In this document: piece after piece, positions 1 through 64,000 of the stretch
Position numbering within the stretch: the stretch's first letter is position 1
How the letters are laid out: the number at the start of each line of letters is the position of its first letter
Sequence record: NC_019410.1
Direction: 5' to 3' (one strand)
DNA: 64,000 bases
Position numbers and translations under genes: made by a program
Notes under the pieces: model-generated
Seen by the model: the letters and a program-made list of their open reading frames with translations, nothing else
Databases searched by the model: none
What the model was told of the DNA's origin: nothing

Positions 1-1253
1 AGCCGCTCGGGCTTGACGTCGTAGCACGAGCCGTCGATCGCCCAGGCGCCCTCCTTGGGGTCCCAGGTCCAGGGCGCGTCGTTCATCGTCGCCAACACCC
101 CGAAGGCGTCGCAGCGGTCCTTGCCGTCGCGCAGCACCCCGTAGCCGAACTTGGCCTTGCCAAGCATCGTGGTCCATTCGAGCAACACCGTCGGCTCGAT
201 GTTCAGCGCCGAAAGATGCCGGGCCAGACGGCGCGTGTTGGCGGAGGCCGGCGAGGAAATGCCCAGCACGTCGTGCTCGAAGATCGCCCAGTCCTCGTAG
301 TCGGCGAACCGGCAATGTTCGGGATAGTCCTCGAACACGCGGTCGCGGTCGTATTTCGGATCGTAGATGTCGCGGAAGTCGTAGTGCCGCCCGCCGCCGC
401 GAATCAGGGTGGGGTTCGTGTTGAGCCTCAGGGCGTAGCCAAGTTCGATGTAGCGATTTTGGCGCTCGGCCGCGCGTCCCAGCGTCGAGGAATCAGGCAT
501 CCAGCACCCGGTCCACTCCCCTTCCGGTCCCCAGATGAACAACTGCGCGATCTCCGGGCGGATGTTACGAAGGTGCGGCTCGGTGGGCGGCAGATAATAG
601 GCCAGATCACCGATCTTGAACCGCATGCTCTGGACGTGCTGTTCGTAGCGGCGCACGGCGTCGTTATAGCGACCGCCTGAAAAAGGCTCGATCATCCTGG
701 TCGCCATCGCGTAGTCCTTACTCATCAGCCAGTCCATGGCTTGCTTCTGATAGGGGTAGGGCTGAAAGGCCTTGACCATCTTCTGGCTTATGACCGTCTC
801 GGACTTCAGTATCTGAGCCATGGTCTCCTGGAGGCGCGACTTGCCGGCTTGCCGGGGCGCGACGAGGAGGTCGCCCAGGCCCAGGGTGGTGTCCTCGATG
901 ATCTTGAGATCGTTCCAGGACGTCGCGTGCGCGGTGACGCTTCCCACGGGCGAAGCGGGGTCGACCCCGAGGATCATCTTGCCGATCTTGTGGTCGAACG
1001 CCGCCACGATCTGCTCGATCTTCGAGAGCGGCGCGGTGTCGTCGAGGGGATAGGCCACATCGAGCGTGCTCGCCGGCAGCGGCGGCTTGGCGTAGGCTTC
1101 CCGCAGCTTCATGAGCGCGTCGGCCGCCTTGCCGGTCGGGGCGATGACCTGGGCGATCGCCGTTTCCGGCGGACGGGCGGTCTTGCCGCCCAGGCCCAGA
1201 TTGCTCAGGAAGGCCGGCTCAGGCGGAACGGAGGGGGACGACAGGCTGATCAC
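1..1253 (-). CDS. hypothetical protein, partial (runs off left edge; start uncertain, GTG 1253 or ATG 1112)
   Basis: Manual translation gives an open frame with GC3-rich codons to base 1 (...MKLREAYAKPP...FDAFGVLATMNDAPWTWDPKEG-like); absent from the track because it has no stop. Confidence 0.7.
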   Translation of the reverse strand, partial: MISLSSPSVPPEPAFLSNLGLGGKTARPPETAIAQVIAPTGKAADALMKLREAYAKPPLPASTLDVAYPLDDTAPLSKIEQIVAAFDHKIGKMILGVDPASPVGSVTAHATSWNDLKIIEDTTLGLGDLLVAPRQAGKSRLQETMAQILKSETVISQKMVKAFQPYPYQKQAMDWLMSKDYAMATRMIEPFSGGRYNDAVRRYEQHVQSMRFKIGDLAYYLPPTEPHLRNIRPEIAQLFIWGPEGEWTGCWMPDSSTLGRAAERQNRYIELGYALRLNTNPTLIRGGGRHYDFRDIYDPKYDRDRVFEDYPEHCRFADYEDWAIFEHDVLGISSPASANTRRLARHLSALNIEPTVLLEWTTMLGKAKFGYGVLRDGKDRCDAFGVLATMNDAPWTWDPKEGAWAIDGSCYDVKPER

Positions 1254-1857
1254 CTCGGAGATAGAGGGGATGGCGCGGGTGGCCGTCCTTGGACTTCCCG
1301 AGGCACTTGACCTCGACCCCCGTGATTTCCGCCTGCTGGACCGCGCCATAATCCTGATCCTTGAACTCTCCATGCACGCCCCAGGCGGCGATCACGTCGG
1401 CGCCGGCGGTCATGGCATATTCGAACACGTGCTGGAGGACGCGGGCGTTCATCGGCCCGATCGGGTCCTCGGCCGCCTTCATCTCCGCCGGCGAGGGCGA
1501 GCGGAAGGCGAAGAGATTGGCGACGATGATCCCGCCATAGTCGTCCCGACGCGCAAAGCCCATGCAGCGGCGGATCGTCGGATCGTCCAGCCGCGCCGTC
1601 GCGGTCGACGGGTTCAGCATCAGGAAGATCAGCAGCGGCTTGCCGGGGTCCCAGACCCGCATGAGGAGGTAGCGGAAGGTCTCGCACCGCGACAGCAGGG
1701 CGGCCTTGATCACGCCTTCCTCCATCACCGCGTCGCCGTAGACGTCGGTCAGGTCGGGATCGAACACGGCCTCCAGCGAGGTTCCGTCCAGGACCTGGAG
1801 CAGGCCTTTCCAGGTGGCTTCCGCCACCTCGGCGTCGATCTGGGGTGCTGTCGTCAT
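1219..1857 (-). CDS. DUF1643-like protein
   Basis: Motifs FLMLNPSTA, DDPTIRRC, NLFAFRSPSP, AAWG, GHPRHPLY; ATG 1857 preferred over the track start at 1893. Confidence 0.85.
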   Translation of the reverse strand: MTTAPQIDAEVAEATWKGLLQVLDGTSLEAVFDPDLTDVYGDAVMEEGVIKAALLSRCETFRYLLMRVWDPGKPLLIFLMLNPSTATARLDDPTIRRCMGFARRDDYGGIIVANLFAFRSPSPAEMKAAEDPIGPMNARVLQHVFEYAMTAGADVIAAWGVHGEFKDQDYGAVQQAEITGVEVKCLGKSKDGHPRHPLYLRGDQPVVPLRSA

Positions 1858-1861
1858 TCCT

Positions 1862-1896
1862 GACATTTGCCCTGAAACGCCAGGGCCTGTCAACGC
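1862..1896 (-). promoter_or_regulatory. possible sigma70 promoter for the DUF1643 gene
   Basis: GCGTTGACA (TTGACA 1893-1888) directly after a terminator; -10 box is poor (GCAAAT). Confidence 0.35.
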
Positions 1897-1904
1897 TTGA
1901 AATC

Positions 1905-1934
1905 AAAAGGGCCGCCCCGGCGGGACGGCCCTTT
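1905..1934 (-). terminator. rho-independent terminator
   Basis: Minus strand AAAGGGCCGTCCC-GCC-GGGGCGGCCCTTTT: hairpin plus U-tract. Confidence 0.85.
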
Positions 1935-2124
1935 CTCGATCTTGTCGAACTTCGCCGATCCGAAACCGGGGCTTCCCGGCGACCGCCTCGGAGTTCGACC
2001 TTGTAGCGCCTTTAACGCTTGCCCCGCGTCGCGGCTTGGGAGCACCGAGCCTTGACGCTGATCTAGTGGGCGGCAGGTGATCGCGGCGGTCATTGCCTCC
2101 TTCAAGGGCGAGGCCCTCTCATGC
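1905..2124 (-). ncRNA. candidate structured ncRNA (~220 nt), family not recognised
   Basis: Largest non-coding gap; flanked by TTGACG-N17-TAAGCT and a terminator; several complementary segments; only ORF has atypical codons. Confidence 0.5.
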
Positions 2125-2130
2125 CCGCGC

Positions 2131-2159
2131 AGCTTAGGCGGCGGCGCGGATCACGTCAA
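2131..2159 (-). promoter_or_regulatory. sigma70-type promoter upstream of candidate ncRNA
   Basis: TTGACG (2159-2154), 17 nt, TAAGCT (2136-2131). Confidence 0.65.
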
Positions 2160-2539
2160 TCCCCCGGATAGCTGGCGCAGACCTCACGCAGGATCGAGCG
2201 CAGCGGCTCGCCCGGCACCGCCAGGGGCTTGAGCTTGCGGCTCTCGTCCCAGGCCATGGCGTTGGCGTGCAGGAGCCAGAGGACGAAGGCGCGCAGGTCC
2301 TTGGCCCCGTCGGGCAGCGGGATGCCGCGCGCGGTGGGGACGTGGAAGACTCGCCCATCATCCGTGTACGCGAGAACCTCGTCGAGCACCGTGGCCCGCT
2401 TCTTGGCCTCGGCGAGGACAGCGACACCTTTCTGGAACTCACTGACCTGGATGAGCGCCCGACGCTCCTTAGGGAAGTGGGTCTTGGTCCACCAGGAGGG
2501 CTTGCTGTTTGAGGACACGGTTACGCTCCAGGAGGGCAC
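2156..2539 (-). CDS. hypothetical protein (start uncertain)
   Basis: Coding-like frame (SEFQKGVAVLAEAKKR...); stop TGA lies within the -35 box. Confidence 0.6.
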   Translation of the reverse strand: MPSWSVTVSSNSKPSWWTKTHFPKERRALIQVSEFQKGVAVLAEAKKRATVLDEVLAYTDDGRVFHVPTARGIPLPDGAKDLRAFVLWLLHANAMAWDESRKLKPLAVPGEPLRSILREVCASYPGD

Positions 2540-2732
2540 GCAGCGAGGGGATGTCGCCGTCCGCCATCTGGTAGAGGCGGACGAACTCGTCGTAGTCGTA
2601 CTCGTTGATGAGGTCCCGCATCGCCTGCGGGAGCTTGTCGATGGTCTTGAAGAGCCGGCGCCGATAGCGCTGGGCCTCCATGCGCCGGCGGATGGCGGCG
2701 TGGCGCGTCTTGGCCGCCCGAACGCGCCGCAT
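2469..2732 (-). CDS. hypothetical protein
   Basis: ATG overlaps upstream TGA; MRRVRAAKTRH..., 87 aa. Confidence 0.7.
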   Translation of the reverse strand: MRRVRAAKTRHAAIRRRMEAQRYRRRLFKTIDKLPQAMRDLINEYDYDEFVRLYQMADGDIPSLRALLERNRVLKQQALLVDQDPLP

Positions 2733-3241
2733 CAGGCCGCCGGGGCGATCCAGTCCTCGCGGTCGTCGGCGTAGAGCACCGCCGCCAGCTTCCCCGTGCC
2801 GATGTCGCACTTGGCCGCCGCCTCGACCGCCTGGGGCGCGGTGGCCCCCATGTGGAGCGCGCCCAGGGCCGACCACGTGCCCGAGCCGAAGGCGTAGAAC
2901 GGCGCGCGCATGGTGTAGGCCGGCGCGCCGCTCTCGAACCGCAGGCAAAGACCATCGGGCAGGATGATGTAGCCGTTGGTCTCCTTGTCCGGCTTCTCGG
3001 GGCGCCCCATGTCGCAATAGGCGTCGCGCCCGCCGCTGGCCAGCCACTCGTCGAAGGCCGGCGAGCGCACCCAGTCGTTGAAGATTTGGACGTAGGCCGA
3101 TTCACCCGCCGCGCCGAACAGCAGCGTGCCGCCAGGACCCTTGCGCTTGCCGATCTTCTGGACATTCCCGCAGGGCGTCCAGAGGTCGAGAACCCGAGCG
3201 TCAGCGGCCAGCACGCCGTCGCGATAGACGATACACGTCAT
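2732..3241 (-). CDS. HslV/proteasome-beta-like Ntn hydrolase
   Basis: N-terminal M-T-C-I-V...LAAD (Thr1 after Met removal); FGSG...ALGAL..GATA.QAVEAA.KCD..TG. Confidence 0.75.
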   Translation of the reverse strand: MTCIVYRDGVLAADARVLDLWTPCGNVQKIGKRKGPGGTLLFGAAGESAYVQIFNDWVRSPAFDEWLASGGRDAYCDMGRPEKPDKETNGYIILPDGLCLRFESGAPAYTMRAPFYAFGSGTWSALGALHMGATAPQAVEAAAKCDIGTGKLAAVLYADDREDWIAPAA

Positions 3242-3271
3242 ACGTCCAAACTCCTCAAAAGCAACTTCAGA

Positions 3272-3964
3272 TCAGCGCGGGGCTTGCGGCAGGCGCTTGG
3301 CCGCCGGGTTCCGGGCCGAGCCCGTGGTCGGACCCGCCAGACGCCCGACCTTCTCGGCCTTGAAGCCCTCGGGGCGCAGGGGCGTGCGCGACTTGCCCGA
3401 CGCGGCGGACCGCTCCTTGACGAGGTCATCGCCGCCCTGGGTCTGGGGCGTGGCGCCCTTGATCACGCCGCCCTTGCGGTTGACGTTCGGGGAGTTGACC
3501 GACTGGACCTGCCCGTTGGTGCCAGCCGCGATCTGACGCGTCGTCAGATCGACCAGGGCGTCGGCGAAGGCCGACAGCAGGGCCAGGGCGGAGTCCTCGA
3601 CCGGCTTGGCCGAGACGCCGGTGAAGCCGGTGTCCTCGTGCTTGGCCTTGCCGCTGATCCGCACCGAGATCAGCCGGGTCTTCTTGTTGCGGAACAGGCC
3701 CGAGACCTCCTCGCGGGTCGAGACGTCGACGCGGGCGCCGGGCGCGACCGTTTCCAGAAGGGCCAGGGTCGCGTAGTAGCTGTTGACGAAATTGAGGGCC
3801 GAGCCCTTGGGATGGCCGACGGCGGCGGCGATCTTGGCGAAGCCGTTGTCGATCACGGTGCTGGCGAGGCTGGTCGGATAGGACTCGGTCAGCAGATTGT
3901 TGACCTGGGTCTTCAGGGTCTTCAGTTGGTTGATGTCCAGGGTGAGGGCGCGCTTGGCGACCAT
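3272..3964 (-). CDS. hypothetical protein
   Basis: 230 aa, SD GGAG, GC3-biased codons. Confidence 0.75.
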   Translation of the reverse strand: MVAKRALTLDINQLKTLKTQVNNLLTESYPTSLASTVIDNGFAKIAAAVGHPKGSALNFVNSYYATLALLETVAPGARVDVSTREEVSGLFRNKKTRLISVRISGKAKHEDTGFTGVSAKPVEDSALALLSAFADALVDLTTRQIAAGTNGQVQSVNSPNVNRKGGVIKGATPQTQGGDDLVKERSAASGKSRTPLRPEGFKAEKVGRLAGPTTGSARNPAAKRLPQAPR

Positions 3965-3974
3965 GGTCTTTCTC

Positions 3975-4511
3975 CTAGTCCTGCTCGTCGATCTGGCGAG
4001 CGCGTTGAGTGTTACCGTGGCGATAATCGTTCCAGTGGTCCATCTTGACGAACTTCCCGCCCACCGTGCGTTGGACGAAAATCCCGTCCGGGGAGATCAG
4101 CCCGTATTTCTCGTCCGCCTCGTTGATCATGCGGAAGAACTCCGCCTGCCAGGGGATCGGCATCTCCTGGAGCGACACGCGCGGCAGGCAGAGCCAGGAG
4201 GCGTAGGAGAGCCCGAAGAAGTAGCTCGACGGGGTGTCATGCAGCGGCACGTCGCCGGCGTAGTGCGTCACGTGCCCGGTCTCGGGATTGCGCGCCGAAT
4301 GGCTCCAGGCGGCCCAGAGATCGCGGCGGCTGGCCTCGGCGTCGGCCTGACCCCGGATGATCGCCTGGACGTCTGGCGTATAGCCCGAGAAGGCGGTGGT
4401 GTCGTTCTCGTCCAGGCAGTCGGCCAGGGCCGCGCGCAAGGCCGATCGCAGCTTGTCCTCGGTCAAGGTCGCGTCGGCGGCGATCTGGGCGATACGGTCG
4501 CGGAAGGTCAT
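3975..4511 (-). CDS. hypothetical protein
   Basis: ATG 4511 overlaps upstream stop; C-terminal YFFGLSYASWLCLPRV segment. Confidence 0.75.
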   Translation of the reverse strand: MTFRDRIAQIAADATLTEDKLRSALRAALADCLDENDTTAFSGYTPDVQAIIRGQADAEASRRDLWAAWSHSARNPETGHVTHYAGDVPLHDTPSSYFFGLSYASWLCLPRVSLQEMPIPWQAEFFRMINEADEKYGLISPDGIFVQRTVGGKFVKMDHWNDYRHGNTQRARQIDEQD

Positions 4512-4936
4512 TGGCAGACGTCCTTGGCGTCGCGCGCGGTCACGGGCGACATGTAGGTGTCGGGGTCCCAGGCGCCGGGCGTGCTGCCGCCATAGACATA
4601 GTCGCCCGGCGCGGGCGGCGTCATCGACCCGCCGTTGCTGGCGACCTTGCCCGGATTGGCGTAGGCCGAGAGCCACAGGCGCCCGTCGCTGCCGCGCAGG
4701 ACGAATTGGCCGTTCTGGCGGCAGACGCGAGCGATGGTCATGCGCCATGCGTAGTTGAGCTTGGCCTTCTTGGCGGCCTCGTCCCGCAACCACTGCTCAT
4801 GCCCCAGACGCGCCCAGCGCGCCTTCTTGGCCACGAGGTCCTTGTGCTCCTGCGACCAGAGGGGGTGGTTGTACTCGTCGCACGCCGAGAGGCTGATCCC
4901 GGCGACGACGAGCAGGAGGAGAGCGCCGCGCCGCAT
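4508..4936 (-). CDS. putative lipoprotein
   Basis: MRRGALLLLVVAGISLSA-C lipobox; ATG overlaps nadV stop. Confidence 0.75.
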   Translation of the reverse strand: MRRGALLLLVVAGISLSACDEYNHPLWSQEHKDLVAKKARWARLGHEQWLRDEAAKKAKLNYAWRMTIARVCRQNGQFVLRGSDGRLWLSAYANPGKVASNGGSMTPPAPGDYVYGGSTPGAWDPDTYMSPVTARDAKDVCQ

Positions 4937-6366
4937 CAGGCGATCTCGTAGCCGGCCGCGACCCGCTCGCGGATTTGGTCCAGGGTCGCCGGCTCCAGCA
5001 CCTTGCCGGTGTTGAAGACCTCGTCCAGCAGGTCGTGCTCGACGACGTCGCCCTCGTGGACCGTGATGGTCTCGAAGCGGCCGTCCTCGGTCGTCACCAG
5101 GGCCAGCTTGCCCTTCTTGGAGACCTTGCCCGGATCGGTGATCGGGTCCTTGTAGATTTCGACCCACTCGCCGTTGATCTCCTGGGCCGAGGACTTCATC
5201 GCCCACTTGTTGGTGTCGCGGTCCAGGTCGCCCGTCGCCAGACCGCCGCCGGCGGCCGTGATGATGCTGTCGGGCGCGACGCCGATGTTGCGGGCCAGGA
5301 TGAACGGGTCCATGTGGGTGTTCTCGTTCATGCCGTCGCCCTGGAGGGCCTTGGCGCCCAGGTTCAGCACGTCCAGGCCGTGGCTGTTCTTCTGGGTCCC
5401 GAAGCCGGCGGCCAGGGTCTGGACGACCGGCGGGATGACCTTGAAGAGGTCGCCCGAATCCGGGCGGCAGACCGGGGTCAGGTTCTTGTTGGCGATCAGT
5501 TCCTTGCGCTCGGTCAGCTTGCCGGCGAAGCGGAAGATGTCCCAGGTGTCGCCGACCAGCGAGAAGATCGAGCCGGGAGGCGCCTTGTTCAGGCAGTGGT
5601 CGATATAGTCGTCGTCGTTGTCGCGCCCGAACGAGCACGAGATCGAGTGCTCCGAGGCCAGGACCGAATAGCCCGACATCTCGCTGAAGTAGTTGATATT
5701 CGCCGCCCGCACGCCGGGGACGTTGTCCGAGCCCTGGAAGTGGAAGAGGTGGGCGATGCCGGCCAGGACCGAGTGGTCATAGCCCATGGTCCCGCGCGAG
5801 GAGAAGTCGAGGAAGGCGAACGGCGACATCGGGGTGTCGCTGTTGGCTTCCCAGAAGCTCTTGATCCGCGTGGCGATGCCGTTGACGCGCGCGGCGATCG
5901 TCGAGGCCGTCCAGACGTCGCGCAGGATCATGGTCTCGAAGTAGGAGGTCAGCCAGGGCAGGCGCGGGTCGAGGTTCTCGACCGAGATCAGCGCGTTGCG
6001 GATCGGGATCATCACGCCCTCGGGCGCGGCCTTGATCCGCAGCGGGAGATAGCCGCCGTACTCGTTCAGGATGATCTCCCAGCCGTCGCGGTTGAACGGC
6101 AGGCCGTGGGCCGGCACGAACGCGGCCATCTCCTCGACGTCGGCGCGGGTGACCGGCTTGCCGAGCTTCTGGAAGAGCAGGCGCTGGAACGCCGCCAGCA
6201 TCACCTTGGGATAGCGCCCGCCCCGGCTCTCGATGTAGCTGTAGACGGTGGTGCAGCCGTCGCGATAGAGCACCCAGTGCCCCAGCTTGTAGCTGTCGGT
6301 GTCGGCGATCAGGTTATAGGTCTCGACGGGCGGCGTGCCGTCCCAGTTGGCGAGGTCAAAGGCCAT
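4936..6366 (-). CDS. nadV: nicotinamide phosphoribosyltransferase (NAMPT/NadV)
   Basis: Motifs TDSYK, DFSSRG, SEHS, RPDSGD, QGDG, GGGL, KDPITDPGKVSKKG. Confidence 0.95.
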   Translation of the reverse strand: MAFDLANWDGTPPVETYNLIADTDSYKLGHWVLYRDGCTTVYSYIESRGGRYPKVMLAAFQRLLFQKLGKPVTRADVEEMAAFVPAHGLPFNRDGWEIILNEYGGYLPLRIKAAPEGVMIPIRNALISVENLDPRLPWLTSYFETMILRDVWTASTIAARVNGIATRIKSFWEANSDTPMSPFAFLDFSSRGTMGYDHSVLAGIAHLFHFQGSDNVPGVRAANINYFSEMSGYSVLASEHSISCSFGRDNDDDYIDHCLNKAPPGSIFSLVGDTWDIFRFAGKLTERKELIANKNLTPVCRPDSGDLFKVIPPVVQTLAAGFGTQKNSHGLDVLNLGAKALQGDGMNENTHMDPFILARNIGVAPDSIITAAGGGLATGDLDRDTNKWAMKSSAQEINGEWVEIYKDPITDPGKVSKKGKLALVTTEDGRFETITVHEGDVVEHDLLDEVFNTGKVLEPATLDQIRERVAAGYEIA

Positions 6367-6380
6367 GATGAGGTCCCCCT

Positions 6381-7622
6381 TTAAGCGTTGAGGCTGAGCA
6401 TGCGGTCCACGATGAAGGCGTGGTCCTCGAAGGTGTCTCCGGGGTCGATCTCCGAGATCGGGTCCCAGTCGGCGGCGGCGGCGTCGTCATGGCCCTGCAC
6501 GTGCGGCAGACCCAGGCCCAGAGGCGGGGGCGGCAGGACGAAGTGGTAGGCCGTGGAGATGATGTGGGCGCGCCGCGAGCGGTGCGGGTCGTCGAACACC
6601 TGCGGATCGCCAATCTGATAGCGGCGCAGCAGGTGCATCGCCTTCAGCACGCAGTCGGGCGCCGGCGGGGCGGCGGACTTGGTCTTCTCGGCCGCCTTGC
6701 ACGCTTCCAGCCACGCGCGGTACTCCGGCAGATGGGCGGGCGGGATGAACAGCGCCGTCTCCTCGATCACCTCGCGCAGGCAGTTGTCCATCAGCGAGCG
6801 ACCGGCGTTGACGAAACCGCCCGGCAGGGCCTTCATTCCAAAGCCCTCGGGGCCGCCGCGCCGGATGCGCAGGATGTGACCGGCGCACTCGACGACCGCG
6901 TCCACCGCCAGGAAGGGGCCAGCGCCCCAGCGTTCGCGATAGGCGTCCTCGGCCTTCTTCTGCGACATCAGATAGGCGTATTCCGGGCGGTCCCGGAACC
7001 GTTCCAGGAAGTCGATCGTGCTCGGGTAGAGGAGATCGGTCCAGGCGTAGCCGTTGTCGCTCCACGAGGTGTCGCGGAAGTTGACGGCGCCGGCGAAATA
7101 GGCCTTGCGCAGGGCGGTGGCGTTGACCCCGTTGTCCTCGACCGGGGTGTAGGGCCATTGCGGGAACCACGTCAGATATTCGCTGGTGGCGTCGCGGATG
7201 TTGCCGATCAGGGTGACGCGCGGACGCAGGACCTTGGAGGCGTTCTTGACGTGCTGCTGGACCTGGGCGATCCACTCGTTCTTCCCGTAGGGGCCGGTGT
7301 CATTGAGCGCGATCACCTCGGTGCGGCTCAGGAGGTCGAGCACGAGGGCGGCGTGATCGTCCACTCGGCTCTCGACGGTCTCGGCCTCGCGGCCGGCGTC
7401 GGCCTCTTCCTGGGCCAGATCGCTGAGCCCGTTCAGGATCATCTCCTGGCGCTCGCGGAAGGTGAAGGGGTTGCGGGTGTCGCGGGCGAGATTGGCCGAA
7501 CCGACGAACCACAGGACCTTGCGGGCCTTGCGGCGCGCGGCCTGGAAGAGGCGGAAATGACCCATCCTGGTCACCAACTGCCCCCGCGTGATCAGCACCG
7601 CGATGTCGTATTCGAAGTCCAC
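6381..7622 (-). CDS. nadM: bifunctional NMN adenylyltransferase / Nudix ADP-ribose pyrophosphatase (NadM-Nudix, NatV-like)
   Basis: GSAN.ARDTRNPFTFRERQEMI, NATALR; Nudix LPGGFV...LREVIEET; FEDHAFI; adjacent to nadV. Confidence 0.9.
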   Translation of the reverse strand: MDFEYDIAVLITRGQLVTRMGHFRLFQAARRKARKVLWFVGSANLARDTRNPFTFRERQEMILNGLSDLAQEEADAGREAETVESRVDDHAALVLDLLSRTEVIALNDTGPYGKNEWIAQVQQHVKNASKVLRPRVTLIGNIRDATSEYLTWFPQWPYTPVEDNGVNATALRKAYFAGAVNFRDTSWSDNGYAWTDLLYPSTIDFLERFRDRPEYAYLMSQKKAEDAYRERWGAGPFLAVDAVVECAGHILRIRRGGPEGFGMKALPGGFVNAGRSLMDNCLREVIEETALFIPPAHLPEYRAWLEACKAAEKTKSAAPPAPDCVLKAMHLLRRYQIGDPQVFDDPHRSRRAHIISTAYHFVLPPPPLGLGLPHVQGHDDAAAADWDPISEIDPGDTFEDHAFIVDRMLSLNA

Positions 7623-8050
7623 TATCGCTTACCCCTCATTCTGAAGCCGGGCCGGATGCGCCGGATCGGCTTGTTCTCGTCCAGGGAGCGACCCCCATAG
7701 CCGCTCAACTCGCTGAAACCGTTCATGCGCACCGCGAACCGGCGCGTCTTGACGGTCAACTGGTCGCGCTCGAAACCGCGCTCGACCAGCGTCAGGTCGA
7801 TGACGTCGCCGAACACCTCCCCGTGGAAGATGCGCCGCCGCGCCCAGGCGATCGCCGCCCCGAGGTGCGGAAATTCCCGGTGCCGCTCGGCGTCCCGGAT
7901 CGAGACGCCGTCGGCATAGCTGGCGTCGACCCAGTCCAGTTTGACCTCGCGGCGCGGCGCGGTCACCTTCTTGAACTCGATCGGCGGCGACGGTTGGCCC
8001 AGGCCACCCGTCTCGATGTCAAAAACCGCGTAGGTGATTGTCTCCGTCAT
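7622..8050 (-). CDS. hypothetical protein
   Basis: ATG 8050 immediately downstream of a promoter. Confidence 0.7.
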   Translation of the reverse strand: MTETITYAVFDIETGGLGQPSPPIEFKKVTAPRREVKLDWVDASYADGVSIRDAERHREFPHLGAAIAWARRRIFHGEVFGDVIDLTLVERGFERDQLTVKTRRFAVRMNGFSELSGYGGRSLDENKPIRRIRPGFRMRGKR

Positions 8051-8058
8051 GCCTCGCG

Positions 8059-8091
8059 ACACTACGCTTTGGGTTCTTGTATTGTCAACAC
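8059..8091 (-). promoter_or_regulatory. sigma70-type promoter, very short leader
   Basis: GTGTTGACA-N18-TAGTGT; no TGGC box or GACGACAAC leader. Confidence 0.7.
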
Positions 8092-8092
8092 A

Positions 8093-8566
8093 TCACTTCA
8101 GGAGCTTGAGGGCGGGGGCGTGATATTTGAACCCCGCCTCGCTGATCGGCCCCACGCCCACGAAGGTGATGGTCGGCTTGCCGAACACCGTGCGGCCCGC
8201 GTCGAGGACGAGGGTCGCGCCGGCATGGTCGCGGAACCGCTCATAGAGGGCTTCCAACTCGGCGTTGGTCCCGGCGTGGAGCGCGATCTTCACGGCCGAC
8301 TGCGAGTAGCGGTATTGCCGCGCGATCCTGGGGAACCGCTCCATGGCGTCCCACCACGCATGGAGGTAGGCGTGGCCGGCCTGAGCCGCGAGCTTGCCCA
8401 GGTTGAGGGATTTCTCGTCCGGCTTGCGGCGGTTCTTGGCCACGGTCATCGCGTCGAGCGCTTCCTGGCTCACGACGGCGTAGAGGCGCAGTTCGGCCTT
8501 AGGCTTGCCGGCGAAGACCGCCATCAGAGAGTCCCAGGCGTTGCGCCAAGCGTCGATCACGTTCAT
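8093..8566 (-). CDS. pth2: peptidyl-tRNA hydrolase type 2 (Pth2)
   Basis: GKLAAQAGHA, VKIAL, LVLDAGRT, T.VGVGP. Confidence 0.85.
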   Translation of the reverse strand: MNVIDAWRNAWDSLMAVFAGKPKAELRLYAVVSQEALDAMTVAKNRRKPDEKSLNLGKLAAQAGHAYLHAWWDAMERFPRIARQYRYSQSAVKIALHAGTNAELEALYERFRDHAGATLVLDAGRTVFGKPTITFVGVGPISEAGFKYHAPALKLLK

Positions 8567-9006
8567 GAAAAGCGGCTTTCGTAGGAGGCCTCCAGGGCGA
8601 TCGCCGCGTCGAAGGCGACGTCGATGAGGTCCTCGTGCATGAGAACATCGAAGGAGCGGTCGACCCGGAGGGCGAACTGGGCTTCCATCGAGCGGTTGAA
8701 GGCCAGGAGGTCCTTGTGGAGCCCTGCCATGCGGTCCAGGAGCTTGATCGCGTAGACGTCCGGCCCGAAGGTCCCTCGCGTCTGATGCAGGCGCTTCTTG
8801 ACGTCGTTGATCGTCTCCCAGGACTTGACCTTCAAGTCCTCCATGAGGTCGGCCTGCTGCTCGACCCGGATCAGGTGACGCAGCAGCCGCCGGAGCCGGG
8901 CCTGGATTTGATCAGGCGGGGCCGACGGCGGAGGAGCGCGACACTCCTCCGCCTCGGTGGCGATCATCTGACGCGCCCGGTTGACGCAGTCGAGGATCGA
9001 AGCCAT
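8563..9006 (-). CDS. hypothetical protein
   Basis: Coupled overlaps on both sides. Confidence 0.7.
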   Translation of the reverse strand: MASILDCVNRARQMIATEAEECRAPPPSAPPDQIQARLRRLLRHLIRVEQQADLMEDLKVKSWETINDVKKRLHQTRGTFGPDVYAIKLLDRMAGLHKDLLAFNRSMEAQFALRVDRSFDVLMHEDLIDVAFDAAIALEASYESRFS

Positions 9007-9431
9007 CAGCCCTCGGCGGCCGGCGCTTCCGGCTCAGCGGTGGTCTTGCCCTTGCCCTTGCTCGCCGGCGCGGCCTGGGCTTCTTCCGCCGCCGGCTCGG
9101 CGATGGGCGCGGGGGCTTCCACCACCGGTTCGGCGTCCGCAGCCGCCTCGACCGGCGTGTAGTCGGCCTCGAACGCGGCCGGCTTCAGGATGGCGATCTC
9201 GTAGGTGTCCTCGCCGCGCGGGATGCGGACGATGTAGTCGTCCTGGGTCGCCGAGGCGATCTGGCCGTTGATCGGGACCAGGAGCTTGCCGACGGCGTCC
9301 TTGCCGACGTGCATGGTCCCCATGGCGGTGTAGCCCGAGTGCTGGGTCAGCCACGCCGGCAGGTCTTCCAGGCGCTGGAAGCTGTACTGGACAGCGTCCA
9401 CGGTCACCGGTTGGCGGATATACTGGGTCAT
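9006..9431 (-). CDS. phage hypothetical protein
   Basis: YIRQPVTVDAVQ ... DDYIV ... KPAAFEADY pattern; Ala/Glu/Pro-rich tail. Confidence 0.75.
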   Translation of the reverse strand: MTQYIRQPVTVDAVQYSFQRLEDLPAWLTQHSGYTAMGTMHVGKDAVGKLLVPINGQIASATQDDYIVRIPRGEDTYEIAILKPAAFEADYTPVEAAADAEPVVEAPAPIAEPAAEEAQAAPASKGKGKTTAEPEAPAAEG

Positions 9432-10030
9432 GCGGTCTCCTGCTGGAGGTTAGCCGGCGCCGGGATGGCGTCGGAAAGGGCTTGCTCGACCAGGACCAGG
9501 ATGTCCATGACGAGCTTGGGATTGAGGTCGGGCTCGGTGAGCGCGGCGGCCAGGGCGTTGATCCGGAACCACGTCGGGTCAGCGTGCGGGATCAGATTGA
9601 GATTGTGCAGGTGCAGCAGCGTCGAGCCGTGGGAGGCGGTCCGCTCCGAAAGCTCGCGCAGCACGCGGGCGCCGGCGAGTTGGTCGGCCAGGACCTTGAT
9701 CACGCTGCCCGAGGGAGCCAGGAGCAGGCGCATCCAGTCGCCGTTCGGATCGTCGGCTTGGCGCAGGTCCGGATGGTCCAGCGTCTTGCCCCAGATCACC
9801 TCGTGCGCCTTGGCGGCCAGCGAGCGGCGGCGGCGGGCGAGGTCTTCGGCGTCCTTGGCGGCGCGCAGGCTGGAAAGCGTCGTGGCGATCAACACCGAGG
9901 GAAAGAGCGCGACGACGAAGAACGCGGCGCGCTCAAGTGGCGAGGCGTGCGAAGCCACGATATTCATGGCCGTGCCGATCAGCACCGTCGGATAGATCAA
10001 GCCGCCGTGGCGCTGGATGAACGAGATCAT
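9428..10030 (-). CDS. hypothetical membrane protein
   Basis: Two N-terminal hydrophobic segments; first gene after a promoter element. Confidence 0.75.
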   Translation of the reverse strand: MISFIQRHGGLIYPTVLIGTAMNIVASHASPLERAAFFVVALFPSVLIATTLSSLRAAKDAEDLARRRRSLAAKAHEVIWGKTLDHPDLRQADDPNGDWMRLLLAPSGSVIKVLADQLAGARVLRELSERTASHGSTLLHLHNLNLIPHADPTWFRINALAAALTEPDLNPKLVMDILVLVEQALSDAIPAPANLQQETA

Positions 10031-10045
10031 GAAAAGGGCCTCCGG

Positions 10046-10104
10046 CGTTGTCGTCGAAGGCCCTTCTAGCGAGTCGGTGTCAGGCTGTCAACACATGTCA
10101 GCCA
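10046..10104 (-). promoter_or_regulatory. repeated promoter-leader element
   Basis: TGGC-N9-TTGACA-N17-TAGAAG-..-CGACGACAACG-GGAGG; spacer contains CGAGTCG (GANTC). Confidence 0.85.
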
Positions 10105-10107
10105 AGA

Positions 10108-10719
10108 TCAGGCGGCGTTCGTCACCAGGGTTTCCAGGCGATCAAAGCCCAGATCGAGGCGACCCCACATCGACGAGGGCGTATGCGGCTTGACCACCTC
10201 GGTGAACCGCGCGCGCTCCTTCAGATACATGCGGGCCATGGGGATGTTCGGCTGGCCGGTCGCCGGGTCCTTGATCGAGGCCTCGACATTGGCGATCCGG
10301 TCGGCGAGCTTGAGGATGCAGGCCTTGGGGTGCTCGCCCAGCTTGCGATAGATGTCCTCGTTGCGGGCCTTGCGGTTGGGGCCAATGCCCGAGACCGCCC
10401 AGACCAGCGCTGCGACGTCCTCGCCGAACTTTTCCTTGATCATCTCCAGCCGCTGCTCGGGCGTCATGTCGAGATGGGTGTCCTCGATCACGTCGTGCAG
10501 CTTGGCGGCGGCCGTCCAGGTAAAGCCCAGGAAGCCGTAGTCGTCGAGGATGCGCTCGACCTTCTGGAGATGGTAGAGATAGGGCTGGCCGGCGTACTGC
10601 TGGTCCCCGTGGGCGGCGATGGCGAATTCCGTCGGGTCTTCCTGGCGCAGCGGCGCGCCCGGCGCCGTCGGAAGGCCCGTCAGGATGGAGGCGAGTTGGT
10701 CGAGCGAGGCGTCAGACAT
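10108..10719 (-). CDS. RelA/SpoT-type HD-domain hydrolase (small alarmone hydrolase / Mesh1-like)
   Basis: AHGDQ..AGQPY..H, LHDVIEDT, LKLADRIAN; no synthetase domain. Confidence 0.85.
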   Translation of the reverse strand: MSDASLDQLASILTGLPTAPGAPLRQEDPTEFAIAAHGDQQYAGQPYLYHLQKVERILDDYGFLGFTWTAAAKLHDVIEDTHLDMTPEQRLEMIKEKFGEDVAALVWAVSGIGPNRKARNEDIYRKLGEHPKACILKLADRIANVEASIKDPATGQPNIPMARMYLKERARFTEVVKPHTPSSMWGRLDLGFDRLETLVTNAA

Positions 10720-11125
10720 GGGGCTTCTCGGAGATCGGGGTGAAGACTTCCAGGCCGTCGACGATCTGCATCAGATGCGTCGGCGGGTGGGCGGGATTGT
10801 AGCGGATGTAGCCGGCGAGGCCGCCGTCGATCATCGCCCCGCCCCGCTCCTTGTAGTCGTGCCGGAAGCGCGAGACCAGGAATGAGCCGTCGGGCATCTC
10901 GATCGCCGAGAACTGGGCCTGTCGGATCGAGGCCGCCGAGGTGATGTAGAGCCCGCCGCCCAGCGGATGGGTGAAGAGCCCGAAGTAGTTGTCGTGGCCC
11001 TTCTCGCGATCCGGCGTCTCGGTGTAGAAGACGTGGAACGGCCCCTCGCGGTCGGGCAGGTCGTAATAGCCGACGTACTTGGCGTTGTAGTGCTTTTCGG
11101 CCCCGGCGATGTTGATGCTGCTCAT
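10712..11125 (-). CDS. phage hypothetical protein
   Basis: ATG overlaps HNH stop; SRFRHDY...MIDGG segment. Confidence 0.75.
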   Translation of the reverse strand: MSSINIAGAEKHYNAKYVGYYDLPDREGPFHVFYTETPDREKGHDNYFGLFTHPLGGGLYITSAASIRQAQFSAIEMPDGSFLVSRFRHDYKERGGAMIDGGLAGYIRYNPAHPPTHLMQIVDGLEVFTPISEKPHV

Positions 11126-11625
11126 GCGACCCTCAGGAATTCTCCCCAGGCGGGGAGGGCGTGCTTCAGATAGGCGGCGTGCGCCTCGTCCGGCGTCGTG
11201 TAGCACCCGAGATAGCGGTACACCCCGTTGATCGTGACCTGGGCCTGGAACGGCTTCGTCTTGCTCCGGCTCTTGGTCACGCCCTTGGGAAGCGCGCCGA
11301 CGTTCGGGCGGTTCACGAGGTTCTGGGACCGCGTCGCCTTCCGGAGGTTCTTGATCCGATTGTTGCGTCGGTTCAAGTCCTTGTGGTCGACATCGTGATC
11401 GGGCATCACCCCGTGGTGGATCGCCCAGGCCACCTTGTGGGCGGCGATTTGAATTCGCCGGCCGCCATAGGAGACCTTCATCACCCGATAGCCGTCCTTG
11501 GTCACCGAGCCGCAGCGCTTGCGGGACTTGGAGCCCCGCACGGTGATGGCGCCGGTGGCGGGATCGTACTTGTAGCGCGCCCGGAGGAAGTCGACCGGGA
11601 TCGAAAACTCTGCATCCCCCGACAT
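11122..11625 (-). CDS. HNH homing endonuclease with AP2-like C-terminal domain
   Basis: AHKVAW..HHG.MP..DVDHKDLNRRNNRIKNLR.AT.SQN; KGV...FQAQV..NG..RYLG.Y.TPDEAHAAY. Confidence 0.9.
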   Translation of the reverse strand: MSGDAEFSIPVDFLRARYKYDPATGAITVRGSKSRKRCGSVTKDGYRVMKVSYGGRRIQIAAHKVAWAIHHGVMPDHDVDHKDLNRRNNRIKNLRKATRSQNLVNRPNVGALPKGVTKSRSKTKPFQAQVTINGVYRYLGCYTTPDEAHAAYLKHALPAWGEFLRVA

Positions 11626-11629
11626 AGGA

Positions 11630-11869
11630 TTAGTCCTTCTGGGCGTGCCGCTTGAAGAGGAGGTAGAAGCCGTAGGCGACGAGCACCGGAATCCAGAGCA
11701 GGATCAGGGCCACGGTCTGACCGAGGGTCATGAAGAAGAACGCGGCCTTCCAGTCGTTGTTGTACTGGTTGTCGCGCACCGCGTGGACTTTCGGATAGTC
11801 GATCGCATAACGGTAGCCGGCCCGCGCGAGACCCAGCAGCATCCCGATGATGAAGTAGAGATCGGTCAT
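11630..11869 (-). CDS. small membrane protein
   Basis: Two hydrophobic segments, 79 aa. Confidence 0.7.
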   Translation of the reverse strand: MTDLYFIIGMLLGLARAGYRYAIDYPKVHAVRDNQYNNDWKAAFFFMTLGQTVALILLWIPVLVAYGFYLLFKRHAQKD

Positions 11870-11872
11870 GGC

Positions 11873-12139
11873 TTACTTCTCCGAGGCCTCGATCATCTTC
11901 TGGACGCCGGCGTTCAGCTTCTTGCGCAGGACCCAGAAGACCGGAATCCAGAACAGGGCGAACAGGCTGGCGGGCCAGAGGGCGCCGAGGACCAGACCGG
12001 TGATGAAGACGAACCAGCCGTAGATACCGAATTCGTCGAGGGTTCTGATCCCCACCTCGCGGACGAAGGTCGGGACGATGGTCGCGCCGGCGACCCACCA
12101 TCCGATGGCCAGGAAAAGGCCGACGAGCCAGTAGAACAT
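11873..12139 (-). CDS. small membrane protein
   Basis: Hydrophobic segments, 88 aa. Confidence 0.7.
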   Translation of the reverse strand: MFYWLVGLFLAIGWWVAGATIVPTFVREVGIRTLDEFGIYGWFVFITGLVLGALWPASLFALFWIPVFWVLRKKLNAGVQKMIEASEK

Positions 12140-12441
12140 CAGGGTTGTTCCTTCTCAAGACCCACGTCAGGGTCGTATTTCAGGATGACGCCGTCCTCGT
12201 TACGGTGCTCCATCAGCGGGAACCCCGAGACGAACTGCGGCACGAAGAGGTCGCGGCGCGGCTGCTGGAGCCAGATCAGGCCGGTCTCGGCGACCACCGC
12301 GCGCTCGGCCGGGGTAAGCTCCCAGCAGGAGATCACGCCCTCGGGGCCGGTGTAGGTGTGGAGCGGCGCGACCGTGTCCTCGTTCCCCGGAGCGGGGTTC
12401 CAGACCTTGTTGGCGCCGGCGAAATTACGAGGAACGGCCAT
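12139..12441 (-). CDS. phage hypothetical protein
   Basis: ISCWELTPAERA...IWL segment; coupled overlaps. Confidence 0.75.
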   Translation of the reverse strand: MAVPRNFAGANKVWNPAPGNEDTVAPLHTYTGPEGVISCWELTPAERAVVAETGLIWLQQPRRDLFVPQFVSGFPLMEHRNEDGVILKYDPDVGLEKEQP

Positions 12442-12676
12442 CGGCGTTCTTGCCCTTGTTGACGAAATACCAGATCGCCAGGGCGATCAGGAAGCCGGGG
12501 ACGCCCAGCGGCCATGCGATGGCCATGCCCAGCGCGGTGAAGAAGCCCAGCGCCACCGCGCCCGCCGCGTCGGCGAGCTTCAGGACCCCGTTGCGGCTTT
12601 CGTGCTTGATCGTCCAGATGGTCGCAACAAGGCCGCTGACCACGCCCAGGATGATCGAGAAGATGATGTAATTCAA
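12425..12676 (-). CDS. small membrane protein
   Basis: TTG start overlapping upstream TGA; hydrophobic. Confidence 0.65.
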   Translation of the reverse strand: MNYIIFSIILGVVSGLVATIWTIKHESRNGVLKLADAAGAVALGFFTALGMAIAWPLGVPGFLIALAIWYFVNKGKNADGRSS

Positions 12677-13056
12677 AGCAGACCCGCCGCCTGCTTGGCG
12701 GCCTCCTTGGCGCGGACCTTGTCGGGAGACAGGCTCTTCACGCGGTTGATCTCGTCGGCCTCGCAGCCGTCGGCGCTGATGCCGAGATTTTCGCAGAGGG
12801 TGTAGAGTGACAGCAGCAGCCCGCCGACCTCTTCCTTGACCTCGCCGACCGGGCGGCTGTAGGTCCAGTGCGCCTGCCGGATCACGTCCTCCAGGCTCAG
12901 GCCCTGGGTCTGGACGAGTTCCATGCACTCCTCCAGGGTGCGGAAGGCCTGGATGCGTCGGTTGAAGACGCGGCCCGTCAGGACCTCCTCGACCCACTTC
13001 CAGCACCACGTCTGGCGCTTGGCCCGGTGCTCATGACAGGCGTCGACCTCGGTCAC
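12673..13056 (-). CDS. MazG-like nucleotide pyrophosphohydrolase
   Basis: GTG 13056 with GGAG SD; acidic helices LEECMELVQ and RPVGEVKEEVGG. Confidence 0.6.
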   Translation of the reverse strand: MTEVDACHEHRAKRQTWCWKWVEEVLTGRVFNRRIQAFRTLEECMELVQTQGLSLEDVIRQAHWTYSRPVGEVKEEVGGLLLSLYTLCENLGISADGCEADEINRVKSLSPDKVRAKEAAKQAAGLL

Positions 13057-13199
13057 GATTTTCTCCAGTCGAACAGCGCCCAGAAGGCTTGGCGGGTGTC
13101 CCTGGTCCAGGACCAGGGACGGATCGCCAGGATGGAAAGGACGAGGGCGGCGGCGAGATAGATCAGCGCCGCCCGCGCCACGATGTCGAGGAATCCCAT
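13053..13199 (-). CDS. small membrane protein (48 aa, not in ORF track)
   Basis: MGFLDIVARAALIYLAAALVLSILAIRPWSW...; follows the rtcB stop; TGA overlaps next GTG. Confidence 0.6.
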   Translation of the reverse strand: MGFLDIVARAALIYLAAALVLSILAIRPWSWTRDTRQAFWALFDWRKS

Positions 13200-13202
13200 G
13201 GC

Positions 13203-14435
13203 CTAGCCCTTCACGCAGAGGACTTGCTTGAGGGTGTGGACGATGTCCACGAGGTCCTTCTGGGCCTCCATGACCGCGTCGATGTCCTTGTAGGCCATCG
13301 GGATTTCGTCGATCACGCCGGCGTCCTTGCGGCACTCCACGCCCTCGGTGGCCTTGATCTGGTCCTCCAGAGTGAAGGTCGCCTTGGCCTGGGTCCGCGA
13401 CATCGTCCGGCCCGCGCCGTGCGAGCACGAGCAGAACGAGTCCGCATTGCCCTTGCCGCGCACGATGTAGGACTTGGCCCCCATCGAGCCGGGGATGATC
13501 CCGAACTGGTCCTTCTGCGCCGACACCGCGCCCTTGCGGGTCACGAAGACCCACTCGTCGAAGTGGAATTCCTTCTGGACGTAGTTGTGGTGGCAGTTCA
13601 CCGCTTCCTTGTCCGTCTTGAACGGCGGCAGGCCCGACGCCCGCATGGCCTCCAGGACCCGGACCATCATCATCTCGCGGTTGATCCGCGCGAAGTCCTG
13701 GCCCCAGGCGACGGCTTCCACGTAGTCGTGGAACTCCGGCTCGCCTTCGCAGAGCCAAGCAAGGTCCTTGTCCAGCGGCTTGCGCCCGTCACGGCGCAGC
13801 ATCATCTCCTTGGCCTTCTCGATGAAGATGCGGCCGATGGTGTTGCCGACGCCGCGCGAGCCCGAGTGGAGCATCACCCAGACGCGCTGATCCTCGTCGA
13901 GGCAGACCTCGATGAAGTGGTTGCCGCCGCCCAGGGTGCCCAGTTGGACCACGCTGTTGGCGTTCTTCAGCGCCGGGTACTTCTCGCAGAGCTTGTCGAA
14001 CCGCGCCTCCAGGCCCGAATCGACCCACTTGCGCAGGATCGAGTTGGGGATGCCGCTGCGCCCGTTCCAGCCGCCCGACGGACCCGGCCCGCCGTGCGGG
14101 ACGGCGTGCTCGATCAGCGAGCGAAGCTTGGACAGGCTGTCGGGGAGGTCCGACGCGGTCAGGCTGGTGCGGACCGCCATCATGCCGCAGCCGATGTCGA
14201 CGCCGACGGCGGCCGGGATGATCGCGCCCTTGGTCGGGATCACCGAGCCCACGGTCGAGCCGATGCCCATGTGGACATCCGGCATCAGGGCGACGTGCGA
14301 GTGGATGAAGGGCAAGGCCGCGAGGTTGTGGGCCTGGACCTGAGCCGGTTGCTCGAAGTTCACGCCGCGAACCCAGGCCTTGATCACCCCGCCATTCCAG
14401 CCGTTGATCTCTTCGTAATGGGTCTCGGCGGACAC
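13203..14435 (-). CDS. rtcB: RtcB RNA ligase
   Basis: MPDVHMG, VGVDIGCGM, GTLGGGNHFIE, LHSGSRG, NCHHNY, IPGSMG, SHGAGR, DEIPMAYK. Confidence 0.97.
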   Translation of the reverse strand: MSAETHYEEINGWNGGVIKAWVRGVNFEQPAQVQAHNLAALPFIHSHVALMPDVHMGIGSTVGSVIPTKGAIIPAAVGVDIGCGMMAVRTSLTASDLPDSLSKLRSLIEHAVPHGGPGPSGGWNGRSGIPNSILRKWVDSGLEARFDKLCEKYPALKNANSVVQLGTLGGGNHFIEVCLDEDQRVWVMLHSGSRGVGNTIGRIFIEKAKEMMLRRDGRKPLDKDLAWLCEGEPEFHDYVEAVAWGQDFARINREMMMVRVLEAMRASGLPPFKTDKEAVNCHHNYVQKEFHFDEWVFVTRKGAVSAQKDQFGIIPGSMGAKSYIVRGKGNADSFCSCSHGAGRTMSRTQAKATFTLEDQIKATEGVECRKDAGVIDEIPMAYKDIDAVMEAQKDLVDIVHTLKQVLCVKG

Positions 14436-14451
14436 GGCGGGCTCCTTCTGT

Positions 14452-14501
14452 GGTGTCGTGATTTACGACTTTTGACCATGCTCCTCGGACGGTGTCAACA
14501 C
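14452..14501 (-). promoter_or_regulatory. promoter-leader element (variant) for rtcB
   Basis: GTGTTGACA-N17-TCAAAA..CACGACACC..AAGGAG; lies inside the 3' end of the upstream ORF. Confidence 0.55.
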
Positions 14502-14678
14502 TTCTTCAACGGCGGTGATCTGAATTTGCAGCAGACTGGCCGCCGGGTGGCTGGGCGGAAGAAGCGCCTCGGCCTGTTTCATCGCGTCCAGGGTGTCTTC
14601 CAGCGCGGCGCGGAAGGTGTTGCGCTGCTCGGTGGTGGCGCGGACGGCGGAGGGAAATTCGAAGATCATGGGGATCAC
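14463..14678 (-). CDS. hypothetical protein
   Basis: 71-aa helical ORF between terminator and rtcB. Confidence 0.55.
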   Translation of the reverse strand: MIPMIFEFPSAVRATTEQRNTFRAALEDTLDAMKQAEALLPPSHPAASLLQIQITAVEEVLTPSEEHGQKS

Positions 14679-14693
14679 CTTGAGGGGTACGCC

Positions 14694-14732
14694 AAAACGA
14701 AAAACGCCGGCGAGGATGGCTCGCCGGCGTTT
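14694..14732 (-). terminator. rho-independent terminator
   Basis: 13-bp perfect inverted repeat AAACGCCGGCGAG/CTCGCCGGCGTTT followed by a U-rich tract on the minus strand. Confidence 0.9.
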
Positions 14733-14763
14733 CCTAGTCCAGGGCGGGGCTAGAGCCGCCGCC

Positions 14764-15597
14764 TTACTTCACGTTGATGAACGGAATCGCGCCGGCACCC
14801 ATGGTCGAGGGCAGGTGGCCGTCCCATTTGTCGATCGCCCGCAGTTGGGCGACTTCCGGCGACGAGCGAACCGATTCAGCCAGCAGACGGTTGGCCTCGG
14901 CGGTGCCGCGCGCTTCTTCGATCTTGGCGTCAGCCTCGGCCTTGGACACCTGCACCCGCGCCTGGGCGGCCACGGTGTCGGCGTCGGCCTTGGTCTTGGC
15001 CTGGATCGAGTCGAGGATCACCTGCGGATAGCGGATGGCTCCGATCCAGTCGAGTTGGCTGATCGTCACGCCTTCCTTGGACCATTTGCGCTGCACCGTG
15101 GCGAGCGCCTTCTGGATCACGGCCTGCCGCCCGCCCTTGTAGAGGTACTCGACCGACACGAGTTCGGTTTCCTTGGCGATCGCCGAGCGGACGTCGTTGC
15201 GGATCGGCCCTTCGAACAGTTGATCGAAGGTCAGGCGGTACTTCTTGTACAGCGCCGGAGCGGCGGCCGATTCGACGCGCATGACGAGTTGGACGTCAGC
15301 GGTCATCGGCAGGGCGTTGTTGTCCGAGAACGTGACTTCTTCGTTCTCGGCGCCGCGCTCGTCGGTCTCGCGGGTGTAGGTGTAGGTGCGCTGGATCGCC
15401 GGGTAGTCGACGATCTTCTCGCCCAGGCCGTTGAAGTGCATGCCCGAGGCCAGCGGCGTCGGATCGACGCCCGAGCCGCCCATGGTGCGAATCTTCACAC
15501 CGATATTGCCCGGCTCGACGGTATGGAAACCGCAGGCCGACATGGTCGCCGCCATGCCCATCAGGGCGACGGCGGTCAGGAAGGACTTAATTTTCAA
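14764..15597 (-). CDS. SPFH/band-7 domain lipoprotein
   Basis: Signal with MSA-C lipobox; VEPGNIGV, SGMHF, Ala-rich EAEA coiled coil, LRAIDKWDG.LP. Confidence 0.9.
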   Translation of the reverse strand: MKIKSFLTAVALMGMAATMSACGFHTVEPGNIGVKIRTMGGSGVDPTPLASGMHFNGLGEKIVDYPAIQRTYTYTRETDERGAENEEVTFSDNNALPMTADVQLVMRVESAAAPALYKKYRLTFDQLFEGPIRNDVRSAIAKETELVSVEYLYKGGRQAVIQKALATVQRKWSKEGVTISQLDWIGAIRYPQVILDSIQAKTKADADTVAAQARVQVSKAEADAKIEEARGTAEANRLLAESVRSSPEVAQLRAIDKWDGHLPSTMGAGAIPFINVK

Positions 15598-15937
15598 GGG
15601 GTTGCTCCTTGCTTTGTTTCGGGGATTTGTGGAACGCTTTTGCGATGTCGCCAGCCAGCTTCATCGCGAACATCACGACCGTCGGCAGGCCCACGAACAG
15701 GACCGCGAAGGCCGCGAACGAGGCGCCGAGGAAGTGGGCTTCGGTGAGGGTCCAGGCAAAGCCCATGATGACCAGCGCGCCGGCCATGATCACGAGCATC
15801 GGATAGACCGAGAGGCGGTAGAAGAGCCCCGGAAGGCGCTTGTCCTTGAGGGCCGCGCTGGGACCGCCCAAGGCGTTCACCAGGAAGAAGACCATCAGGA
15901 TCAGATAGATCGGGAAGAGCGGAAGGAAGAGCCTCAT
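15587..15937 (-). CDS. membrane protein
   Basis: Three hydrophobic segments; overlaps SPFH start. Confidence 0.7.
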   Translation of the reverse strand: MRLFLPLFPIYLILMVFFLVNALGGPSAALKDKRLPGLFYRLSVYPMLVIMAGALVIMGFAWTLTEAHFLGASFAAFAVLFVGLPTVVMFAMKLAGDIAKAFHKSPKQSKEQPLEN

Positions 15938-16671
15938 TGGGCGCGGCCTTTCAGGAGTTCGTTGACGCGATTGCGCAGGCTGTCGACCTTGTCCTGGCCC
16001 CCGAGGATGTCGGCGAGCAGGGTTTCGTCGACGCGGCTGAGCGCCCAGGCGAGATCGACCATCAGCGTCGTCTTCTGCTCGGTCGCGATGGCGACCTGCT
16101 CCTCGATCGCCTCGACGATCGCGGTGACGAGGACTTCCTGGCGCACGCGCCAGCAGCCGTCGTCGCCGGCATAGAACCAAGTCGAGATGATGTTGTCGGC
16201 GCGGCTGTTGTCGGCGATCTTGCGGGCGGCGTGGTAGGGGCCGTCATCGCGGCCGAGCACCGTGCCCAGGGCCAGGGCCGCCTCGATGTCCCTGAACCGG
16301 TTGGCGACCATGGGGAACCACGACTCGCGGTCCTTGAAGTCGTCGCGGGCGTTCTGGATGATCTGGAGGATCAGGGCCACGCGCTTGTCCGAGATCGGCC
16401 GGTCCTCGACCAGCCGGCGGGACGCCCACTTGACGCGTTCGAGTGGCGTGACCACCACCGGCGCGCCGGCGTTGAGCAGCAGCTTGGCGACCTCGTTCTC
16501 GTAGGACTCGTACTCGCGGCAGCGCGCTTCCAGGCGACGGATCGTGGCGCGGTCCTCGATCGCCTGCTTGGTCATGTCGTCCATGGCCTCGGTGGCTTCC
16601 CGAAGTTGCTCCTCCAGGGCCGCCACGCGCTGAACGACGCCGAGCGCCAGAGTTTCGGTCGCGTCGGGCAT
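15934..16671 (-). CDS. hypothetical coiled-coil protein
   Basis: ATG 16671 overlapping upstream TGA. Confidence 0.75.
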   Translation of the reverse strand: MPDATETLALGVVQRVAALEEQLREATEAMDDMTKQAIEDRATIRRLEARCREYESYENEVAKLLLNAGAPVVVTPLERVKWASRRLVEDRPISDKRVALILQIIQNARDDFKDRESWFPMVANRFRDIEAALALGTVLGRDDGPYHAARKIADNSRADNIISTWFYAGDDGCWRVRQEVLVTAIVEAIEEQVAIATEQKTTLMVDLAWALSRVDETLLADILGGQDKVDSLRNRVNELLKGRAQ

Positions 16672-16958
16672 CAGGCCGCGAGCCCGCGCTGCTTCAAGGC
16701 GACGATCTGCTCGATCTCCTTGAGGATGTGGTCCGACAGGCGGTCGGTCCGTTCCTTGATGCCGGCGGGGACGCCGATCTTGCACTGACCGATCTCGTGC
16801 AGGCGGTCGGAGACGGCCTTCAGGTCGATCAGGGTGTCGCTGATCAGCACCTCGGCGAGGCCGATGGCCTCGGTCTGGATGGCGGCGATCCGCTGGGCGG
16901 TGGTCTGCGCCGATTGGCCCGCGACGAGGGCCAGGGCGGCGTTGTTCTTCTGGGTCAT
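16671..16958 (-). CDS. hypothetical protein
   Basis: First gene after promoter element, AAGGAG SD. Confidence 0.8.
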   Translation of the reverse strand: MTQKNNAALALVAGQSAQTTAQRIAAIQTEAIGLAEVLISDTLIDLKAVSDRLHEIGQCKIGVPAGIKERTDRLSDHILKEIEQIVALKQRGLAA

Positions 16959-16969
16959 GGGGTCTCCTT

Positions 16970-17019
16970 CGTTGTCGTCGGGCGTGACTTCTAGTTGGGT
17001 TCCTGGAGGCTGTCAACAC
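16970..17019 (-). promoter_or_regulatory. repeated promoter-leader element
   Basis: GTGTTGACA-N17-TAGAAG-..-CGACGACAACG-AAGGAG. Confidence 0.85.
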
Positions 17020-17281
17020 TTTCGCTCACCGGCGCGGCGCCGTAGTGCGCGACCAGGACAAGCCGGGCGCCGCAGGCGACCAGCGCGCCGCGCGCGTCGT
17101 AGATCAGCCGTCCGGCCTCCTCGCCGTTCTTGTCCAGGATGATGGCCTCCCTGGCGTAGGTCGGCTTGCCGCTCTTGCCCCGCTGGATGCGGATCGGAGG
17201 ATCATCCGTGCCGCGCTTGGTGTTGCGGTCGATGACCTGCCGGTTGATGTTGAGGACGCAGGTCTTGCGGGTGATCTTCAT
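16991..17281 (-). CDS. phage hypothetical protein
   Basis: LNINRQVI..N.KRG..DPPI ... CGARL; stop TAG is the -10 box. Confidence 0.75.
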   Translation of the reverse strand: MKITRKTCVLNINRQVIDRNTKRGTDDPPIRIQRGKSGKPTYAREAIILDKNGEEAGRLIYDARGALVACGARLVLVAHYGAAPVSESVDSLQEPN

Positions 17282-17586
17282 TTGGCGGCGGCCTCCATCC
17301 TGAGGGTGATGATTTCCTGGCGCAGGCGCTCGTTCTCGCTCCGCATCCGTTCGAGAGGATCGGTGATCGCCCGGACGCGCGCGTCGATCAGGGCCTTCTC
17401 CTCGGGCGAGCGCCACTGGTAGCCGTGATAGAGGGCGCTCAGCAGGTTGACCTTGCCGCTGCCGGCGACGATCTTGCCCCGCGTCTTGAGCCATTCCGCC
17501 GCCGCCGCCTCATGCAGGAGCCAGGGCGTGGGATGCAGGGGAAGCAGGCGCGCCGGGATCGGCGCGCCATGGTGGTCCAGGATCAA
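17278..17586 (-). CDS. hypothetical protein
   Basis: Coupled overlaps. Confidence 0.65.
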   Translation of the reverse strand: MILDHHGAPIPARLLPLHPTPWLLHEAAAAEWLKTRGKIVAGSGKVNLLSALYHGYQWRSPEEKALIDARVRAITDPLERMRSENERLRQEIITLRMEAAAK

Positions 17587-19004
17587 ATCAGCGCTCCTTG
17601 GCTCGGATCGGCCGGCGCGTAGACGGCGCGGTTGATGGTGGTCTCCGGCTCGCCCGAGCGCTTGTTGGCGCCGTGACGCTTGATCGTGGCCCGGATGGCG
17701 TAGCGCTTGCCGGCCTCGGGACGGTACTTGCCGGTGTGGAAGTTCACCACCGCCGAGCCGTCATCGCAGCGGATGGCCACGATGCAGGTCGTCTCGCCGA
17801 AGTCGTTGGTGTAGAGGTTGGTCCGCACGACCTCGCCCACGAAGTCCACACGCTGGCCCTCGGCGGCGTCGAGGTGCTTGGCAGGCGGGCGCTGGGGAGC
17901 GTCGGCCTTCTTGCGGGCGTCCTCCTCGCGCTCCAGGGCGCGGCCGACCGACAGACCGACAGCGGCGACGATCACCCCGATGCGCTTGACCAGGACGAAA
18001 TCTTCCTGGGCGAGCACCATCTTGATGTTCTCGTGGAACGGATTGCCCGGCTTCAGCGAGCGGATGTAGTCGGTGAAGCCCTCGCGGTCGAATTCCGGAT
18101 CGAAGCCCTTGTAGGAGTCGATGATCTCCTGGTTGCGCTTGCGCTCGTAGTCCGACAGGCCATAGCCCCGGTTGCCGAACATCAGCAGGCCGACATGCTT
18201 GCGCGATTCCTCCTTGCTGTAGCCGCCGAACCGGCGAGCCACGCGGTACGAGGTCCGCAGGAGTTCGCCCAGGTCGACGTACTCCTCGCCCTTGCGCCAG
18301 CCGCCCGGATCGCCCTTGAAGTTGTTCAGGTCATCCCAGAACGACAGCATGCGGACCGGATCGGCCCCCATATAGGCTTTCAGGCACGAGGCCCCGATCA
18401 TCTTGATCCCGTCGGCGGTCTCGCAGACGAAGGTGTGTTTGCGGCGCTGGTTGACGCCGCAGTGGGCGCACTCGCCAGCGTGTACACGCATCCCTTCCAC
18501 GACGTCGTTGGCGGTCTTGTCGACCAGCTTGAGGTAGTGCCCCGTCTTCTCGGCGGCTTCGTAGATGCCCAGGACGCGGCCCTTCTCGCCGACCATCGGC
18601 GGAACCGACAGGGTGATCTCGATGCGGCGCACCACCATGGCCTCGTCGCTCAGATAGGGCGAGGGAATGTCGACCACCTTGCGCTCCAGGACCTCCAGGG
18701 TCTGGGCGCCGTGGGCGGCCCGCTTCTGGAGCTTGGCCAGCAGGCGCATGAAGCGTTCCTCGACGGCGAAGCCCATCATGAAGGTCAGGACGGCTTGGCC
18801 GTCGCGCACGCCTTCCTGGGCCTCCCACATGGCGGTCCGGTGAGCCTCGCGCTCCTGCTCGTCCTCGAAGATCGACACGCCCCTGGCGGTCACGACCTCG
18901 ACGCCGTCGACCAGCACGCTGGCCTGATCGGCGACCGTCTCGGGACGCTCACCGTAGGTTTCCAGCATGTAGTCCTGGTAGCTGCCTTCGAATTCGCCAA
19001 ACAT
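17583..19004 (-). CDS. hypothetical protein with Cys/His motif and C-terminal OB-fold-like domain
   Basis: CAHCG..QRRK.TFV...GASCL; C-terminal GQRV.FVGEV...ATIKRHG...ETTINR. Confidence 0.8.
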   Translation of the reverse strand: MFGEFEGSYQDYMLETYGERPETVADQASVLVDGVEVVTARGVSIFEDEQEREAHRTAMWEAQEGVRDGQAVLTFMMGFAVEERFMRLLAKLQKRAAHGAQTLEVLERKVVDIPSPYLSDEAMVVRRIEITLSVPPMVGEKGRVLGIYEAAEKTGHYLKLVDKTANDVVEGMRVHAGECAHCGVNQRRKHTFVCETADGIKMIGASCLKAYMGADPVRMLSFWDDLNNFKGDPGGWRKGEEYVDLGELLRTSYRVARRFGGYSKEESRKHVGLLMFGNRGYGLSDYERKRNQEIIDSYKGFDPEFDREGFTDYIRSLKPGNPFHENIKMVLAQEDFVLVKRIGVIVAAVGLSVGRALEREEDARKKADAPQRPPAKHLDAAEGQRVDFVGEVVRTNLYTNDFGETTCIVAIRCDDGSAVVNFHTGKYRPEAGKRYAIRATIKRHGANKRSGEPETTINRAVYAPADPSQGALI

Positions 19005-19017
19005 GATCGGCTCCTCT

Positions 19018-19075
19018 CGCTGTCGTGAGGGAGCTTGTACGGACTCATGCCGATGCTGTCAACACTCTAACGCCA
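19018..19075 (-). promoter_or_regulatory. repeated promoter-leader element
   Basis: TGGC-N9-TTGACA-N17-TACAAG-..-CACGACAGCG-AGAGGAG; GANTC in spacer. Confidence 0.8.
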
Positions 19076-19086
19076 ACAAAGAATCG

Positions 19087-19407
19087 CTAGGCCGCGTCCT
19101 CGGGCGCCATTTCGAGCGTCAGGGTGTACATGTCGTCGACGCCGATCGCCGGCTCGATCCCGACGATCACGCAGGTCCTGATCTTGCCGCTCTGGGCCTC
19201 GTAGATCACCGTGTCGTCCAGGCGCGGACCTTGGCAGTGAACCATCACGCTGGCCCGGTCGATCAGCAGGGGCTTCCTGAACCATCCGCGCTTGACCTTG
19301 CGCGGCGGCGCGATCTTGAACGTGCTGGCGTGGAGCGCGTGTCCCCAGCCCTGCTTGGCGGGCCGGAAGTCGAAGGTGCGCGGGGCTTTATCGAGGCGCA
19401 GGAGCAT
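19087..19407 (-). CDS. hypothetical protein
   Basis: 106 aa, coupled overlap. Confidence 0.7.
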   Translation of the reverse strand: MLLRLDKAPRTFDFRPAKQGWGHALHASTFKIAPPRKVKRGWFRKPLLIDRASVMVHCQGPRLDDTVIYEAQSGKIRTCVIVGIEPAIGVDDMYTLTLEMAPEDAA

Positions 19408-19615
19408 GGTGGTCCTTTTCCAGAGTGCGGCGCTCCAGGCGCCTGTGGCCGATGAAGGTGATCATGTCCTTGGCCTGGACACGCGTGGGCATATAGCCTC
19501 CGAACCGCCGCTGGAGCGGGATGCGCCGGTACTTGGCGTCGAACTTCCAGCGCCAGCGCCACGCGTCGGGGTTCTGCCGCGCGAGGAGGGCGAAGACGAA
19601 GGACGGCGGGATCAT
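19388..19615 (-). CDS. hypothetical protein
   Basis: 75 aa, coupled overlap. Confidence 0.55.
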   Translation of the reverse strand: MIPPSFVFALLARQNPDAWRWRWKFDAKYRRIPLQRRFGGYMPTRVQAKDMITFIGHRRLERRTLEKDHHAPAPR

Positions 19616-19857
19616 GGATTGTCTCCCGAGAGGACCGAGAAGGTCGCCACCGGCGTCTTGCCGTCCAGCGGATGACCCAGGATCAGTTCGGGGTCCTCGT
19701 CGCCCTCGCGGTCCTTCCAGACCACCTTGCCGTGATAGGTCATGACGCCGGCCGGGAGGTTCTGGCTGACCAGCCGCAGGGTCTCGGCATAGACATGGGT
19801 CCAGTCGAATAGGTTCACCTGGGCCGGATTGTTGGTCACGCTGACGATCAAGGGCAT
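19612..19857 (-). CDS. hypothetical protein
   Basis: ATG 19857 overlapping upstream TGA. Confidence 0.65.
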   Translation of the reverse strand: MPLIVSVTNNPAQVNLFDWTHVYAETLRLVSQNLPAGVMTYHGKVVWKDREGDEDPELILGHPLDGKTPVATFSVLSGDNP

Positions 19858-20378
19858 CAGGAGGTCGAGCCTTTCAGATGGGTGTGGCCGCGATGGAACA
19901 TGGTGGCGGCCTGCTTTTCGGTCCGGCACGGCCCGAACCACAGGCTGTCGCCCTGGCGGCGGGCGGCGATCCCGTATTCCCGCCGGGGCTCTTCGAGATA
20001 GGGGAGCGTCGTCAGGGCGCTCAGGACCTCGTAGGGCGTCTCGTCCGCCTCGATCTGGTCGTCGGTCACGGCGATGTAGAAATAGAGGTCGCGATCGGCC
20101 AGACCTAGCGGCGACTTGGCCCGGAACGAGCGGTAGCTCGACCAGAACCAGCCTCGCCGCATCTCCAGGCCCCGACGGACGCCGAGCAAGCCCTCCTGGG
20201 TCTCGCCCTCGGGCCAGCACCCGAGGATCGAGGCGCTATAGGTCGCGCCCTCGGGCTCGCCGAGGTCGGCGCGGACAGCCGTCATGGCGATCGCCTTGGC
20301 CTCTTCCTCGTCGGCCGCCGCGATCTCGATCTCGGTGACCAGGGACTGGGAGACCTTGACCAGGAACCGCTCAGTCAC
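19857..20378 (-). CDS. hypothetical protein, N-terminal beta-beta-alpha (DpnD/PcfM-like) unit
   Basis: GTG 20378; FLVKVSQSLVTEIEIAAADEEEAKAIA. Confidence 0.7.
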   Translation of the reverse strand: MTERFLVKVSQSLVTEIEIAAADEEEAKAIAMTAVRADLGEPEGATYSASILGCWPEGETQEGLLGVRRGLEMRRGWFWSSYRSFRAKSPLGLADRDLYFYIAVTDDQIEADETPYEVLSALTTLPYLEEPRREYGIAARRQGDSLWFGPCRTEKQAATMFHRGHTHLKGSTS

Positions 20379-21063
20379 GGAGACCTGCGAGTTGGAACGC
20401 CGTGGCGCCAACGGCCGCCGCCAGTTCTTGCTTCAGGTGCTCGACGTCCTCCTTCAATTCCTTGAAGTAGGGCGTGTCGGCGAGCAGGTCCTGCATTTTC
20501 CAGGCCAGGGTGTAGGCCCGGTGGACATAGCTCGTCGGATCGTCCTCGACCATCTTGACGACGTCGATCGCCTTCAGTTCGATCAGGCCCTCGGGACCCT
20601 TGATGAACACCACGTCGTGCGGCTCGATGATCCGAACGCCGCCCGAGGCGAGGTTCTTCAGGACACGCTCGCGGTGCTCGCAGTGGTCGACCACGCCGAT
20701 CTCGCCGCGCAGGGCGTGCGGCGGGTTGTGGGTCACCATGACGACCCGATCGCCCGGCTGGAACGCCCAGCGCACTTCGGGGTCGTTGAGGTGGTCGTCG
20801 ACCATCTGGCGGATCGTCGCCAGGGAAGTGTGGCCGTAGCAGTCGCCGTGGAGGACGTAGTGGATGATCTTCCACTCCTTCTTGGTCGGCATCGGGATTT
20901 CCTTCCCGTCGCCGTCGCGGCCGTGATAGTAGGCCGCCGTGCCCAGGCGATGGATGAGTTCGAAGGGTTCGCCCTCGTCGGTGATCTCCGGATGCTCGTC
21001 GAGCAGCGCGATCATCTTGGCGAGGCTGTAGGTGAGCGGTCGGGTGGCGGGGCGCTGGGTCAC
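20371..21063 (-). CDS. hypothetical protein with SH3/KOW-like segment
   Basis: GTG 21063; FQPGDRVVM...GEIGVV. Confidence 0.75.
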   Translation of the reverse strand: MTQRPATRPLTYSLAKMIALLDEHPEITDEGEPFELIHRLGTAAYYHGRDGDGKEIPMPTKKEWKIIHYVLHGDCYGHTSLATIRQMVDDHLNDPEVRWAFQPGDRVVMVTHNPPHALRGEIGVVDHCEHRERVLKNLASGGVRIIEPHDVVFIKGPEGLIELKAIDVVKMVEDDPTSYVHRAYTLAWKMQDLLADTPYFKELKEDVEHLKQELAAAVGATAFQLAGLRD

Positions 21064-21944
21064 AGGTGCTTCTCCAGGCTCAGGTCGTCGATCACCGCCT
21101 GGGCGATCGCTTCCAGATTGAAGTGGCCGTCGATGACCGTGTCCTGCGCATCGTCGGCGTCGACATAGTTGGACGGCGTCGGCGCCGGGGCTTCCAGGAT
21201 CGCACGCTTCAGGGCGTCGGCCAGGATGACCGCCGGGGTCCGCTTGACCTTGGCCTTCTTGACCTTCCAGTTGAGGTCCTGGAGGCGCACGACGCGGCGA
21301 TCGCCGTCGACGATCTCCTTGAAGGCGCCGGCCTTGATCAGCCGCTCGACCGTGTCGTCGCTGAAATGCGGGTTGGCCTCGTCGACCGGGAAGGTTGTCC
21401 AGCAGTCCTGGCCCAGTTGGGTCAGGGTGCGCGAGGCGTTGTTCGCCGCGACGATGGCGTGGTACTCGTCGGCGAGCATGAACTGCTCGTAGCCAGGGCC
21501 GCAGAGCGTGCCCCGATCGTTCAGGACCTCGACATAGCAGTTCTCGCCGTTCCAAGAATCGGAGAGGTAGCACTTGACCAGGGTGTAGGTCTTGCCGACG
21601 GTGTAGTTCTCGTTGCCGCCGACATAGACCGCCTGGGCGTTCTGTGGGAACGGCCAGCGATACTGCTCGTGGTCGGGATCGAACGCCTCCAGGACCTTCA
21701 GGATCGAGTCCAGGCTCACCTCGTCGGGGGTGAAGCGCTTGTACTTGCCGTCGGCGTCGCGGCCGTGGAAGAGGTCCTGGCACTCGCGCACGATGTCGTA
21801 CTCGAACGGCCAGATCGCGCCGCCGCGATAGTCCGAGAGGACCTTGTCGAACTCGGCGACCGAGGCGCCCGACGCGGCCATGGCAAGCAGCGTCTGGAGG
21901 ATTTCGGCCGGCGGGCGGGCGTAGGCGTGGGGCTGTCGGATCAT
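21060..21944 (-). CDS. hypothetical protein
   Basis: 294 aa, coupled overlaps. Confidence 0.8.
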   Translation of the reverse strand: MIRQPHAYARPPAEILQTLLAMAASGASVAEFDKVLSDYRGGAIWPFEYDIVRECQDLFHGRDADGKYKRFTPDEVSLDSILKVLEAFDPDHEQYRWPFPQNAQAVYVGGNENYTVGKTYTLVKCYLSDSWNGENCYVEVLNDRGTLCGPGYEQFMLADEYHAIVAANNASRTLTQLGQDCWTTFPVDEANPHFSDDTVERLIKAGAFKEIVDGDRRVVRLQDLNWKVKKAKVKRTPAVILADALKRAILEAPAPTPSNYVDADDAQDTVIDGHFNLEAIAQAVIDDLSLEKHL

Positions 21945-22303
21945 TGGTCCGACACCTTCGCCAGTTGCTTTTCCAGTTCGGCGCGCAGTTCAGCGTCGCT
22001 CAGGCCCAGGCGCTCCTTCATGAACGCCACCGCCTCGGCGGTGGTCTCGAAGGAGCGGGTCTCGGCATCGGTGCTGTCGCGCAGGCCAAGGATTTCGATC
22101 ACGCCCCAGAACGTCGCCCAGGCGGTGGCGATCAAGGCCGCCAGCGTGATGGCGAAGCCGAAGTCGAACTGGCGCGCGGCGCTCAGTTCCCCCACCTCGA
22201 CCGCCGTCCAGGCCACCGCCACGAGGCTCACCGAGGTGAGGTGAAGCAGGGCGCTCGTGCGGGTGTGGGTCGGGCGGACGGTCAGGGTCATCTTGTCTTG
22301 CAT
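21941..22303 (-). CDS. membrane protein
   Basis: ATG 22303 after GAGGAG; two hydrophobic segments. Confidence 0.75.
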   Translation of the reverse strand: MQDKMTLTVRPTHTRTSALLHLTSVSLVAVAWTAVEVGELSAARQFDFGFAITLAALIATAWATFWGVIEILGLRDSTDAETRSFETTAEAVAFMKERLGLSDAELRAELEKQLAKVSDQ

Positions 22304-22319
22304 GAGGGTCTCCTCTGCG

Positions 22320-22376
22320 GTTGTCGTCGCCCGCCTCTTAGGACAAGGCCGCAGCCTTGTCAACACATTCAAGCCA
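22320..22376 (-). promoter_or_regulatory. repeated promoter-leader element
   Basis: TGGC-N9-TTGACA-N17-TAAGAG-..-CGACGACAAC. Confidence 0.85.
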
Positions 22377-23502
22377 ACGTGACGCCGAGCGTCGCGGCCA
22401 TCTTCTGGAGCGCCGCGCGCTGGGTCTTGATCTGCTCGTCGAACTTGTCGAAGGCGGTCAGGACGTCGGTCTCCAGCTTGCCGAGCGCTTCCCACTGCTT
22501 CTTGAGTTCGGCGCCGGCCAATTCCGCCGCCTCGTTGCGTTCGGGGCCATAGACCCGCTCGCGCATTTCGGCGACCCAGGCCCAGGGCAGACCCAGGTCC
22601 TCGGCGACCTTCTTGTCGGTCCAGGTCCCGATGTAGCGCTGCTGGATCGTGTTGTAGTGGACGTCGAGGGCCTCGATGATCCGGCGGTTCTCGGCCGGCG
22701 TCGCCGTGCGCGGCGGATCGGCGAGAGGAACAGGTGTGGCGACGGCGGCTGCGGTGGCGGGCACGGGGGCGATCTCCGAAACAGGGTTGGGGGCGTCCGG
22801 GGCAAGCTTGCCCTGGCGGATCAGACGGGTGCGGGCGGCGTTCTTCTGCCGCTGGGAGCGTTCCTCGGGGGTCATCGACTCCCAGTAGCGGCGGGAGGCC
22901 TCGCCCTGCTTGGCGGCGGTCTCGGCCTTCTTGGCGGCGGCGCGCTCGCGGCGCGTGGCGTGACCCTTGGCGGTGGCGGCCGAGCGCTGTTCGGGAGTCA
23001 TGGCGCTCTGGACCCGGCGCAGGCGCTCGGCGTCCCCGCGCCCGCTCTTGGCCTTGAGGCCGCTCTTGACCATCGCCGCCTCCACGAGGGCGGCGCCGAC
23101 GGCGGTCGGAGCGTTGGCGGGATTGGGCTTAGGTTCCACGATCTCTTCCTTTGGAATGATCTCGAATTTCGAAAGGGCGTTCGAGACGGTGTAGACGGCC
23201 GCGTCGAGCAGGATGTCGTGTTGGTTCTCGGGCGGCTGCGAGGCGGCCTTGGCCAGCCCGTGGCAGGCGGGACAGACGTCCTTGGTGCGCGAGCCGCCGA
23301 CGGACCAGCCGCGTTTGCGGAACATCCTGGCGGCGAACTCCGCCGGGATATGAGGCGATCGGGTGGTGATGGGGATGGCGTCCTCGGCCGGGCACTTGCG
23401 GCAGACGATGACCACGTGGTTCTGTCGCTTGGACAGATCGCCGTTCAGGGGACGCATCTCGACCCGGAACGCATCCCGTGTCGCCAGTTTTGTCGTGCTC
23501 AT
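22369..23502 (-). CDS. hypothetical protein (Zn-finger plus MTPExRS repeats)
   Basis: CRKC...CPAC; MTPEQRS and MTPEERS repeats; C-terminal coiled coil. Confidence 0.8.
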   Translation of the reverse strand: MSTTKLATRDAFRVEMRPLNGDLSKRQNHVVIVCRKCPAEDAIPITTRSPHIPAEFAARMFRKRGWSVGGSRTKDVCPACHGLAKAASQPPENQHDILLDAAVYTVSNALSKFEIIPKEEIVEPKPNPANAPTAVGAALVEAAMVKSGLKAKSGRGDAERLRRVQSAMTPEQRSAATAKGHATRRERAAAKKAETAAKQGEASRRYWESMTPEERSQRQKNAARTRLIRQGKLAPDAPNPVSEIAPVPATAAAVATPVPLADPPRTATPAENRRIIEALDVHYNTIQQRYIGTWTDKKVAEDLGLPWAWVAEMRERVYGPERNEAAELAGAELKKQWEALGKLETDVLTAFDKFDEQIKTQRAALQKMAATLGVTLA

Positions 23503-23511
23503 GCTATGGGT

Positions 23512-23751
23512 TCACCGACATGAGAAGCATACCTCATCTTCTAGCTCGGACGGATCGCACCAGTGGTCGCAGACCTCGCACTTCCAGACCTTGCGGTCGA
23601 GGAAGGTGAAGAAGGCGTCCGGGGCGTCGTAGTAGCCGAACGGGAAGCCGGCGTTGTCGACGGCCTCCTGGACGTCGATCGTCGTGCCGATCATCTTCGG
23701 CGCCAGACGCAGCGCCATGGCCATCAGTTCGGGGCCGCCGGGCTCAGCCAT
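23512..23751 (-). CDS. small Cys-rich protein
   Basis: CEVCDHWC...CFSC. Confidence 0.65.
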   Translation of the reverse strand: MAEPGGPELMAMALRLAPKMIGTTIDVQEAVDNAGFPFGYYDAPDAFFTFLDRKVWKCEVCDHWCDPSELEDEVCFSCR

Positions 23752-24082
23752 GGGCCTTCGCCTTTCTCGGGCGGTTCTCGTCCCACCAGACATGCCACTC
23801 GGCCTTGGTCATCCACGGCTGCTTGCGGCGGTCGTTATAGACCCCGAGGCCCTCGCGCGTGACCTGATAGCGCTTGGAGCCGCGCGTCATGAAGGGCAGG
23901 CGCTGCTCGGAGATCACGTAGCCGCGCTTCTCCAGCTTGGCCAGCGTCGCCGAGTGGTGCGAGCCGTTCGAGCCCCCGACTTCCATTGGCGTATGCCAGC
24001 GGATCGGCTCATCGCGGAAGGTTGGGATGAGACAGCCCAGAACCTCCCAGTCGCGGTCGGTGAGGGGACGCAGTCGGCTCAC
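23744..24082 (-). CDS. putative winged-helix protein
   Basis: HSATLAKLEKRGYV...YQVTREG. Confidence 0.65.
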   Translation of the reverse strand: MSRLRPLTDRDWEVLGCLIPTFRDEPIRWHTPMEVGGSNGSHHSATLAKLEKRGYVISEQRLPFMTRGSKRYQVTREGLGVYNDRRKQPWMTKAEWHVWWDENRPRKAKAHG

Positions 24083-24252
24083 CGCAGTAGCTCTCCGTCG
24101 GCGATCCGGATGTCGCTCAGGGGATAGTCCTGGAAGAAGGCGCGCAGCCGCTGGCGTAGCATCCCCTCGACAGCCTCGGCGTTGTTCAAGGTCTCGAAGA
24201 GGTCCTCGAACATCTGGCGCTCATTGGCGCGTAAGGGTCGGGTCTTCGGCAT
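24079..24252 (-). CDS. hypothetical protein
   Basis: ATG 24252 after AAGGAG and promoter element. Confidence 0.75.
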   Translation of the reverse strand: MPKTRPLRANERQMFEDLFETLNNAEAVEGMLRQRLRAFFQDYPLSDIRIADGELLR

Positions 24253-24264
24253 CGAGGTCTCCTT

Positions 24265-24322
24265 CGTTGTCGTCATGCGGCTTCTAGGTCGACTTTGCCG
24301 GATTGTCAACACATTCCAGCCA
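24265..24322 (-). promoter_or_regulatory. repeated promoter-leader element
   Basis: TGGC-N9-TTGACA-N17-TAGAAG-..-TGACGACAACG-AAGGAG. Confidence 0.85.
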
Positions 24323-24635
24323 GCCGGGCGATGTAGTCCCGCATCGCCGCGCTGGACGCATAGCGCCATGTCCAAGGGACCTGCTCGGGCCGCGCGCCGT
24401 TGAACCGGCAGAGCCAGAGGAAGGCCGCCTCGGAATGGGGCCAGTTCTCGGCGTCGGCCGAGAAACCGGTCATGCGGAAGCACGCCGCGACCTCGGCCGG
24501 CGTCAGGTTCGGGTCGCGCACGGCCTTGAGCTTGACCTTCACCTCCTCGGGCGGCGCGGGTGGCGGGGGCTCGACCTCGTAGCCGGCCTTTCGCAGGAGC
24601 TTGATCGCGGCGGCGATCTCAGGACTCGGTTTCAG
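24306..24635 (-). CDS. hypothetical protein (possible CTG start 24635; track start 24542)
   Basis: Coding-like frame upstream of 24542 (EIAAAIKLLRKAGYEVE) with GGGGAG before CTG. Confidence 0.6.
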   Translation of the reverse strand: MKPSPEIAAAIKLLRKAGYEVEPPPPAPPEEVKVKLKAVRDPNLTPAEVAACFRMTGFSADAENWPHSEAAFLWLCRFNGARPEQVPWTWRYASSAAMRDYIARLAGMC

Positions 24636-24867
24636 GTTTCCACTCCCCGCACCAGGAATTCATGTGGACCAGCGGGAATTCCGCCCAGCCGATCTGGTCG
24701 GGCGGGTTGTCCCCGTGGAAGCTGCCGCCCGTTCGCGCGGGGTGGTAGCGCGACGGGCCGACCTTGATCGAGGGTGGGAAGCGCCGGCAGTCGCCGTGCA
24801 TCTGGACCGCGCCCGTCTCAAGGAAGAACCGGCAGGTCTTGCAGGATTGACCTTCGGGCTGTCTCAT
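24619..24867 (-). CDS. small Cys-rich phage protein
   Basis: CKTCRFF...GDCRRFPP...WCGEW. Confidence 0.7.
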   Translation of the reverse strand: MRQPEGQSCKTCRFFLETGAVQMHGDCRRFPPSIKVGPSRYHPARTGGSFHGDNPPDQIGWAEFPLVHMNSWCGEWKPETES

Positions 24868-25130
24868 GCGGGGACCCTGCCGGCGCTGACGGCCGCGCGC
24901 CAAGCGGCGACGTCGCCCAGAACCGCGCCGCCCAGGAAGCGGTCCTCATGGACCGGCACGTCGCCGTCGGCCAGCGCCAGCAGATCGAGTTGGGCGTCGA
25001 TCCACTGCTGCTCGCTCATATAGGGCTGGTGGCGCGCCGTGGCGCGGATGCCGTATTGCAGGCGCTTGTCGTAGAGGGTGAGACGCAGGCCCGCGTGGTC
25101 GCGCTCGATCCAGATGTCAGGCCGCTGCAT
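24864..25130 (-). CDS. hypothetical protein
   Basis: Coupled overlaps. Confidence 0.65.
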   Translation of the reverse strand: MQRPDIWIERDHAGLRLTLYDKRLQYGIRATARHQPYMSEQQWIDAQLDLLALADGDVPVHEDRFLGGAVLGDVAAWRAAVSAGRVPA

Positions 25131-26148
25131 CGGCGACCTCCTCGACCTCTTCCTCGCTCGGGGCGATCGTCGAGCCCGAATATTCCTGGAGGTGGTCGAC
25201 CGCCTTCTGGGCCAGCGACGCGGCGGTGAAGATGAAGCGCTTGTCGCCCTTCAGGACCTTCAGCCAGGAGGCGACATAGGAGGCGTGGTCTTCGCGGACT
25301 TCCGGGGTCAGGCCGAGGATGGCGCAGAGGAAGGCCGAGCCCAGTTCGGCGACCAGTTCCTCGGCGGCGTAGGCCTCGTCACCGAAGCGCTTGCCGAACT
25401 CGCGGTTCAGGCGGTCCTCGCGACCGGTCCAGTGGACGAACTCGTGGCCGAGGGTGGCGTAGTAGCTCTCCTCGTCGCGGAAGGCGTCGAACTGGGGCAT
25501 CTGGATGAAGTCCAGGTGCGGCGAGAAGAAGGCCCGATGGCCGCCGTGGCGCACCTCGGCGCCCGTGGCGGCGAAGAACTTCTCGACCGCCGCGTTGCGC
25601 TCCAGGACCCGCTTGGCTTCCTCGGCGGGCGTCGCCGGGGCCGGGGCGGGCTTCTGGTAGAAGCGCTCGGGCAGACCGTCGATCTGCTCGACGTTGAACA
25701 CCAGATAGGACTTCAGGAACGGGATCATCCGCTCGACGTCCTTGCCGTTCGAGTCCTTCTCGGTCTTCTTGAACTTGGAGGCGTAGACGATCAGTTCGGA
25801 CTTCTCGCCCTTGCGGACCTGACCACCCAGGTCCCTGGCTTGGTTGTAGGTCATCCAGGTTGGGTTGGTGTAACCGCGCTCCTGCGCGGCGGCCCACAGG
25901 AGGACCACGTTGATCCCGGTGTAGCGCTGGCCCGTCACGCGGCGCGGATAGATCGCCATGCCAGCCGAGGCGCCGCCGGGAGCCGACCACGGCTTCAACC
26001 AGGGACGCACGCCAGCGTCGAGCGCGGCGACGATCTTGTCGGTGATCTTCTGATAGAGGTCGACCTTCACGGTTTCGGTCGAGGCCTTGCCCGTCTCCTT
26101 GGTGGAGCGCTTGGTCGGCTTCTTCTTGGCGGCGGTGGTCTTGGTCAT
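25117..26148 (-). CDS. ardC: ArdC-like antirestriction ssDNA-binding / zincin protein
   Basis: DLYQKITDKI..ALDAGV.PW.KPW, YTGINV..LW, WMTYNQA..LGGQVRKGEK, HEFVHWTG, YAAEELVAELGSA, HASYVASWL. Confidence 0.92.
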   Translation of the reverse strand: MTKTTAAKKKPTKRSTKETGKASTETVKVDLYQKITDKIVAALDAGVRPWLKPWSAPGGASAGMAIYPRRVTGQRYTGINVVLLWAAAQERGYTNPTWMTYNQARDLGGQVRKGEKSELIVYASKFKKTEKDSNGKDVERMIPFLKSYLVFNVEQIDGLPERFYQKPAPAPATPAEEAKRVLERNAAVEKFFAATGAEVRHGGHRAFFSPHLDFIQMPQFDAFRDEESYYATLGHEFVHWTGREDRLNREFGKRFGDEAYAAEELVAELGSAFLCAILGLTPEVREDHASYVASWLKVLKGDKRFIFTAASLAQKAVDHLQEYSGSTIAPSEEEVEEVADAAA

Positions 26149-26159
26149 CAGGGCCTCCT

Positions 26160-26217
26160 CGTTGTCGTCGAGGGGGTTCTAGCCGGCGACCGCGACCTTG
26201 TCAACACTCTCGCGCCA
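26160..26217 (-). promoter_or_regulatory. repeated promoter-leader element
   Basis: TGGC-N9-TTGACA-N17-TAGAAC-..-CGACGACAACG-AGGAGG. Confidence 0.88.
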
Positions 26218-26415
26218 GTTCTTAATCGCTTGGCGTTCCGCGAAGGTGGGCTGGCGCTCCCAGCAGGCATACTGCTCCGAGCCTCGGGTACAGTTCTCAC
26301 GGATGATCTCGCCATCCGCGTTGTGTAGCGGCGTGTAGGGCTTCTTCATGCAGTGCCCGAGATACTGCCCCACCCAGGGGTGCCAGAGGCGGCAGTTGCC
26401 GCAGACCTGCCTCAT
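26179..26415 (-). CDS. small Cys-rich protein
   Basis: CGNCRLW...GHC...C...C; stop TAG is the -10 box. Confidence 0.65.
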   Translation of the reverse strand: MRQVCGNCRLWHPWVGQYLGHCMKKPYTPLHNADGEIIRENCTRGSEQYACWERQPTFAERQAIKNWRESVDKVAVAG

Positions 26416-26654
26416 CAGGCGCTCATTATCGCCGCGCAGAGGATCATCACCACCAGCCCGCCTACGATCGGGCAGACGATCAGCGACATGCAGAACGTCA
26501 AGGTCGGGTGGTCGATGAAATAGAACAGGTAGGGAGGCGGTTGGGGCTGGTTATAGAGAACGGCCGCGCCCAGCGCCAGCGCGATGGCGCCGATGATCCA
26601 GGCCAGTCCATACCAGAAGGCGCCCTGGAGAAGCGTTTCGACTTTCGGGTTCAT
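26415..26654 (-). CDS. small membrane protein
   Basis: Two hydrophobic segments. Confidence 0.7.
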   Translation of the reverse strand: MNPKVETLLQGAFWYGLAWIIGAIALALGAAVLYNQPQPPPYLFYFIDHPTLTFCMSLIVCPIVGGLVVMILCAAIMSA

Positions 26655-26971
26655 CAGCGGTTGTTCTCCAGGTCCCAGATGCGGTTGCGCAGTTGGCGGA
26701 TGGTCTCTTCCAGGTCGCGGACCTTGCGATAATGCTGGTCCTCGGTCTCCTGGGTGTTGCGCTTGTAGCGCCGCTCCCGCTCGTCCATCTCCGTCTGGAG
26801 CGGATTGGGGATCACGTCATGACCGTGGGCCATGCCGTAGTTCTCGAACGAGCCCTCGATCCCCTCGGCGATCCCCTGGCGCTTTTCCAGTGGGATGCCG
26901 TTCCAGAGGTCAAAGAGGCCTTCGGCGTCAAACGAGGCGTCCAGGCTTTCGAGCCAGTAATCAGTCGCCAC
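26654..26971 (-). CDS. hypothetical protein
   Basis: Coupled overlaps; C-terminal coiled coil. Confidence 0.75.
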   Translation of the reverse strand: MATDYWLESLDASFDAEGLFDLWNGIPLEKRQGIAEGIEGSFENYGMAHGHDVIPNPLQTEMDERERRYKRNTQETEDQHYRKVRDLEETIRQLRNRIWDLENNR

Positions 26972-27344
26972 GATGCACGCCCTCCCCGGCCCGGACGCAT
27001 TGGATCGGGCCTCCGTCGCCCTCTTCGGTGTAGCGCACGAGACTGCCGGCCTTGATCAGCATCTGGACCGTCTCGTCGCTGACCGTAACGTCGCGCCCCG
27101 GCGGGCTCCAGGAGCGGCCGTCATCCATCAGGATCAGACCTTCGCGCCGGATCGCCAGGGACATCGCCTGGGCCGCGCGCTGGGCGGCGCTGGTCGCGCC
27201 CTCGACCAGGACCTTGAGGTCCTCGATCGGGAAGCACTCCAGGAACCGAGTGCGGACCTCCAGGCGCTCGGCCGGCGGCAGGCGCATGATGTCGCCCACC
27301 AGGATGTCGGCGTACTCCTCGGCGGTCTTGGGGGCGTCGGTCAT
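26961..27344 (-). CDS. hypothetical protein
   Basis: Coupled overlaps. Confidence 0.7.
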   Translation of the reverse strand: MTDAPKTAEEYADILVGDIMRLPPAERLEVRTRFLECFPIEDLKVLVEGATSAAQRAAQAMSLAIRREGLILMDDGRSWSPPGRDVTVSDETVQMLIKAGSLVRYTEEGDGGPIQCVRAGEGVHRGD

Positions 27345-27598
27345 GACTTGAGGCTCTGGCAGGCGAACGTGATCACGTCGCCGAGGGTGTTGAAATCCTC
27401 GGGGAACTGGACCGGCTCAGGGACGGCGAAGTCCTCCTCCAGGCACATCATCAACTCGATGATGTCCAGGCTGTCGAGGCCCAGATCATCTTCCAGCCGT
27501 AGCCCCTCGTCCATATCGTCGAGGGTGTACGACCGGTCGGTGATCGCATGGGCGTAGTCGAAGGTCGCCGCCTTGATCTCGTCGCGCGTGAAGGTCAC
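27341..27598 (-). CDS. acpP: acyl carrier protein
   Basis: LEDDLGLDSLDIIELMMCLEEDFAV with the phosphopantetheine DSL motif; FNTLGDVITF; acidic, 85 aa. Confidence 0.9.
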   Translation of the reverse strand: MTFTRDEIKAATFDYAHAITDRSYTLDDMDEGLRLEDDLGLDSLDIIELMMCLEEDFAVPEPVQFPEDFNTLGDVITFACQSLKS

Positions 27599-28329
27599 GG
27601 CTCTCCCCCTGGTGTCGTTTCGGCGCTTCTAGCCCTCCCAAGCAGAGCCGTCAACACATCAGCGCCACGCCAGACCCAGGATAGGCTCAGAACGAGGTCG
27701 CGGTCCTCATAGGCGGCGCTGCGCCCGGTGATCACCTTGATCGCCGAGAGCGGGCCAAACCGCCAGAAGACGACCGTGCGCGAGTCGTTGCGGCCGGGCA
27801 GGTGCTCCAGCAGCACGCGACGCTTGATCGCGAGGTGGCGCTGTTCCTTGTGGAGGACCAGGGCGATCTTGCATGTCGGATCGGACCCGAACCACCGGCG
27901 CCAGTAGCCCGGATTGTCGATGTTCTCGTAGAGCCGGCCGATCCGTTTGCTGACCGGGCGCAGGCCCGGCTCGCGCCGGCGCACGCTGAGCGGCGGGAAC
28001 GTGCAGGGCGGCCACTCGGCGAGCAAGCTCTGGCGCAGCCGGCGAAATTCCCAGGCCGGCATGGCGTTGTCCTTGGTGTTGTTGCACGCCACGCAGGCCG
28101 CCGCCAGATTGCTCTCGTGGTTCGATCCGCCCTCGGCCTTGGCCTCCAGGTGCTCGATCGTCACTTCGTCGGGCTCCAGCTTGCCGCCACCCCGGCCGAT
28201 CCGCCGGCGATAGGCCATCTGCCCCGTGCAATAGGTGCAGAGGCCGCCCGCCTCCAGGAAGAGGCGGTGGCGGCGGTTCGGCGCGGCGGGCGGTAGCGGG
28301 TCCTGGACCAGCACCTCAGATGAGGACAT
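27595..28329 (-). CDS. HNH endonuclease
   Basis: CTYC...TIEHL.AKAEGGSNHESNLAAAC.ACNNTK. Confidence 0.85.
   Translation of the reverse strand: MSSSEVLVQDPLPPAAPNRRHRLFLEAGGLCTYCTGQMAYRRRIGRGGGKLEPDEVTIEHLEAKAEGGSNHESNLAAACVACNNTKDNAMPAWEFRRLRQSLLAEWPPCTFPPLSVRRREPGLRPVSKRIGRLYENIDNPGYWRRWFGSDPTCKIALVLHKEQRHLAIKRRVLLEHLPGRNDSRTVVFWRFGPLSAIKVITGRSAAYEDRDLVLSLSWVWRGADVLTALLGRARSAETTPGGEP
27611..27667 (-). promoter_or_regulatory. repeated promoter-leader element (variant) for the ACP gene
   Basis: TGGC-N9-TTGACG-N17-TAGAAG-..-AACGACACC; embedded in HNH 3' end. Confidence 0.75.
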
Positions 28330-28762
28330 AGCCGTCCTTGCCGTTGTCGAAGATCAGATCGGAGAAGCGCAGCGTCTCCAGGGCGGTGTTGAAGGCCGCC
28401 TCGGAGCCACCCACCCGCGCCCAGACCGTGCGTCCGCCCATGACGACATGGAAGAGGTCCGGCGCCGTCTGGGAGCGCACCACCGAGGCGGCGTTGTCGA
28501 CCAGCACCCGATAGGCCGCGCCGGCGACCGTCAGGCGGTCGCGCGTGTCGAGCAGGCCCAGACCCCGCAGGTCGGCGAGATAGTCGCTCAGCCCCTGCAC
28601 CGTGACGCCGGCCGCCAGGGCAAGCGTGGTCGGGTTGTTGTTGGCGCCCAAGGCCTTAAGGACCTCGACCCGGCGCAGGATCGCCTCCTCGCGGGTCTCG
28701 ACCTCGATCTGGTCGTCGGTCTTCTGGGCGCCCTGAATGGTCTTGCGCAGCGGTTGCAGCAT
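28316..28762 (-). CDS. putative winged-helix protein
   Basis: LALAAGVTVQGLSDYLADLRGLGLL HTH-like segment. Confidence 0.65.
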   Translation of the reverse strand: MLQPLRKTIQGAQKTDDQIEVETREEAILRRVEVLKALGANNNPTTLALAAGVTVQGLSDYLADLRGLGLLDTRDRLTVAGAAYRVLVDNAASVVRSQTAPDLFHVVMGGRTVWARVGGSEAAFNTALETLRFSDLIFDNGKDGYVLI

Positions 28763-28771
28763 GGTCGATCC

Positions 28772-29155
28772 TTAACGAATGAGGCTCCAGGCCTTTTGGG
28801 TTTTGCCGTAGGGTTCGGGGAAGATATAGCCTCGGTGGTGGAGGTCGGCCAAGATCGCCTCGGTGTGCGGAAGGTAGGCCTCTTCGCTCCCGGTATAGGG
28901 CGTCTCCTGGTTCCTGGCTCGCCAGAAGAGGCGGTGGTTCAGCCGCAGAGCCGTGCGCTCGAACGCTCGGCGCGGATTGATCTCGCAGGCCAGGATGTGG
29001 CAAATCCAGCCCGCCTCGGTGTGGCGCACCCGCCCGCCCTGCAAGGCGAAGAAGCCCTCGTCCTTAAGCGCCATGAACTCCGCCTGGAGTTCCGGCAGGA
29101 AGCGCACGAGGCGCCCGAACGCGTCATGGAAGACGACGACGCGGCGATCATACAT
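28772..29155 (-). CDS. hypothetical protein
   Basis: Coupled overlap. Confidence 0.65.
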   Translation of the reverse strand: MYDRRVVVFHDAFGRLVRFLPELQAEFMALKDEGFFALQGGRVRHTEAGWICHILACEINPRRAFERTALRLNHRLFWRARNQETPYTGSEEAYLPHTEAILADLHHRGYIFPEPYGKTQKAWSLIR

Positions 29156-29507
29156 CGGCTTGATAGCCCAGGAACGGGCGCAGAAAGCCCATCAGGTCCT
29201 TGTCGATGCGGATCGCCTTGAGTTCCGAGCAGCGGGCGTTCTCGGCGACGGTGCGTAGCCACTTCGCCCGCTCGTAATAGGTCGGGGCATGATCCCACCA
29301 GCGATAGCTGCTCTGGCGGATAGCCTCGGCTTCCTTCTCGGTCGGCGGGCGTCGCTTGAAACGCCACCACGGCCCGTCCTGGACAGTGTCCATCGTCATG
29401 ATCTTGGCCAGGGTCTCGTTGCGGGTCGCATTGCCCAAGGCCTGCGCTTCCTCGGCCGCCTTGAGAGCGGCTTCGAGCAGGACGAGGCGATCGACTTCGG
29501 CGGACAT
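29148..29507 (-). CDS. hypothetical protein
   Basis: ATG 29507. Confidence 0.7.
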   Translation of the reverse strand: MSAEVDRLVLLEAALKAAEEAQALGNATRNETLAKIMTMDTVQDGPWWRFKRRPPTEKEAEAIRQSSYRWWDHAPTYYERAKWLRTVAENARCSELKAIRIDKDLMGFLRPFLGYQADV

Positions 29508-29509
29508 GC

Positions 29510-29779
29510 TCACTTCAGCTTCTCCCCAATATAGACGTCCAGGAACCGCGCTTGCGCATCCTGGTCCTGGAACATCCAGATCGCGTACTTGGTGCGCGGG
29601 AACGGCTGGCGGAAGAACTCCACCGGGCCAAGGAGGTCCTTGGCGCCGTGCGGCGTCGGCGCGACCAGCGGCGTCTTGACCACGAACGGGAAGCGTTCGA
29701 GGCGCTTGATCACCGCCATCGAACAGTCGCGCTCGCGCGTCGTCTTTTCGGGCAGGTCGCGGGTCCAGGTCGTGGTCAT
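29510..29779 (-). CDS. hypothetical protein
   Basis: Coupled overlap; alternative start 29719. Confidence 0.65.
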   Translation of the reverse strand: MTTTWTRDLPEKTTRERDCSMAVIKRLERFPFVVKTPLVAPTPHGAKDLLGPVEFFRQPFPRTKYAIWMFQDQDAQARFLDVYIGEKLK

Positions 29780-30078
29780 CAGGCTTGCACCTCGAAGGCG
29801 TTGATCTTGTGGGCGTCATACCACCAGCGCCGGCCCTGGCAGGCCTTGCAGGTGACGTCGTCCCAGCCCTCGGCGAAGGCGAGGGGCTTGAGGGTATGGG
29901 CCGGCACCGTCTTGATCGTCGAGCGCACCCCGCCGTTCTTCAGGTAGGCGGTGCGGCCATGGACCGTCTCGGGCACGGCGATCGTCTTGTCCGGCGACCA
30001 GCGATTGCAGACCGTGTAGCGCCCTTCGCCGCTGTTGCGGAACGGGCGCGGGGCATGGGCGGTGGCGGGCTTAGACAC
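29779..30078 (-). CDS. hypothetical protein
   Basis: VTCKAC motif; coupled overlap. Confidence 0.65.
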   Translation of the reverse strand: MSKPATAHAPRPFRNSGEGRYTVCNRWSPDKTIAVPETVHGRTAYLKNGGVRSTIKTVPAHTLKPLAFAEGWDDVTCKACQGRRWWYDAHKINAFEVQA

Positions 30079-30229
30079 GGGCCTTCTCCGAGGTCCGGAT
30101 GATCAGGGCGACCAGCAGGATCGCGATGATCACCGCCGTCGTCATCGGAGGCTGGCGATTGTAGCCGTCGATGAAGCCAAGCACGGTCCCCGCCAGCATC
30201 GCCGCCCCATAGGCGCTCCAGAACTTCAA
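30071..30229 (-). CDS. small membrane protein
   Basis: TTG overlapping upstream TGA; hydrophobic. Confidence 0.6.
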   Translation of the reverse strand: MKFWSAYGAAMLAGTVLGFIDGYNRQPPMTTAVIIAILLVALIIRTSEKARV

Positions 30230-30813
30230 GCCTCGATCTCCTCGAACCGCCCATCCATGAATTCGGCCTCGCGCCGACCCCACATCTGGCCCTCGGCGTC
30301 GAGGTAGGTCAGCAGGGTCTCGTCATCGAGCACCGGGGTCTCGCACTGGATGCGGATCGTCCCGACCAGGGCGTATTCGCCGCCGCGCTTCCTGTGGCGG
30401 AAGCGCCGCATGCCGCGCGGAAGCTCCGCCAGGAAGGCCTTCAGGGCGTCCGCCACCTTGGCGACGCCGTGCGGGAAGTGCGAGCCCGGCCCGCGCACCC
30501 ATTGATAGATCGTCGCCAGGGCGAAGCGCCCGGCGGCGATCTCGCCCGTGGGGTCCTTGCGGATCATGTCCGGCGCGTAGTCTTCGAGATAGTTCGTCCC
30601 GAGGATCGCCATGCAGCGGGCCTCCTCCACCGAGGTCGGCAGACGCAGGTGATCGCGATCCAGGCGGTCGGCCTCGGCGAGCGACTTGATCACCCCGACC
30701 AGGATCGCCGCCTTCTCGGCGTGCCACTGCCGTCCGCCCGGCTCTGGGGCGCGCTCGGCGTGGTAGAGGTGGTAGTCCAGTATCTCGTGGACGTCTTCGC
30801 TCTGTCGGGACAT
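30226..30813 (-). CDS. hypothetical protein with C-terminal DUF1653-like domain
   Basis: FRHRKRGGEY.LVG...TY...WGR...EFMDGRFE. Confidence 0.75.
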   Translation of the reverse strand: MSRQSEDVHEILDYHLYHAERAPEPGGRQWHAEKAAILVGVIKSLAEADRLDRDHLRLPTSVEEARCMAILGTNYLEDYAPDMIRKDPTGEIAAGRFALATIYQWVRGPGSHFPHGVAKVADALKAFLAELPRGMRRFRHRKRGGEYALVGTIRIQCETPVLDDETLLTYLDAEGQMWGRREAEFMDGRFEEIEA

Positions 30814-30824
30814 AGGGTTCCTTC

Positions 30825-30874
30825 CGTTGTCGTCACCCGCGACACTAGATGGTCGGAGGTGTGACTGTCAACAC
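30825..30874 (-). promoter_or_regulatory. repeated promoter-leader element
   Basis: GTGTTGACA-N18-TAGTGT-..-TGACGACAACG-GAAGGA. Confidence 0.8.
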
Positions 30875-30875
30875 T

Positions 30876-31391
30876 TCACGTCAGAGCTAGACGGCGACGA
30901 TAGAACAGGCGCCGGCCGTTGAAGAACAGACGGATGCGGAATTCCTCGTCGAGGGTCCCGATGTCGAGGCTAAAGCCCAGGAGGCCCAGGCTGACATAGG
31001 CATGGCGCCCGAAGCTCCCCGGAATGGCGTCCATGCCGCCGGCGACGAACCGGATGAGCCAGAGCCAGCCCAGGTCGAATCGCTTGAAGCCCTGCCATTC
31101 GATCGAGCGCCAGGAGAAGCCGCCGCCCAGCAGGGTGATGTCGATGTCCAGGTTCCAGCCGTCGGCCAGCGGATCGCGGCGGCGGTGGTAGCGCAGGCGA
31201 AAGAAGCCGCCGTCGAGGTCGAAGTTCGGGATCGCGCCAAAAGCCAGACGGCGCAGACGCGCCAGGACATAGCCGACCGGGAAGATCACCAGGGCGTAGA
31301 GACTCAGGAGGAAGACCAGGGCCACGGCGCACCACAGGCCATGCCAGAAGAACCCGAGCATCATCCCAAGCTTTGGCGAATGGTCGGGCAT
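30876..31391 (-). CDS. membrane protein
   Basis: N-terminal hydrophobic helix. Confidence 0.65.
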   Translation of the reverse strand: MPDHSPKLGMMLGFFWHGLWCAVALVFLLSLYALVIFPVGYVLARLRRLAFGAIPNFDLDGGFFRLRYHRRRDPLADGWNLDIDITLLGGGFSWRSIEWQGFKRFDLGWLWLIRFVAGGMDAIPGSFGRHAYVSLGLLGFSLDIGTLDEEFRIRLFFNGRRLFYRRRLALT

Positions 31392-31393
31392 GG

Positions 31394-32032
31394 TCAGGTC
31401 CCCTTGGCGAAGTCACCGGCCCGGCCGATGACATGGAAATAGGCGTAGGCCTCGCCGGGCGTATGCCGGTCGCGATTATCGACGACCGGGAGGTCCTCGG
31501 CGTAGCGGGCGAACCACGCGGCCTTGCGCGCCGCCCAGGCGGCGGGGTCCTCGTCGTGATCCCAGCCGAACAGTCCGCGCCCGTTTTCCCGACCCTTGCG
31601 CAGGTGGGCCACTGGCTGGTTGGTCCCGATGTAGCGGGTGTAGGCCTCGGGCGCTTCGCCGTGCTGGGTCGGGCGGCCGTCGTCATGGTGGTCGACGAAG
31701 GCCAGATCGTTTTTGGAGAGGTCCTGGGCGATCCAGCCGCGACGGTCCTTGACGAAGGGATCGACCAGGATGGTGATCTCGCGATAGATGTTCGCGCCGA
31801 CGATCATGGCCCAGGCCTCGTTATCGGCGCGTTCCTTGCCGCCATCGCGCAGGGAGATCAGGTAAGCGCAGCCGTCCTGGATGGACTTGCCCTCCAGGAG
31901 GGCCGCCCAGTTCATGCAGATGTCGCCCCACTTCTTGGCGGCCAGGACATCCCAGGCGGTGCGCTGCTTGGCGTCGCGCTCGTAATAGACCCTGGCGGCG
32001 TCGCGCAGGTGATCGGAGAAGGTCTGGGTCAT
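31394..32032 (-). CDS. hypothetical protein
   Basis: ATG 32032. Confidence 0.75.
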   Translation of the reverse strand: MTQTFSDHLRDAARVYYERDAKQRTAWDVLAAKKWGDICMNWAALLEGKSIQDGCAYLISLRDGGKERADNEAWAMIVGANIYREITILVDPFVKDRRGWIAQDLSKNDLAFVDHHDDGRPTQHGEAPEAYTRYIGTNQPVAHLRKGRENGRGLFGWDHDEDPAAWAARKAAWFARYAEDLPVVDNRDRHTPGEAYAYFHVIGRAGDFAKGT

Positions 32033-32033
32033 G

Positions 32034-32687
32034 TTAGTAGCCGTCCCCCTTGGCGCGATTGAGTTGGTCAAGGACGCGTTCCGCCTCCTCTTCTTTCCGC
32101 CAGCGGCCTTCGATGGTTTTCATCTTGGCGGCGGCCTCCAGGTGACGGGCGGCCTCCTTCAGCTTCGCCGCCTTGGCGAGAAGCGTCTGGGTCGCCGTCT
32201 TGTCGCCGACCATGACGAATTCGTCGATGATCTCGCCGGTGCGAATGTCGATGATGCGGAACTTTTTGGGATAATCCCGTTCGCACGGATCGGTGTTGGC
32301 GAGATAGTCGCCGCGCGCCCTGGCGTCCTTCAGCGTGCAGCCGCCGGAGTGATCATACCAGACGGCCGACTTGGTGTAGTTCCGCCCGTAACCCTGGAGG
32401 ACATAGACCGGCAGTTCGGTCTCGCCATCCTCGGTCGCGACCTGCCCGGCCATCGTCTCGGGATAGACCACGAGGCCGGTGCGAATGTCGATCACGCGCC
32501 AGGACCCTTCGTCGCCGGGGGTGAAGACGGCGCAGTTAGGCTTGGCCTCTTCCAGCGTCGCGAACGACGAATGGCGCTTCCAGGACCGAGACGAAGCGGG
32601 GATGTGTGGGCGATCGCCGTAGTAGCGGTTGTTCGGCAGGGGATAGAACCCCTGGAGCCAGTACGGATCGTGAGCCAGCGCGCCCAT
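32034..32687 (-). CDS. hypothetical protein with internal duplication
   Basis: Two W..HS...TL..A...RxIDIRTG units. Confidence 0.75.
   Translation of the reverse strand: MGALAHDPYWLQGFYPLPNNRYYGDRPHIPASSRSWKRHSSFATLEEAKPNCAVFTPGDEGSWRVIDIRTGLVVYPETMAGQVATEDGETELPVYVLQGYGRNYTKSAVWYDHSGGCTLKDARARGDYLANTDPCERDYPKKFRIIDIRTGEIIDEFVMVGDKTATQTLLAKAAKLKEAARHLEAAAKMKTIEGRWRKEEEAERVLDQLNRAKGDGY
32235..32492. repeat. 18-bp direct repeat pair (32235-32252, 32475-32492)
   Basis: GCCGGTGCGAATGTCGAT identical, 240 nt apart, in frame. Confidence 0.9.
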
Positions 32688-32980
32688 CAGTCGACCTTCG
32701 GTTCGCGCTTGAAGCGGCCGTTCTCGTCATAGCGGTCCGGGTTGGCGCCGGGGGCGTGGAAGCCCGCCATCGAGCCGATCTCCATGGCCGCGCGCTGCGC
32801 CGGCGTGACGCCCATGCGCTGGTTCATGGCGGTGACGGCGGCCTCGCCCTGGACCCCGTAGTCGGTCGCGTAGTAGCCGGTCTCATCCTTCTTCAGGATG
32901 ACCGTCTCGCCCGTCTCGATGTTGATCGAGTAGCAGAGGTCGGGCAGGGCCGCGAGATTGATCTGGCGTTGGGTCAGCAT
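32687..32980 (-). CDS. hypothetical protein (mobile-element-type domain)
   Basis: ETGYY.TD...N.RMGVTPAQRAAM.IGSM.GF..PGANP; first gene after promoter. Confidence 0.8.
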   Translation of the reverse strand: MLTQRQINLAALPDLCYSINIETGETVILKKDETGYYATDYGVQGEAAVTAMNQRMGVTPAQRAAMEIGSMAGFHAPGANPDRYDENGRFKREPKVD

Positions 32981-32992
32981 GGAGGCCTCCTT

Positions 32993-33051
32993 GTTGTCGT
33001 CGAGGATGGCTTCTAGCCGGCCCAGGTCACGTTGTCAACACTCGACAGCCA
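32993..33051 (-). promoter_or_regulatory. repeated promoter-leader element
   Basis: TGGC-N9-TTGACA-N17-TAGAAG-..-CGACGACAAC-AAGGAGG. Confidence 0.88.
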
Positions 33052-33355
33052 AGTAGACGTTGCGACGCGGCTCATAGGGGAGATCGTTGGCGATCGCCAT
33101 CAGCCAGCCAGCGTGGCAGCGCTTTGGAGCGCAGTGGCAGACGAGGTGGAAGCCCTTGAAGTTGGCCTTGACCCAGGCGACGAACGCCTCGTCCTTGGAC
33201 TTCAGGGCGATGTACTTGTCGATCACCGTGTCGCGATCGCCATCCTGACCGATGCGGAACTCGTTGCCCGCCGGGGTCCCTCGGCCGACGTACTTGGACA
33301 TCGGCGGGAGATGGCCTGGGAACTCGCTTCGGCTGAGAACGCGCAGTTCGATCAT
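33035..33355 (-). CDS. DUF4326-like protein
   Basis: YVGRGT..GNEF.IG.DGDR..VI.KY ... LVCHCAPKRCHA. Confidence 0.85.
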   Translation of the reverse strand: MIELRVLSRSEFPGHLPPMSKYVGRGTPAGNEFRIGQDGDRDTVIDKYIALKSKDEAFVAWVKANFKGFHLVCHCAPKRCHAGWLMAIANDLPYEPRRNVYLAVEC

Positions 33356-33996
33356 GCCGCCCGGCTCTCCACGTAGTCGGCGAGGATCGCCAGGGTGTCC
33401 TCGGCCGAGGTGTGGAGGATCGAGAAGCCCCCAGCCCGGTTCCAGGCCACGCAGTTGGCGACGCGGTCGTCGATCAGGATTTGGTGGTCGGAGTGCTTGC
33501 GGTGCATGAATTCCTGCTTCTTGGCCGAGGTCGTGCAGATGAAGCGGTGGTCCTCGATCCGGATGCGATCGGGCACCATGCCGGCCACGGCCTCGTCCCC
33601 GGAGAACATCTTGGCGAACGCCTCGGGCAGAAGCGTCTCCTCGATCCAGCGCCGCTTGCCATAGGCCGCGCCCAGCCAGTAGGGGTGGATCAGGAAGTCC
33701 TCGTCCGTCGCCCCGAACTTGGGCGAGGCGGTCAGGATGATCGGATCGGCCTCGAACACCGCCGTGTAGAGGTCGACGGCGCCGGGCATGAACGGCAGGG
33801 TCTCGAAGAAGTTCGTGCCCTCGATCTTGCGGTACATCCCCTGCTTCCAGAGGTTGGCTTCGTCGTCCATCGCGTGGCTCGACTTGTTGTACTCGGGATC
33901 GGGCTCGAACCCGAGCCGGCGGATGCCCTCGTCGAAATCGGCCAGGACGCCGTCCATGTCGAGATAGATGGCGAAGTTCTTCAGGTTCATGGTCAC
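33352..33996 (-). CDS. HAD-family 5'(3')-deoxyribonucleotidase-like protein
   Basis: LDMDGVLADF, ILTA, LIDDR..N...W..AGG..ILHT. Confidence 0.85.
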   Translation of the reverse strand: MTMNLKNFAIYLDMDGVLADFDEGIRRLGFEPDPEYNKSSHAMDDEANLWKQGMYRKIEGTNFFETLPFMPGAVDLYTAVFEADPIILTASPKFGATDEDFLIHPYWLGAAYGKRRWIEETLLPEAFAKMFSGDEAVAGMVPDRIRIEDHRFICTTSAKKQEFMHRKHSDHQILIDDRVANCVAWNRAGGFSILHTSAEDTLAILADYVESRAA

Positions 33997-34193
33997 TCCG
34001 GAAATTGCGCGTGCAGCCCCATGGCGATGCGCGCCAGTTCGTAGGCGGTCTTGGTCTCCAACTCGCGGGTCGGCGTGCGCTCGATCTTGAGTTGGTCGCT
34101 CATCATGTGGATGGCGTGGATGATGTCGCTCTTGCGCCTCTTCTCGTAGTAGCGGTGCGACGCGGTGGCGCGGATTTCGACGATCGCCATCAC
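33993..34193 (-). CDS. hypothetical protein
   Basis: Coupled overlaps. Confidence 0.6.
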   Translation of the reverse strand: MMAIVEIRATASHRYYEKRRKSDIIHAIHMMSDQLKIERTPTRELETKTAYELARIAMGLHAQFPE

Positions 34194-34552
34194 AGGGCTC
34201 CCGCGCAGGCCAGAGCCATCGCCCAGCCGCGCTCGGTCGGCTCGAAGCGGGCGATTGGCCCCTTGACGTTCGGATCGTCGGAGAAATGCGGGTCGAGCCA
34301 GCCCTTGTTGGCGTGGATCACCTCGTCGAGCGAGCGCGCCTCATAGACCAGGATTTTGCGGCCCTCGTAGTTGAGGGCGTCGGGGTACATGATCTCGACC
34401 ACCGTGCAGCGGCCGACCTCCTGGCCCCGGATGAGCCTCCAGCGCGCCGGGTCGGGATCGCCCGGCGTCAGCGTCACGGGAGACTGCCCGCCGGAGAAAA
34501 GCCGCATCTTGCTGGGCTCACGCGCCGAGCGTCCGGTCGAGAACAATCGCAT
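34190..34552 (-). CDS. phage hypothetical protein
   Basis: EIMYPDA.NYEGRKILVY...LDPHF...PIARFEPTE.GW.MA. Confidence 0.75.
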   Translation of the reverse strand: MRLFSTGRSAREPSKMRLFSGGQSPVTLTPGDPDPARWRLIRGQEVGRCTVVEIMYPDALNYEGRKILVYEARSLDEVIHANKGWLDPHFSDDPNVKGPIARFEPTERGWAMALACAGAL

Positions 34553-34559
34553 CCCCACC

Positions 34560-34946
34560 CTAGTCTCCCAGGCCCTGCATGGCGTTGTCGCGACTGTCCT
34601 CGGCGTCGGGCCGAGACGCCAGGGCCGCCAGAAGGTCAACCGAGAGGTGGCGGTTGTAGATCGCCACGCCCTTATACTTGAAAAGCTCGCTGGCTTCGTG
34701 GATCAGAGCCCGCTCAACCGCCGCCCAGGCCGTCTGGACGATCTCGGTGTCGGTGGCGTAGTAGGAGAGCTTCCACTTGCGCCCCTTCCACATCTCCGGC
34801 TCGCCGGTGACGGTGTTGACCCCGTCCTTGCAGACGATCTGGAGCCAGACCTCGGTGCGGCTGGTCCCGAGTCGGAACTCGAAGCCAGGATAGCTCAGGC
34901 GGTCGACGATGGTGCGGATCGATTGGGCGCTGCGACGATTCGCCAT
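34560..34946 (-). CDS. phage hypothetical protein
   Basis: GRKW.LSY.AT.TEIVQT...HEA.E.FKYKG..IYN.H. Confidence 0.75.
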   Translation of the reverse strand: MANRRSAQSIRTIVDRLSYPGFEFRLGTSRTEVWLQIVCKDGVNTVTGEPEMWKGRKWKLSYYATDTEIVQTAWAAVERALIHEASELFKYKGVAIYNRHLSVDLLAALASRPDAEDSRDNAMQGLGD

Positions 34947-34948
34947 GC

Positions 34949-35410
34949 TCAGGGCCTCGACTTGATCAGCTTCTTCTTGCGTCGGGGCGGGCGCGGCGCG
35001 AGCGGGAAGCCGTGATCCGCGTACACGGGTTCGGGCGGCGGGGCGGGGAGGTCCGCCGGGCGTTCTAGGCTAAAGGCGTCCGCGTCGAGGTCGTAGATCG
35101 ACACCCGATCGCTGTAGCCGTAGCGGTTGTCATGGTAGGTGATCCCGACGTCTCCCAGGCTGGAGACCATGATCACCCGGCAGGCCTTGCCCTTGTAGCG
35201 GCCGTAGAGCTTCGGCATGAAGCCGGCCTCCTCGATCGCCAGGGTCTCGGTGGCGTTGCCGGCGTTCAGCGCCAGGAAGCCCCGCACGATGGCCGGCAGC
35301 TTGTAGTCGCAGATCGCGCGGCTGTTGCTGACCTCGTAGGGCATGCCGATCTTGCCCTCCATCAGGGCGCCCAGGACCTCGGCGTCGCTCAGGGTTTCAG
35401 TCTCGGCCAT
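34949..35410 (-). CDS. hypothetical protein
   Basis: 153 aa. Confidence 0.7.
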   Translation of the reverse strand: MAETETLSDAEVLGALMEGKIGMPYEVSNSRAICDYKLPAIVRGFLALNAGNATETLAIEEAGFMPKLYGRYKGKACRVIMVSSLGDVGITYHDNRYGYSDRVSIYDLDADAFSLERPADLPAPPPEPVYADHGFPLAPRPPRRKKKLIKSRP

Positions 35411-35666
35411 AGGTGATCCTGTACGGGAGCCCGCCGACGCAGATTTTCCCGCGTCGGCCGTCGGCGGTGGTGAAGCGGAAGCCCTGGCGGTTCTTGGTGC
35501 CGGCGCAGGACCACCATGCGCGGTGGAAGCTGACGACCTCGGCGCCGGTGGCGCGCTCGACCAGATGTCGAGCGTGACGCCCCTCCCAGGTGTAGGCCCA
35601 GACCCCGATGGCGAAGAAGACCAGAGTCAGGGAGCCATAGACGGCCCCTTTGACATAGTCCTCCAT
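35397..35666 (-). CDS. membrane-anchored protein
   Basis: N-terminal TM segment, two Cys. Confidence 0.7.
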   Translation of the reverse strand: MEDYVKGAVYGSLTLVFFAIGVWAYTWEGRHARHLVERATGAEVVSFHRAWWSCAGTKNRQGFRFTTADGRRGKICVGGLPYRITYGRD

Positions 35667-36043
35667 CAGGCCGCCACGAGCCCGGTGATCACGTCGGTGA
35701 CGATGCGGCGTTTCTCGGCCGGCATGCCCGCCAGCGCCAGGATCGTCTTGGCGCCGATCTCGGCGACGGCGGTCTCGACGTCGGCCCGGCCGTCGGTCAG
35801 GAACGCCGGATCGTCGACCGGCGGATAGAAGTGCCCGATGTCCTTCTTCAGGAACTGGGCCGCCTCGTAGAGCTTCGAGGACGAGATGCGGTTGTGCCCG
35901 CGCTCGTATTTCTGGACCTGCTGGAAGGTCACGCCGATCGCCTCGGCGAGTTGGCCTTGCGAGAAGCCGGCCGTCTTGCGGGTGTCGCGCAACTTGCGCC
36001 CCACATAGACGTCGACGGGGTGCGGGGTCTTGTCGTCAGCCAT
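35666..36043 (-). CDS. XRE-family HTH transcription factor
   Basis: PHPVDVYVGRKLR..R...GFSQ..LAEAIGVTFQQVQKYERG.NRISSSKL; ATG 36043. Confidence 0.92.
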   Translation of the reverse strand: MADDKTPHPVDVYVGRKLRDTRKTAGFSQGQLAEAIGVTFQQVQKYERGHNRISSSKLYEAAQFLKKDIGHFYPPVDDPAFLTDGRADVETAVAEIGAKTILALAGMPAEKRRIVTDVITGLVAA

Positions 36044-37022
36044 GAGCGGCTTCCTCCTTCTGCTTCTTGGACCGCAGGTCGCGGCGGTGCTTAAAGGCCG
36101 CGCGCAGGGCCTGGGTGGTGTCGTCGTGCATGCCCAGGTCCGCCCCATCGGGCGCGACCACGCTGTTCTGGAGACCGAACCGATAGCCCTCGGCCGTCAG
36201 TTCATAGACCGCCTGCTCCTCGTGCATCTGGGCGAGGTGGCGATAATATTCGGCCAGCGCCAGTTCGTAGTCGCCCAGGAAAAGGCGCGCGTTGCGCTCG
36301 ACGCCGGCGACCTCGGCGCGGAAGGTCAGCAGGAACCGCCCAGGCCCGACATGCGTCAGCTTGTAGCCGTGTTCGGCCAGCACCTCGTCGACGGTCTTGG
36401 TGACCGTGTAGATATGGAAGGTGTAGACGGCTTCGATGTGGGTGTCGTCGTAGAGATACTCGGACCGGTTTTGATGCTCGCCGATGTAGGGACCCCACTT
36501 GTGGTAGCGCCAGCCGCCGGACGCGGGCTGGTGCTCACGCCGGACTTCCACCATCGAGATGAAGTAGGGCGTGTCCGGATCGTCGATCAGGTCGGGGATG
36601 CAGGCGAGAAGCTGCTCGGGGCTGTCGCAGACGCCGTAGCTTTCGACCAGATAGGGGATGCGCCTATAGCCCTCGGGGACCGGCGGGACCTCGTCCAGGT
36701 ACTCGGTGTCGAGCACCTCGATCTTGTACTTGTCGTGGAGCAGGTTGATCCGCGCCCAGCGGCGGTCTCCGTCGGCCTTGATCCAGGCCCGGACCGCAGC
36801 GCTGCGCTCCTCCTCGGTCTGCCCGCGTTCGTGGGGCGGACCCCACTTGCTGTCACGGTCCTCGATCTTTTCGACGATCTCGTACTCGGGATTCCAGGAG
36901 CCCATCGAGTAGACGCCCTGGTGGAGGCGAATGGGCTTGCGGGCGCGGTTGTTCATTTCCGCGATCATCTTGGCGATCGGGTCGACTTCCGAGGCGGGGC
37001 GCAGGGTGATGTCGTAGAGCAT
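36036..37022 (-). CDS. hypothetical protein
   Basis: ATG 37022; YGVCDSPEQ...GGWRYHKWGPYIG. Confidence 0.8.
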   Translation of the reverse strand: MLYDITLRPASEVDPIAKMIAEMNNRARKPIRLHQGVYSMGSWNPEYEIVEKIEDRDSKWGPPHERGQTEEERSAAVRAWIKADGDRRWARINLLHDKYKIEVLDTEYLDEVPPVPEGYRRIPYLVESYGVCDSPEQLLACIPDLIDDPDTPYFISMVEVRREHQPASGGWRYHKWGPYIGEHQNRSEYLYDDTHIEAVYTFHIYTVTKTVDEVLAEHGYKLTHVGPGRFLLTFRAEVAGVERNARLFLGDYELALAEYYRHLAQMHEEQAVYELTAEGYRFGLQNSVVAPDGADLGMHDDTTQALRAAFKHRRDLRSKKQKEEAAHG

Positions 37023-37303
37023 CAGGCGGCGCCCTGGGCGATTTCGTAGGTGATCTTCGAGACGCCGATGTCGACCACGAACCGGTCGGGCGAGCCGTCG
37101 AACACGTAGTTGGCCTGACACCCAATCGGCATCATCTTGCCGTTGTCCATCCAGATCGCGTCCGGAGTGGCCTCGACCACGCCGCGCACCTGGGCCTGAG
37201 CCGGAGAAGGTTGCATCTCCACGCCGCCCACGGTGATCGCCACGGCCGCGAGACGCGCGCCCGGCTGGTTCAACTTGGCGATCAGGTCCTGGATCGAGTT
37301 CAC
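37022..37303 (-). CDS. hypothetical protein
   Basis: GTG 37303 after AAGGAGG and promoter element. Confidence 0.75.
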   Translation of the reverse strand: MNSIQDLIAKLNQPGARLAAVAITVGGVEMQPSPAQAQVRGVVEATPDAIWMDNGKMMPIGCQANYVFDGSPDRFVVDIGVSKITYEIAQGAA

Positions 37304-37315
37304 GCGGCCTCCTTC

Positions 37316-37376
37316 TGTCGTTGTGTCGACATAAGCTCTAGCCGTGGTTTTCCGGCCTGTCAACACACAACCGCCA
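37316..37376 (-). promoter_or_regulatory. repeated promoter-leader element (variant leader)
   Basis: TGGC-N9-TTGACA-N17-TAGAGC-..-CGACACAACGAC-AAGGAGG. Confidence 0.82.
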
Positions 37377-37382
37377 AGGGTC

Positions 37383-37414
37383 AAAAGAAAACCGCCGCCC
37401 CGAAGGACGGCGGT
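37383..37414 (-). terminator. rho-independent terminator
   Basis: ACCGCCGTCC-TTCG-GGGCGGCGGT-TTTCTTTT (cUUCGg loop). Confidence 0.92.
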
Positions 37415-37440
37415 CATGACAGAGCATGTCAGGAGGGACG

Positions 37441-39564
37441 TCAGACGTCCAGAGCGAAGGCCGGCGGGGAGACGTCCGGCTTCTGAATGATGAATCCCCG
37501 ATCCAAGAGGGGCGGGAAGACCTGCTTGAGCACGCCGGCCGCGACCCCGGCTTCCTCGGCGATTTCGGCGAACGTGAAGGCCTCGCGCTGGCCGGCGCTG
37601 GCGACAAACAGATCGTTGAGCGCCAGGATCACCGCGCCCGCCGGACTGATCTCGTAGGCCATGTCGAAATTCGGGTCTTCTGACAGCCGCAGCAGGCCTT
37701 CCGCCTCCAGGTTCGCGATGAGCGCCTTGAGTTGGTCAACCTTGACCGCGCCAAGATGGGTTTGGATTTCCCAGGGCGCCGCCGGCTCCTCGGCGCGCAC
37801 GGCTTGCAGCGTCGCGATCAAGGCGATCGCCGGCATGGCCCGCACGATCATCTCGTCGCCAACCGTCAGGTCCGGGGCGTTGACCAGCAGGTCATTGATC
37901 ACCGCGTCGCCGTGGGTCTCGACATAGGTCCGCAGCCGCTTGAGGGCGACCAGGAAATCGTCCTTGGTGATCGGCTCGATGCGGAAGGTCAGGAGCGGGT
38001 CGGTCGGAATCTCCGAGAAGTAGGCCCGACCCCGGTGGCTCCAGCCCTCGACCACATGCAGGAAGAGATCGATCGGCATGGCGACGGCGCCAAAGCCCAG
38101 TCGCGCATCGTCCGTCGCCTCCTCGACCTGCGCCAAGGCGTTGTCGATCGCTTCGAGCGTGAAGCCCCCGACAAGGCCGTTTTCCGCCGCGTCCAGCACG
38201 TTGGCCGCTTCTTCGGTGCCGAGCCCTTCGACGACCATTTCCGAGGCCTCCTGAGCCGTTTCCTGCGGCAGGGCGTCGGCGAGCTTGCTCATCGCCTCGG
38301 CGACGCCGCTCGTGTCGAGTTCCAGCTTCAGGGCCAGCTTCTCGGGACGCGCCGAGTAGGGCACGCCCTGGATCACCACGGCGCCCAGGTCGCCGACGAC
38401 GCGCTTGGTCACTTCCAGATAGGCGTAGCGCGAGGCGGCGTTGAGCAGCGACAGCCGTTCGAAGACGATCTGCTGCTCCTGCTCGCGCGACAGGATGCCC
38501 GTCTCCAGGATGAATAGCGGCTCGGAGCCATCCAGCGGGGGCTTGGCCTCGCCGTCGTCTTCCGGAAGGTCCTCGTCGAAATCGGCGCCGCTGATCGGCT
38601 CGCTCTCCGGCGGGGTGAAGCGGATGCCCGGCTCGCGGGGCGGTTCGGCGGGAGTGGCGTCGTCGAGAGGCATGTCGGTCCTTTGAGGCTTGGAGGTGAT
38701 GAAGAGCGTGGTGAGATCGACGTCCCAGACCCCGCGCCCGTCGGTGAAGAGCGCCATGAAGGTCCCCAGGCGCGCATCCCAGCGGATGGTCTGGATCACG
38801 CCGTTGACGTCGCCATAGACGCCGGTCGCCCCCACGAGTTCATCGCGCAGGACCTCCGCATGGTCGTGGCACTCACCAAGCGTCGCCGGACGCACGGCGT
38901 GGAACGGGTATTGCTGATAGGCGCCCGGCGGCGAGACGAGGCGGACATTGACGTAGAGCGGCCCCAGATGGGTGTGGGCGTCGCGCAGGAAGCCGACCAC
39001 GGTCTCCCCGTCGTTCTGGGTCGCCACCACGGGCATGCCGGCGCAGTTAGCCGTCAGGACCGCCGGATAGTCCTGGGGATAGGCCACGGCGTACAGGTGG
39101 AGATGATCACCCCGGCGCTGGGCCTTCCAGTCGGCGACACACCAAGCCGCCACCCGCGTGGCCCCGAACTCCGGCGTCTCCTCGATCAAGACGCCGCCGT
39201 CCGGAAGGTCCGCCTGCCCGACGTAAGGAACGACCTCGCTATGGCTGACGCTCCAGGCGGGCTTGGGAAATTGCGGGGTGATCATGAGCTTCTCGGTGAA
39301 GGTGAGATTGATGGCGTCGGCGTAGTGAACATACGGGCCGACCGGGGTGGTCCATGGCGGATCACCCTTGCGGATGTCCGACAGCGGCACCGCGACGTGC
39401 CTGCCGTTGGGCTGGACGATGTCGGCCAGGATGCGCGGCGGCTGGTGCATCAGGGTCACGACGTGCCCCTCGCCCGCCTCGAAGGTGCGGCTCTTGGGCC
39501 ACCAGACCTTGGACCCGGTCCAGTGGATCGACTGGATGACGAGGTCTTGTTCGGTCCCGATCAT
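37441..39564 (-). CDS. large multidomain hypothetical protein
   Basis: 707 aa, GC3-biased; beta-rich N-half, acidic linker, C-terminal winged-helix-like segments. Confidence 0.8.
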   Translation of the reverse strand: MIGTEQDLVIQSIHWTGSKVWWPKSRTFEAGEGHVVTLMHQPPRILADIVQPNGRHVAVPLSDIRKGDPPWTTPVGPYVHYADAINLTFTEKLMITPQFPKPAWSVSHSEVVPYVGQADLPDGGVLIEETPEFGATRVAAWCVADWKAQRRGDHLHLYAVAYPQDYPAVLTANCAGMPVVATQNDGETVVGFLRDAHTHLGPLYVNVRLVSPPGAYQQYPFHAVRPATLGECHDHAEVLRDELVGATGVYGDVNGVIQTIRWDARLGTFMALFTDGRGVWDVDLTTLFITSKPQRTDMPLDDATPAEPPREPGIRFTPPESEPISGADFDEDLPEDDGEAKPPLDGSEPLFILETGILSREQEQQIVFERLSLLNAASRYAYLEVTKRVVGDLGAVVIQGVPYSARPEKLALKLELDTSGVAEAMSKLADALPQETAQEASEMVVEGLGTEEAANVLDAAENGLVGGFTLEAIDNALAQVEEATDDARLGFGAVAMPIDLFLHVVEGWSHRGRAYFSEIPTDPLLTFRIEPITKDDFLVALKRLRTYVETHGDAVINDLLVNAPDLTVGDEMIVRAMPAIALIATLQAVRAEEPAAPWEIQTHLGAVKVDQLKALIANLEAEGLLRLSEDPNFDMAYEISPAGAVILALNDLFVASAGQREAFTFAEIAEEAGVAAGVLKQVFPPLLDRGFIIQKPDVSPPAFALDV

Positions 39565-39986
39565 GCGGACGCCGCCGCGCCGGCCGGCGTCAAGCCGTAG
39601 ATGGTGGGGCCTCGCGGCGACTTTCCGAGCGCGACCACTTCCAGATAGCCCATATTGTTCAAAGCCTTGGCTGTTTCATGATCGGGGTGATCGTTGAAGA
39701 CGTTGAGGCGCCCGCCCTCGCCCATCGCCTGGGCGGCGCGCAGAAGACTCGCCTCGGCTTCGGTCAGGGTGACCAGGGCGACGTCCTCCAGCGCCACGTC
39801 GATCACGCAGGTCTGACCCTGATGAACGAACTCGATGATCGCCAGCCGGCGATAGGTCCCCGGCAGGACCGCGAGACAGACGCCTCGGACCTCGACCTTC
39901 TGGCGGGCGGTGATCGGGAGATAGAGGCTCGTCTTGACGGCCTTGCCCTTGAGGGACAGATGCTCGTGCGTCGCCAGCGGGATCAT
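39561..39986 (-). CDS. hypothetical protein
   Basis: C-terminal wHTH-like (LNNMGYL...YGLTPAG). Confidence 0.7.
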   Translation of the reverse strand: MIPLATHEHLSLKGKAVKTSLYLPITARQKVEVRGVCLAVLPGTYRRLAIIEFVHQGQTCVIDVALEDVALVTLTEAEASLLRAAQAMGEGGRLNVFNDHPDHETAKALNNMGYLEVVALGKSPRGPTIYGLTPAGAAASA

Positions 39987-40228
39987 GGCTCGACCTTCCG
40001 GACAGTGTAGGAGAATTCGTCGTGGACGCGACCGTCGAAACTAGCCTCGTAGCCGGGGCCGAGTTCGGCCAGGATGCGCGCCTCGATCTCGGCGAAGTCG
40101 ATTTTCGCCATCGCCTGTTCGGCCGCCCGCATCTGCTGGAGGAAGCCGTCCTTGATCTGGCGCCCCGCCTCGGTGCGGATCGGGATGTTCTGGATCGGCG
40201 GCTCGGATTTCGACAGACGCTCGCCCAT
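39983..40228 (-). CDS. hypothetical protein
   Basis: Coupled overlaps. Confidence 0.65.
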   Translation of the reverse strand: MGERLSKSEPPIQNIPIRTEAGRQIKDGFLQQMRAAEQAMAKIDFAEIEARILAELGPGYEASFDGRVHDEFSYTVRKVEP

Positions 40229-40776
40229 CAGGCCCTCCGGCGATAGACCCGCACCGGGCGGGTGGGGAGGCGTTTCTCAGGCGGCTTATAGGCGACCAGG
40301 GCATGGCTGATGCAGTAGACGCCTGCCTCGGCGCGGCACCCGCAATGGCCAAAGTCCGGCGAGTTCGGGTCGCCATAGGGCCAGCGGCACATTCCGCGCT
40401 TGAGTTCGGCCGTCGCGAACAGCCGCGCCGGGCGCGGCGGGATGACCGCCGTCCCTTCAGGGACCAGGGCGAGCTTGGGCTTGGCCGGCGGAGCGGGCTT
40501 TTCGACCTTCTTGGGCTTGCGCGCCGTGGCCTTCTTGACCTTGCGGACCTGGATGCCCAGGCCGCGCGTCTTCTTGCGGCGGGCGGTCGGAGGCGGAACC
40601 TTCTCGCCCAGTTCGCCGGCGGCCTTCAGTCGGTCGGCCTTGCCGCAGACGGCGCTCTTGGTGCGCGGCACGCTCAGGCGCTGACCGATCTCCTTGGTCC
40701 CGACCGGCTCCGCCCAGAGCTTCTTGAGCAGGGCGATGTCCTCGTCCGGCCAGTCGGAATTCCGCTTCTTCACCAC
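40228..40776 (-). CDS. gcrA: GcrA cell-cycle regulator homologue
   Basis: WPDEDIALLKKLW.E...KEIG..L...TKSAVCGKADRL; C-terminal CRWPYGDP...FGHCG...YC..H...AY. Confidence 0.9.
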   Translation of the reverse strand: MVKKRNSDWPDEDIALLKKLWAEPVGTKEIGQRLSVPRTKSAVCGKADRLKAAGELGEKVPPPTARRKKTRGLGIQVRKVKKATARKPKKVEKPAPPAKPKLALVPEGTAVIPPRPARLFATAELKRGMCRWPYGDPNSPDFGHCGCRAEAGVYCISHALVAYKPPEKRLPTRPVRVYRRRA

Positions 40777-40783
40777 GCTTGCA

Positions 40784-40963
40784 CTACTCCTTGATCTCGA
40801 CGCTCTTGGGCGGATTGGGATGAGGAACGAAGACCAGGGCCACGTCCTGACCGCCGGTATAGCGCGTGCGTCGGCTATAGAGCCAGCCGCCTTCCACCGC
40901 CAACCGCTCGGTCACCTGACCATCGGCTTCGTCGATCTTTTCCCACTTGGACTTCTTAGCCAT
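40784..40963 (-). CDS. 59-aa protein missed by the ORF track
   Basis: MAKKSKWEKIDEADGQVTERLAVEGGWLYSRRTRYTGGQDVALVFVPHPNPPKSVEIKE; GAGGGG SD; fills the gap after the leftward promoter. Confidence 0.8.
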   Translation of the reverse strand: MAKKSKWEKIDEADGQVTERLAVEGGWLYSRRTRYTGGQDVALVFVPHPNPPKSVEIKE

Positions 40964-40984
40964 CTTCCCCTCGAATTTGGCGGC

Positions 40985-41013
40985 ACCCTAGAGGAGCGTT
41001 CGAGTGTTGACAA
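40985..41013 (-). promoter_or_regulatory. leftward promoter of the divergent hub
   Basis: TTGTCA (41013-41008)-N17-TAGGGT (40990-40985). Confidence 0.6.
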
Positions 41014-41047
41014 GCACCAATGTCGCTGGCTTTCGAGTGTTGACAAG
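40999..41047. repeat. 16-bp direct repeat TTCGAGTGTTGACAAG (40999-41014, 41032-41047)
   Basis: Identical copies 33 nt apart at the strand switch. Confidence 0.9.
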
Positions 41048-41085
41048 TCCGGTGCTCGTCTATAGGGGAGACCGGGACGACAACG
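41027..41085 (+). promoter_or_regulatory. rightward promoter-leader element of the divergent hub
   Basis: TGGC-N9-TTGACA-N17-TAGGGG-..-GACGACAACG-AAAGGAG. Confidence 0.85.
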
Positions 41086-41098
41086 AAAGGAGCCTGCC

Positions 41099-41407
41099 AT
41101 GCGCTATGTGCTCGACTATGCCGACGACCGGGACAACCCGGTCTATACCGATTTCCAGGCCGGCGACCGCAAGGCGGCCATCGCCAAGGCCAAGCGCCTG
41201 CTCGCCAAGGCGATCAAGACCGTCGATTTCTCGCTCCACGGGGCCTACATCTTCGTCGATCCGACGGGCGTCGCCCGCGACGTCGACGACATGATCCCGT
41301 TCGGCATGCTGAGCACGATGGCCTACGCCAGCATCGTCACCCCGTCGATGATCTCGTTCGACGACCGCGACGCCAAGGCGGCGATCGCCGCGAGGCTCGC
41401 CCAATGA
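41099..41407 (+). CDS. hypothetical protein
   Basis: First rightward gene, AGGAG SD. Confidence 0.8.
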   Translation: MRYVLDYADDRDNPVYTDFQAGDRKAAIAKAKRLLAKAIKTVDFSLHGAYIFVDPTGVARDVDDMIPFGMLSTMAYASIVTPSMISFDDRDAKAAIAARLAQ

Positions 41408-41616
41408 TGGATCGTCAGGACGTCCAGCCCGGCTTCATCTATCGCGGCGGCAAGAACGGAACCCTGCGTCAGATCGTGAGCTATGGGGCGACCGAGGATT
41501 TCGTCTGCTGGGCCAATCCCCACGACCGCCTGCCCTACGGCGGCTTCATCTCCACCATCTGCACGTCCAGGACGTCGTTCGCCCGCTGGGCCGACAAGAT
41601 CGAGGAAGAGGTCTGA
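41404..41616 (+). CDS. hypothetical protein
   Basis: Coupled overlap. Confidence 0.7.
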   Translation: MMDRQDVQPGFIYRGGKNGTLRQIVSYGATEDFVCWANPHDRLPYGGFISTICTSRTSFARWADKIEEEV

Positions 41617-41897
41617 TGCTGTACAGCATGATCACGGGCGACTCTCCCGAAGACGAATTCGCCGACTATGAGTTCGCCAACGGGACCCAGGTCCACAATT
41701 CTCAAGCCGAGGACGATGGAACCTTCCGTCGCATGATCACCACGCCCAAGGGGATCAACGTCACCTTCTGGAACGTGATGCCCGTCGAGATCGTGGGCGA
41801 GGTCGCGGCCGAACTCGATCGGGTCGCGGCGGTCAACTTCGAGCAGGGCAAGCGTGCGAAGGCAGGTGAAATCATTCGCGTGTTGGGGCTCGGATGA
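41616..41897 (+). CDS. hypothetical protein
   Basis: Coupled overlap. Confidence 0.7.
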   Translation: MLYSMITGDSPEDEFADYEFANGTQVHNSQAEDDGTFRRMITTPKGINVTFWNVMPVEIVGEVAAELDRVAAVNFEQGKRAKAGEIIRVLGLG

Positions 41898-42166
41898 ACA
41901 CCTTCTTCCTTCGGCAGACCAAACGGGACGAGCAGGGTCGACGCTACTTTGAGTTCGTCGATCCTGACCTGACCCAGCGCCTCTATGTCCGCAAGCCGCC
42001 GGACGACTGGTCCGAGGGCTTCCCGATCGTCCTGGAGGACTTCGTCGATGGCAAGCCCGCCGGCTCCATCATCTGCCCGGCCGGGAAGAAGCGGGGGCAT
42101 GGCTTCGCGGCCTTCTTCAAGGCCAACCCTAAGGATTTCCGCAAGCTCAAGAAAGGTCGCCTATGA
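41894..42166 (+). CDS. hypothetical protein
   Basis: Coupled overlap. Confidence 0.7.
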   Translation: MNTFFLRQTKRDEQGRRYFEFVDPDLTQRLYVRKPPDDWSEGFPIVLEDFVDGKPAGSIICPAGKKRGHGFAAFFKANPKDFRKLKKGRL

Positions 42167-42420
42167 GGATTCCCCAGCCCGTCGAGTTCACCGTGGCCGA
42201 CCTCATCGCCCACCTTGCGACCCTGCCCCAGGACGCCAAGGTCGGCGTGCGCGGCGGGTTCGGGGGCTTCCGGCCGCTCGACGAGATCGCCCCGATCGAA
42301 CTCGTCACCTTCTACGGCGAGACCGACGTCGACCGCATGACGCTGGCGACCGCCGACCCCATCGCCATCAACTGGAAGGGCAAGCGCGGCGAGCCCTTCA
42401 CGGCCATCATTCTCGACTAG
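42163..42420 (+). CDS. hypothetical protein
   Basis: TVADLIAHLATLPQDAKV pattern. Confidence 0.7.
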   Translation: MRIPQPVEFTVADLIAHLATLPQDAKVGVRGGFGGFRPLDEIAPIELVTFYGETDVDRMTLATADPIAINWKGKRGEPFTAIILD

Positions 42421-42428
42421 GAGGACCC

Positions 42429-42668
42429 ATGACCAACCGTGTCTGGATTGAACTCGAACCGTCCGCGTCCGAGGGCCACGCCCGCGCCGCCGCCGCGTCG
42501 GCCATGCTGAAGCGCCTGGGTGTCGACGTCGGCGTCCACAAGCCGGTGTTCTGGCACGAGCGCAATGAGCGCTACTGCTTCACGCTCGACGCCTCGGGCG
42601 TCTACGTCGAGGCCGAGGACCACGGCCACTGGTACAACCTCGATTTCCTGGCGGGCGCCGATGTCTGA
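42429..42668 (+). CDS. hypothetical protein
   Basis: GGAGG SD, ATG 42429. Confidence 0.7.
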   Translation: MTNRVWIELEPSASEGHARAAAASAMLKRLGVDVGVHKPVFWHERNERYCFTLDASGVYVEAEDHGHWYNLDFLAGADV

Positions 42669-43056
42669 GGTCTTCCCGCCGATCCGCCCCCGCGAGGCCA
42701 GGGACGAGGAAATCCACGGCTTCGTCGTCCGCTACGGCTGGTTCTGGAACGTGACCCTGCTGAACGGCACGATCCTGGCCTTCGATCCCGACGATGTCGA
42801 CCCCTGCCGCTACGGCGTGACGGGCAAGGACGACTTCCGCAACCTCGCCGGCGCGCCCGAGACGATCGCGGCCTACGAGTGCGTCCAGGGCTGGCACGCC
42901 AAGGCCAAGCACCTCTCGGGCTGGACCGAACGTCACGACGACCGGCTCGAAGCCCTGCGGACGGCTTATCGCCGCCTGGAGGAGCAGCGCGAGCGCAACA
43001 GCCGCGCCCTGGAGGAGCACGGCGGCATCTTCAAGTTTCTGGAAGGTCAGGACTGA
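42661..43056 (+). CDS. hypothetical protein
   Basis: ATG 42661, coupled overlap. Confidence 0.7.
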   Translation: MSEVFPPIRPREARDEEIHGFVVRYGWFWNVTLLNGTILAFDPDDVDPCRYGVTGKDDFRNLAGAPETIAAYECVQGWHAKAKHLSGWTERHDDRLEALRTAYRRLEEQRERNSRALEEHGGIFKFLEGQD

Positions 43057-43298
43057 TGCAGAGGACCCTCCATTCGACCGGCCAGGAACTTTCGGTCAAG
43101 TTCAAGTTCCCGAGTGAAAACCTGACCTTGACCGTGCATGCCGAACAGGACAGCCCGATGGCGTTCCTTTGGGTCGAAGGCCGTTCGGTCGACTATTTCG
43201 AGAAGCTCCTGAGCTTCGAGCCGGCCGATCTCGATCTCTTGATCGCCACCCTGTCCGAGGCGCGCAAGATGATCCGCGAGCGCGAGCCGCAGGACTGA
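43056..43298 (+). CDS. hypothetical protein
   Basis: ATG overlaps upstream TGA. Confidence 0.65.
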   Translation: MQRTLHSTGQELSVKFKFPSENLTLTVHAEQDSPMAFLWVEGRSVDYFEKLLSFEPADLDLLIATLSEARKMIREREPQD

Positions 43299-43299
43299 C

Positions 43300-43554
43300 A
43301 TGCTGACCAAGGACGAGATCACCTTCGCGGGCCTGATCAAGGCCATGGAGGACGCCCGACGCACCGCCAAGGCGGCGGGCGATCTCGTCAGCACGGCCGA
43401 GATCGACCGCTGGTTCAAGGAACACGCGCCGATCATCCGGGAGGTCCGCGACAAGGCCGAGGCCGACGAATTCGACGCTGGCGCGAGAGTGTTGACAGCC
43501 TCTGAGGAAGGGGCTAAAGACACCCTCGACGACAGCGAAAGGAGCCTGCCTTGA
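43300..43554 (+). CDS. hypothetical protein
   Basis: 3' end runs through a promoter element. Confidence 0.65.
   Translation: MLTKDEITFAGLIKAMEDARRTAKAAGDLVSTAEIDRWFKEHAPIIREVRDKAEADEFDAGARVLTASEEGAKDTLDDSERSLP
43479..43537 (+). promoter_or_regulatory. repeated promoter-leader element
   Basis: TGGC-N9-TTGACA-N17-TAAAGA-..-CGACGACAGCG-AAAGGAG. Confidence 0.85.
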
Positions 43555-44570
43555 CCGACTTCCCGATCATCCGCGCCGCCATCTCGCCCCGCCGGACCGC
43601 CCAGTTCGACGCCGCCCTGGCGAACGTGAAAGCCTTCACCGAGGAAGGCGTCCTGATCAAGGCCGAGTGGAACGACATCAAGGACACGTTCAGCCGCGCG
43701 ATCGCCGAGACCTGGGACGCGTTCAAGGACAAGGAATACTATCCTCGCGCCCGCCAGGGCGAGCATGAGAACGTCGGCAAGCTCTACTGGGAGCTTCTGA
43801 GCCCCTACCCCCATGTCCTGGCCGGCTATCTGAAGAAGGTCCAGAACGCCAAGAACATCGAGCCGGCGATCCTGCGCGATTTCCCGATCGCCTTCTTCAC
43901 CGAGGCCCTGCCGCTCAACGACATGCTGGTCGCCCTGAAGCCGCTGATCGGCAAGCGCGCGCCGAAGAAGACCAAGGTCCAGATCGAGCGCGAGGGCAAG
44001 GAACGGACCTGTCAGGTCTGCGGTCGCGGCATCCTGGCCGAGAACGGCCGGATCGCCCACCACGGCTATCAGCGCCCCGGCATGGGTTATCAGACCCCCT
44101 CGTGCAGCGGCGCCCTGGAACTGCCCTTCGAGATCAGCCGCGACGCCTTGGGCGCCGACATCGAGAACCTGAAGGCCTACCGCGCCCGCCGCCAGACCTA
44201 TCGCTCCGACGTCAACCTGGAACTGGTCAGCCTGCCGGTCAAGTATCAGGTCTCCGAGCAGGACCCGCGCCGCGCGCCGGGCTTCAAGCACGTGGTCGAC
44301 AAGATGATCCACGTCACCCGCGCCGACTGGGACGCCCAGAAGGCCGAAACCCCCGAGGCCTTCGCCGGCAAGTACGGGCCGCGTAAGCCCAACTACACCT
44401 ACGAGCCCTTCACCTTCGACGCCCTGAAGACCCAGGTCCTGGGCATGGTCGACGGCGAGATCGAGTTCATCACCGGCACGATCCGGGCGCAGCAGAAGCG
44501 CTATGACGACTGGAAGCAGACGATGGAGTTCGTCGACGGCCAGTATCGGATGCTGGAGGTCGCGGCTTGA
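43551..44570 (+). CDS. hypothetical protein with Cys/His motif
   Basis: TTG start; TCQVCGR...IAHHGYQRPG.GYQT.SC.G. Confidence 0.8.
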   Translation: MTDFPIIRAAISPRRTAQFDAALANVKAFTEEGVLIKAEWNDIKDTFSRAIAETWDAFKDKEYYPRARQGEHENVGKLYWELLSPYPHVLAGYLKKVQNAKNIEPAILRDFPIAFFTEALPLNDMLVALKPLIGKRAPKKTKVQIEREGKERTCQVCGRGILAENGRIAHHGYQRPGMGYQTPSCSGALELPFEISRDALGADIENLKAYRARRQTYRSDVNLELVSLPVKYQVSEQDPRRAPGFKHVVDKMIHVTRADWDAQKAETPEAFAGKYGPRKPNYTYEPFTFDALKTQVLGMVDGEIEFITGTIRAQQKRYDDWKQTMEFVDGQYRMLEVAA

Positions 44571-44755
44571 CTATCACCGCCCACGCAGAATCCGTCCTGG
44601 CGCTCCAGGCGCAGGCCGCCGACACCCTCAATCGGGTGATCGGAGAGCGCAACGCCGCCACGGGCGCGAAGAAAACGCGCCTGCGCCGCCTGACCCTGAT
44701 CCTTGAAGACGTGATGGGCGCCTGCAACGACGCCGTGGAGGAGATGCGCCGGTGA
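44567..44755 (+). CDS. hypothetical protein
   Basis: TTG overlapping upstream TGA. Confidence 0.6.
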   Translation: MTITAHAESVLALQAQAADTLNRVIGERNAATGAKKTRLRRLTLILEDVMGACNDAVEEMRR

Positions 44756-45147
44756 TCTTCAGTTCCAAAACCCAGCCCCACTGCCGCTGCTGCGCCAAGC
44801 CGATCAAGAAGCACACCCGCCGCCACTATTTCGGCTCCAGGGAAGCCAAGGACAACGGCTGGTCGCTCGACCGGATCGAGACCCCGATGTCGGAGGACGA
44901 ACTGCGTCGGCTGGTGAACGGTCATATCGTCTCGTTCGCCTGGAGCCACGACGTCACCTACGACGCCAACTACAAGGCCGTGCGGAAGAAGACCCACATC
45001 GCCTGGGCCAACGTCTGGGACGGCGAGACCTACGAGGACGGTTATTTCTGCACCCTGCGATGCGCCGCCGCGTTCGGGAGCATGGTCGCCGAGCACTATC
45101 CCGATATCCACACCCAGGCCTACGCAGACTTCAAGGGCAAGCGATGA
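44752..45147 (+). CDS. Cys-containing hypothetical protein
   Basis: CRCC...FCTLRCA. Confidence 0.7.
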   Translation: MIFSSKTQPHCRCCAKPIKKHTRRHYFGSREAKDNGWSLDRIETPMSEDELRRLVNGHIVSFAWSHDVTYDANYKAVRKKTHIAWANVWDGETYEDGYFCTLRCAAAFGSMVAEHYPDIHTQAYADFKGKR

Positions 45148-45866
45148 ACGACGAGATCAAGAGAACCCACGAGGCCTACGGGACCATCGGCTATAGCCAC
45201 ACTCAGGGCGACACCGATCTGGTCGGCGTCGACTACGCCCAGGGCCACTATGTGACCCTGACGATCAAGACGGCCGTCGCCTATGAGGGCGAGACCCATG
45301 ACCGCTTCCACGGCGACAAGTACATCTGCAAGGTGGCGATGAGCGAGGTCCAGTGGGCCGCCTTCATCGCCAATCCGAACCGGGGCGACGGCGTGCCTTG
45401 CACCTTGCAGTTCTATCGCGATCCGCTGACCGGCGAGACCAAGCACCCGAAGTATCATCGCGAGCAAATGACCCGCGTCGAGCGCACCCGCGAGGCCGTC
45501 ACCGCCCGCGCCAAGGCCCTGTCGACCAAGGTCAAGGAGGCCCAGGCCGAGCTTCAGCGGCTGATGGACGGCGGCCCGATCAAGAAGGGCGATCTGAAGA
45601 CGCTCAAGGACCTGCTCTACTTCGCCAACCAGGACATGGAGTCGAACCTCGGCTACTTCGTCGAGCGGGTGGAGGAGACCATCGACAAGGCGGTGGTCGA
45701 CGCCAAGGCCCAGGTCGACGCCCACGTCGACTTCGTGGTTCGCGAACTGGGGGTGCGGGCTCTGGGCGCGCGGCTCCAGGAGGCCATCGACGCGGGGCAT
45801 GATCCTGGCGCCGTGGGGCAGGCCCTGATCGGGCTCGTGGCGCCGCCGGAGGCAGACCCGACGTGA
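45144..45866 (+). CDS. phage hypothetical protein
   Basis: HEAYGTIGYS...V.MSEVQWAAFI...N.GDGVPCTL. Confidence 0.8.
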   Translation: MNDEIKRTHEAYGTIGYSHTQGDTDLVGVDYAQGHYVTLTIKTAVAYEGETHDRFHGDKYICKVAMSEVQWAAFIANPNRGDGVPCTLQFYRDPLTGETKHPKYHREQMTRVERTREAVTARAKALSTKVKEAQAELQRLMDGGPIKKGDLKTLKDLLYFANQDMESNLGYFVERVEETIDKAVVDAKAQVDAHVDFVVRELGVRALGARLQEAIDAGHDPGAVGQALIGLVAPPEADPT

Positions 45867-46108
45867 GCCGCCGGTTCCTCAACCGCTGGGCCGAGGCGGT
45901 CGACGGCTCGCCCCAGTCCAAGCCCTTCCGGACCAAGGGCCTGTCGTTCGCCCATGCCCGCAGGACGGCGCGGGAGACCCAAGGGGTCGTCGCCGTCGAA
46001 CACCAAGAACCCGTCAGCGACGCCTCGCCCAACTGGGCGGTGATCGAGCGCTGGGAATTCTATCCCGACGGCCGTGAGCGCCGCACCCTCAAGCTGGAGA
46101 CCGTCTGA
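45863..46108 (+). CDS. hypothetical protein
   Basis: Coupled overlap. Confidence 0.65.
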   Translation: MSRRFLNRWAEAVDGSPQSKPFRTKGLSFAHARRTARETQGVVAVEHQEPVSDASPNWAVIERWEFYPDGRERRTLKLETV

Positions 46109-46109
46109 C

Positions 46110-46604
46110 ATGACCCGCAGCACCGCCGACATCATCGCCCGCATCAAGGCCCTGGAGGAAGACCCCAGCGACTTCTTCGGCTTCCAGACCAATGATCTGG
46201 TCTGCTACCTGCCGTTCGAGGACGCCAAGCCCTGGCTGAATGAAAACGCCACGCCCGAGGTCTGGACGCCCAACGTCAAAACCCCCGAGGCGATCAAGCA
46301 GGTCATCCTCGACTACATGGAGTTCGCCTGGGACAAGGCCAACAACCGGCGCGGCCTGTCCGCCGGCCGCTCGCTCGATCACATGAAGGCGTGGCTCTGG
46401 ATGCTGGAGGAGGACGCGGCCTGGGTCGCGGCCCTGAAGCTCTCCGACTATACCCACTACGGCAAGCCGCAGCTTCGCGCGATCTGCAAGCGCTTCGGCT
46501 GGGACTGGACGCAGTGGGACGACGGGCGGTGGTCCAGCCGCGAGTTCGGCGATGATCACGCGCCCGAGGACGTCGAGGAAGTCGGGATCATCGAGCCCGC
46601 CTGA
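46110..46604 (+). CDS. phage hypothetical protein
   Basis: MEFAWDKANNRRGLSA.RS..H..AWLW...YGKPQL. Confidence 0.8.
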   Translation: MTRSTADIIARIKALEEDPSDFFGFQTNDLVCYLPFEDAKPWLNENATPEVWTPNVKTPEAIKQVILDYMEFAWDKANNRRGLSAGRSLDHMKAWLWMLEEDAAWVAALKLSDYTHYGKPQLRAICKRFGWDWTQWDDGRWSSREFGDDHAPEDVEEVGIIEPA

Positions 46605-46612
46605 GTCTTTCC

Positions 46613-46671
46613 TGGCGCGAAAGTGTTGACAGCCTGAAGGGACTCCTCTACACCCACGCTCGACGACAACG
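46613..46671 (+). promoter_or_regulatory. repeated promoter-leader element
   Basis: TGGC-N9-TTGACA-N17-TACACC-..-CGACGACAACG-AGAGGAG; GANTC at 46641-46645 and 46603-46607. Confidence 0.85.
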
Positions 46672-46683
46672 AGAGGAGTTCCC

Positions 46684-48444
46684 ATGGCCGAGACCATGTC
46701 CCTGAGTTTCCGGATCGAAGGCGCCGCTCTGGTGGAGCGGGCGCGCGATCGCGTCATCGAAGGTAACTGGGAGCACGGCCTGCGCATCCTGGTCGAGGGC
46801 CTGCACGGCATGTCCTACGAACTCGCGATCGACATCCTGCTTGGCAAGCACACCCTGGGCGGCTGGTCCTCGGACCCCGAGGGCGTCTATCTCACCGACC
46901 AGGACCCGGAGGACGAGACTTTCAAGCGCTACAAGGAAACCCTCGACTACCAGTTCGCCGGCGTCTTCAAGCTGGACGACGGCCGGATCATGCGCCCCTA
47001 CGCGGTGGTCGACAGCTTCTCCAAGATCGACTTCGACTCTAGGGTCCGCTTCCTGCGGCTGGCCCAAGGCTCGGACCCGGTGTTCTCGCGCCCCAAGCGC
47101 TATCACGACCCCCGCGCCGAGATCAACGGCGAGGAGATCGACTGGGCCTATCGCGCCCTGCACTACGCCGACGAGCCGACCCAGGACATCGTCCGTCTGG
47201 TCCGCATGGAGGGCTTCCACCCCACGATCCGCGCGGCGGTCCTGTTCAAGGAAGTCCGCGACTATCCCAAGCTCCTGCTCCCGAAGGTCGAGACCGACGC
47301 CCAGAAGGCCGTCGACGTGGCGATCAAGGCCCAGCGTGGTCTCTCCAAGCGCGGGCACGTCTACGAGTATGGCGCTGGTCAGGACTTCGACAAGGAGCAC
47401 TACAAGACCACCATGGGGATCGATCAGGTCCCCACCGCCTGGACCGTGCGCAACCCGAAATACGTCGATCCCGACGCCAAGTTCGTGAAGGACACCCTGG
47501 CCGAGATCGACGGCGACAAGCGCTCGGCGCCGGCCGGTGATTACGCCGGCGCCATGAACCGGATGATCAAGGATGAGATGGACGGCGGCATGGACATCAG
47601 CGCGGCCGTCGCCATGACCCAGGCCAAGATGGCGCTGCTGGGCGGCATGGCCGAGGACCCCGAGCAGCGCCTGCGGGCGATCAACGACGCCTACGCCGCC
47701 AAGTACGAGAAGGCCGAGGGCCGCAGCGTCGAGGAGTACCGCAAGGCCATCATCGCCCAGGCCGGCGATGATTTCTTTGATCTCGCGTACACGGATGTGA
47801 ACGGCAAGGACGTCGTCCTGAAGGTCCCGACCGCGCCGTTCGAGCAATGGGCGCTCTGGCGCACGGCCGGCTCCCACCTCGCCAAGCCCTGGAAGCGGGT
47901 GACCTACACCGGCTTCAAGACGTTCGGCGATGATCCCTATCACACCGACTGGGTGCTGGGCGCTGGGCTCAATCCTGAGGATTGGCCGATCATCGAGGCC
48001 GACAACCCGCCGCTCCACAAGGCCGCCTGGGACAAGCGCTTCCGGCTGGCCGAGGAGAAGCTGGGCGGCAACATGCGCGTCCTGCTCGGCAAGGGCTTCG
48101 TGACCGGCAAGATCGTGATGCTCAAGCCGGGCGAGGCCCTGTCACCGGGTGAGATCGGCGTGATCCGCAACGCCGGCCCCGACTACGTCCAGGCCGCCCA
48201 GAGCGCGATCGAGCACAACACCGCCTTGATCTGCGAGAACGGCGGCAGCGTCGCCCACCTCGTGGTCGAGTACCTGGACAAGCCCCTGCGCCTGACCCGG
48301 ATCGAGAACGCGCGCAAGATTTTCAAGGACGGCATGACCGTCTACCTCGACTTTGACAAGTCGACGCGAGAGATCGCCAAGGGTGGCCTGGGGCCGAGCC
48401 CTGCCGATCTTGGCCTCGACACGGAATGGGAGATTTTCGAATGA
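46684..48444 (+). CDS. large protein with C-terminal PEP-utiliser (phospho-His swivelling) domain
   Basis: C-terminus GKG.VTGKIV...GEIGVIRNAGPDY...ALICENGGSVAHLVV...NARKIFKDGMTVYLD. Confidence 0.7.
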   Translation: MAETMSLSFRIEGAALVERARDRVIEGNWEHGLRILVEGLHGMSYELAIDILLGKHTLGGWSSDPEGVYLTDQDPEDETFKRYKETLDYQFAGVFKLDDGRIMRPYAVVDSFSKIDFDSRVRFLRLAQGSDPVFSRPKRYHDPRAEINGEEIDWAYRALHYADEPTQDIVRLVRMEGFHPTIRAAVLFKEVRDYPKLLLPKVETDAQKAVDVAIKAQRGLSKRGHVYEYGAGQDFDKEHYKTTMGIDQVPTAWTVRNPKYVDPDAKFVKDTLAEIDGDKRSAPAGDYAGAMNRMIKDEMDGGMDISAAVAMTQAKMALLGGMAEDPEQRLRAINDAYAAKYEKAEGRSVEEYRKAIIAQAGDDFFDLAYTDVNGKDVVLKVPTAPFEQWALWRTAGSHLAKPWKRVTYTGFKTFGDDPYHTDWVLGAGLNPEDWPIIEADNPPLHKAAWDKRFRLAEEKLGGNMRVLLGKGFVTGKIVMLKPGEALSPGEIGVIRNAGPDYVQAAQSAIEHNTALICENGGSVAHLVVEYLDKPLRLTRIENARKIFKDGMTVYLDFDKSTREIAKGGLGPSPADLGLDTEWEIFE

Positions 48445-48737
48445 GCGAGAAGTGGCAACCGGTGGAGGAAGCCGCCAATAACCTCTCCGGCTGGAACGTG
48501 CGCTCGGCCCAGATGGCGGTCGCCGGCGGGACCCTCTATCGGACGATCGTCTCGCGCGACAGCCAGGGCGCCGCGCCGGCGGTGAGCACCACCTTCGTCC
48601 CGGACGCCGCGCCGCAGTTCACCGTCCAGGTGACCGACGAGGACCTCCGGAGCCTTGCCGAGTGCAAGGACGTCGCCAGGGCGCGCAGCCTGTTCCGGGG
48701 CATCCTGAAGGCCCACGGCCTGGAGATCATCGCCTAG
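48441..48737 (+). CDS. hypothetical protein, similar to 40784-40963
   Basis: W..V.E...MAVAGGTLYR...V.TTFVP. Confidence 0.75.
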   Translation: MSEKWQPVEEAANNLSGWNVRSAQMAVAGGTLYRTIVSRDSQGAAPAVSTTFVPDAAPQFTVQVTDEDLRSLAECKDVARARSLFRGILKAHGLEIIA

Positions 48738-48962
48738 ATGCCGGTCTACGAACTCTCCGTCACCGCGATCCACCGCGACACCGTCACGATCGAGGCCGAT
48801 AGCGAGGAGGCGGCCCGCGCCCGCATCCTCGAAGAAGGCTATGCCAATGGGGACGACATAAAGTCGGTTCACCACGATGTCGATCCGGAGATCGAGATCG
48901 GCGACGCGCGCGATGTGACGGACGAGCAGTGGATCATCAGCACCTCGGACGAGGAGGACTAA
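48738..48962 (+). CDS. DpnD/PcfM-like small acidic protein
   Basis: YELSVTAIHRDTVTIEADSEEAARARI...Y. Confidence 0.65.
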   Translation: MPVYELSVTAIHRDTVTIEADSEEAARARILEEGYANGDDIKSVHHDVDPEIEIGDARDVTDEQWIISTSDEED

Positions 48963-49472
48963 ATGGCCGACTTCAGCCGCGCCCGCCGGTCCATGGAGAC
49001 CGCCGACCTGATCGAACGCCTCAAGGCTCTCTACGATCTGGAGGACGCCCGCGATATCCCAGACGAGGAGACCAAGGCCACCTTGAAGGAGGCGGTGGTC
49101 CATCTTGGGAGCCTGCATGCGCAGGTCGAGGCCGAGCGCGCCATGGTCAAGACGGTGATGGACCAGTCCCAGGGCTACAAGACCCTGCTCCTGACGGCGT
49201 CTGAGGACCCGGACTTCAAGCGGGCGGCCTCGCAAATTCGCCTGATGGATACCTATCCCCCGCGTCTGCGGGTGGCTGTCAACGCCTTCCAGCGGGCGAT
49301 GGACGAGGCCGGACATCTCTCGGGGCCGGAGGGCCGCAAGATCAACGACCTGATCCAGGGCCATCTCCAACATGACCTCGCCGGCGTCATGGGGATGTCG
49401 ATGAGCTACAATATCCGCGCCGCCGTCGCCGCGCTTCACGGCCTTCCGACCCCGGAGTCCAAGACCGAATGA
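48963..49472 (+). CDS. hypothetical protein
   Basis: GGAGG SD. Confidence 0.75.
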   Translation: MADFSRARRSMETADLIERLKALYDLEDARDIPDEETKATLKEAVVHLGSLHAQVEAERAMVKTVMDQSQGYKTLLLTASEDPDFKRAASQIRLMDTYPPRLRVAVNAFQRAMDEAGHLSGPEGRKINDLIQGHLQHDLAGVMGMSMSYNIRAAVAALHGLPTPESKTE

Positions 49473-49681
49473 GCCGTCGCTACACCGGCCCGCGCTTCTG
49501 GATCGAGGAGGACGGACGCGTCCACAAAATCCTCGACGGGGTCTCCGAGGTCGTCACCACCCTGACCGGGGACGAATTGAAGCTCCTGCGGGCCTGTGGC
49601 TGGCGGATAGGCTCGTCCACCCGTCGCTACGCCTACAACCCCGCCCACCTTCTCCGCAACGCCCTGGGAGCCGCCAAATGA
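49469..49681 (+). CDS. hypothetical protein
   Basis: Coupled overlap. Confidence 0.6.
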   Translation: MSRRYTGPRFWIEEDGRVHKILDGVSEVVTTLTGDELKLLRACGWRIGSSTRRYAYNPAHLLRNALGAAK

Positions 49682-50250
49682 TCGACCCGAAAGCCAAACT
49701 CGCTGACCAAGTCGCCGGCCTCGGCCGTGACGGCGCCCGGCTCTGCGCCGAGGTGCAGGAACGCTGCGCCAGCAACATCGCCGACTCCGTGCTGGAATTC
49801 GTCGCCGACGCCGAGACGATCATCGAGCGCCAGCAAAAACGCGTCGATGAACTCCAGGTCTCGACGGCGCGTCGGATGCACGTCGAGCGGGCCTATCTGC
49901 GGGTGATCCAGGAGTTCATCGCCGCCAAGCGCCTGCCGAGCCTGACGGCGTTCCATGACGCGGTCGGCATGCTCCAGGCCCAGACCGAGCAGATGAACGG
50001 CGACATCGAGCGGCTCGCGACCTATCTGCGCGGACTGGACCGGCGCGCCATGGACCCTAAGCTGAAGGACCTCGTGGAGCACCTGGACTTCTACATCTTC
50101 CACGAGTTGATGCGGAAGATTCACTACATCGAGCATTTCGTCCTGCGGGACGCCCGCCTCGCCCTGGTCAGCCTGACCGAGGCCGACTTCGGGCGGATGG
50201 GGCTGGGCGAGCGGCCCGAGCCCCCGGTCAGCCAGGACATGCCGTCGTGA
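49678..50250 (+). CDS. hypothetical coiled-coil protein
   Basis: Coupled overlap. Confidence 0.75.
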   Translation: MIDPKAKLADQVAGLGRDGARLCAEVQERCASNIADSVLEFVADAETIIERQQKRVDELQVSTARRMHVERAYLRVIQEFIAAKRLPSLTAFHDAVGMLQAQTEQMNGDIERLATYLRGLDRRAMDPKLKDLVEHLDFYIFHELMRKIHYIEHFVLRDARLALVSLTEADFGRMGLGERPEPPVSQDMPS

Positions 50251-50480
50251 TCGAGCACGTCTATCGTCGCGATCCGCGCGGGCGCGATTACGGGCTTCAA
50301 TGCCTGGACCTCGACGAGGCGCTGAAGATCGTCGCGGCCGAGAAGCAGGACTTCCTTCTGCGCTTGGTCGCGGTCCTGCACGAGAACAACCTTCTGCGCG
50401 ACGCCGACGTCATGGAACTGCTCGGCAGGGGCTGGGCGCTCGAACCCTATGATCTCCACTACAGCGACGACGACGATTAG
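50247..50480 (+). CDS. hypothetical protein
   Basis: Coupled overlap. Confidence 0.65.
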   Translation: MIEHVYRRDPRGRDYGLQCLDLDEALKIVAAEKQDFLLRLVAVLHENNLLRDADVMELLGRGWALEPYDLHYSDDDD

Positions 50481-50529
50481 GCGTTGACAACACTCTCGCG
50501 CCAACATAGAACCACCCTCGACGACAACG
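50481..50529 (+). promoter_or_regulatory. repeated promoter-leader element
   Basis: GCGTTGACA-N17-TAGAAC-..-CGACGACAACG-AGGAGG. Confidence 0.85.
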
Positions 50530-50540
50530 AGGAGGCTTCG

Positions 50541-50924
50541 ATGAAGCTCGCGACCCAAGACCGCACCGACCCGCGCCTGAACGCGCGCTATCGCCTCGCC
50601 AAGGCGGTGTTCTACTATGGCGGCCCGCACGAGTACCCGATCCACCTGAACGACTGGTGGAACGAGGTGACGCCGGCCGACGTCGAGGACCGCATCTCCG
50701 AACTCTGCCGCGAACTCTCCAAGCTGTCGGGTCAGACCCTGGCGCCGGCGACCTTCTACGAGCGGATGAAGCTGGGCTTCGTCGACCTCCCGGAAGTGAA
50801 GGACGAGGACTTCGCCACCCTGTCGGAGACGACCCGCAACAACCTGCTCGCCATGCAGGACCGCTTCTCGGTCCACGGGAGCGGCTTCATGCTCTACTGG
50901 AACATCGTCAAAGAGGAGGCCTGA
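50541..50924 (+). CDS. hypothetical protein
   Basis: ATG 50541 after AGGAGG (track start 50484 falls in the promoter). Confidence 0.8.
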   Translation: MKLATQDRTDPRLNARYRLAKAVFYYGGPHEYPIHLNDWWNEVTPADVEDRISELCRELSKLSGQTLAPATFYERMKLGFVDLPEVKDEDFATLSETTRNNLLAMQDRFSVHGSGFMLYWNIVKEEA

Positions 50925-50927
50925 GCC

Positions 50928-51287
50928 TTGGATCGCAACGACCCCGCCCAGCCCATGTGCAAGATCGCCGTCCTGGCCGGCCCCCTGTGGGAGGTCGATA
51001 CCGACAACTGCGAGACCCTGCTGGTCCCGATCAAGGACGTCCCGCACCCCTGCGCCGAGAACTTCCAGGACGAGATCGACATGGCCCTCAACATGAGCGG
51101 CGAGGCCATGGACTGGCGCCGCGTCGAGGGCTACGCCGCCGTCCTGCGCGATCCGCGCGGCGCGGACATGTCGCCCGTCGAGGGGCCGTTCGCGACCGCC
51201 GAGGAGGCTTTCGCCTACGTCAAGGACCAGTGGAGCGACCGCATCCCCGGCTCGATGGGGCTGGCGCCCTACGAGGCCCCGCAATGA
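50928..51287 (+). CDS. hypothetical protein
   Basis: TTG start after GAGGAGG. Confidence 0.7.
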   Translation: MDRNDPAQPMCKIAVLAGPLWEVDTDNCETLLVPIKDVPHPCAENFQDEIDMALNMSGEAMDWRRVEGYAAVLRDPRGADMSPVEGPFATAEEAFAYVKDQWSDRIPGSMGLAPYEAPQ

Positions 51288-51553
51288 TCAAGGTGACGCG
51301 CCGCATGACCTGGGCTGACGCCGGCCGCTGCTCCAAGACCGACTGGACCGCGTGGCTCATCCCCGCCGGCCCGCTGATCGCGGCGCTGCCGTTCGCCGCC
51401 CTGACCGGCGCGTGCCTGTCGATCAAGGACCCGACCCACACCAATCTGGCCATCGCCTTGCTGCCCGGCGCGGCGATGCTCTTCAACGGCTGGATGGCGA
51501 CGTTCGCCTTCGACCAGTTCCTGCGCGGGCGGGCCGGCGAGGAGGTCCGCTGA
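51284..51553 (+). CDS. small membrane protein
   Basis: Two hydrophobic segments. Confidence 0.7.
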   Translation: MIKVTRRMTWADAGRCSKTDWTAWLIPAGPLIAALPFAALTGACLSIKDPTHTNLAIALLPGAAMLFNGWMATFAFDQFLRGRAGEEVR

Positions 51554-51554
51554 C

Positions 51555-51983
51555 ATGAAGCTCTTCATCATCATCCTGGCGGCGATCCTGTGGCTGGGCG
51601 ACACCGCCCGCGCCCAGTCCCTGCCGTTCCGCCTGACCCAGCCGCTGAACTACGGCAGTGATCTCCACTACACCGAGACGCGCGACGCGTCCGCCTCGCG
51701 CGAGCCGCTCAAGCGGGTGATCGTCGACCTGTCGCGCTCGTCCACGGTGGTCATCGAGCGGGCCTGGACCTATGCCGAACTCGCCGGCGCCCAGACGACC
51801 TGCGGCGAGATCGTCCTCAACGGCCGCCGTCAGAGGTTCGTCCTCCAGGAAGGCCCCAAGACCGCCGTGATCGGCCCGGCGGTGCCCGCCTACTTCTGGT
51901 CGCTCGACGTGCCGGACTACCAGTTCCGCAACGCCGGATGCCTGCGCGACCGCGCCGCCCTGATCATCCCGCCGAGGTTCTGA
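51555..51983 (+). CDS. putative secreted protein
   Basis: MKLFIIILAAILWLGDTARA signal peptide. Confidence 0.75.
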   Translation: MKLFIIILAAILWLGDTARAQSLPFRLTQPLNYGSDLHYTETRDASASREPLKRVIVDLSRSSTVVIERAWTYAELAGAQTTCGEIVLNGRRQRFVLQEGPKTAVIGPAVPAYFWSLDVPDYQFRNAGCLRDRAALIIPPRF

Positions 51984-51986
51984 TCC

Positions 51987-52044
51987 TGGCGTTCTTGTGT
52001 TGACAAGGCCAGCGCCGCTGGCCTAGAACGTCGTGGACGACAAC
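51987..52044 (+). promoter_or_regulatory. repeated promoter-leader element
   Basis: TGGC-N9-TTGACA-N18-TAGAAC-..-GACGACAAC-AGGAGG. Confidence 0.85.
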
Positions 52045-52054
52045 AGGAGGGACC

Positions 52055-52411
52055 ATGCCGCTCTACGACTTTCCGACCGGACCGACCACGATGGCGGACA
52101 TCGAGGCGTTCGTCGCCGGCGCCCAGGCGGTGGTGACCGCCCAACTGGCCAAGGCCTTTCCCGGCGTGTCCGCGCCGGTCCTGGAGATCGCGCCGGTTCA
52201 CCCGAGCAGCCAGTTCGCCAAGATCGTCGCGGTCGACGCCAGCCAGCGCTCGGCCTGGGCGTTCGTCCGACTGGAGAACGGCCTGATCTACAAGCCCTCG
52301 TCGTGGAAGGTGCCGGCCAAGCATGCGCGTGGCACGATCCACACCGCCGCGCACGGCGCCGAGTACGTCGACTGGACCGGCCCGCGCTACGTCAAGGACC
52401 TGCGTCGATGA
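52055..52411 (+). CDS. phage hypothetical protein
   Basis: SAWAFV..ENG.IYKP.SWK.PAKHARG.I...WTGP.Y. Confidence 0.8.
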   Translation: MPLYDFPTGPTTMADIEAFVAGAQAVVTAQLAKAFPGVSAPVLEIAPVHPSSQFAKIVAVDASQRSAWAFVRLENGLIYKPSSWKVPAKHARGTIHTAAHGAEYVDWTGPRYVKDLRR

Positions 52412-52674
52412 GGAACTTCTCCGTTCTCCTGTCGCTGCATGACGAGCGCCGCCTCTACGTGGTCGAGGCGTCGGACCCCGGCAAGGCGGTGGCCTTCGCC
52501 AAGCGCGTGGCGGCGGCGCACGACACCGTCGGCTCCAACTGGGAGATGGAAGTCGTCTTCCACGGCGCTTCCTACCTCGCCATGAAGGGCGCTTCCGTCA
52601 AGGTCATCGATCTGCGCTCCAGCGCGCAGGAACAGGAACCGGTGCCGCACGCTCAGCGTGGGAGTGGTTGCTGA
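52408..52674 (+). CDS. hypothetical protein
   Basis: Coupled overlap. Confidence 0.65.
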   Translation: MRNFSVLLSLHDERRLYVVEASDPGKAVAFAKRVAAAHDTVGSNWEMEVVFHGASYLAMKGASVKVIDLRSSAQEQEPVPHAQRGSGC

Positions 52675-53087
52675 TGCGCGTCGAGGACGGAAAGGCCATC
52701 GTCGATGACGTCTGGGCGGTGGTCAAGGGCCACCTGCCCGGCGCCATCCATTTCGTGCGCCTCAATTGGGTCGGTCGCCTGCTGCACGGTGGCGACATGC
52801 TCCACTACTGGGGCATCCAACAGCCGACCCAGATTCCTGGCGTCGCCTATGTCTGGGACGACGAGACCAACGATGGCCCGCTCGGCGGCTGGATGGGTCC
52901 GGAGACCAAGATCATCGCCCGCTTCGCCGACCAGCGCCAGGGCCTGGACGTCCTGCGCGCGGCGATGGAGACCAAGGCGCGCTTCGACGCCCTGGTCCGC
53001 CAGGGCGAGGACTTGCTGCTCGCCCTCAAGGCCCAGCGTGACCAAGCCCTGTTCGCGGCCTTGACCCAGGGGGTTCCCGAGGCATGA
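52668..53087 (+). CDS. hypothetical protein
   Basis: Coupled overlap. Confidence 0.7.
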   Translation: MLMRVEDGKAIVDDVWAVVKGHLPGAIHFVRLNWVGRLLHGGDMLHYWGIQQPTQIPGVAYVWDDETNDGPLGGWMGPETKIIARFADQRQGLDVLRAAMETKARFDALVRQGEDLLLALKAQRDQALFAALTQGVPEA

Positions 53088-53494
53088 GCTTTGCGATCCG
53101 CTACTTTCCCGGCCCGCGCCTGGGCTATGGCAAGGTCGTCTCCCGTCACGGGCGTCACGTCCTCTTCCAGGCCTATGCTGGGAACGATCCCCAGCCGGGG
53201 ACCCTGCCCGAGGTCGTTCACTGGGACGACATCATCGAAGGTCGCTTTGCCTCGGTCGCCAAGGTCATCCTGGCGATCGACGAATCCATGCGCTGGTTCA
53301 AGGCCCTGGAAGCCGAGCGCGGCGCCGAGCAGTCCGCCGAGGTCCTCATGACGCATCTGCGGCGCTATGAGCGCGACGACTGCGAGGTTTGCCACGGCGC
53401 GCGCGGCGGGGTGCGGGGCAACGAGAACATCGTCGATGGCAAGGTGGTCTGTGACTACTGCACCATGGACATCCTCGACGCGAGGAAAAGCTGA
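53084..53494 (+). CDS. hypothetical protein with C-terminal Zn ribbon
   Basis: CEVC.GARGGVRGNEN.VDG.VVCDYC. Confidence 0.75.
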   Translation: MSFAIRYFPGPRLGYGKVVSRHGRHVLFQAYAGNDPQPGTLPEVVHWDDIIEGRFASVAKVILAIDESMRWFKALEAERGAEQSAEVLMTHLRRYERDDCEVCHGARGGVRGNENIVDGKVVCDYCTMDILDARKS

Positions 53495-53715
53495 TGGGGG
53501 CCTACGCCTACTGCCAGAACCCCGACTGCGGCGCGCCGCACGATCGCCCGTCGGCCCGTGAGGTCGTGGAGCGCGAGCGGCGCTGCTACGCCTGCGGGAA
53601 GGACGTCCCGGTCTATGACGATCTGGCCGACATCCTCGAACGGATGGAGGGCCGGATCGACGATCTGGAAGCCGAGGTCAAGGCCCTGAAGGGAGAGACC
53701 GATGGGCCTGCGTAA
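53494..53715 (+). CDS. Zn-ribbon protein
   Basis: CQNPDC...CYAC. Confidence 0.7.
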   Translation: MGAYAYCQNPDCGAPHDRPSAREVVERERRCYACGKDVPVYDDLADILERMEGRIDDLEAEVKALKGETDGPA

Positions 53716-54058
53716 AATCCCGCCGCGCTCCTCCTGGTGGATGGGCTATGCTCTCAGCACGGCGTTCAAGAAGCCCTCGCACGAGGAGCGGATCGCCCGG
53801 CTGCGCGCCGTTCAAGGGCATAGGCTCTCGGGCGCCCAGATGCGCGACCCACTCATGAAGAAGCTGGTGCGCGAGGGCCTCGTGCGCCTGCATCGCTCGT
53901 CGAACGCCGAGCATTACAAGAGCGCCCGAGGCGGCTTCATGAAGTCCACCGAGGCCTATCTGACGCCGGCCGGCGAAGCCTATCTGGCGGACCCGACGCC
54001 GCATCACGTCCCGAAGTCCGAGCGGACCGAGAAGACCAAGGGGGTGCGGGGCAAATGA
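53702..54058 (+). CDS. hypothetical protein (wHTH-like)
   Basis: LMKKLVREGLV...YLTPAG. Confidence 0.65.
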   Translation: MGLRKIPPRSSWWMGYALSTAFKKPSHEERIARLRAVQGHRLSGAQMRDPLMKKLVREGLVRLHRSSNAEHYKSARGGFMKSTEAYLTPAGEAYLADPTPHHVPKSERTEKTKGVRGK

Positions 54059-54453
54059 CCGCGACCCGCCAAGAGATCAAGGACGTCCTCGACCGCGTGG
54101 CGAACCTGCGCGAGCCTGACCGTGAGGTCGAGCTTGCCGTCTGGAACATCGTCAGCACCCAGGGGCGCTGGGCGTGGCACACCCATCATGAGACGATCCA
54201 CCAGATCGCCAGCGATGGGCGATATGGCTACGGCATCTGCTCGCTGGAGCGGCTGACCTCGTCGATCAACGACGTGTTGTCGTTCGCCCACTATGCCGAT
54301 CTCCATTCCCTCGAACTCCTGGAGAAGGGTCTGGCGCGGGTCAAGTTGCTTCCGCGTCATCTCTACGACCAGGACTACGACGTCCAATTCTTCTTTTGCC
54401 GCGACATGCTCATGGTGATCCTGGAGCATTGTCTTGAGAAAGCCAACGCATGA
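54055..54453 (+). CDS. hypothetical protein
   Basis: Coupled overlap. Confidence 0.7.
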   Translation: MTATRQEIKDVLDRVANLREPDREVELAVWNIVSTQGRWAWHTHHETIHQIASDGRYGYGICSLERLTSSINDVLSFAHYADLHSLELLEKGLARVKLLPRHLYDQDYDVQFFFCRDMLMVILEHCLEKANA

Positions 54454-54839
54454 GCTTCGTCTATCTTGCGATCCCCTACACCTCCCAACTGGAGGACGAG
54501 GCCGAAGCCAAGGCCGAGCGCGACGCCCGAATGGTCGAATTCTGGAAGGCCGCCGCCTTTCTGATCGACCGGGGCGATCACGTCGTCTCGCCCATGACCC
54601 TGGAGCCGGCCCTGGTCGCCGTGCCCGACATGCCCTACCGCTGGGAGCACTGGAAGGAATACTCGATCAAGATGATCGGGATTTCGTCGAAGCTGGTGGT
54701 CCTGCAACTGCCCGGCTGGTCGACCAGCCGGGGCGTCATCGGCGAGATGCACGCGGCGGGCGAAGCCGGCATCGAGATCGAGTTCCTGACCCTTCAGACG
54801 GTCGCGACGTGGTTGAGCACCAGGGAGATTGAAGCGTGA
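54450..54839 (+). CDS. DUF1937 / nucleoside 2-deoxyribosyltransferase-like protein
   Basis: VYLAIPYTS, VVSP, W..W, LVVLQLPGWSTSRGV..E. Confidence 0.75.
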   Translation: MSFVYLAIPYTSQLEDEAEAKAERDARMVEFWKAAAFLIDRGDHVVSPMTLEPALVAVPDMPYRWEHWKEYSIKMIGISSKLVVLQLPGWSTSRGVIGEMHAAGEAGIEIEFLTLQTVATWLSTREIEA

Positions 54840-55291
54840 TCCAGTTCCTCAAGGACATCACGGGCGTCACCGCGCGCGCCGAAGCCCTGGAGCGCGCAAA
54901 AGCCAAGGCCCTGCATGCCAATCAGTTGGCCCAGGCGCGCAAGGTCGGGGAATTTCAGGTGGTGCAGGAAGACCGCAAACTCTTCCACTATCAACTGTTT
55001 CTCACCCCCTCCACGCTCGACGGGTCTTGGTTTTACCTGGGGAGCTACGGCCACATCTGTAGCCGGGTCAACGCCCACTCCTTCTCGTCTCTGGAAGAGG
55101 CCAAGGTGGCGGGTGCGGCGGCGGGCGCTCAATGCCGCGAGCGCATCGCCGGCGAGATGGAGCGCCAGCAGCAGTTCCGCAATATCTACGCCCCGCCGGA
55201 GTTCCTGGCCAAATCCGTCAACGCCTTCAAGTCGAGTGAGGACCTGCTGATCGAGGTCGCGCGGACGGTGTCCCAGAGGTACCAGCGATGA
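54836..55291 (+). CDS. hypothetical protein
   Basis: Coupled overlap. Confidence 0.65.
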   Translation: MIQFLKDITGVTARAEALERAKAKALHANQLAQARKVGEFQVVQEDRKLFHYQLFLTPSTLDGSWFYLGSYGHICSRVNAHSFSSLEEAKVAGAAAGAQCRERIAGEMERQQQFRNIYAPPEFLAKSVNAFKSSEDLLIEVARTVSQRYQR

Positions 55292-55554
55292 GCGCGGTCG
55301 CTCTGAAGTTCGACACGCTCGCCGACGCCGAGATGGCGGTCGCCCAGGCGCTCTATGAGCACTGGGTGCGGAGCGAGCGCGCCCGTCATGTCACCTGGAA
55401 CATCCCCGGCTGGGTCGAGCCGCCCGCCTGGGCGGACATGAACTGGACCGAGCGCACGCACTGGCTGGTCGAGGCCGGCCTCGTCGTCGACTGCCTGCTC
55501 GAATTCGTCAAGAACAACCCCGGCGCCTATGGAGAGAGCCATGAACCGTCGTGA
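55288..55554 (+). CDS. hypothetical protein
   Basis: Coupled overlap. Confidence 0.7.
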   Translation: MSAVALKFDTLADAEMAVAQALYEHWVRSERARHVTWNIPGWVEPPAWADMNWTERTHWLVEAGLVVDCLLEFVKNNPGAYGESHEPS

Positions 55555-56161
55555 ACTGATCCTGGGCGCCGGCGCGGTCGTCGCGGCCTCGGCCCTGCCG
55601 AGCGTGGTCGAGGCCGCGCGCATCGAGCCCATTCGACGCTTGCTCCTGGAAAGCGGCTTCGTCCAGCACGAGACCTTCGCCACCTCTTGGATGGCGATCT
55701 GGACGGAAGACTCCCACGCCTCGCGGCATGCCGAGGTCGTCCGGGCCTGGATCGACGAGACGGTCCAGAGCGGCTATCTCAAGTGTGGCGGCGAGACCTA
55801 CATCCTCGATAAGCACGTGCGGCTTCCGCAGGTGGACTTCACGATCTCCCCGGCCGACAAGGTCTGGTCGCACTGGTCGGGCTGGGTCGAGGAGGCAGGG
55901 CTGAAGGTCGTCGTGCGCGTGCTCGCGTCCGATCCCCAGGTCGATGCGACCTTCGATCCGGTCTATCTGATGAAGACCCGCTGGCAGACCGACGGGACCC
56001 AGGCTCCGGAGGAGACTCGCTACCTCGTCCGCCGGCCGCTCCTGCGTTACCACGAGGAACGCGAGCTTCGCTACGCCCTCGGGGACACCGCCGGCTACTC
56101 GCCGAACTCGTTGGTCGAGTTCGACAATGGCTGGCTTCTCGACATGGCGAAAAGCGCATGA
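55541..56161 (+). CDS. protein with twin-arginine-like signal peptide
   Basis: MNRRELILGAGAVVAASALPSVVEAA. Confidence 0.7.
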   Translation: MNRRELILGAGAVVAASALPSVVEAARIEPIRRLLLESGFVQHETFATSWMAIWTEDSHASRHAEVVRAWIDETVQSGYLKCGGETYILDKHVRLPQVDFTISPADKVWSHWSGWVEEAGLKVVVRVLASDPQVDATFDPVYLMKTRWQTDGTQAPEETRYLVRRPLLRYHEERELRYALGDTAGYSPNSLVEFDNGWLLDMAKSA

Positions 56162-56661
56162 TCCGCTCGACCGGAGAAGCGCCCGAGACCCGCGCCGGCC
56201 GTCTTGCCGAGGGCTATGCCGCGCAGAAAGCCGCGATCAAGAAGCTGCTGGACAGTCCGCCCGAGGTGGTGAACGCCCATTGGCAGCGCCTGAGCGCGAT
56301 GATCTGGGCGCACTGTGATCTGCGAGTCCTCGGGGAGTGGCAGGAACGGCCGGTCCGGGGCTGGATCGCCGAGCACATCAACGCCCCGTTCGACATCTGC
56401 CTTTCCCAGGACGGGAACGGCCGCACGATCAGCGATACTGATCTGGCGATCTCGATGATCTCCAATCTGCTCCCGACGGCCTCGATCGAAATTCGAAAGT
56501 GGCCTCCCGGCGGAATCCAAATGCCCTGGGAGTTGAAGCTGGACACGCGCTTCAGCGCCGGCCGCCACCAGGGCCTTCTCTGGGGTTTCGGCCACAACAT
56601 CGCCCAGGCCGCTTGGCGCGCCTATTTCAGCTACGTCAACAAGGAGCCCACCGATGTCTGA
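56158..56661 (+). CDS. hypothetical protein
   Basis: Coupled overlap. Confidence 0.7.
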   Translation: MIRSTGEAPETRAGRLAEGYAAQKAAIKKLLDSPPEVVNAHWQRLSAMIWAHCDLRVLGEWQERPVRGWIAEHINAPFDICLSQDGNGRTISDTDLAISMISNLLPTASIEIRKWPPGGIQMPWELKLDTRFSAGRHQGLLWGFGHNIAQAAWRAYFSYVNKEPTDV

Positions 56662-56872
56662 CGTCTTCGATGAGGTCGAGCGCCGCCTGAACCGCCGGCG
56701 TCCCGGCTTCTGGATTCACAAGGTCGCCATCGCGATCATCGTGGTGATCGCCCTGTTGGTCGTCGCCGGCGCCGCCGTCCAGGTCTTCAACCCGACCCTG
56801 GCCGTCCAGTGGCAGGCCAAGCAGGACGCGGCCTATGACCGCGCCTACGAAGAAGCCCGGCGGGCCGAGTGA
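56654..56872 (+). CDS. small membrane protein
   Basis: Single TM segment. Confidence 0.7.
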   Translation: MSDVFDEVERRLNRRRPGFWIHKVAIAIIVVIALLVVAGAAVQVFNPTLAVQWQAKQDAAYDRAYEEARRAE

Positions 56873-57363
56873 TGGCGATCTTCGCGCCCGAATACACCTG
56901 GGAGGCGATCGGCACCGATGTCGCCGTTGGCCTGACCGAGGCGGTGATCCGGGGCGAGGCCGCACCGGTCTGCGTCGGCTCCTCGCTGCACGCCATGGAA
57001 TTCCACGTCATCTGGCGCGGCGATCTCTACCGGGCCTTCACCGGCATGGGGAGCGATCCCGACTGGACCTGCGCCGAGAAGGGCGTGCGGGTCCCCCATC
57101 CGCTGGACGGCAAGAAGATCGACGAGATCGAGAAGGACCGGCATCGCGACGAGGAACGCTACCGCCGCGAGATCGAGACCATGCCCGGCCGGCACCTCTA
57201 CATCTGCCGCAAGACCGATGACCTCCAGGACATCCTCGCCCGCATCCCGATGGACCTGCGGATGCGCCACGAGATGTCGAACATGATCACCCTCCTGGCC
57301 CGGATGATGCTGGTCCAGAACTCCACCCGCACGCTTTCCCGCTCCAAACTCGACCGGTTCTGA
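56869..57363 (+). CDS. hypothetical protein
   Basis: Coupled overlap. Confidence 0.7.
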   Translation: MMAIFAPEYTWEAIGTDVAVGLTEAVIRGEAAPVCVGSSLHAMEFHVIWRGDLYRAFTGMGSDPDWTCAEKGVRVPHPLDGKKIDEIEKDRHRDEERYRREIETMPGRHLYICRKTDDLQDILARIPMDLRMRHEMSNMITLLARMMLVQNSTRTLSRSKLDRF

Positions 57364-57364
57364 C

Positions 57365-57886
57365 ATGACCACCCAACGCCTCGATTTCTCCAGCGACGTC
57401 AACTGGCCCCCGAAGGTCGACTTCGATCTCAAGAAGCTGCGCTACGACGTGGCGGTCGAAATCCTGGAGACCCTGTGGCCCAAGCATCGCCACGACAAGC
57501 GCCACGACCTGTCGCTGCTGGGCTCGCTCTGCAAGGTCAAGTTCGGCGCGGCGGGCTTCAAGGCCGACGACATCAAGGAGCAGACCCTGGCGGTCATGCG
57601 CACGCTCGAAGCGGCCAACTTCGTGCGCAACGACGGCGGCGACTGGCACCTGACGGCGACCGGGGCGATCTGGGTCCTGGTGGCCCGGACCGCGCCCTCG
57701 GGCTGGGCGACCGAGAGCGCCCTGCTCCATCACATCGAACTGGCGACCTTCCCCGCCGCCGAGATCGCCTGGGCGATCGAGTCCTGCCCCTATTTCCACG
57801 TCCGCAAGGGAAGCCTGTTCGACGACAAGGTCTTCGACCTCCAGGCCTACCAGCAGCCGCTCGACGGGTGGAACGGATGGCGCTGA
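57365..57886 (+). CDS. hypothetical protein (wHTH-like)
   Basis: MRTLEAANFV...WHLTATG. Confidence 0.7.
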   Translation: MTTQRLDFSSDVNWPPKVDFDLKKLRYDVAVEILETLWPKHRHDKRHDLSLLGSLCKVKFGAAGFKADDIKEQTLAVMRTLEAANFVRNDGGDWHLTATGAIWVLVARTAPSGWATESALLHHIELATFPAAEIAWAIESCPYFHVRKGSLFDDKVFDLQAYQQPLDGWNGWR

Positions 57887-58413
57887 CCCCCGAGGCCTGG
57901 GACAGCCTGATCCTCGACCTGCGGACCGCCGCCGAGGACAAGGACCGCGAGGCCTGGGACGACGCGATCCAGGCCCTGGAAAGCGCCTTCGACGAGCATG
58001 TCGAGGGACCGCTGGAGAGCCATCCCAACACCCTGGCCTGGAAGAAGAGCCTCGACGAGAAGACGCGGTTCCTGGCCGGCTGGCGCCACTGGGGCGGCGG
58101 GGCGCGTGACGTCCCCGACGCCTATCGGGGCGATCCGCACTTCAACCGGGGCCGGTCCGGCGCGGCGATCGCCCAGGACATGAGCGCGGTGAAGGACCTT
58201 GACGCGTGCTTCCACCCGGTCAAGCATCGGATCGCCGGCGGGGATAATCAGGTCCTGCCGCGCCACCCCGCCGTCTACGGCTCCTACGCGGTCGAAATCT
58301 GCCGCCTCTGCCGGGGGTGGACCCTGGTTCAGCACGGGACGCCCCGATGGCGTCCTGGCCCGTACTATGACGCCTACGAGAAGGCGATGCGCGAGGAAGA
58401 GGAGCGCTGCTGA
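57877..58413 (+). CDS. hypothetical protein
   Basis: ATG 57877; YGSYAVEIC.LC.GW. Confidence 0.75.
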   Translation: MALTPEAWDSLILDLRTAAEDKDREAWDDAIQALESAFDEHVEGPLESHPNTLAWKKSLDEKTRFLAGWRHWGGGARDVPDAYRGDPHFNRGRSGAAIAQDMSAVKDLDACFHPVKHRIAGGDNQVLPRHPAVYGSYAVEICRLCRGWTLVQHGTPRWRPGPYYDAYEKAMREEEERC

Positions 58414-59108
58414 TGCTCTACGTGTTCGGGGACATCCACGGCCGCCTCGACCTCCTGGAGAAGGCGCGGCACGAAATCCGTGTACGCGGCGACTGCACGC
58501 AGATGATCTTCCTCGGGGACTATGTCGATCGCGGTCCCGAGAGCAAGGGCGTCGTCGAGGCCGTGATGGCGCTCCAGGCGCAGGGCGAGATCGCCCTGAT
58601 GGGCAACCATGAGGAACTGATGCTGACCGCCTGCCAGATCAAGTCCTACAACGCCATGTCCAAGCTCTGGGTGTCGAACGGTGGCAAGCAGACCCTGAAG
58701 TCCTACGGCGCCGGCGACAATGCCTGGAACGCCAAATGGGACCTGATCCCCCAGGAGCACGTCGACTGGCTGGCGCGGCTCAAGCCGATCCACGAGACGC
58801 CGGGGCGGGTGTTCGTCCACGCGGGCCTCGCGCCGGGGGTGGCGATCAAGATGCAGGAGGAGGAACATCTTCTCTGGATCAGGGACAAGTTCCTCAACGC
58901 CTCGGCCGACCAGTTCGAAAAGCACGTCGTCCACGGCCACACCCACACCCATGCGCGCAAGAAGATCGAAGAGCCCGAGCTTCTCGCGCATCGGACCAAC
59001 CTCGACACCGGGGCCTTCTACACGGGCGTCCTGGCCGTCGGGGTGTTCGACCCCGACGGCTACGGCGGACCCGAGGAGGTGCTGTTGATCCGCGAGGACG
59101 ACGCATGA
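58413..59108 (+). CDS. metallophosphoesterase (Ser/Thr phosphatase-like)
   Basis: GDIHG, FLGDYVDRGPES, GNHE, FVHAG, VVHGHT, NLDTGA. Confidence 0.92.
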   Translation: MLYVFGDIHGRLDLLEKARHEIRVRGDCTQMIFLGDYVDRGPESKGVVEAVMALQAQGEIALMGNHEELMLTACQIKSYNAMSKLWVSNGGKQTLKSYGAGDNAWNAKWDLIPQEHVDWLARLKPIHETPGRVFVHAGLAPGVAIKMQEEEHLLWIRDKFLNASADQFEKHVVHGHTHTHARKKIEEPELLAHRTNLDTGAFYTGVLAVGVFDPDGYGGPEEVLLIREDDA

Positions 59109-59689
59109 TCCCCGACTTCGTCCAGAAGGCGCGCAAGCTCCTGGGCCTCTATGGCGACAAGCCCAAGATCAAGCCGGTCGATCCCGCCGCGCCGCTGGGC
59201 GGGGCGAGCGTCGGTCAGGTCTTCGTTTCGCCGGTTCCCCAGGTCCCTTCCGGGAGCAGCCACGGCGCCTTGGGTGGCCCTGGCGGCGGATCGATCCACA
59301 CCGGCTCGGGGCACGGCGTCATCATGATGGGGGCGGGCGGCGGCGGCTCGGCCCAAATCCTGGTCTATAACGGCGCGACGACGACATGGGCGCCCATGCC
59401 CGAGGCCGTGGTCAAGACGGTCGAGAAGCCCAAGACGCGGCCGGGCCTGACGGCGGGAGAGGACGAGGTCATCACGACCATGGTTCACTATGGCGATATC
59501 GAACTGGTCCTGGAGCGCGACCGCAGGTTCGCCTTCGTCCGTTTCGGCCTGGAGCTTGCCTATCCCCGCGTCTCGGGCCGGATGCTCAAGTCCTTGATCA
59601 AGAAGGGCTATCTGAAGGCTATCGAGCATGACGAGATGGGCGGGCCGCAGGTGGCGGTGGTCGTGGCGGGCAAGGTCGCGGTCTGCTGA
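59105..59689 (+). CDS. hypothetical protein (Gly-rich linker)
   Basis: ATG 59105 overlapping upstream TGA. Confidence 0.7.
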   Translation: MIPDFVQKARKLLGLYGDKPKIKPVDPAAPLGGASVGQVFVSPVPQVPSGSSHGALGGPGGGSIHTGSGHGVIMMGAGGGGSAQILVYNGATTTWAPMPEAVVKTVEKPKTRPGLTAGEDEVITTMVHYGDIELVLERDRRFAFVRFGLELAYPRVSGRMLKSLIKKGYLKAIEHDEMGGPQVAVVVAGKVAVC

Positions 59690-59696
59690 ATTTTGT

Positions 59697-59755
59697 TGGC
59701 GTTAGAACGTTGACAGCCTCGGCGTGATGTCATAAAAGCCTCCTCGACGACAACG
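59697..59755 (+). promoter_or_regulatory. repeated promoter-leader element
   Basis: TGGC-N9-TTGACA-N17-TAAAAG-..-CGACGACAACG-AGGAGG. Confidence 0.88.
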
Positions 59756-59766
59756 AGGAGGGCCAC

Positions 59767-60186
59767 ATGGCTTACGCAATTCCGGACCTGAGCACGTTCA
59801 CGTTCCACGATCCCAAGGTCGAACGGTTCGCCAAGGCGATGATCTCGACGATCGAGACCGCCCAGACCATCCTCACGGCCTTCGCCAACGATCTCGCCGA
59901 CAATCCTCTTCAGGCGTTCGAGCATAGCTACGGCGCCAAGATGGCCGCCGCCCACAGGGACGTCGCCAAGGGGCTGCTCAACGAAGTCCTCGACGCGCTG
60001 CTGCACGGTCAGGACAAGACCTGGGCCTACATCGGCCAGGACCTGCGCGAGCGGCTGATGTATCGCGTGATCTACGCGGCCTCGAACCCGCCGCGCTCGA
60101 CCAACGTCGAAGGCAACGACATGGCCCGCTTCGTCCTGCGCGCCGAGGCCGACATGCTCGACCGCATGACCAAGAGCCGCTTCTGA
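59767..60186 (+). CDS. hypothetical protein
   Basis: First gene after promoter. Confidence 0.8.
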   Translation: MAYAIPDLSTFTFHDPKVERFAKAMISTIETAQTILTAFANDLADNPLQAFEHSYGAKMAAAHRDVAKGLLNEVLDALLHGQDKTWAYIGQDLRERLMYRVIYAASNPPRSTNVEGNDMARFVLRAEADMLDRMTKSRF

Positions 60187-60500
60187 TGCGGATCGTCGAC
60201 TTCGCGACGTTCGTGACGCTTCCGGCTGGGACCCTCTACCAGGAGATCGACCAGTACGGGAGCCCCATCAGCGCCCTGGCGATCCGCCACGACGTGCTGT
60301 TCGACGGCGATCGCCCGTTCGACTTCATCTACGAGGAAATCCTCTACCAGACGGCCGACGGCTTCCTGGGCGACCCGCCGAAGCTGGCCGAGTTGGGGAC
60401 CAAGCGCTGGGGGCTCTTCGATGACGAGACCCTGTTCATCGTCTACGAGACGCAGGACCGCGCCCGGCTGGCCAAGATCATCCTGGGAGACGCCGCATGA
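60186..60500 (+). CDS. hypothetical protein
   Basis: Coupled overlap. Confidence 0.7.
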   Translation: MRIVDFATFVTLPAGTLYQEIDQYGSPISALAIRHDVLFDGDRPFDFIYEEILYQTADGFLGDPPKLAELGTKRWGLFDDETLFIVYETQDRARLAKIILGDAA

Positions 60501-60880
60501 AGTCGCTCGACGAACGCATCCGCGACGCGATCGACACCCCGCGCCCGGCCTGGATCGAGCGCGTTGGGAGCCGCTATCAGGTGATCACCAAGGGCGTGCT
60601 GTTCCCGAATACGCGCAACCCGGTCGGCAAGACCTGGGCGCTGCGCTCTGGCGCCCTGACCTACATCCGCCAGCAGTATCTCACCCTGCTGGAGGGCGAC
60701 TGCCCGCTGCCGGCCGCGACCCAGGAGCAGCGCGACGCCTACCAGAACGAAGGGCGCGAGCGCCGCGCCGTCGTCGAGCAGTTGGCGACGGAACTGGATC
60801 GGCCCTACACGGACGTCTGGCGCGTGGTCCGCGACCTGGAAGCCCAGGGCCTGCTCCGCTTCGAGGAGGCCCGCCCATGA
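60497..60880 (+). CDS. hypothetical protein
   Basis: Coupled overlap. Confidence 0.7.
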   Translation: MKSLDERIRDAIDTPRPAWIERVGSRYQVITKGVLFPNTRNPVGKTWALRSGALTYIRQQYLTLLEGDCPLPAATQEQRDAYQNEGRERRAVVEQLATELDRPYTDVWRVVRDLEAQGLLRFEEARP

Positions 60881-61098
60881 CGCCGCAGACCCAGAGGACC
60901 TTCATCCTGTCCGGCGTGGGCTTCTTCCTCGGCTTCCTGCTGGTGTTTGGCCTCATGAGCGCCACGCAGGCCTCCTACAACCGAGGCTATCGAGACGCCA
61001 AGGCCGACACGCGCCGGGACGAGCCGGCATGCTTCGTCACCGAGCGCTGCTACCTGGGCCAGGACGCCGACGGGCGGTGGTTCATCGAGCCGAAATAG
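60877..61098 (+). CDS. small membrane protein
   Basis: N-terminal TM segment. Confidence 0.7.
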   Translation: MTPQTQRTFILSGVGFFLGFLLVFGLMSATQASYNRGYRDAKADTRRDEPACFVTERCYLGQDADGRWFIEPK

Positions 61099-61099
61099 T

Positions 61100-61158
61100 T
61101 GGCGTTCAAGTGTTGCCAAAGCTGATCTGATCAGCTAGAACCCTCGCCGACGACAACG
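61100..61158 (+). promoter_or_regulatory. repeated promoter-leader element
   Basis: TGGC-N9-TTGCCA-N17-TAGAAC-..-CGACGACAACG-AGGAGG. Confidence 0.85.
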
Positions 61159-61168
61159 AGGAGGCCCC

Positions 61169-61363
61169 ATGCCGCACCTGAGCAAGACGCCGTTCGACTT
61201 CGACTTCACCAGTGACGCTTTGGCGGCAACGCTGGAATTCGAGCGCAACACGACCGAGTTCTACCGCTACGAGACAGTCTTCACATCCGGTCGTGCGGCA
61301 ACTCACGTTCTCGTCATGGAAGAAGACGGGAATTTCGTCGGCTTCGTCTCGGGTGAAGCCTGA
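61169..61363 (+). CDS. hypothetical protein
   Basis: First gene after promoter. Confidence 0.7.
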   Translation: MPHLSKTPFDFDFTSDALAATLEFERNTTEFYRYETVFTSGRAATHVLVMEEDGNFVGFVSGEA

Positions 61364-61755
61364 TGCAGCACCTCGACCCCCGCATCGGCTACCTGAACTC
61401 GGGCGTCTACTACGCCTTCGTCCACGGCTACGACAAGCCCGAGACGCGCGGCACGCTCGAAGAGGTCGAGATCGCCCTGGGCCTGCGCAAGCCGGCGATC
61501 GCGAAGGCGCCGGCGTTCGAAGAGACCCGCACCCGCTCGGGCGGCTGGAAGCGCACCTTCGGCTCGATCAACGGCAAGCCCCTGACCCTGACGATCAGCG
61601 AGGCCGACAGCGTCTGCGCCGACGTCGAGTGCGGTCGGTTCGGCTGCTCACTGTCGCTGCTCTGCGACTTCGGGACGGTCGAGGAAGACGGCCCGCACGT
61701 GCGCCAGTCCACCATCGACCAGATGGTCGAGTGGGCGCTGACCAAGGGCTGGTAG
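61363..61755 (+). CDS. hypothetical protein
   Basis: Coupled overlap. Confidence 0.7.
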   Translation: MQHLDPRIGYLNSGVYYAFVHGYDKPETRGTLEEVEIALGLRKPAIAKAPAFEETRTRSGGWKRTFGSINGKPLTLTISEADSVCADVECGRFGCSLSLLCDFGTVEEDGPHVRQSTIDQMVEWALTKGW

Positions 61756-61989
61756 ATGAGCCGCATCCGTGTCATCGACCGCGACGGGTTCATGCAGGGC
61801 TGGGTCGACGCCCGCGTCGGCCTGCCGACCTATTCTGGCCCCGTCACCCGCTGGACCGAGAAGGGCTCGTTCTGGACCACCGGAGCCGACGGCGAGGAGC
61901 GCCTTTGGAAGGCCGGCAACCACCAGCCCTGCGTCTACAAGAGCAAGCTCCGCAAGAGCGACATCATCCACGCGCGACGGGAGGGCTAA
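61756..61989 (+). CDS. hypothetical protein
   Basis: Abuts upstream stop. Confidence 0.65.
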   Translation: MSRIRVIDRDGFMQGWVDARVGLPTYSGPVTRWTEKGSFWTTGADGEERLWKAGNHQPCVYKSKLRKSDIIHARREG

Positions 61990-61990
61990 C

Positions 61991-62308
61991 ATGAGCCTGC
62001 TGGCCATCTATTTGACGGGCGCGGCGCTCACCGGCGCGGCGACGGCCGTCTACCTCTTCAAGGTCCGGGCGCCGGCGACCAAGGAGACCTACACCACCAC
62101 CTGGGGCTATGTCGAAACCGACGACGTCAACGAGACCGGCAACCACCTGGGGGCGATCCTCCTGATGGCGCTCTTCTGGTTCGTCATGGTTCCGATGGGG
62201 ATCGTCATGGGCCTCTGGCATCTGCTGGTCCGCGCCGTAGACAAGGCTTGGCGCCGCCGCACGTCGCGCCGCGAGAAGACGCACGTCGGCACCCATCGCT
62301 ATCTGTGA
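61991..62308 (+). CDS. membrane protein
   Basis: Two hydrophobic segments. Confidence 0.7.
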   Translation: MSLLAIYLTGAALTGAATAVYLFKVRAPATKETYTTTWGYVETDDVNETGNHLGAILLMALFWFVMVPMGIVMGLWHLLVRAVDKAWRRRTSRREKTHVGTHRYL

Positions 62309-62324
62309 TCGCCGCCAGCCCGGC

Positions 62325-62366
62325 TGGCTTCAGTGTGTTGACGGCGCGTCGCTCGCCCGCTAAGAA
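62325..62366 (+). promoter_or_regulatory. promoter element without GACGACAAC leader
   Basis: TGGC-N9-TTGACG-N17-TAAGAA. Confidence 0.75.
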
Positions 62367-62424
62367 GGGCTGACGGTCACGCTCTGGCTGCATGAATTTT
62401 CAATCCGAAAGAGGCCTTAAGTAC

Positions 62425-64000
62425 ATGGATTTCCACGTCTTTAAGACGGCCGTCGCCAAGCAGTGGGCCGCGATGACCAAGGATGACGCGACCCTGTTCC
62501 GCGTCGACGTCGACAAGGACCTCCTGTGGTCGACCTATCTGGGGGCGTTCCCGGCCGGGACCGATCCGATCTTCCGCGAGCGCTCCGAGCACGACTGCTC
62601 GTGCTGCCGCAACTTCATCCGCAACGCCGGCGACGCCGTGGCGGTGGTGAACGGCCAGATCGTCACGATCTGGGATGGCAAAATCGAGGGCGAGCCGGCC
62701 TACCAGCAAGTCGCCGCCACCCTGGCGGCCCTGGTCCGCTCGCGCCCGGTGCGCGACATCTTCCTGCACGACCAGAAGACCATCGGGACCGACAAGAACG
62801 TCGAGACCATGCTGGGCGGCGACATCACCTGGAACCACTTCTTCGTCAATGTCCCCTCGCGCTTCGTCAAGAAGGGCAAGGACATCCCGACCGCGCTCCA
62901 CATCCCGCGCACCGCGCAGGAGACGCTTCTGCGCGCCGTGACCGAGATCACCGACGAGGCGATCGACACGGTGCTGGACCTGATCGCCCAGAACGCGCTC
63001 TATCGCGGGGCCGAGCATAAGTCGGCGGTGGTGGCGTTCCAGAAGGCCAAGAAGACCTTCGAGGGCCTGTCGGCCGCCGACAAGGCGCTGAAGGCCTGGG
63101 TCAACGTCACCAACGGCGAAATCTGGGGCTCGGTCTCCGGCATCCGGAGCACGGTGATCGGCTCGCTGCTGGTCGACCTGTCGGCTGACGTCGACCTGGA
63201 GGACGCGGTCAAGAAGTTCGAGGCCAAGGTCGCGCCGCACAACTACAAGCGCACGACCGCCCTGGTGACCAAGAAGCAGATCGAGAACGCCAAGAAGACG
63301 ATCTCCGACCTGGGCCTGACTTCGGCCCTGGAGCGGCGCTACGCCGTCCTCAAGGACGTGTCGATCAACGACGTGCTGTTCGCCGACCGCGACGCCAAGT
63401 CGGTGATGAACGATGTCTTCGACGATCTGGCCGCCGACGTCGCCGAGAAGGCCAAGTCCTACGACAAGGTCGAGGAGGTCTCGATCGACAAGTTCCTGTC
63501 CGACATCCTCCCGAGGGTGTCGAGCGTCGAGGCCCTGGTCGAGAACCGCCTGACGAGCAATTTCGTCAGCCTGATCGCGCCGGTCGATCCGACCGCCGGC
63601 TCCCTCTTCAAGTGGGGGAACAACTTCTCCTGGTCCTATGCCGGGGAGGTGGCGGACTCGATCAAGGCCCGCGTCAAGGCGGCCGGCGGCAACGTCACCG
63701 GCGATCTCTGCTGCCGTCTGGCGTGGTTCAACTATGACGACCTCGACTTCCACATGAAGGAGCCGGGCGGTAACCTGATCTACTTCCGCCAGAAGTCCTC
63801 GCCCTACACGGGCGGGCGCCTCGACGTCGACATGAACGCCGGCGGGGGCCATACCCGCGAGCCGGTCGAGAACATCTTCTACGGCGATCGCCGGACGATG
63901 AAGGAAGGCGTCTACGAACTGATGGTCCATCAGTTCAGCAAGCGCGAGTCCAGCAACGTCGGCTTCGAGGTGGAGATCGACTACCTGGGCTCGATCACCC
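62425..64000 (+). CDS. large conserved phage hypothetical protein, partial (>525 aa)
   Basis: Manual translation, open to window end: MDFHVFKTAV...EHDCSCCRNFI...DDLDFHMKEPGGNLIYF...GGRLDVDMNAG...EPVENI. Confidence 0.85.
   Translation, partial: MDFHVFKTAVAKQWAAMTKDDATLFRVDVDKDLLWSTYLGAFPAGTDPIFRERSEHDCSCCRNFIRNAGDAVAVVNGQIVTIWDGKIEGEPAYQQVAATLAALVRSRPVRDIFLHDQKTIGTDKNVETMLGGDITWNHFFVNVPSRFVKKGKDIPTALHIPRTAQETLLRAVTEITDEAIDTVLDLIAQNALYRGAEHKSAVVAFQKAKKTFEGLSAADKALKAWVNVTNGEIWGSVSGIRSTVIGSLLVDLSADVDLEDAVKKFEAKVAPHNYKRTTALVTKKQIENAKKTISDLGLTSALERRYAVLKDVSINDVLFADRDAKSVMNDVFDDLAADVAEKAKSYDKVEEVSIDKFLSDILPRVSSVEALVENRLTSNFVSLIAPVDPTAGSLFKWGNNFSWSYAGEVADSIKARVKAAGGNVTGDLCCRLAWFNYDDLDFHMKEPGGNLIYFRQKSSPYTGGRLDVDMNAGGGHTREPVENIFYGDRRTMKEGVYELMVHQFSKRESSNVGFEVEIDYLGSIT

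Follow-up and report, generated by a model that had tools for sequence, protein, structure and literature searches.

The window analysed here, a stretch of 64,000 nucleotides, corresponds to positions 124001-188000 of the record of Caulobacter virus Karma (NC_019410.1), a phiCbK-like phage. It contains 13 exact copies of the nine-letter sequence GACGACAAC, hereafter the tag, with 7 on the minus strand and 6 on the plus strand, and 5 further variant copies. A sequence-only reading of the same DNA had listed 13 exact starts and 5 variants; all of the former were recovered, with positions correct to within 1 nt, and all of the latter were found. The tagged leaders are listed below, where duplex is the predicted pairing energy (kcal/mol) with the seed of the candidate small RNA (sRNA) described later, and co-fold gain is that obtained with the full sRNA.

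10047..10055, minus strand: exact tag, gp170 (start 10030); -35 10086-10091, -10 10063-10068; duplex -29.2
14452..14460, minus strand: variant tag CACGACACC, gp180, RtcB-like (start 14435); weaker pairing, duplex -17.5
16971..16979, minus strand: exact tag, gp185 (start 16958); -35 17011-17016, -10 16988-16993; duplex -23.7, co-fold gain -24.5
19019..19027, minus strand: variant tag CACGACAGC, gp188 (start 19004); duplex -22.5, co-fold gain -12.5
22320..22328, minus strand: exact tag, gp195 (start 22303); -35 22358-22363, -10 22335-22340; duplex -26.8
24266..24274, minus strand: exact tag, ATG 24252 inside annotated gp199; -35 24304-24309, -10 24281-24286; duplex -26.7
26161..26169, minus strand: exact tag, gp203, ArdC-like (start 26148); -35 26199-26204, -10 26176-26181; duplex -27.2
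27611..27619, minus strand: variant tag AACGACACC, gp208, acyl carrier protein (GTG 27598); duplex -15.7, co-fold gain -12.2
30826..30834, minus strand: exact tag, gp216 (start 30813); -35 30866-30871, spacer 18, -10 30842-30847; duplex -21.5
32993..33001, minus strand: exact tag, gp220 (start 32980); -35 33033-33038, -10 33010-33015; duplex -25.3
35666..36043, minus strand: gp228, orthologue of phiCbK tgrL (gp216), a strongly expressed early gene
37317..37327, minus strand: variant tag GACACAACGAC, gp230-gp229-gp228 operon, 3' of a terminator; -35 37358-37363, -10 37335-37340; duplex -20.7
41076..41084, plus strand: exact tag, gp236 (start 41099), first rightward operon; -35 41040-41045, -10 41063-41068; duplex -26.0
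43528..43536, plus strand: variant tag GACGACAGC, gp245 (TTG 43551); duplex -26.1
46662..46670, plus strand: exact tag, gp251 (start 46684); -35 46626-46631, -10 46649-46654; duplex -28.0
50520..50528, plus strand: exact tag, gp258 (start 50541); -35 50484-50489, -10 50507-50512; duplex -29.2
52036..52044, plus strand: exact tag, gp262 (start 52055); -35 52000-52005, spacer 18, -10 52024-52029; duplex -20.8
59746..59754, plus strand: exact tag, gp280 (start 59767); -35 59710-59715, -10 59733-59738; duplex -25.0
61149..61157, plus strand: exact tag, gp284 (start 61169); -35 TTGCCA 61113-61118, -10 61136-61141; duplex -27.2

The tag at 10047..10055 lies within a hairpin annotated as a terminator (10036-10063). 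The annotated start of gp199 (24369) is upstream of the tagged promoter, the tag-proximal ATG being at 24252. The promoter spacer of the tag at 50520..50528 is common to two copies outside the window.

When the window was shuffled with its dinucleotides preserved, 0.56 ± 0.69 copies of the exact tag were expected (maximum 3), and none of 100 shuffles reached 13. Every exact copy lies on the strand of gene direction, and the orientation changes near 41 kb, where the genes diverge. The whole Karma genome has 19 exact copies, 18 of which stand in a composite promoter context (record 114.9-195.4 kb). Information content per position of the tag equals that of the -35 hexamer, and its letters are invariant in more than 40 copies over two phage genera.

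The composite element reads, in order, YTGGCK, GTG-TTGACA, a spacer of N17-18, TAGAAS, 6-7 nt, the tag, the Shine-Dalgarno sequence (SD) and the start codon, and of the 41 elements of Karma and Rogue, 33 have a spacer of 17 and 8 have one of 18. From the end of the -10 to the tag there are 6-8 nt in the window and 6-7 nt in 36 of the 41 elements (sd 0.79); the SD core follows the tag after 0-5 nt and the start codon after 10-17 nt (sd 1.63 in the Karma and Rogue elements), in agreement with the earlier description of the tag as lying behind the -10 and just 5' of the SD. The consensus of Caulobacter RpoD (sigma73) is TTGaCgS at -35 and GCtANAWC at -10 (PMC8144410), and the phage elements, which read (GTG)TTGACA and (GC)TAGAAS, match it. 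Promoters of this type have spacers of 16-18 bp, and where the transcription start site (TSS) of host promoters has been mapped, the T of TTGAC is found at -35 to -37 (dataset S4, PMC4287350). The first base of the tag (G1) is 35-36 nt past this T, so that spacer and TSS distance both fit sigma73 promoters. Since this host geometry was applied to the phage elements, +1 is predicted at G1 (±1), where the sequence-only reading had also put the mRNA 5' end, and the tag would form the first nine nucleotides (+1 to +9) of transcripts from one host-sigma73-type phage promoter class. Class II sigma73-type promoters of the same phages and the sRNA promoters are without the tag. Where a 32-nt hairpin stands between the tag and the SD, which is then 40 nt away, the tag is still at the 5' end. 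The tight -10 spacing and the +1 position despite such a distant SD are compatible with a transcription-level role.

The tagged class is probably the early class. Because gp228 is the orthologue of tgrL, a known early gene whose cloning primer (PMC10688885) matches 36026-36043 exactly, the tagged gp230-gp229-gp228 operon can be linked to early expression.

The promoter geometry bears on a reading in which the tag is an initial-transcribed or start-site element for the host RNA polymerase, fixing the start at G1 and, as a U-free sequence giving a stable RNA-DNA hybrid, aiding escape from a near-consensus, tightly bound promoter, with the sRNA complementarity being secondary. The tag is positioned more tightly relative to the -10 than to the start codon and keeps to +1 even with a distant SD; G1 is mostly preceded by a pyrimidine, which fits the known Y(-1)R(+1) preference of transcription starts, and the core GACGA is common to phages of two host genera. 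However, the other sigma73-type promoters of these phages lack the tag, and together with the evidence from related phages given below this makes the reading unlikely.

Leader composition and folding bear on two further readings. C/A-rich translation enhancers are known in enterobacteria, and the tag, being C/A-rich, U-free and immediately 5' of a strong SD in leaders that alone fold weakly (-0.6 to -6.9 kcal/mol for exact-tag leaders), might act as an unstructured enhancer giving better 30S loading on very short leaders, as the sequence-only reading had proposed in general form. This we consider quite improbable: composition alone needs no nine invariant letters in so many copies and in two genera, the tag occurs at none of about 138 other GGAG..ATG sites of the Karma genome, and it is kept at the 5' end despite the 32-nt hairpin before the SD. 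In many copies the tag is also flanked by CCTC on its 5' side and GAGG on its 3' side, and two loci have 10-bp stems annotated as terminators, as would be expected if the tag were the loop of a hairpin in which a CCUCC-like discriminator pairs with the SD and masks it in read-through transcripts. The upstream arm is, however, predicted to lie before +1, and the arms of each copy paired no better than swapped arms (P 0.39 in Karma, 0.12 in Rogue); this arm-swap control disfavours an SD-masking hairpin, which we regard as extremely improbable.

Searching the Karma genome for GUUGUCGUC gave only one copy that is not merely the opposite strand of a leader, and it lies in a non-coding gap, downstream of a class-I-type promoter and ahead of an annotated terminator. 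This gap, at record 53071-53204 on the plus strand, is in the tRNA cluster outside the window and is unannotated as a gene; with its promoter, record-annotated terminator and lack of an ORF it has the structure of an independent non-coding unit. The candidate sRNA is predicted to be about 98 nt long. Its own class-I-type promoter is followed by a predicted hairpin at the 5' end, the unpaired stretch CUUCUGCGUUGUCGUC and a Rho-independent terminator. This stretch is exactly antisense to the Karma tag and continues into the SD, and the predicted pairing comprises 9-10 bp with the tag, one mismatch and then 5-6 bp with the SD. An E-value scan of record 50001-56000 with the covariance models of Rfam 15, among them those of phage antisense RNAs, gave tRNAs and chance-level hits only, none of them over 53071-53204.

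For the duplex energies, leaders were picked by promoter pattern only. Mean energies of cognate seed-leader pairs were -22 to -27 kcal/mol, compared with -17.7 to -22.8 for non-cognate pairs, -14.6 to -16.7 for other GGAG..ATG sites and -11 to -13 for shuffled seeds, of which 0 of 300 reached the cognate value (z -5.5 to -7.4). A perfect complement of at least 8 nt was present in 17/25, 20/22, 11/24 and 7/15 leaders with the cognate seeds, versus 1-10 with foreign seeds. Each of the four sRNAs is predicted to fold as a 5' stem-loop, an open seed and a terminator, and when the full sRNA was co-folded with real leaders, the seed-tag-SD duplex formed with the terminator intact and a net energy of -19 to -24.5 kcal/mol. 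The seed is thus predicted to be accessible and able to pair with several targets at, or close to, their ribosome-binding site (RBS).

The sRNA-like unit is kept in 26 phage records, and its layout is alike in Rogue, Colossus, Bajun and Kikimora. TCTGCGTTGTCGTCAG is invariant at 77-82% identity (BL57, CcrBL10 and Rogue), whereas the promoter spacer, discriminator and hairpin sequences differ; weak structural co-variation, a single compensatory pair, is seen inside the sRNA. Leaders of Colossus read tGACGATCA, with GACGA in 16 and GACGATC in 10 of 26 promoters, and the syntenic Colossus unit (record about 69436-69583) reads UGAUCGUCA and has CCUCCUGAUCGUCA, which is exactly antisense to UGACGAUCA plus GGAGG. 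This matched change was predicted before inspection, and the chance of the Colossus 9-mer within a 25-nt stretch is about 3e-5. In Bajun, a Brevundimonas phage, the unit has CCGUCGUCAG and an anti-SD, which fits its predominant ACGACG leaders. Seed and target sites are therefore conserved within the phiCbK/Rogue clade and show matched changes in Colossus and Bajun, and co-variation was counted over three lineages, Karma and Rogue, which have tag and seed in common, being taken as one. Kikimora has the sRNA-like unit, and in the 50 kb of early-like region sampled no shared GACGATAGA tag was found; cognate pairing in that sample (-16.8, z -2.2) was no better than with a foreign seed, so that the forward prediction failed there. 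At the syntenic spot of CcrSC there is no such unit.

These comparisons also bear on the start-site element, since Karma and Colossus infect one host species and yet differ in the 3' half of the tag, a UCGUC core conserved among the seeds accounts equally well for the shared GACGA, and an optimum for RNA polymerase does not predict a matching, co-varying antisense RNA. They likewise bear on a DNA operator at +1 through which a phage-encoded repressor would shut off early transcription. Such an operator would suit a tag that overlaps the start site, belongs to one promoter class only and has lineage-specific variants, and several HTH and winged-helix proteins are encoded in the early region; nevertheless, the tag has no dyad symmetry, no candidate protein is tied to it, and the sole co-varying partner found is an RNA, which leaves this reading very improbable. 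An operator and an sRNA address could coexist.

Computation thus shows complementarity, conservation and co-variation across lineages, and the joint change of tag and sRNA in related phages suggests that one sRNA can address a whole gene block. With moderate confidence, we favour the reading that the tag, at the 5' terminus, serves as the address by which a phage anti-leader sRNA finds early mRNAs and occludes their SD. The sRNA would be expressed, its unpaired stretch would pair in trans with the tag and then with the SD, and this pairing would block 30S binding and/or trigger decay, so that about 25 early operons would be turned down together; the direction and timing of this regulation we infer. 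Host mRNAs and internal phage RBSs would be spared because they lack the tag. Of the earlier proposals, a self-mark read by a phage factor comes closest; the factor is predicted to be an antisense sRNA rather than a protein, and, given that its complementarity extends into the SD, it likely silences the phage's own early mRNAs instead of sparing them during host shut-off. With a single sRNA gene set against some 25 target promoters of comparable predicted strength and class, stoichiometric silencing would need an sRNA that is more stable or longer expressed.

More tentatively, and with considerable doubt, an RNA address system may form the early-to-middle switch of Dolichocephalovirinae, in which the promoters supply every early transcript with a lineage-specific 5' tag, a single anti-tag and anti-SD sRNA acts post-transcriptionally to silence the entire early regulon but leaves host and later phage messages alone, and tag and anti-tag co-evolve. 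Related phages in one cell would then not cross-regulate. To our knowledge, accounts of temporal control in lytic phages rely almost entirely on nucleases or on proteins that replace or alter RNA polymerase; a phage sRNA recognising a 5' tag that promoters supply to about 25 operons would solve this in another way, one that is global, cheap and confined to phage messages. Such a system would also account for the unaltered retention of a 9-mer in over 40 copies and two phage genera, and would give a function to the unannotated tRNA-cluster gap in every phiCbK-like genome. Since the phage is in standard use with a model bacterium for which good genetics and RIL-seq are available, the idea is directly testable, and the tag/anti-tag pair may offer a portable device for synthetic gene control in Alphaproteobacteria.

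Several known systems share parts of this arrangement. Start-associated sequences of cluster K mycobacteriophages, to which the tag had been likened, are also short conserved sequences repeated before many phage genes, and they overlap the RBS and keep a constant spacing to the start codon, even for operon-internal genes. The analogy does not hold for position and distribution, as the Karma tag precedes the SD at a variable distance from the start (10-17 nt) and all 18 in-context copies are promoter-proximal. Early promoters of T4 and T5 show conservation beyond -35 and -10, and their initial transcribed region affects escape; like the Karma elements, they are a phage-specific class of host-polymerase promoters in which additional blocks are conserved, both upstream and over +1 to +10, but these blocks are A/T-rich and interpreted at the DNA/RNA polymerase level, and we know of no RNA complementary to them. 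In T4, early mRNAs are cut at GGAG in their SD by the endoribonuclease RegB, likewise a phage device able to inactivate many early messages at the RBS, sharpening the early-to-middle switch; it is, however, a protein nuclease with a 4-nt target, whereas specificity in Karma would come from a base-paired 9-nt tag. The c4 antisense RNA of P1/P7 acts in temperate-phage immunity; both of its target sites belong to a single operon, from whose transcript it is also processed (PMC12197685). It too is a phage-encoded RNA pairing in trans near the RBS of the phage's own mRNA, although Karma is lytic, about 25 separate operons bear one tag, and the sRNA unit is delimited by a promoter and a terminator of its own. 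With GcvB, one Hfq-dependent enterobacterial sRNA uses a G/U-rich seed on numerous mRNAs whose C/A-rich elements lie at the RBS or before it. The phage sRNA has no sequence relation to GcvB and its function is predicted only, regulator and targets are all viral, and the tag is invariant, at the very 5' end and tied to one promoter class; the design is nevertheless alike, in that one trans-encoded sRNA with an unpaired G/U-rich seed matches a short C/A-rich leader element near the SD of many targets and is predicted to occlude the RBS.

The sequence of the window matches Caulobacter virus Karma (JX100811.1, record 124001-188000) with 100% identity. Karma is one of the phiCbK-like giant siphoviruses, in the subfamily Dolichocephalovirinae. 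The window holds 13 copies of the 9-mer GACGACAAC, hereafter the tag, versus 0.56 expected, a count approached by no shuffle, and the 13 exact copies and five named variants claimed by the sequence-only reading were all found in it. Copies up to 33 kb are minus-strand and those from 41 kb onwards plus-strand, in agreement with gene direction throughout, and every one forms the 3′ terminus of a composite element that spans about 65 bp. From the 5′ side, this element begins with YTGGCK, then after 4-6 nt has (A/T)GTG-TTGACA and, across a spacer of 17 or sometimes 18 nt, (C)TAGAAS; 6-7 nt, frequently with terminal CCTC, precede the 9-mer, which is followed by 0-5 nt and a strong SD, and the start codon is located 10-17 nt past the 9-mer. 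Three elements (window 50484-50512, plus strand, and Karma record 188923 and 191530) have an identical -35/-10 spacer, ACACTCTCGCGCCAACA, unlike the spacers of all other elements, which we read as the trace of a promoter duplication or conversion event in the recent past.

The Caulobacter RpoD consensus is TTGaCgS / GCtANAWC (PMC8144410), and the phage TTGACA and GCTAGAAC agree with it. Mapping of host promoters puts the first T of this motif between -35 and -37 relative to the TSS (PMC4287350, dataset S4), and the first G of the tag lies 35-36 nt after the first T of TTGACA. Because the two distances match, the transcript is predicted, from this geometry, to start with the 9-mer, within ±1 nt, and the placement at the mRNA 5′ end proposed earlier is supported by the sigma73-type arrangement. 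The proposed role as a translation enhancer fared differently. Over 41 elements, the distance from the -10 box to the tag varied less (6-7 nt in 36 of them, sd 0.79) than that from the tag to the start codon (sd 1.63); in the element at Karma record 191530 (Rogue 192573), the tag is at the predicted 5′ end and a 32-nt hairpin precedes the SD; and none of the approximately 138 other GGAG..ATG sites of the Karma genome carries the tag. These observations argue against a simple SD-coupled translation enhancer, and the tag is not a start-associated sequence in the sense of the cluster K mycobacteriophages, to which it had been likened. The sites concerned, and others at which the tag or a related block was inspected, are as follows.

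Karma record 191566-191625, plus strand (outside the window): tagged transcript in which a perfect 32-nt hairpin separates the tag from the gp296 SD, an arrangement kept in Rogue 192573
Window 10036-10063, minus strand: tag in a 10-bp hairpin followed by TTTT, annotated as a rho-independent terminator
Karma record 188951-188978, plus strand: tag in a 10-bp hairpin followed by TTTT, annotated as a rho-independent terminator
Window 24079-24369, minus strand: gp199, whose annotated start (24369) is upstream of a complete tagged promoter
Window 1847-1855, minus strand: GACGACAGC over the gp156 start codon (ATG ACG ACA GC), behind a weak promoter-like site

Both terminator-annotated hairpins extend across the promoter +1 region and the next gene's SD, and these may be bifunctional terminator/leader sites. 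In gp199, an in-frame ATG with a strong SD is found at 24252, downstream of the tag; since the tagged promoter and then this ATG lie inside the annotated gene, the annotation probably places the start 39 codons too far upstream. The occurrence at gp156 is probably a coincidence and was left out of the element count.

Genome-wide, 18 of the 19 exact tag copies stand in the context of these tagged sigma73-type promoters (class I), all within Karma record 114.9-195.4 kb, a region of small genes of unknown function. A second sigma73-type family (class II), in which GTCGTGAATC directly abuts TTGACA and is followed by N17 and TAGGGT/TAGGTT, belongs to the structural and replication modules, and the 9-mer block is absent from it.

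Karma record 30599, 56915, 71946, 94142 (minus strand), 116276, about 206310 and about 87060 (minus strand): class II promoters, none in the window

Because GTCGTGAATC contains GAATC, a GANTC (CcrM) site, control of class II by methylation and a phage GcrA-like protein (window 40228-40776, minus strand) is suggested. As to the timing of class I, tgrL peaks 15 min after phiCbK infection (PMC10688885), and its Karma orthologue is the third gene of an operon under a variant element just past a terminator. From this one gene and from gene content, we infer that the whole tagged class probably consists of early genes. The early region also encodes NAD-salvage enzymes (nicotinate phosphoribosyltransferase and NUDIX), an RtcB-like RNA ligase, whose gene carries a variant tag, and a peptidyl-tRNA hydrolase, a combination characteristic of phage counter-defence where NAD is depleted and tRNAs are cleaved.

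Window 4936-7622, minus strand: NAD-salvage genes
Window 13203-14435, minus strand: RtcB-like gene
Window 8093-8524, minus strand: peptidyl-tRNA hydrolase gene

Rogue, a phage of another genus and approximately 77% identical to Karma where alignable, has 22 elements with the identical 9-mer, and their spacers and discriminators are unlike those of the orthologous Karma elements. In the Brevundimonas phage Bajun the architecture is the same and the block is looser, RACGAC followed by variable letters, and in Colossus, which infects the same host species as Karma, the tag is tGACGATCA, with GACGA in 16 and GACGATC in 10 of 26 promoters. Comparison of these blocks with that of Karma indicates that the core GACGA is common to the subfamily and that the 3′ half is lineage-specific. 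This core could act at the level of transcription, in start selection or promoter escape, and such an action could coexist with the sRNA pairing proposed here. In the IMG/VR search, the exact Karma-type composite was found only in Karma, Rogue, CcrBL10 and three uncultivated contigs (3300001199_000001, 3300030106_005634 and 3300049192_000016), and loose Kikimora-type and Colossus-type patterns gave scattered single chance matches.

Several other readings of the tag were rejected. A hairpin with the tag as loop and the discriminator and SD as stem was not significant in a swap test, and NAD-capping and Hfq ARN-motif readings, judged by known consensus rules, do not fit the sequence. For pairing with 16S rRNA helix 34, the stretch of which we take to be CUGUCGUC, the majority form of the tag is mismatched where the rarer GACGACAGC would be perfect, the Colossus tag fits less well, and chance alone would give a 7-nt match to a 1.5-kb rRNA in approximately 1/10 of cases.

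The sole copy of the tag out of its context (record 53150-53158) reads on the minus strand, inside a plus-strand non-coding unit of the tRNA cluster. This unit has a class-I-type promoter (CTGGCG, GTG-TTGACA, N17, TAAAAC), followed by a 5′ hairpin, the stretch CUUCUGCGUUGUCGUC, and a strong terminator hairpin with a U-rich tail, annotated as a terminator in the record. In the predicted transcript of approximately 98 nt, an exact tag antisense would be exposed, running on into that of the SD, and this unpaired stretch (the seed) forms with GACGACAAC-GAAGGAG or GACGACAAC-GAGGAGG a 16-nt duplex with one mismatch. No Rfam match was obtained at the unit, and no curated RNA family fits.

Karma record 53071-53204, plus strand (3071-3204 of the retrieved stretch L004; outside the window): unannotated sRNA-like unit
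Rogue, CcrBL10 and BL57: sRNA-like unit also present
Colossus, 19436-19583 of the retrieved stretch L046: sRNA-like unit
Bajun, 8781-8931 of the retrieved stretch L048: sRNA-like unit
Kikimora, about 1795-1650 of the retrieved stretch L050, minus strand: sRNA-like unit

The unit was found in 26 of 26 records of the phiCbK/Rogue clade, where units with 77-82% identity still have the 16 nt TCTGCGTTGTCGTCAG unchanged and differ in the letters of the spacer, discriminator and hairpin. Its syntenic place is fixed in all lineages examined except CcrSC, where no unit was found at the syntenic spot: the last tRNAs, the unit, a class-II-type promoter and the PhoH cluster, with the class II motif placed after the terminator of the unit in Karma, Colossus and Bajun. 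The Karma, Rogue, Colossus and Bajun RNAs are all predicted to fold as a 5′ stem-loop, an open seed and a terminator, and compensatory changes within the sRNA are few. At the sequence level, these comparisons show a conserved, structured, terminator-bearing non-coding unit complementary to the predicted 5′ end and the SD of one promoter class.

The prediction that the Colossus unit should carry UGAUCGUCA was recorded before inspection. The unit, located after tRNA-Arg, at the annotated terminator 69544-69574 and before the PhoH cluster, has the open stretch CCUCCUGAUCGUCA, which is antisense to the Colossus leader plus GGAGG; the chance of the Colossus 9-mer in a 25-nt stretch is approximately 3 × 10-5. 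The Bajun unit has CCGUCGUCAG and the anti-SD CUCC, fitting its prevalent ACGACG leaders. When duplex energies were determined for leaders picked by promoter and SD pattern alone, the strongest values were on the diagonal, with cognate means of -24.2 (Karma), -26.9 (Rogue), -22.1 (Colossus) and -23.0 (Bajun) kcal/mol, versus -17.7 to -22.8 with foreign seeds, -11 to -13 with shuffled ones (0/300) and -14.6 to -16.7 kcal/mol at other RBSs. The longest perfect complement showed the same cognate preference. Co-folding of the whole Karma sRNA with real leaders predicted a seed-tag-SD duplex with the terminator intact, at a net gain of -19 to -24.5 kcal/mol when the tag was exact and about -12 when it was a variant. 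Because Karma and Rogue have a common tag and seed, the co-variation is that of three lineages, across which the sequences show complementarity kept through matched changes. In Kikimora, the tag predicted from its unit, GACGATAGA, is not common to the 12 promoters of the sampled 50 kb, where cognate seeds paired no better than foreign ones. Whole-sequence duplex-energy scans had too high a background in this 66% GC DNA for picking targets. Two class-I-type promoters of the window have an off-type +1 block.

Window 62338-62380, plus strand: GACGGTCAC, near the Colossus form, Karma seed pairing -18.6
Window 8040-8088, minus strand: GACGGAGACAATC, Karma seed pairing -13.1

Because these blocks pair poorly with the Karma seed, the operons behind them may escape the putative sRNA.

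We propose that every early message would receive the same 9-nt 5′ tag from its promoter, that the anti-tag of the putative sRNA would nucleate pairing at the accessible 5′ end, and that the adjoining anti-SD would then cover the ribosome-binding site, so that translation would be stopped and the mRNA probably exposed to decay. Internal phage RBSs, having no tag, would be ignored, as would host mRNAs, presumed to be tag-free, and the outcome would be a global, self-specific brake on early gene expression. Both the expression and the action of the sRNA are proposed from computation alone. With one sRNA gene facing approximately 25 promoters of the same predicted class, stoichiometry is a difficulty for the model, except if the sRNA has the greater stability or persists beyond early transcription. 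The earlier idea of a self-mark is partly supported: a mark on phage mRNAs is in line with the tag/anti-tag match, and its reader would be an RNA and not a protein. The regulation predicted here is directly testable in the model system. A literature search for the motif, the -35 flank and a phiCbK sRNA gave nothing relevant, and the promoter class, tag and sRNA are unmentioned in the phiCbK genomics and transcription papers and in a 2025 phage sRNA review. Among known systems, the proposed arrangement resembles a GcvB-type regulon, in which one sRNA with a G/U-rich seed meets C/A-rich leader elements at many RBSs; it is also like the c4 RNA of P1/P7 in being a trans-acting phage RNA, and like T4 RegB in purpose.
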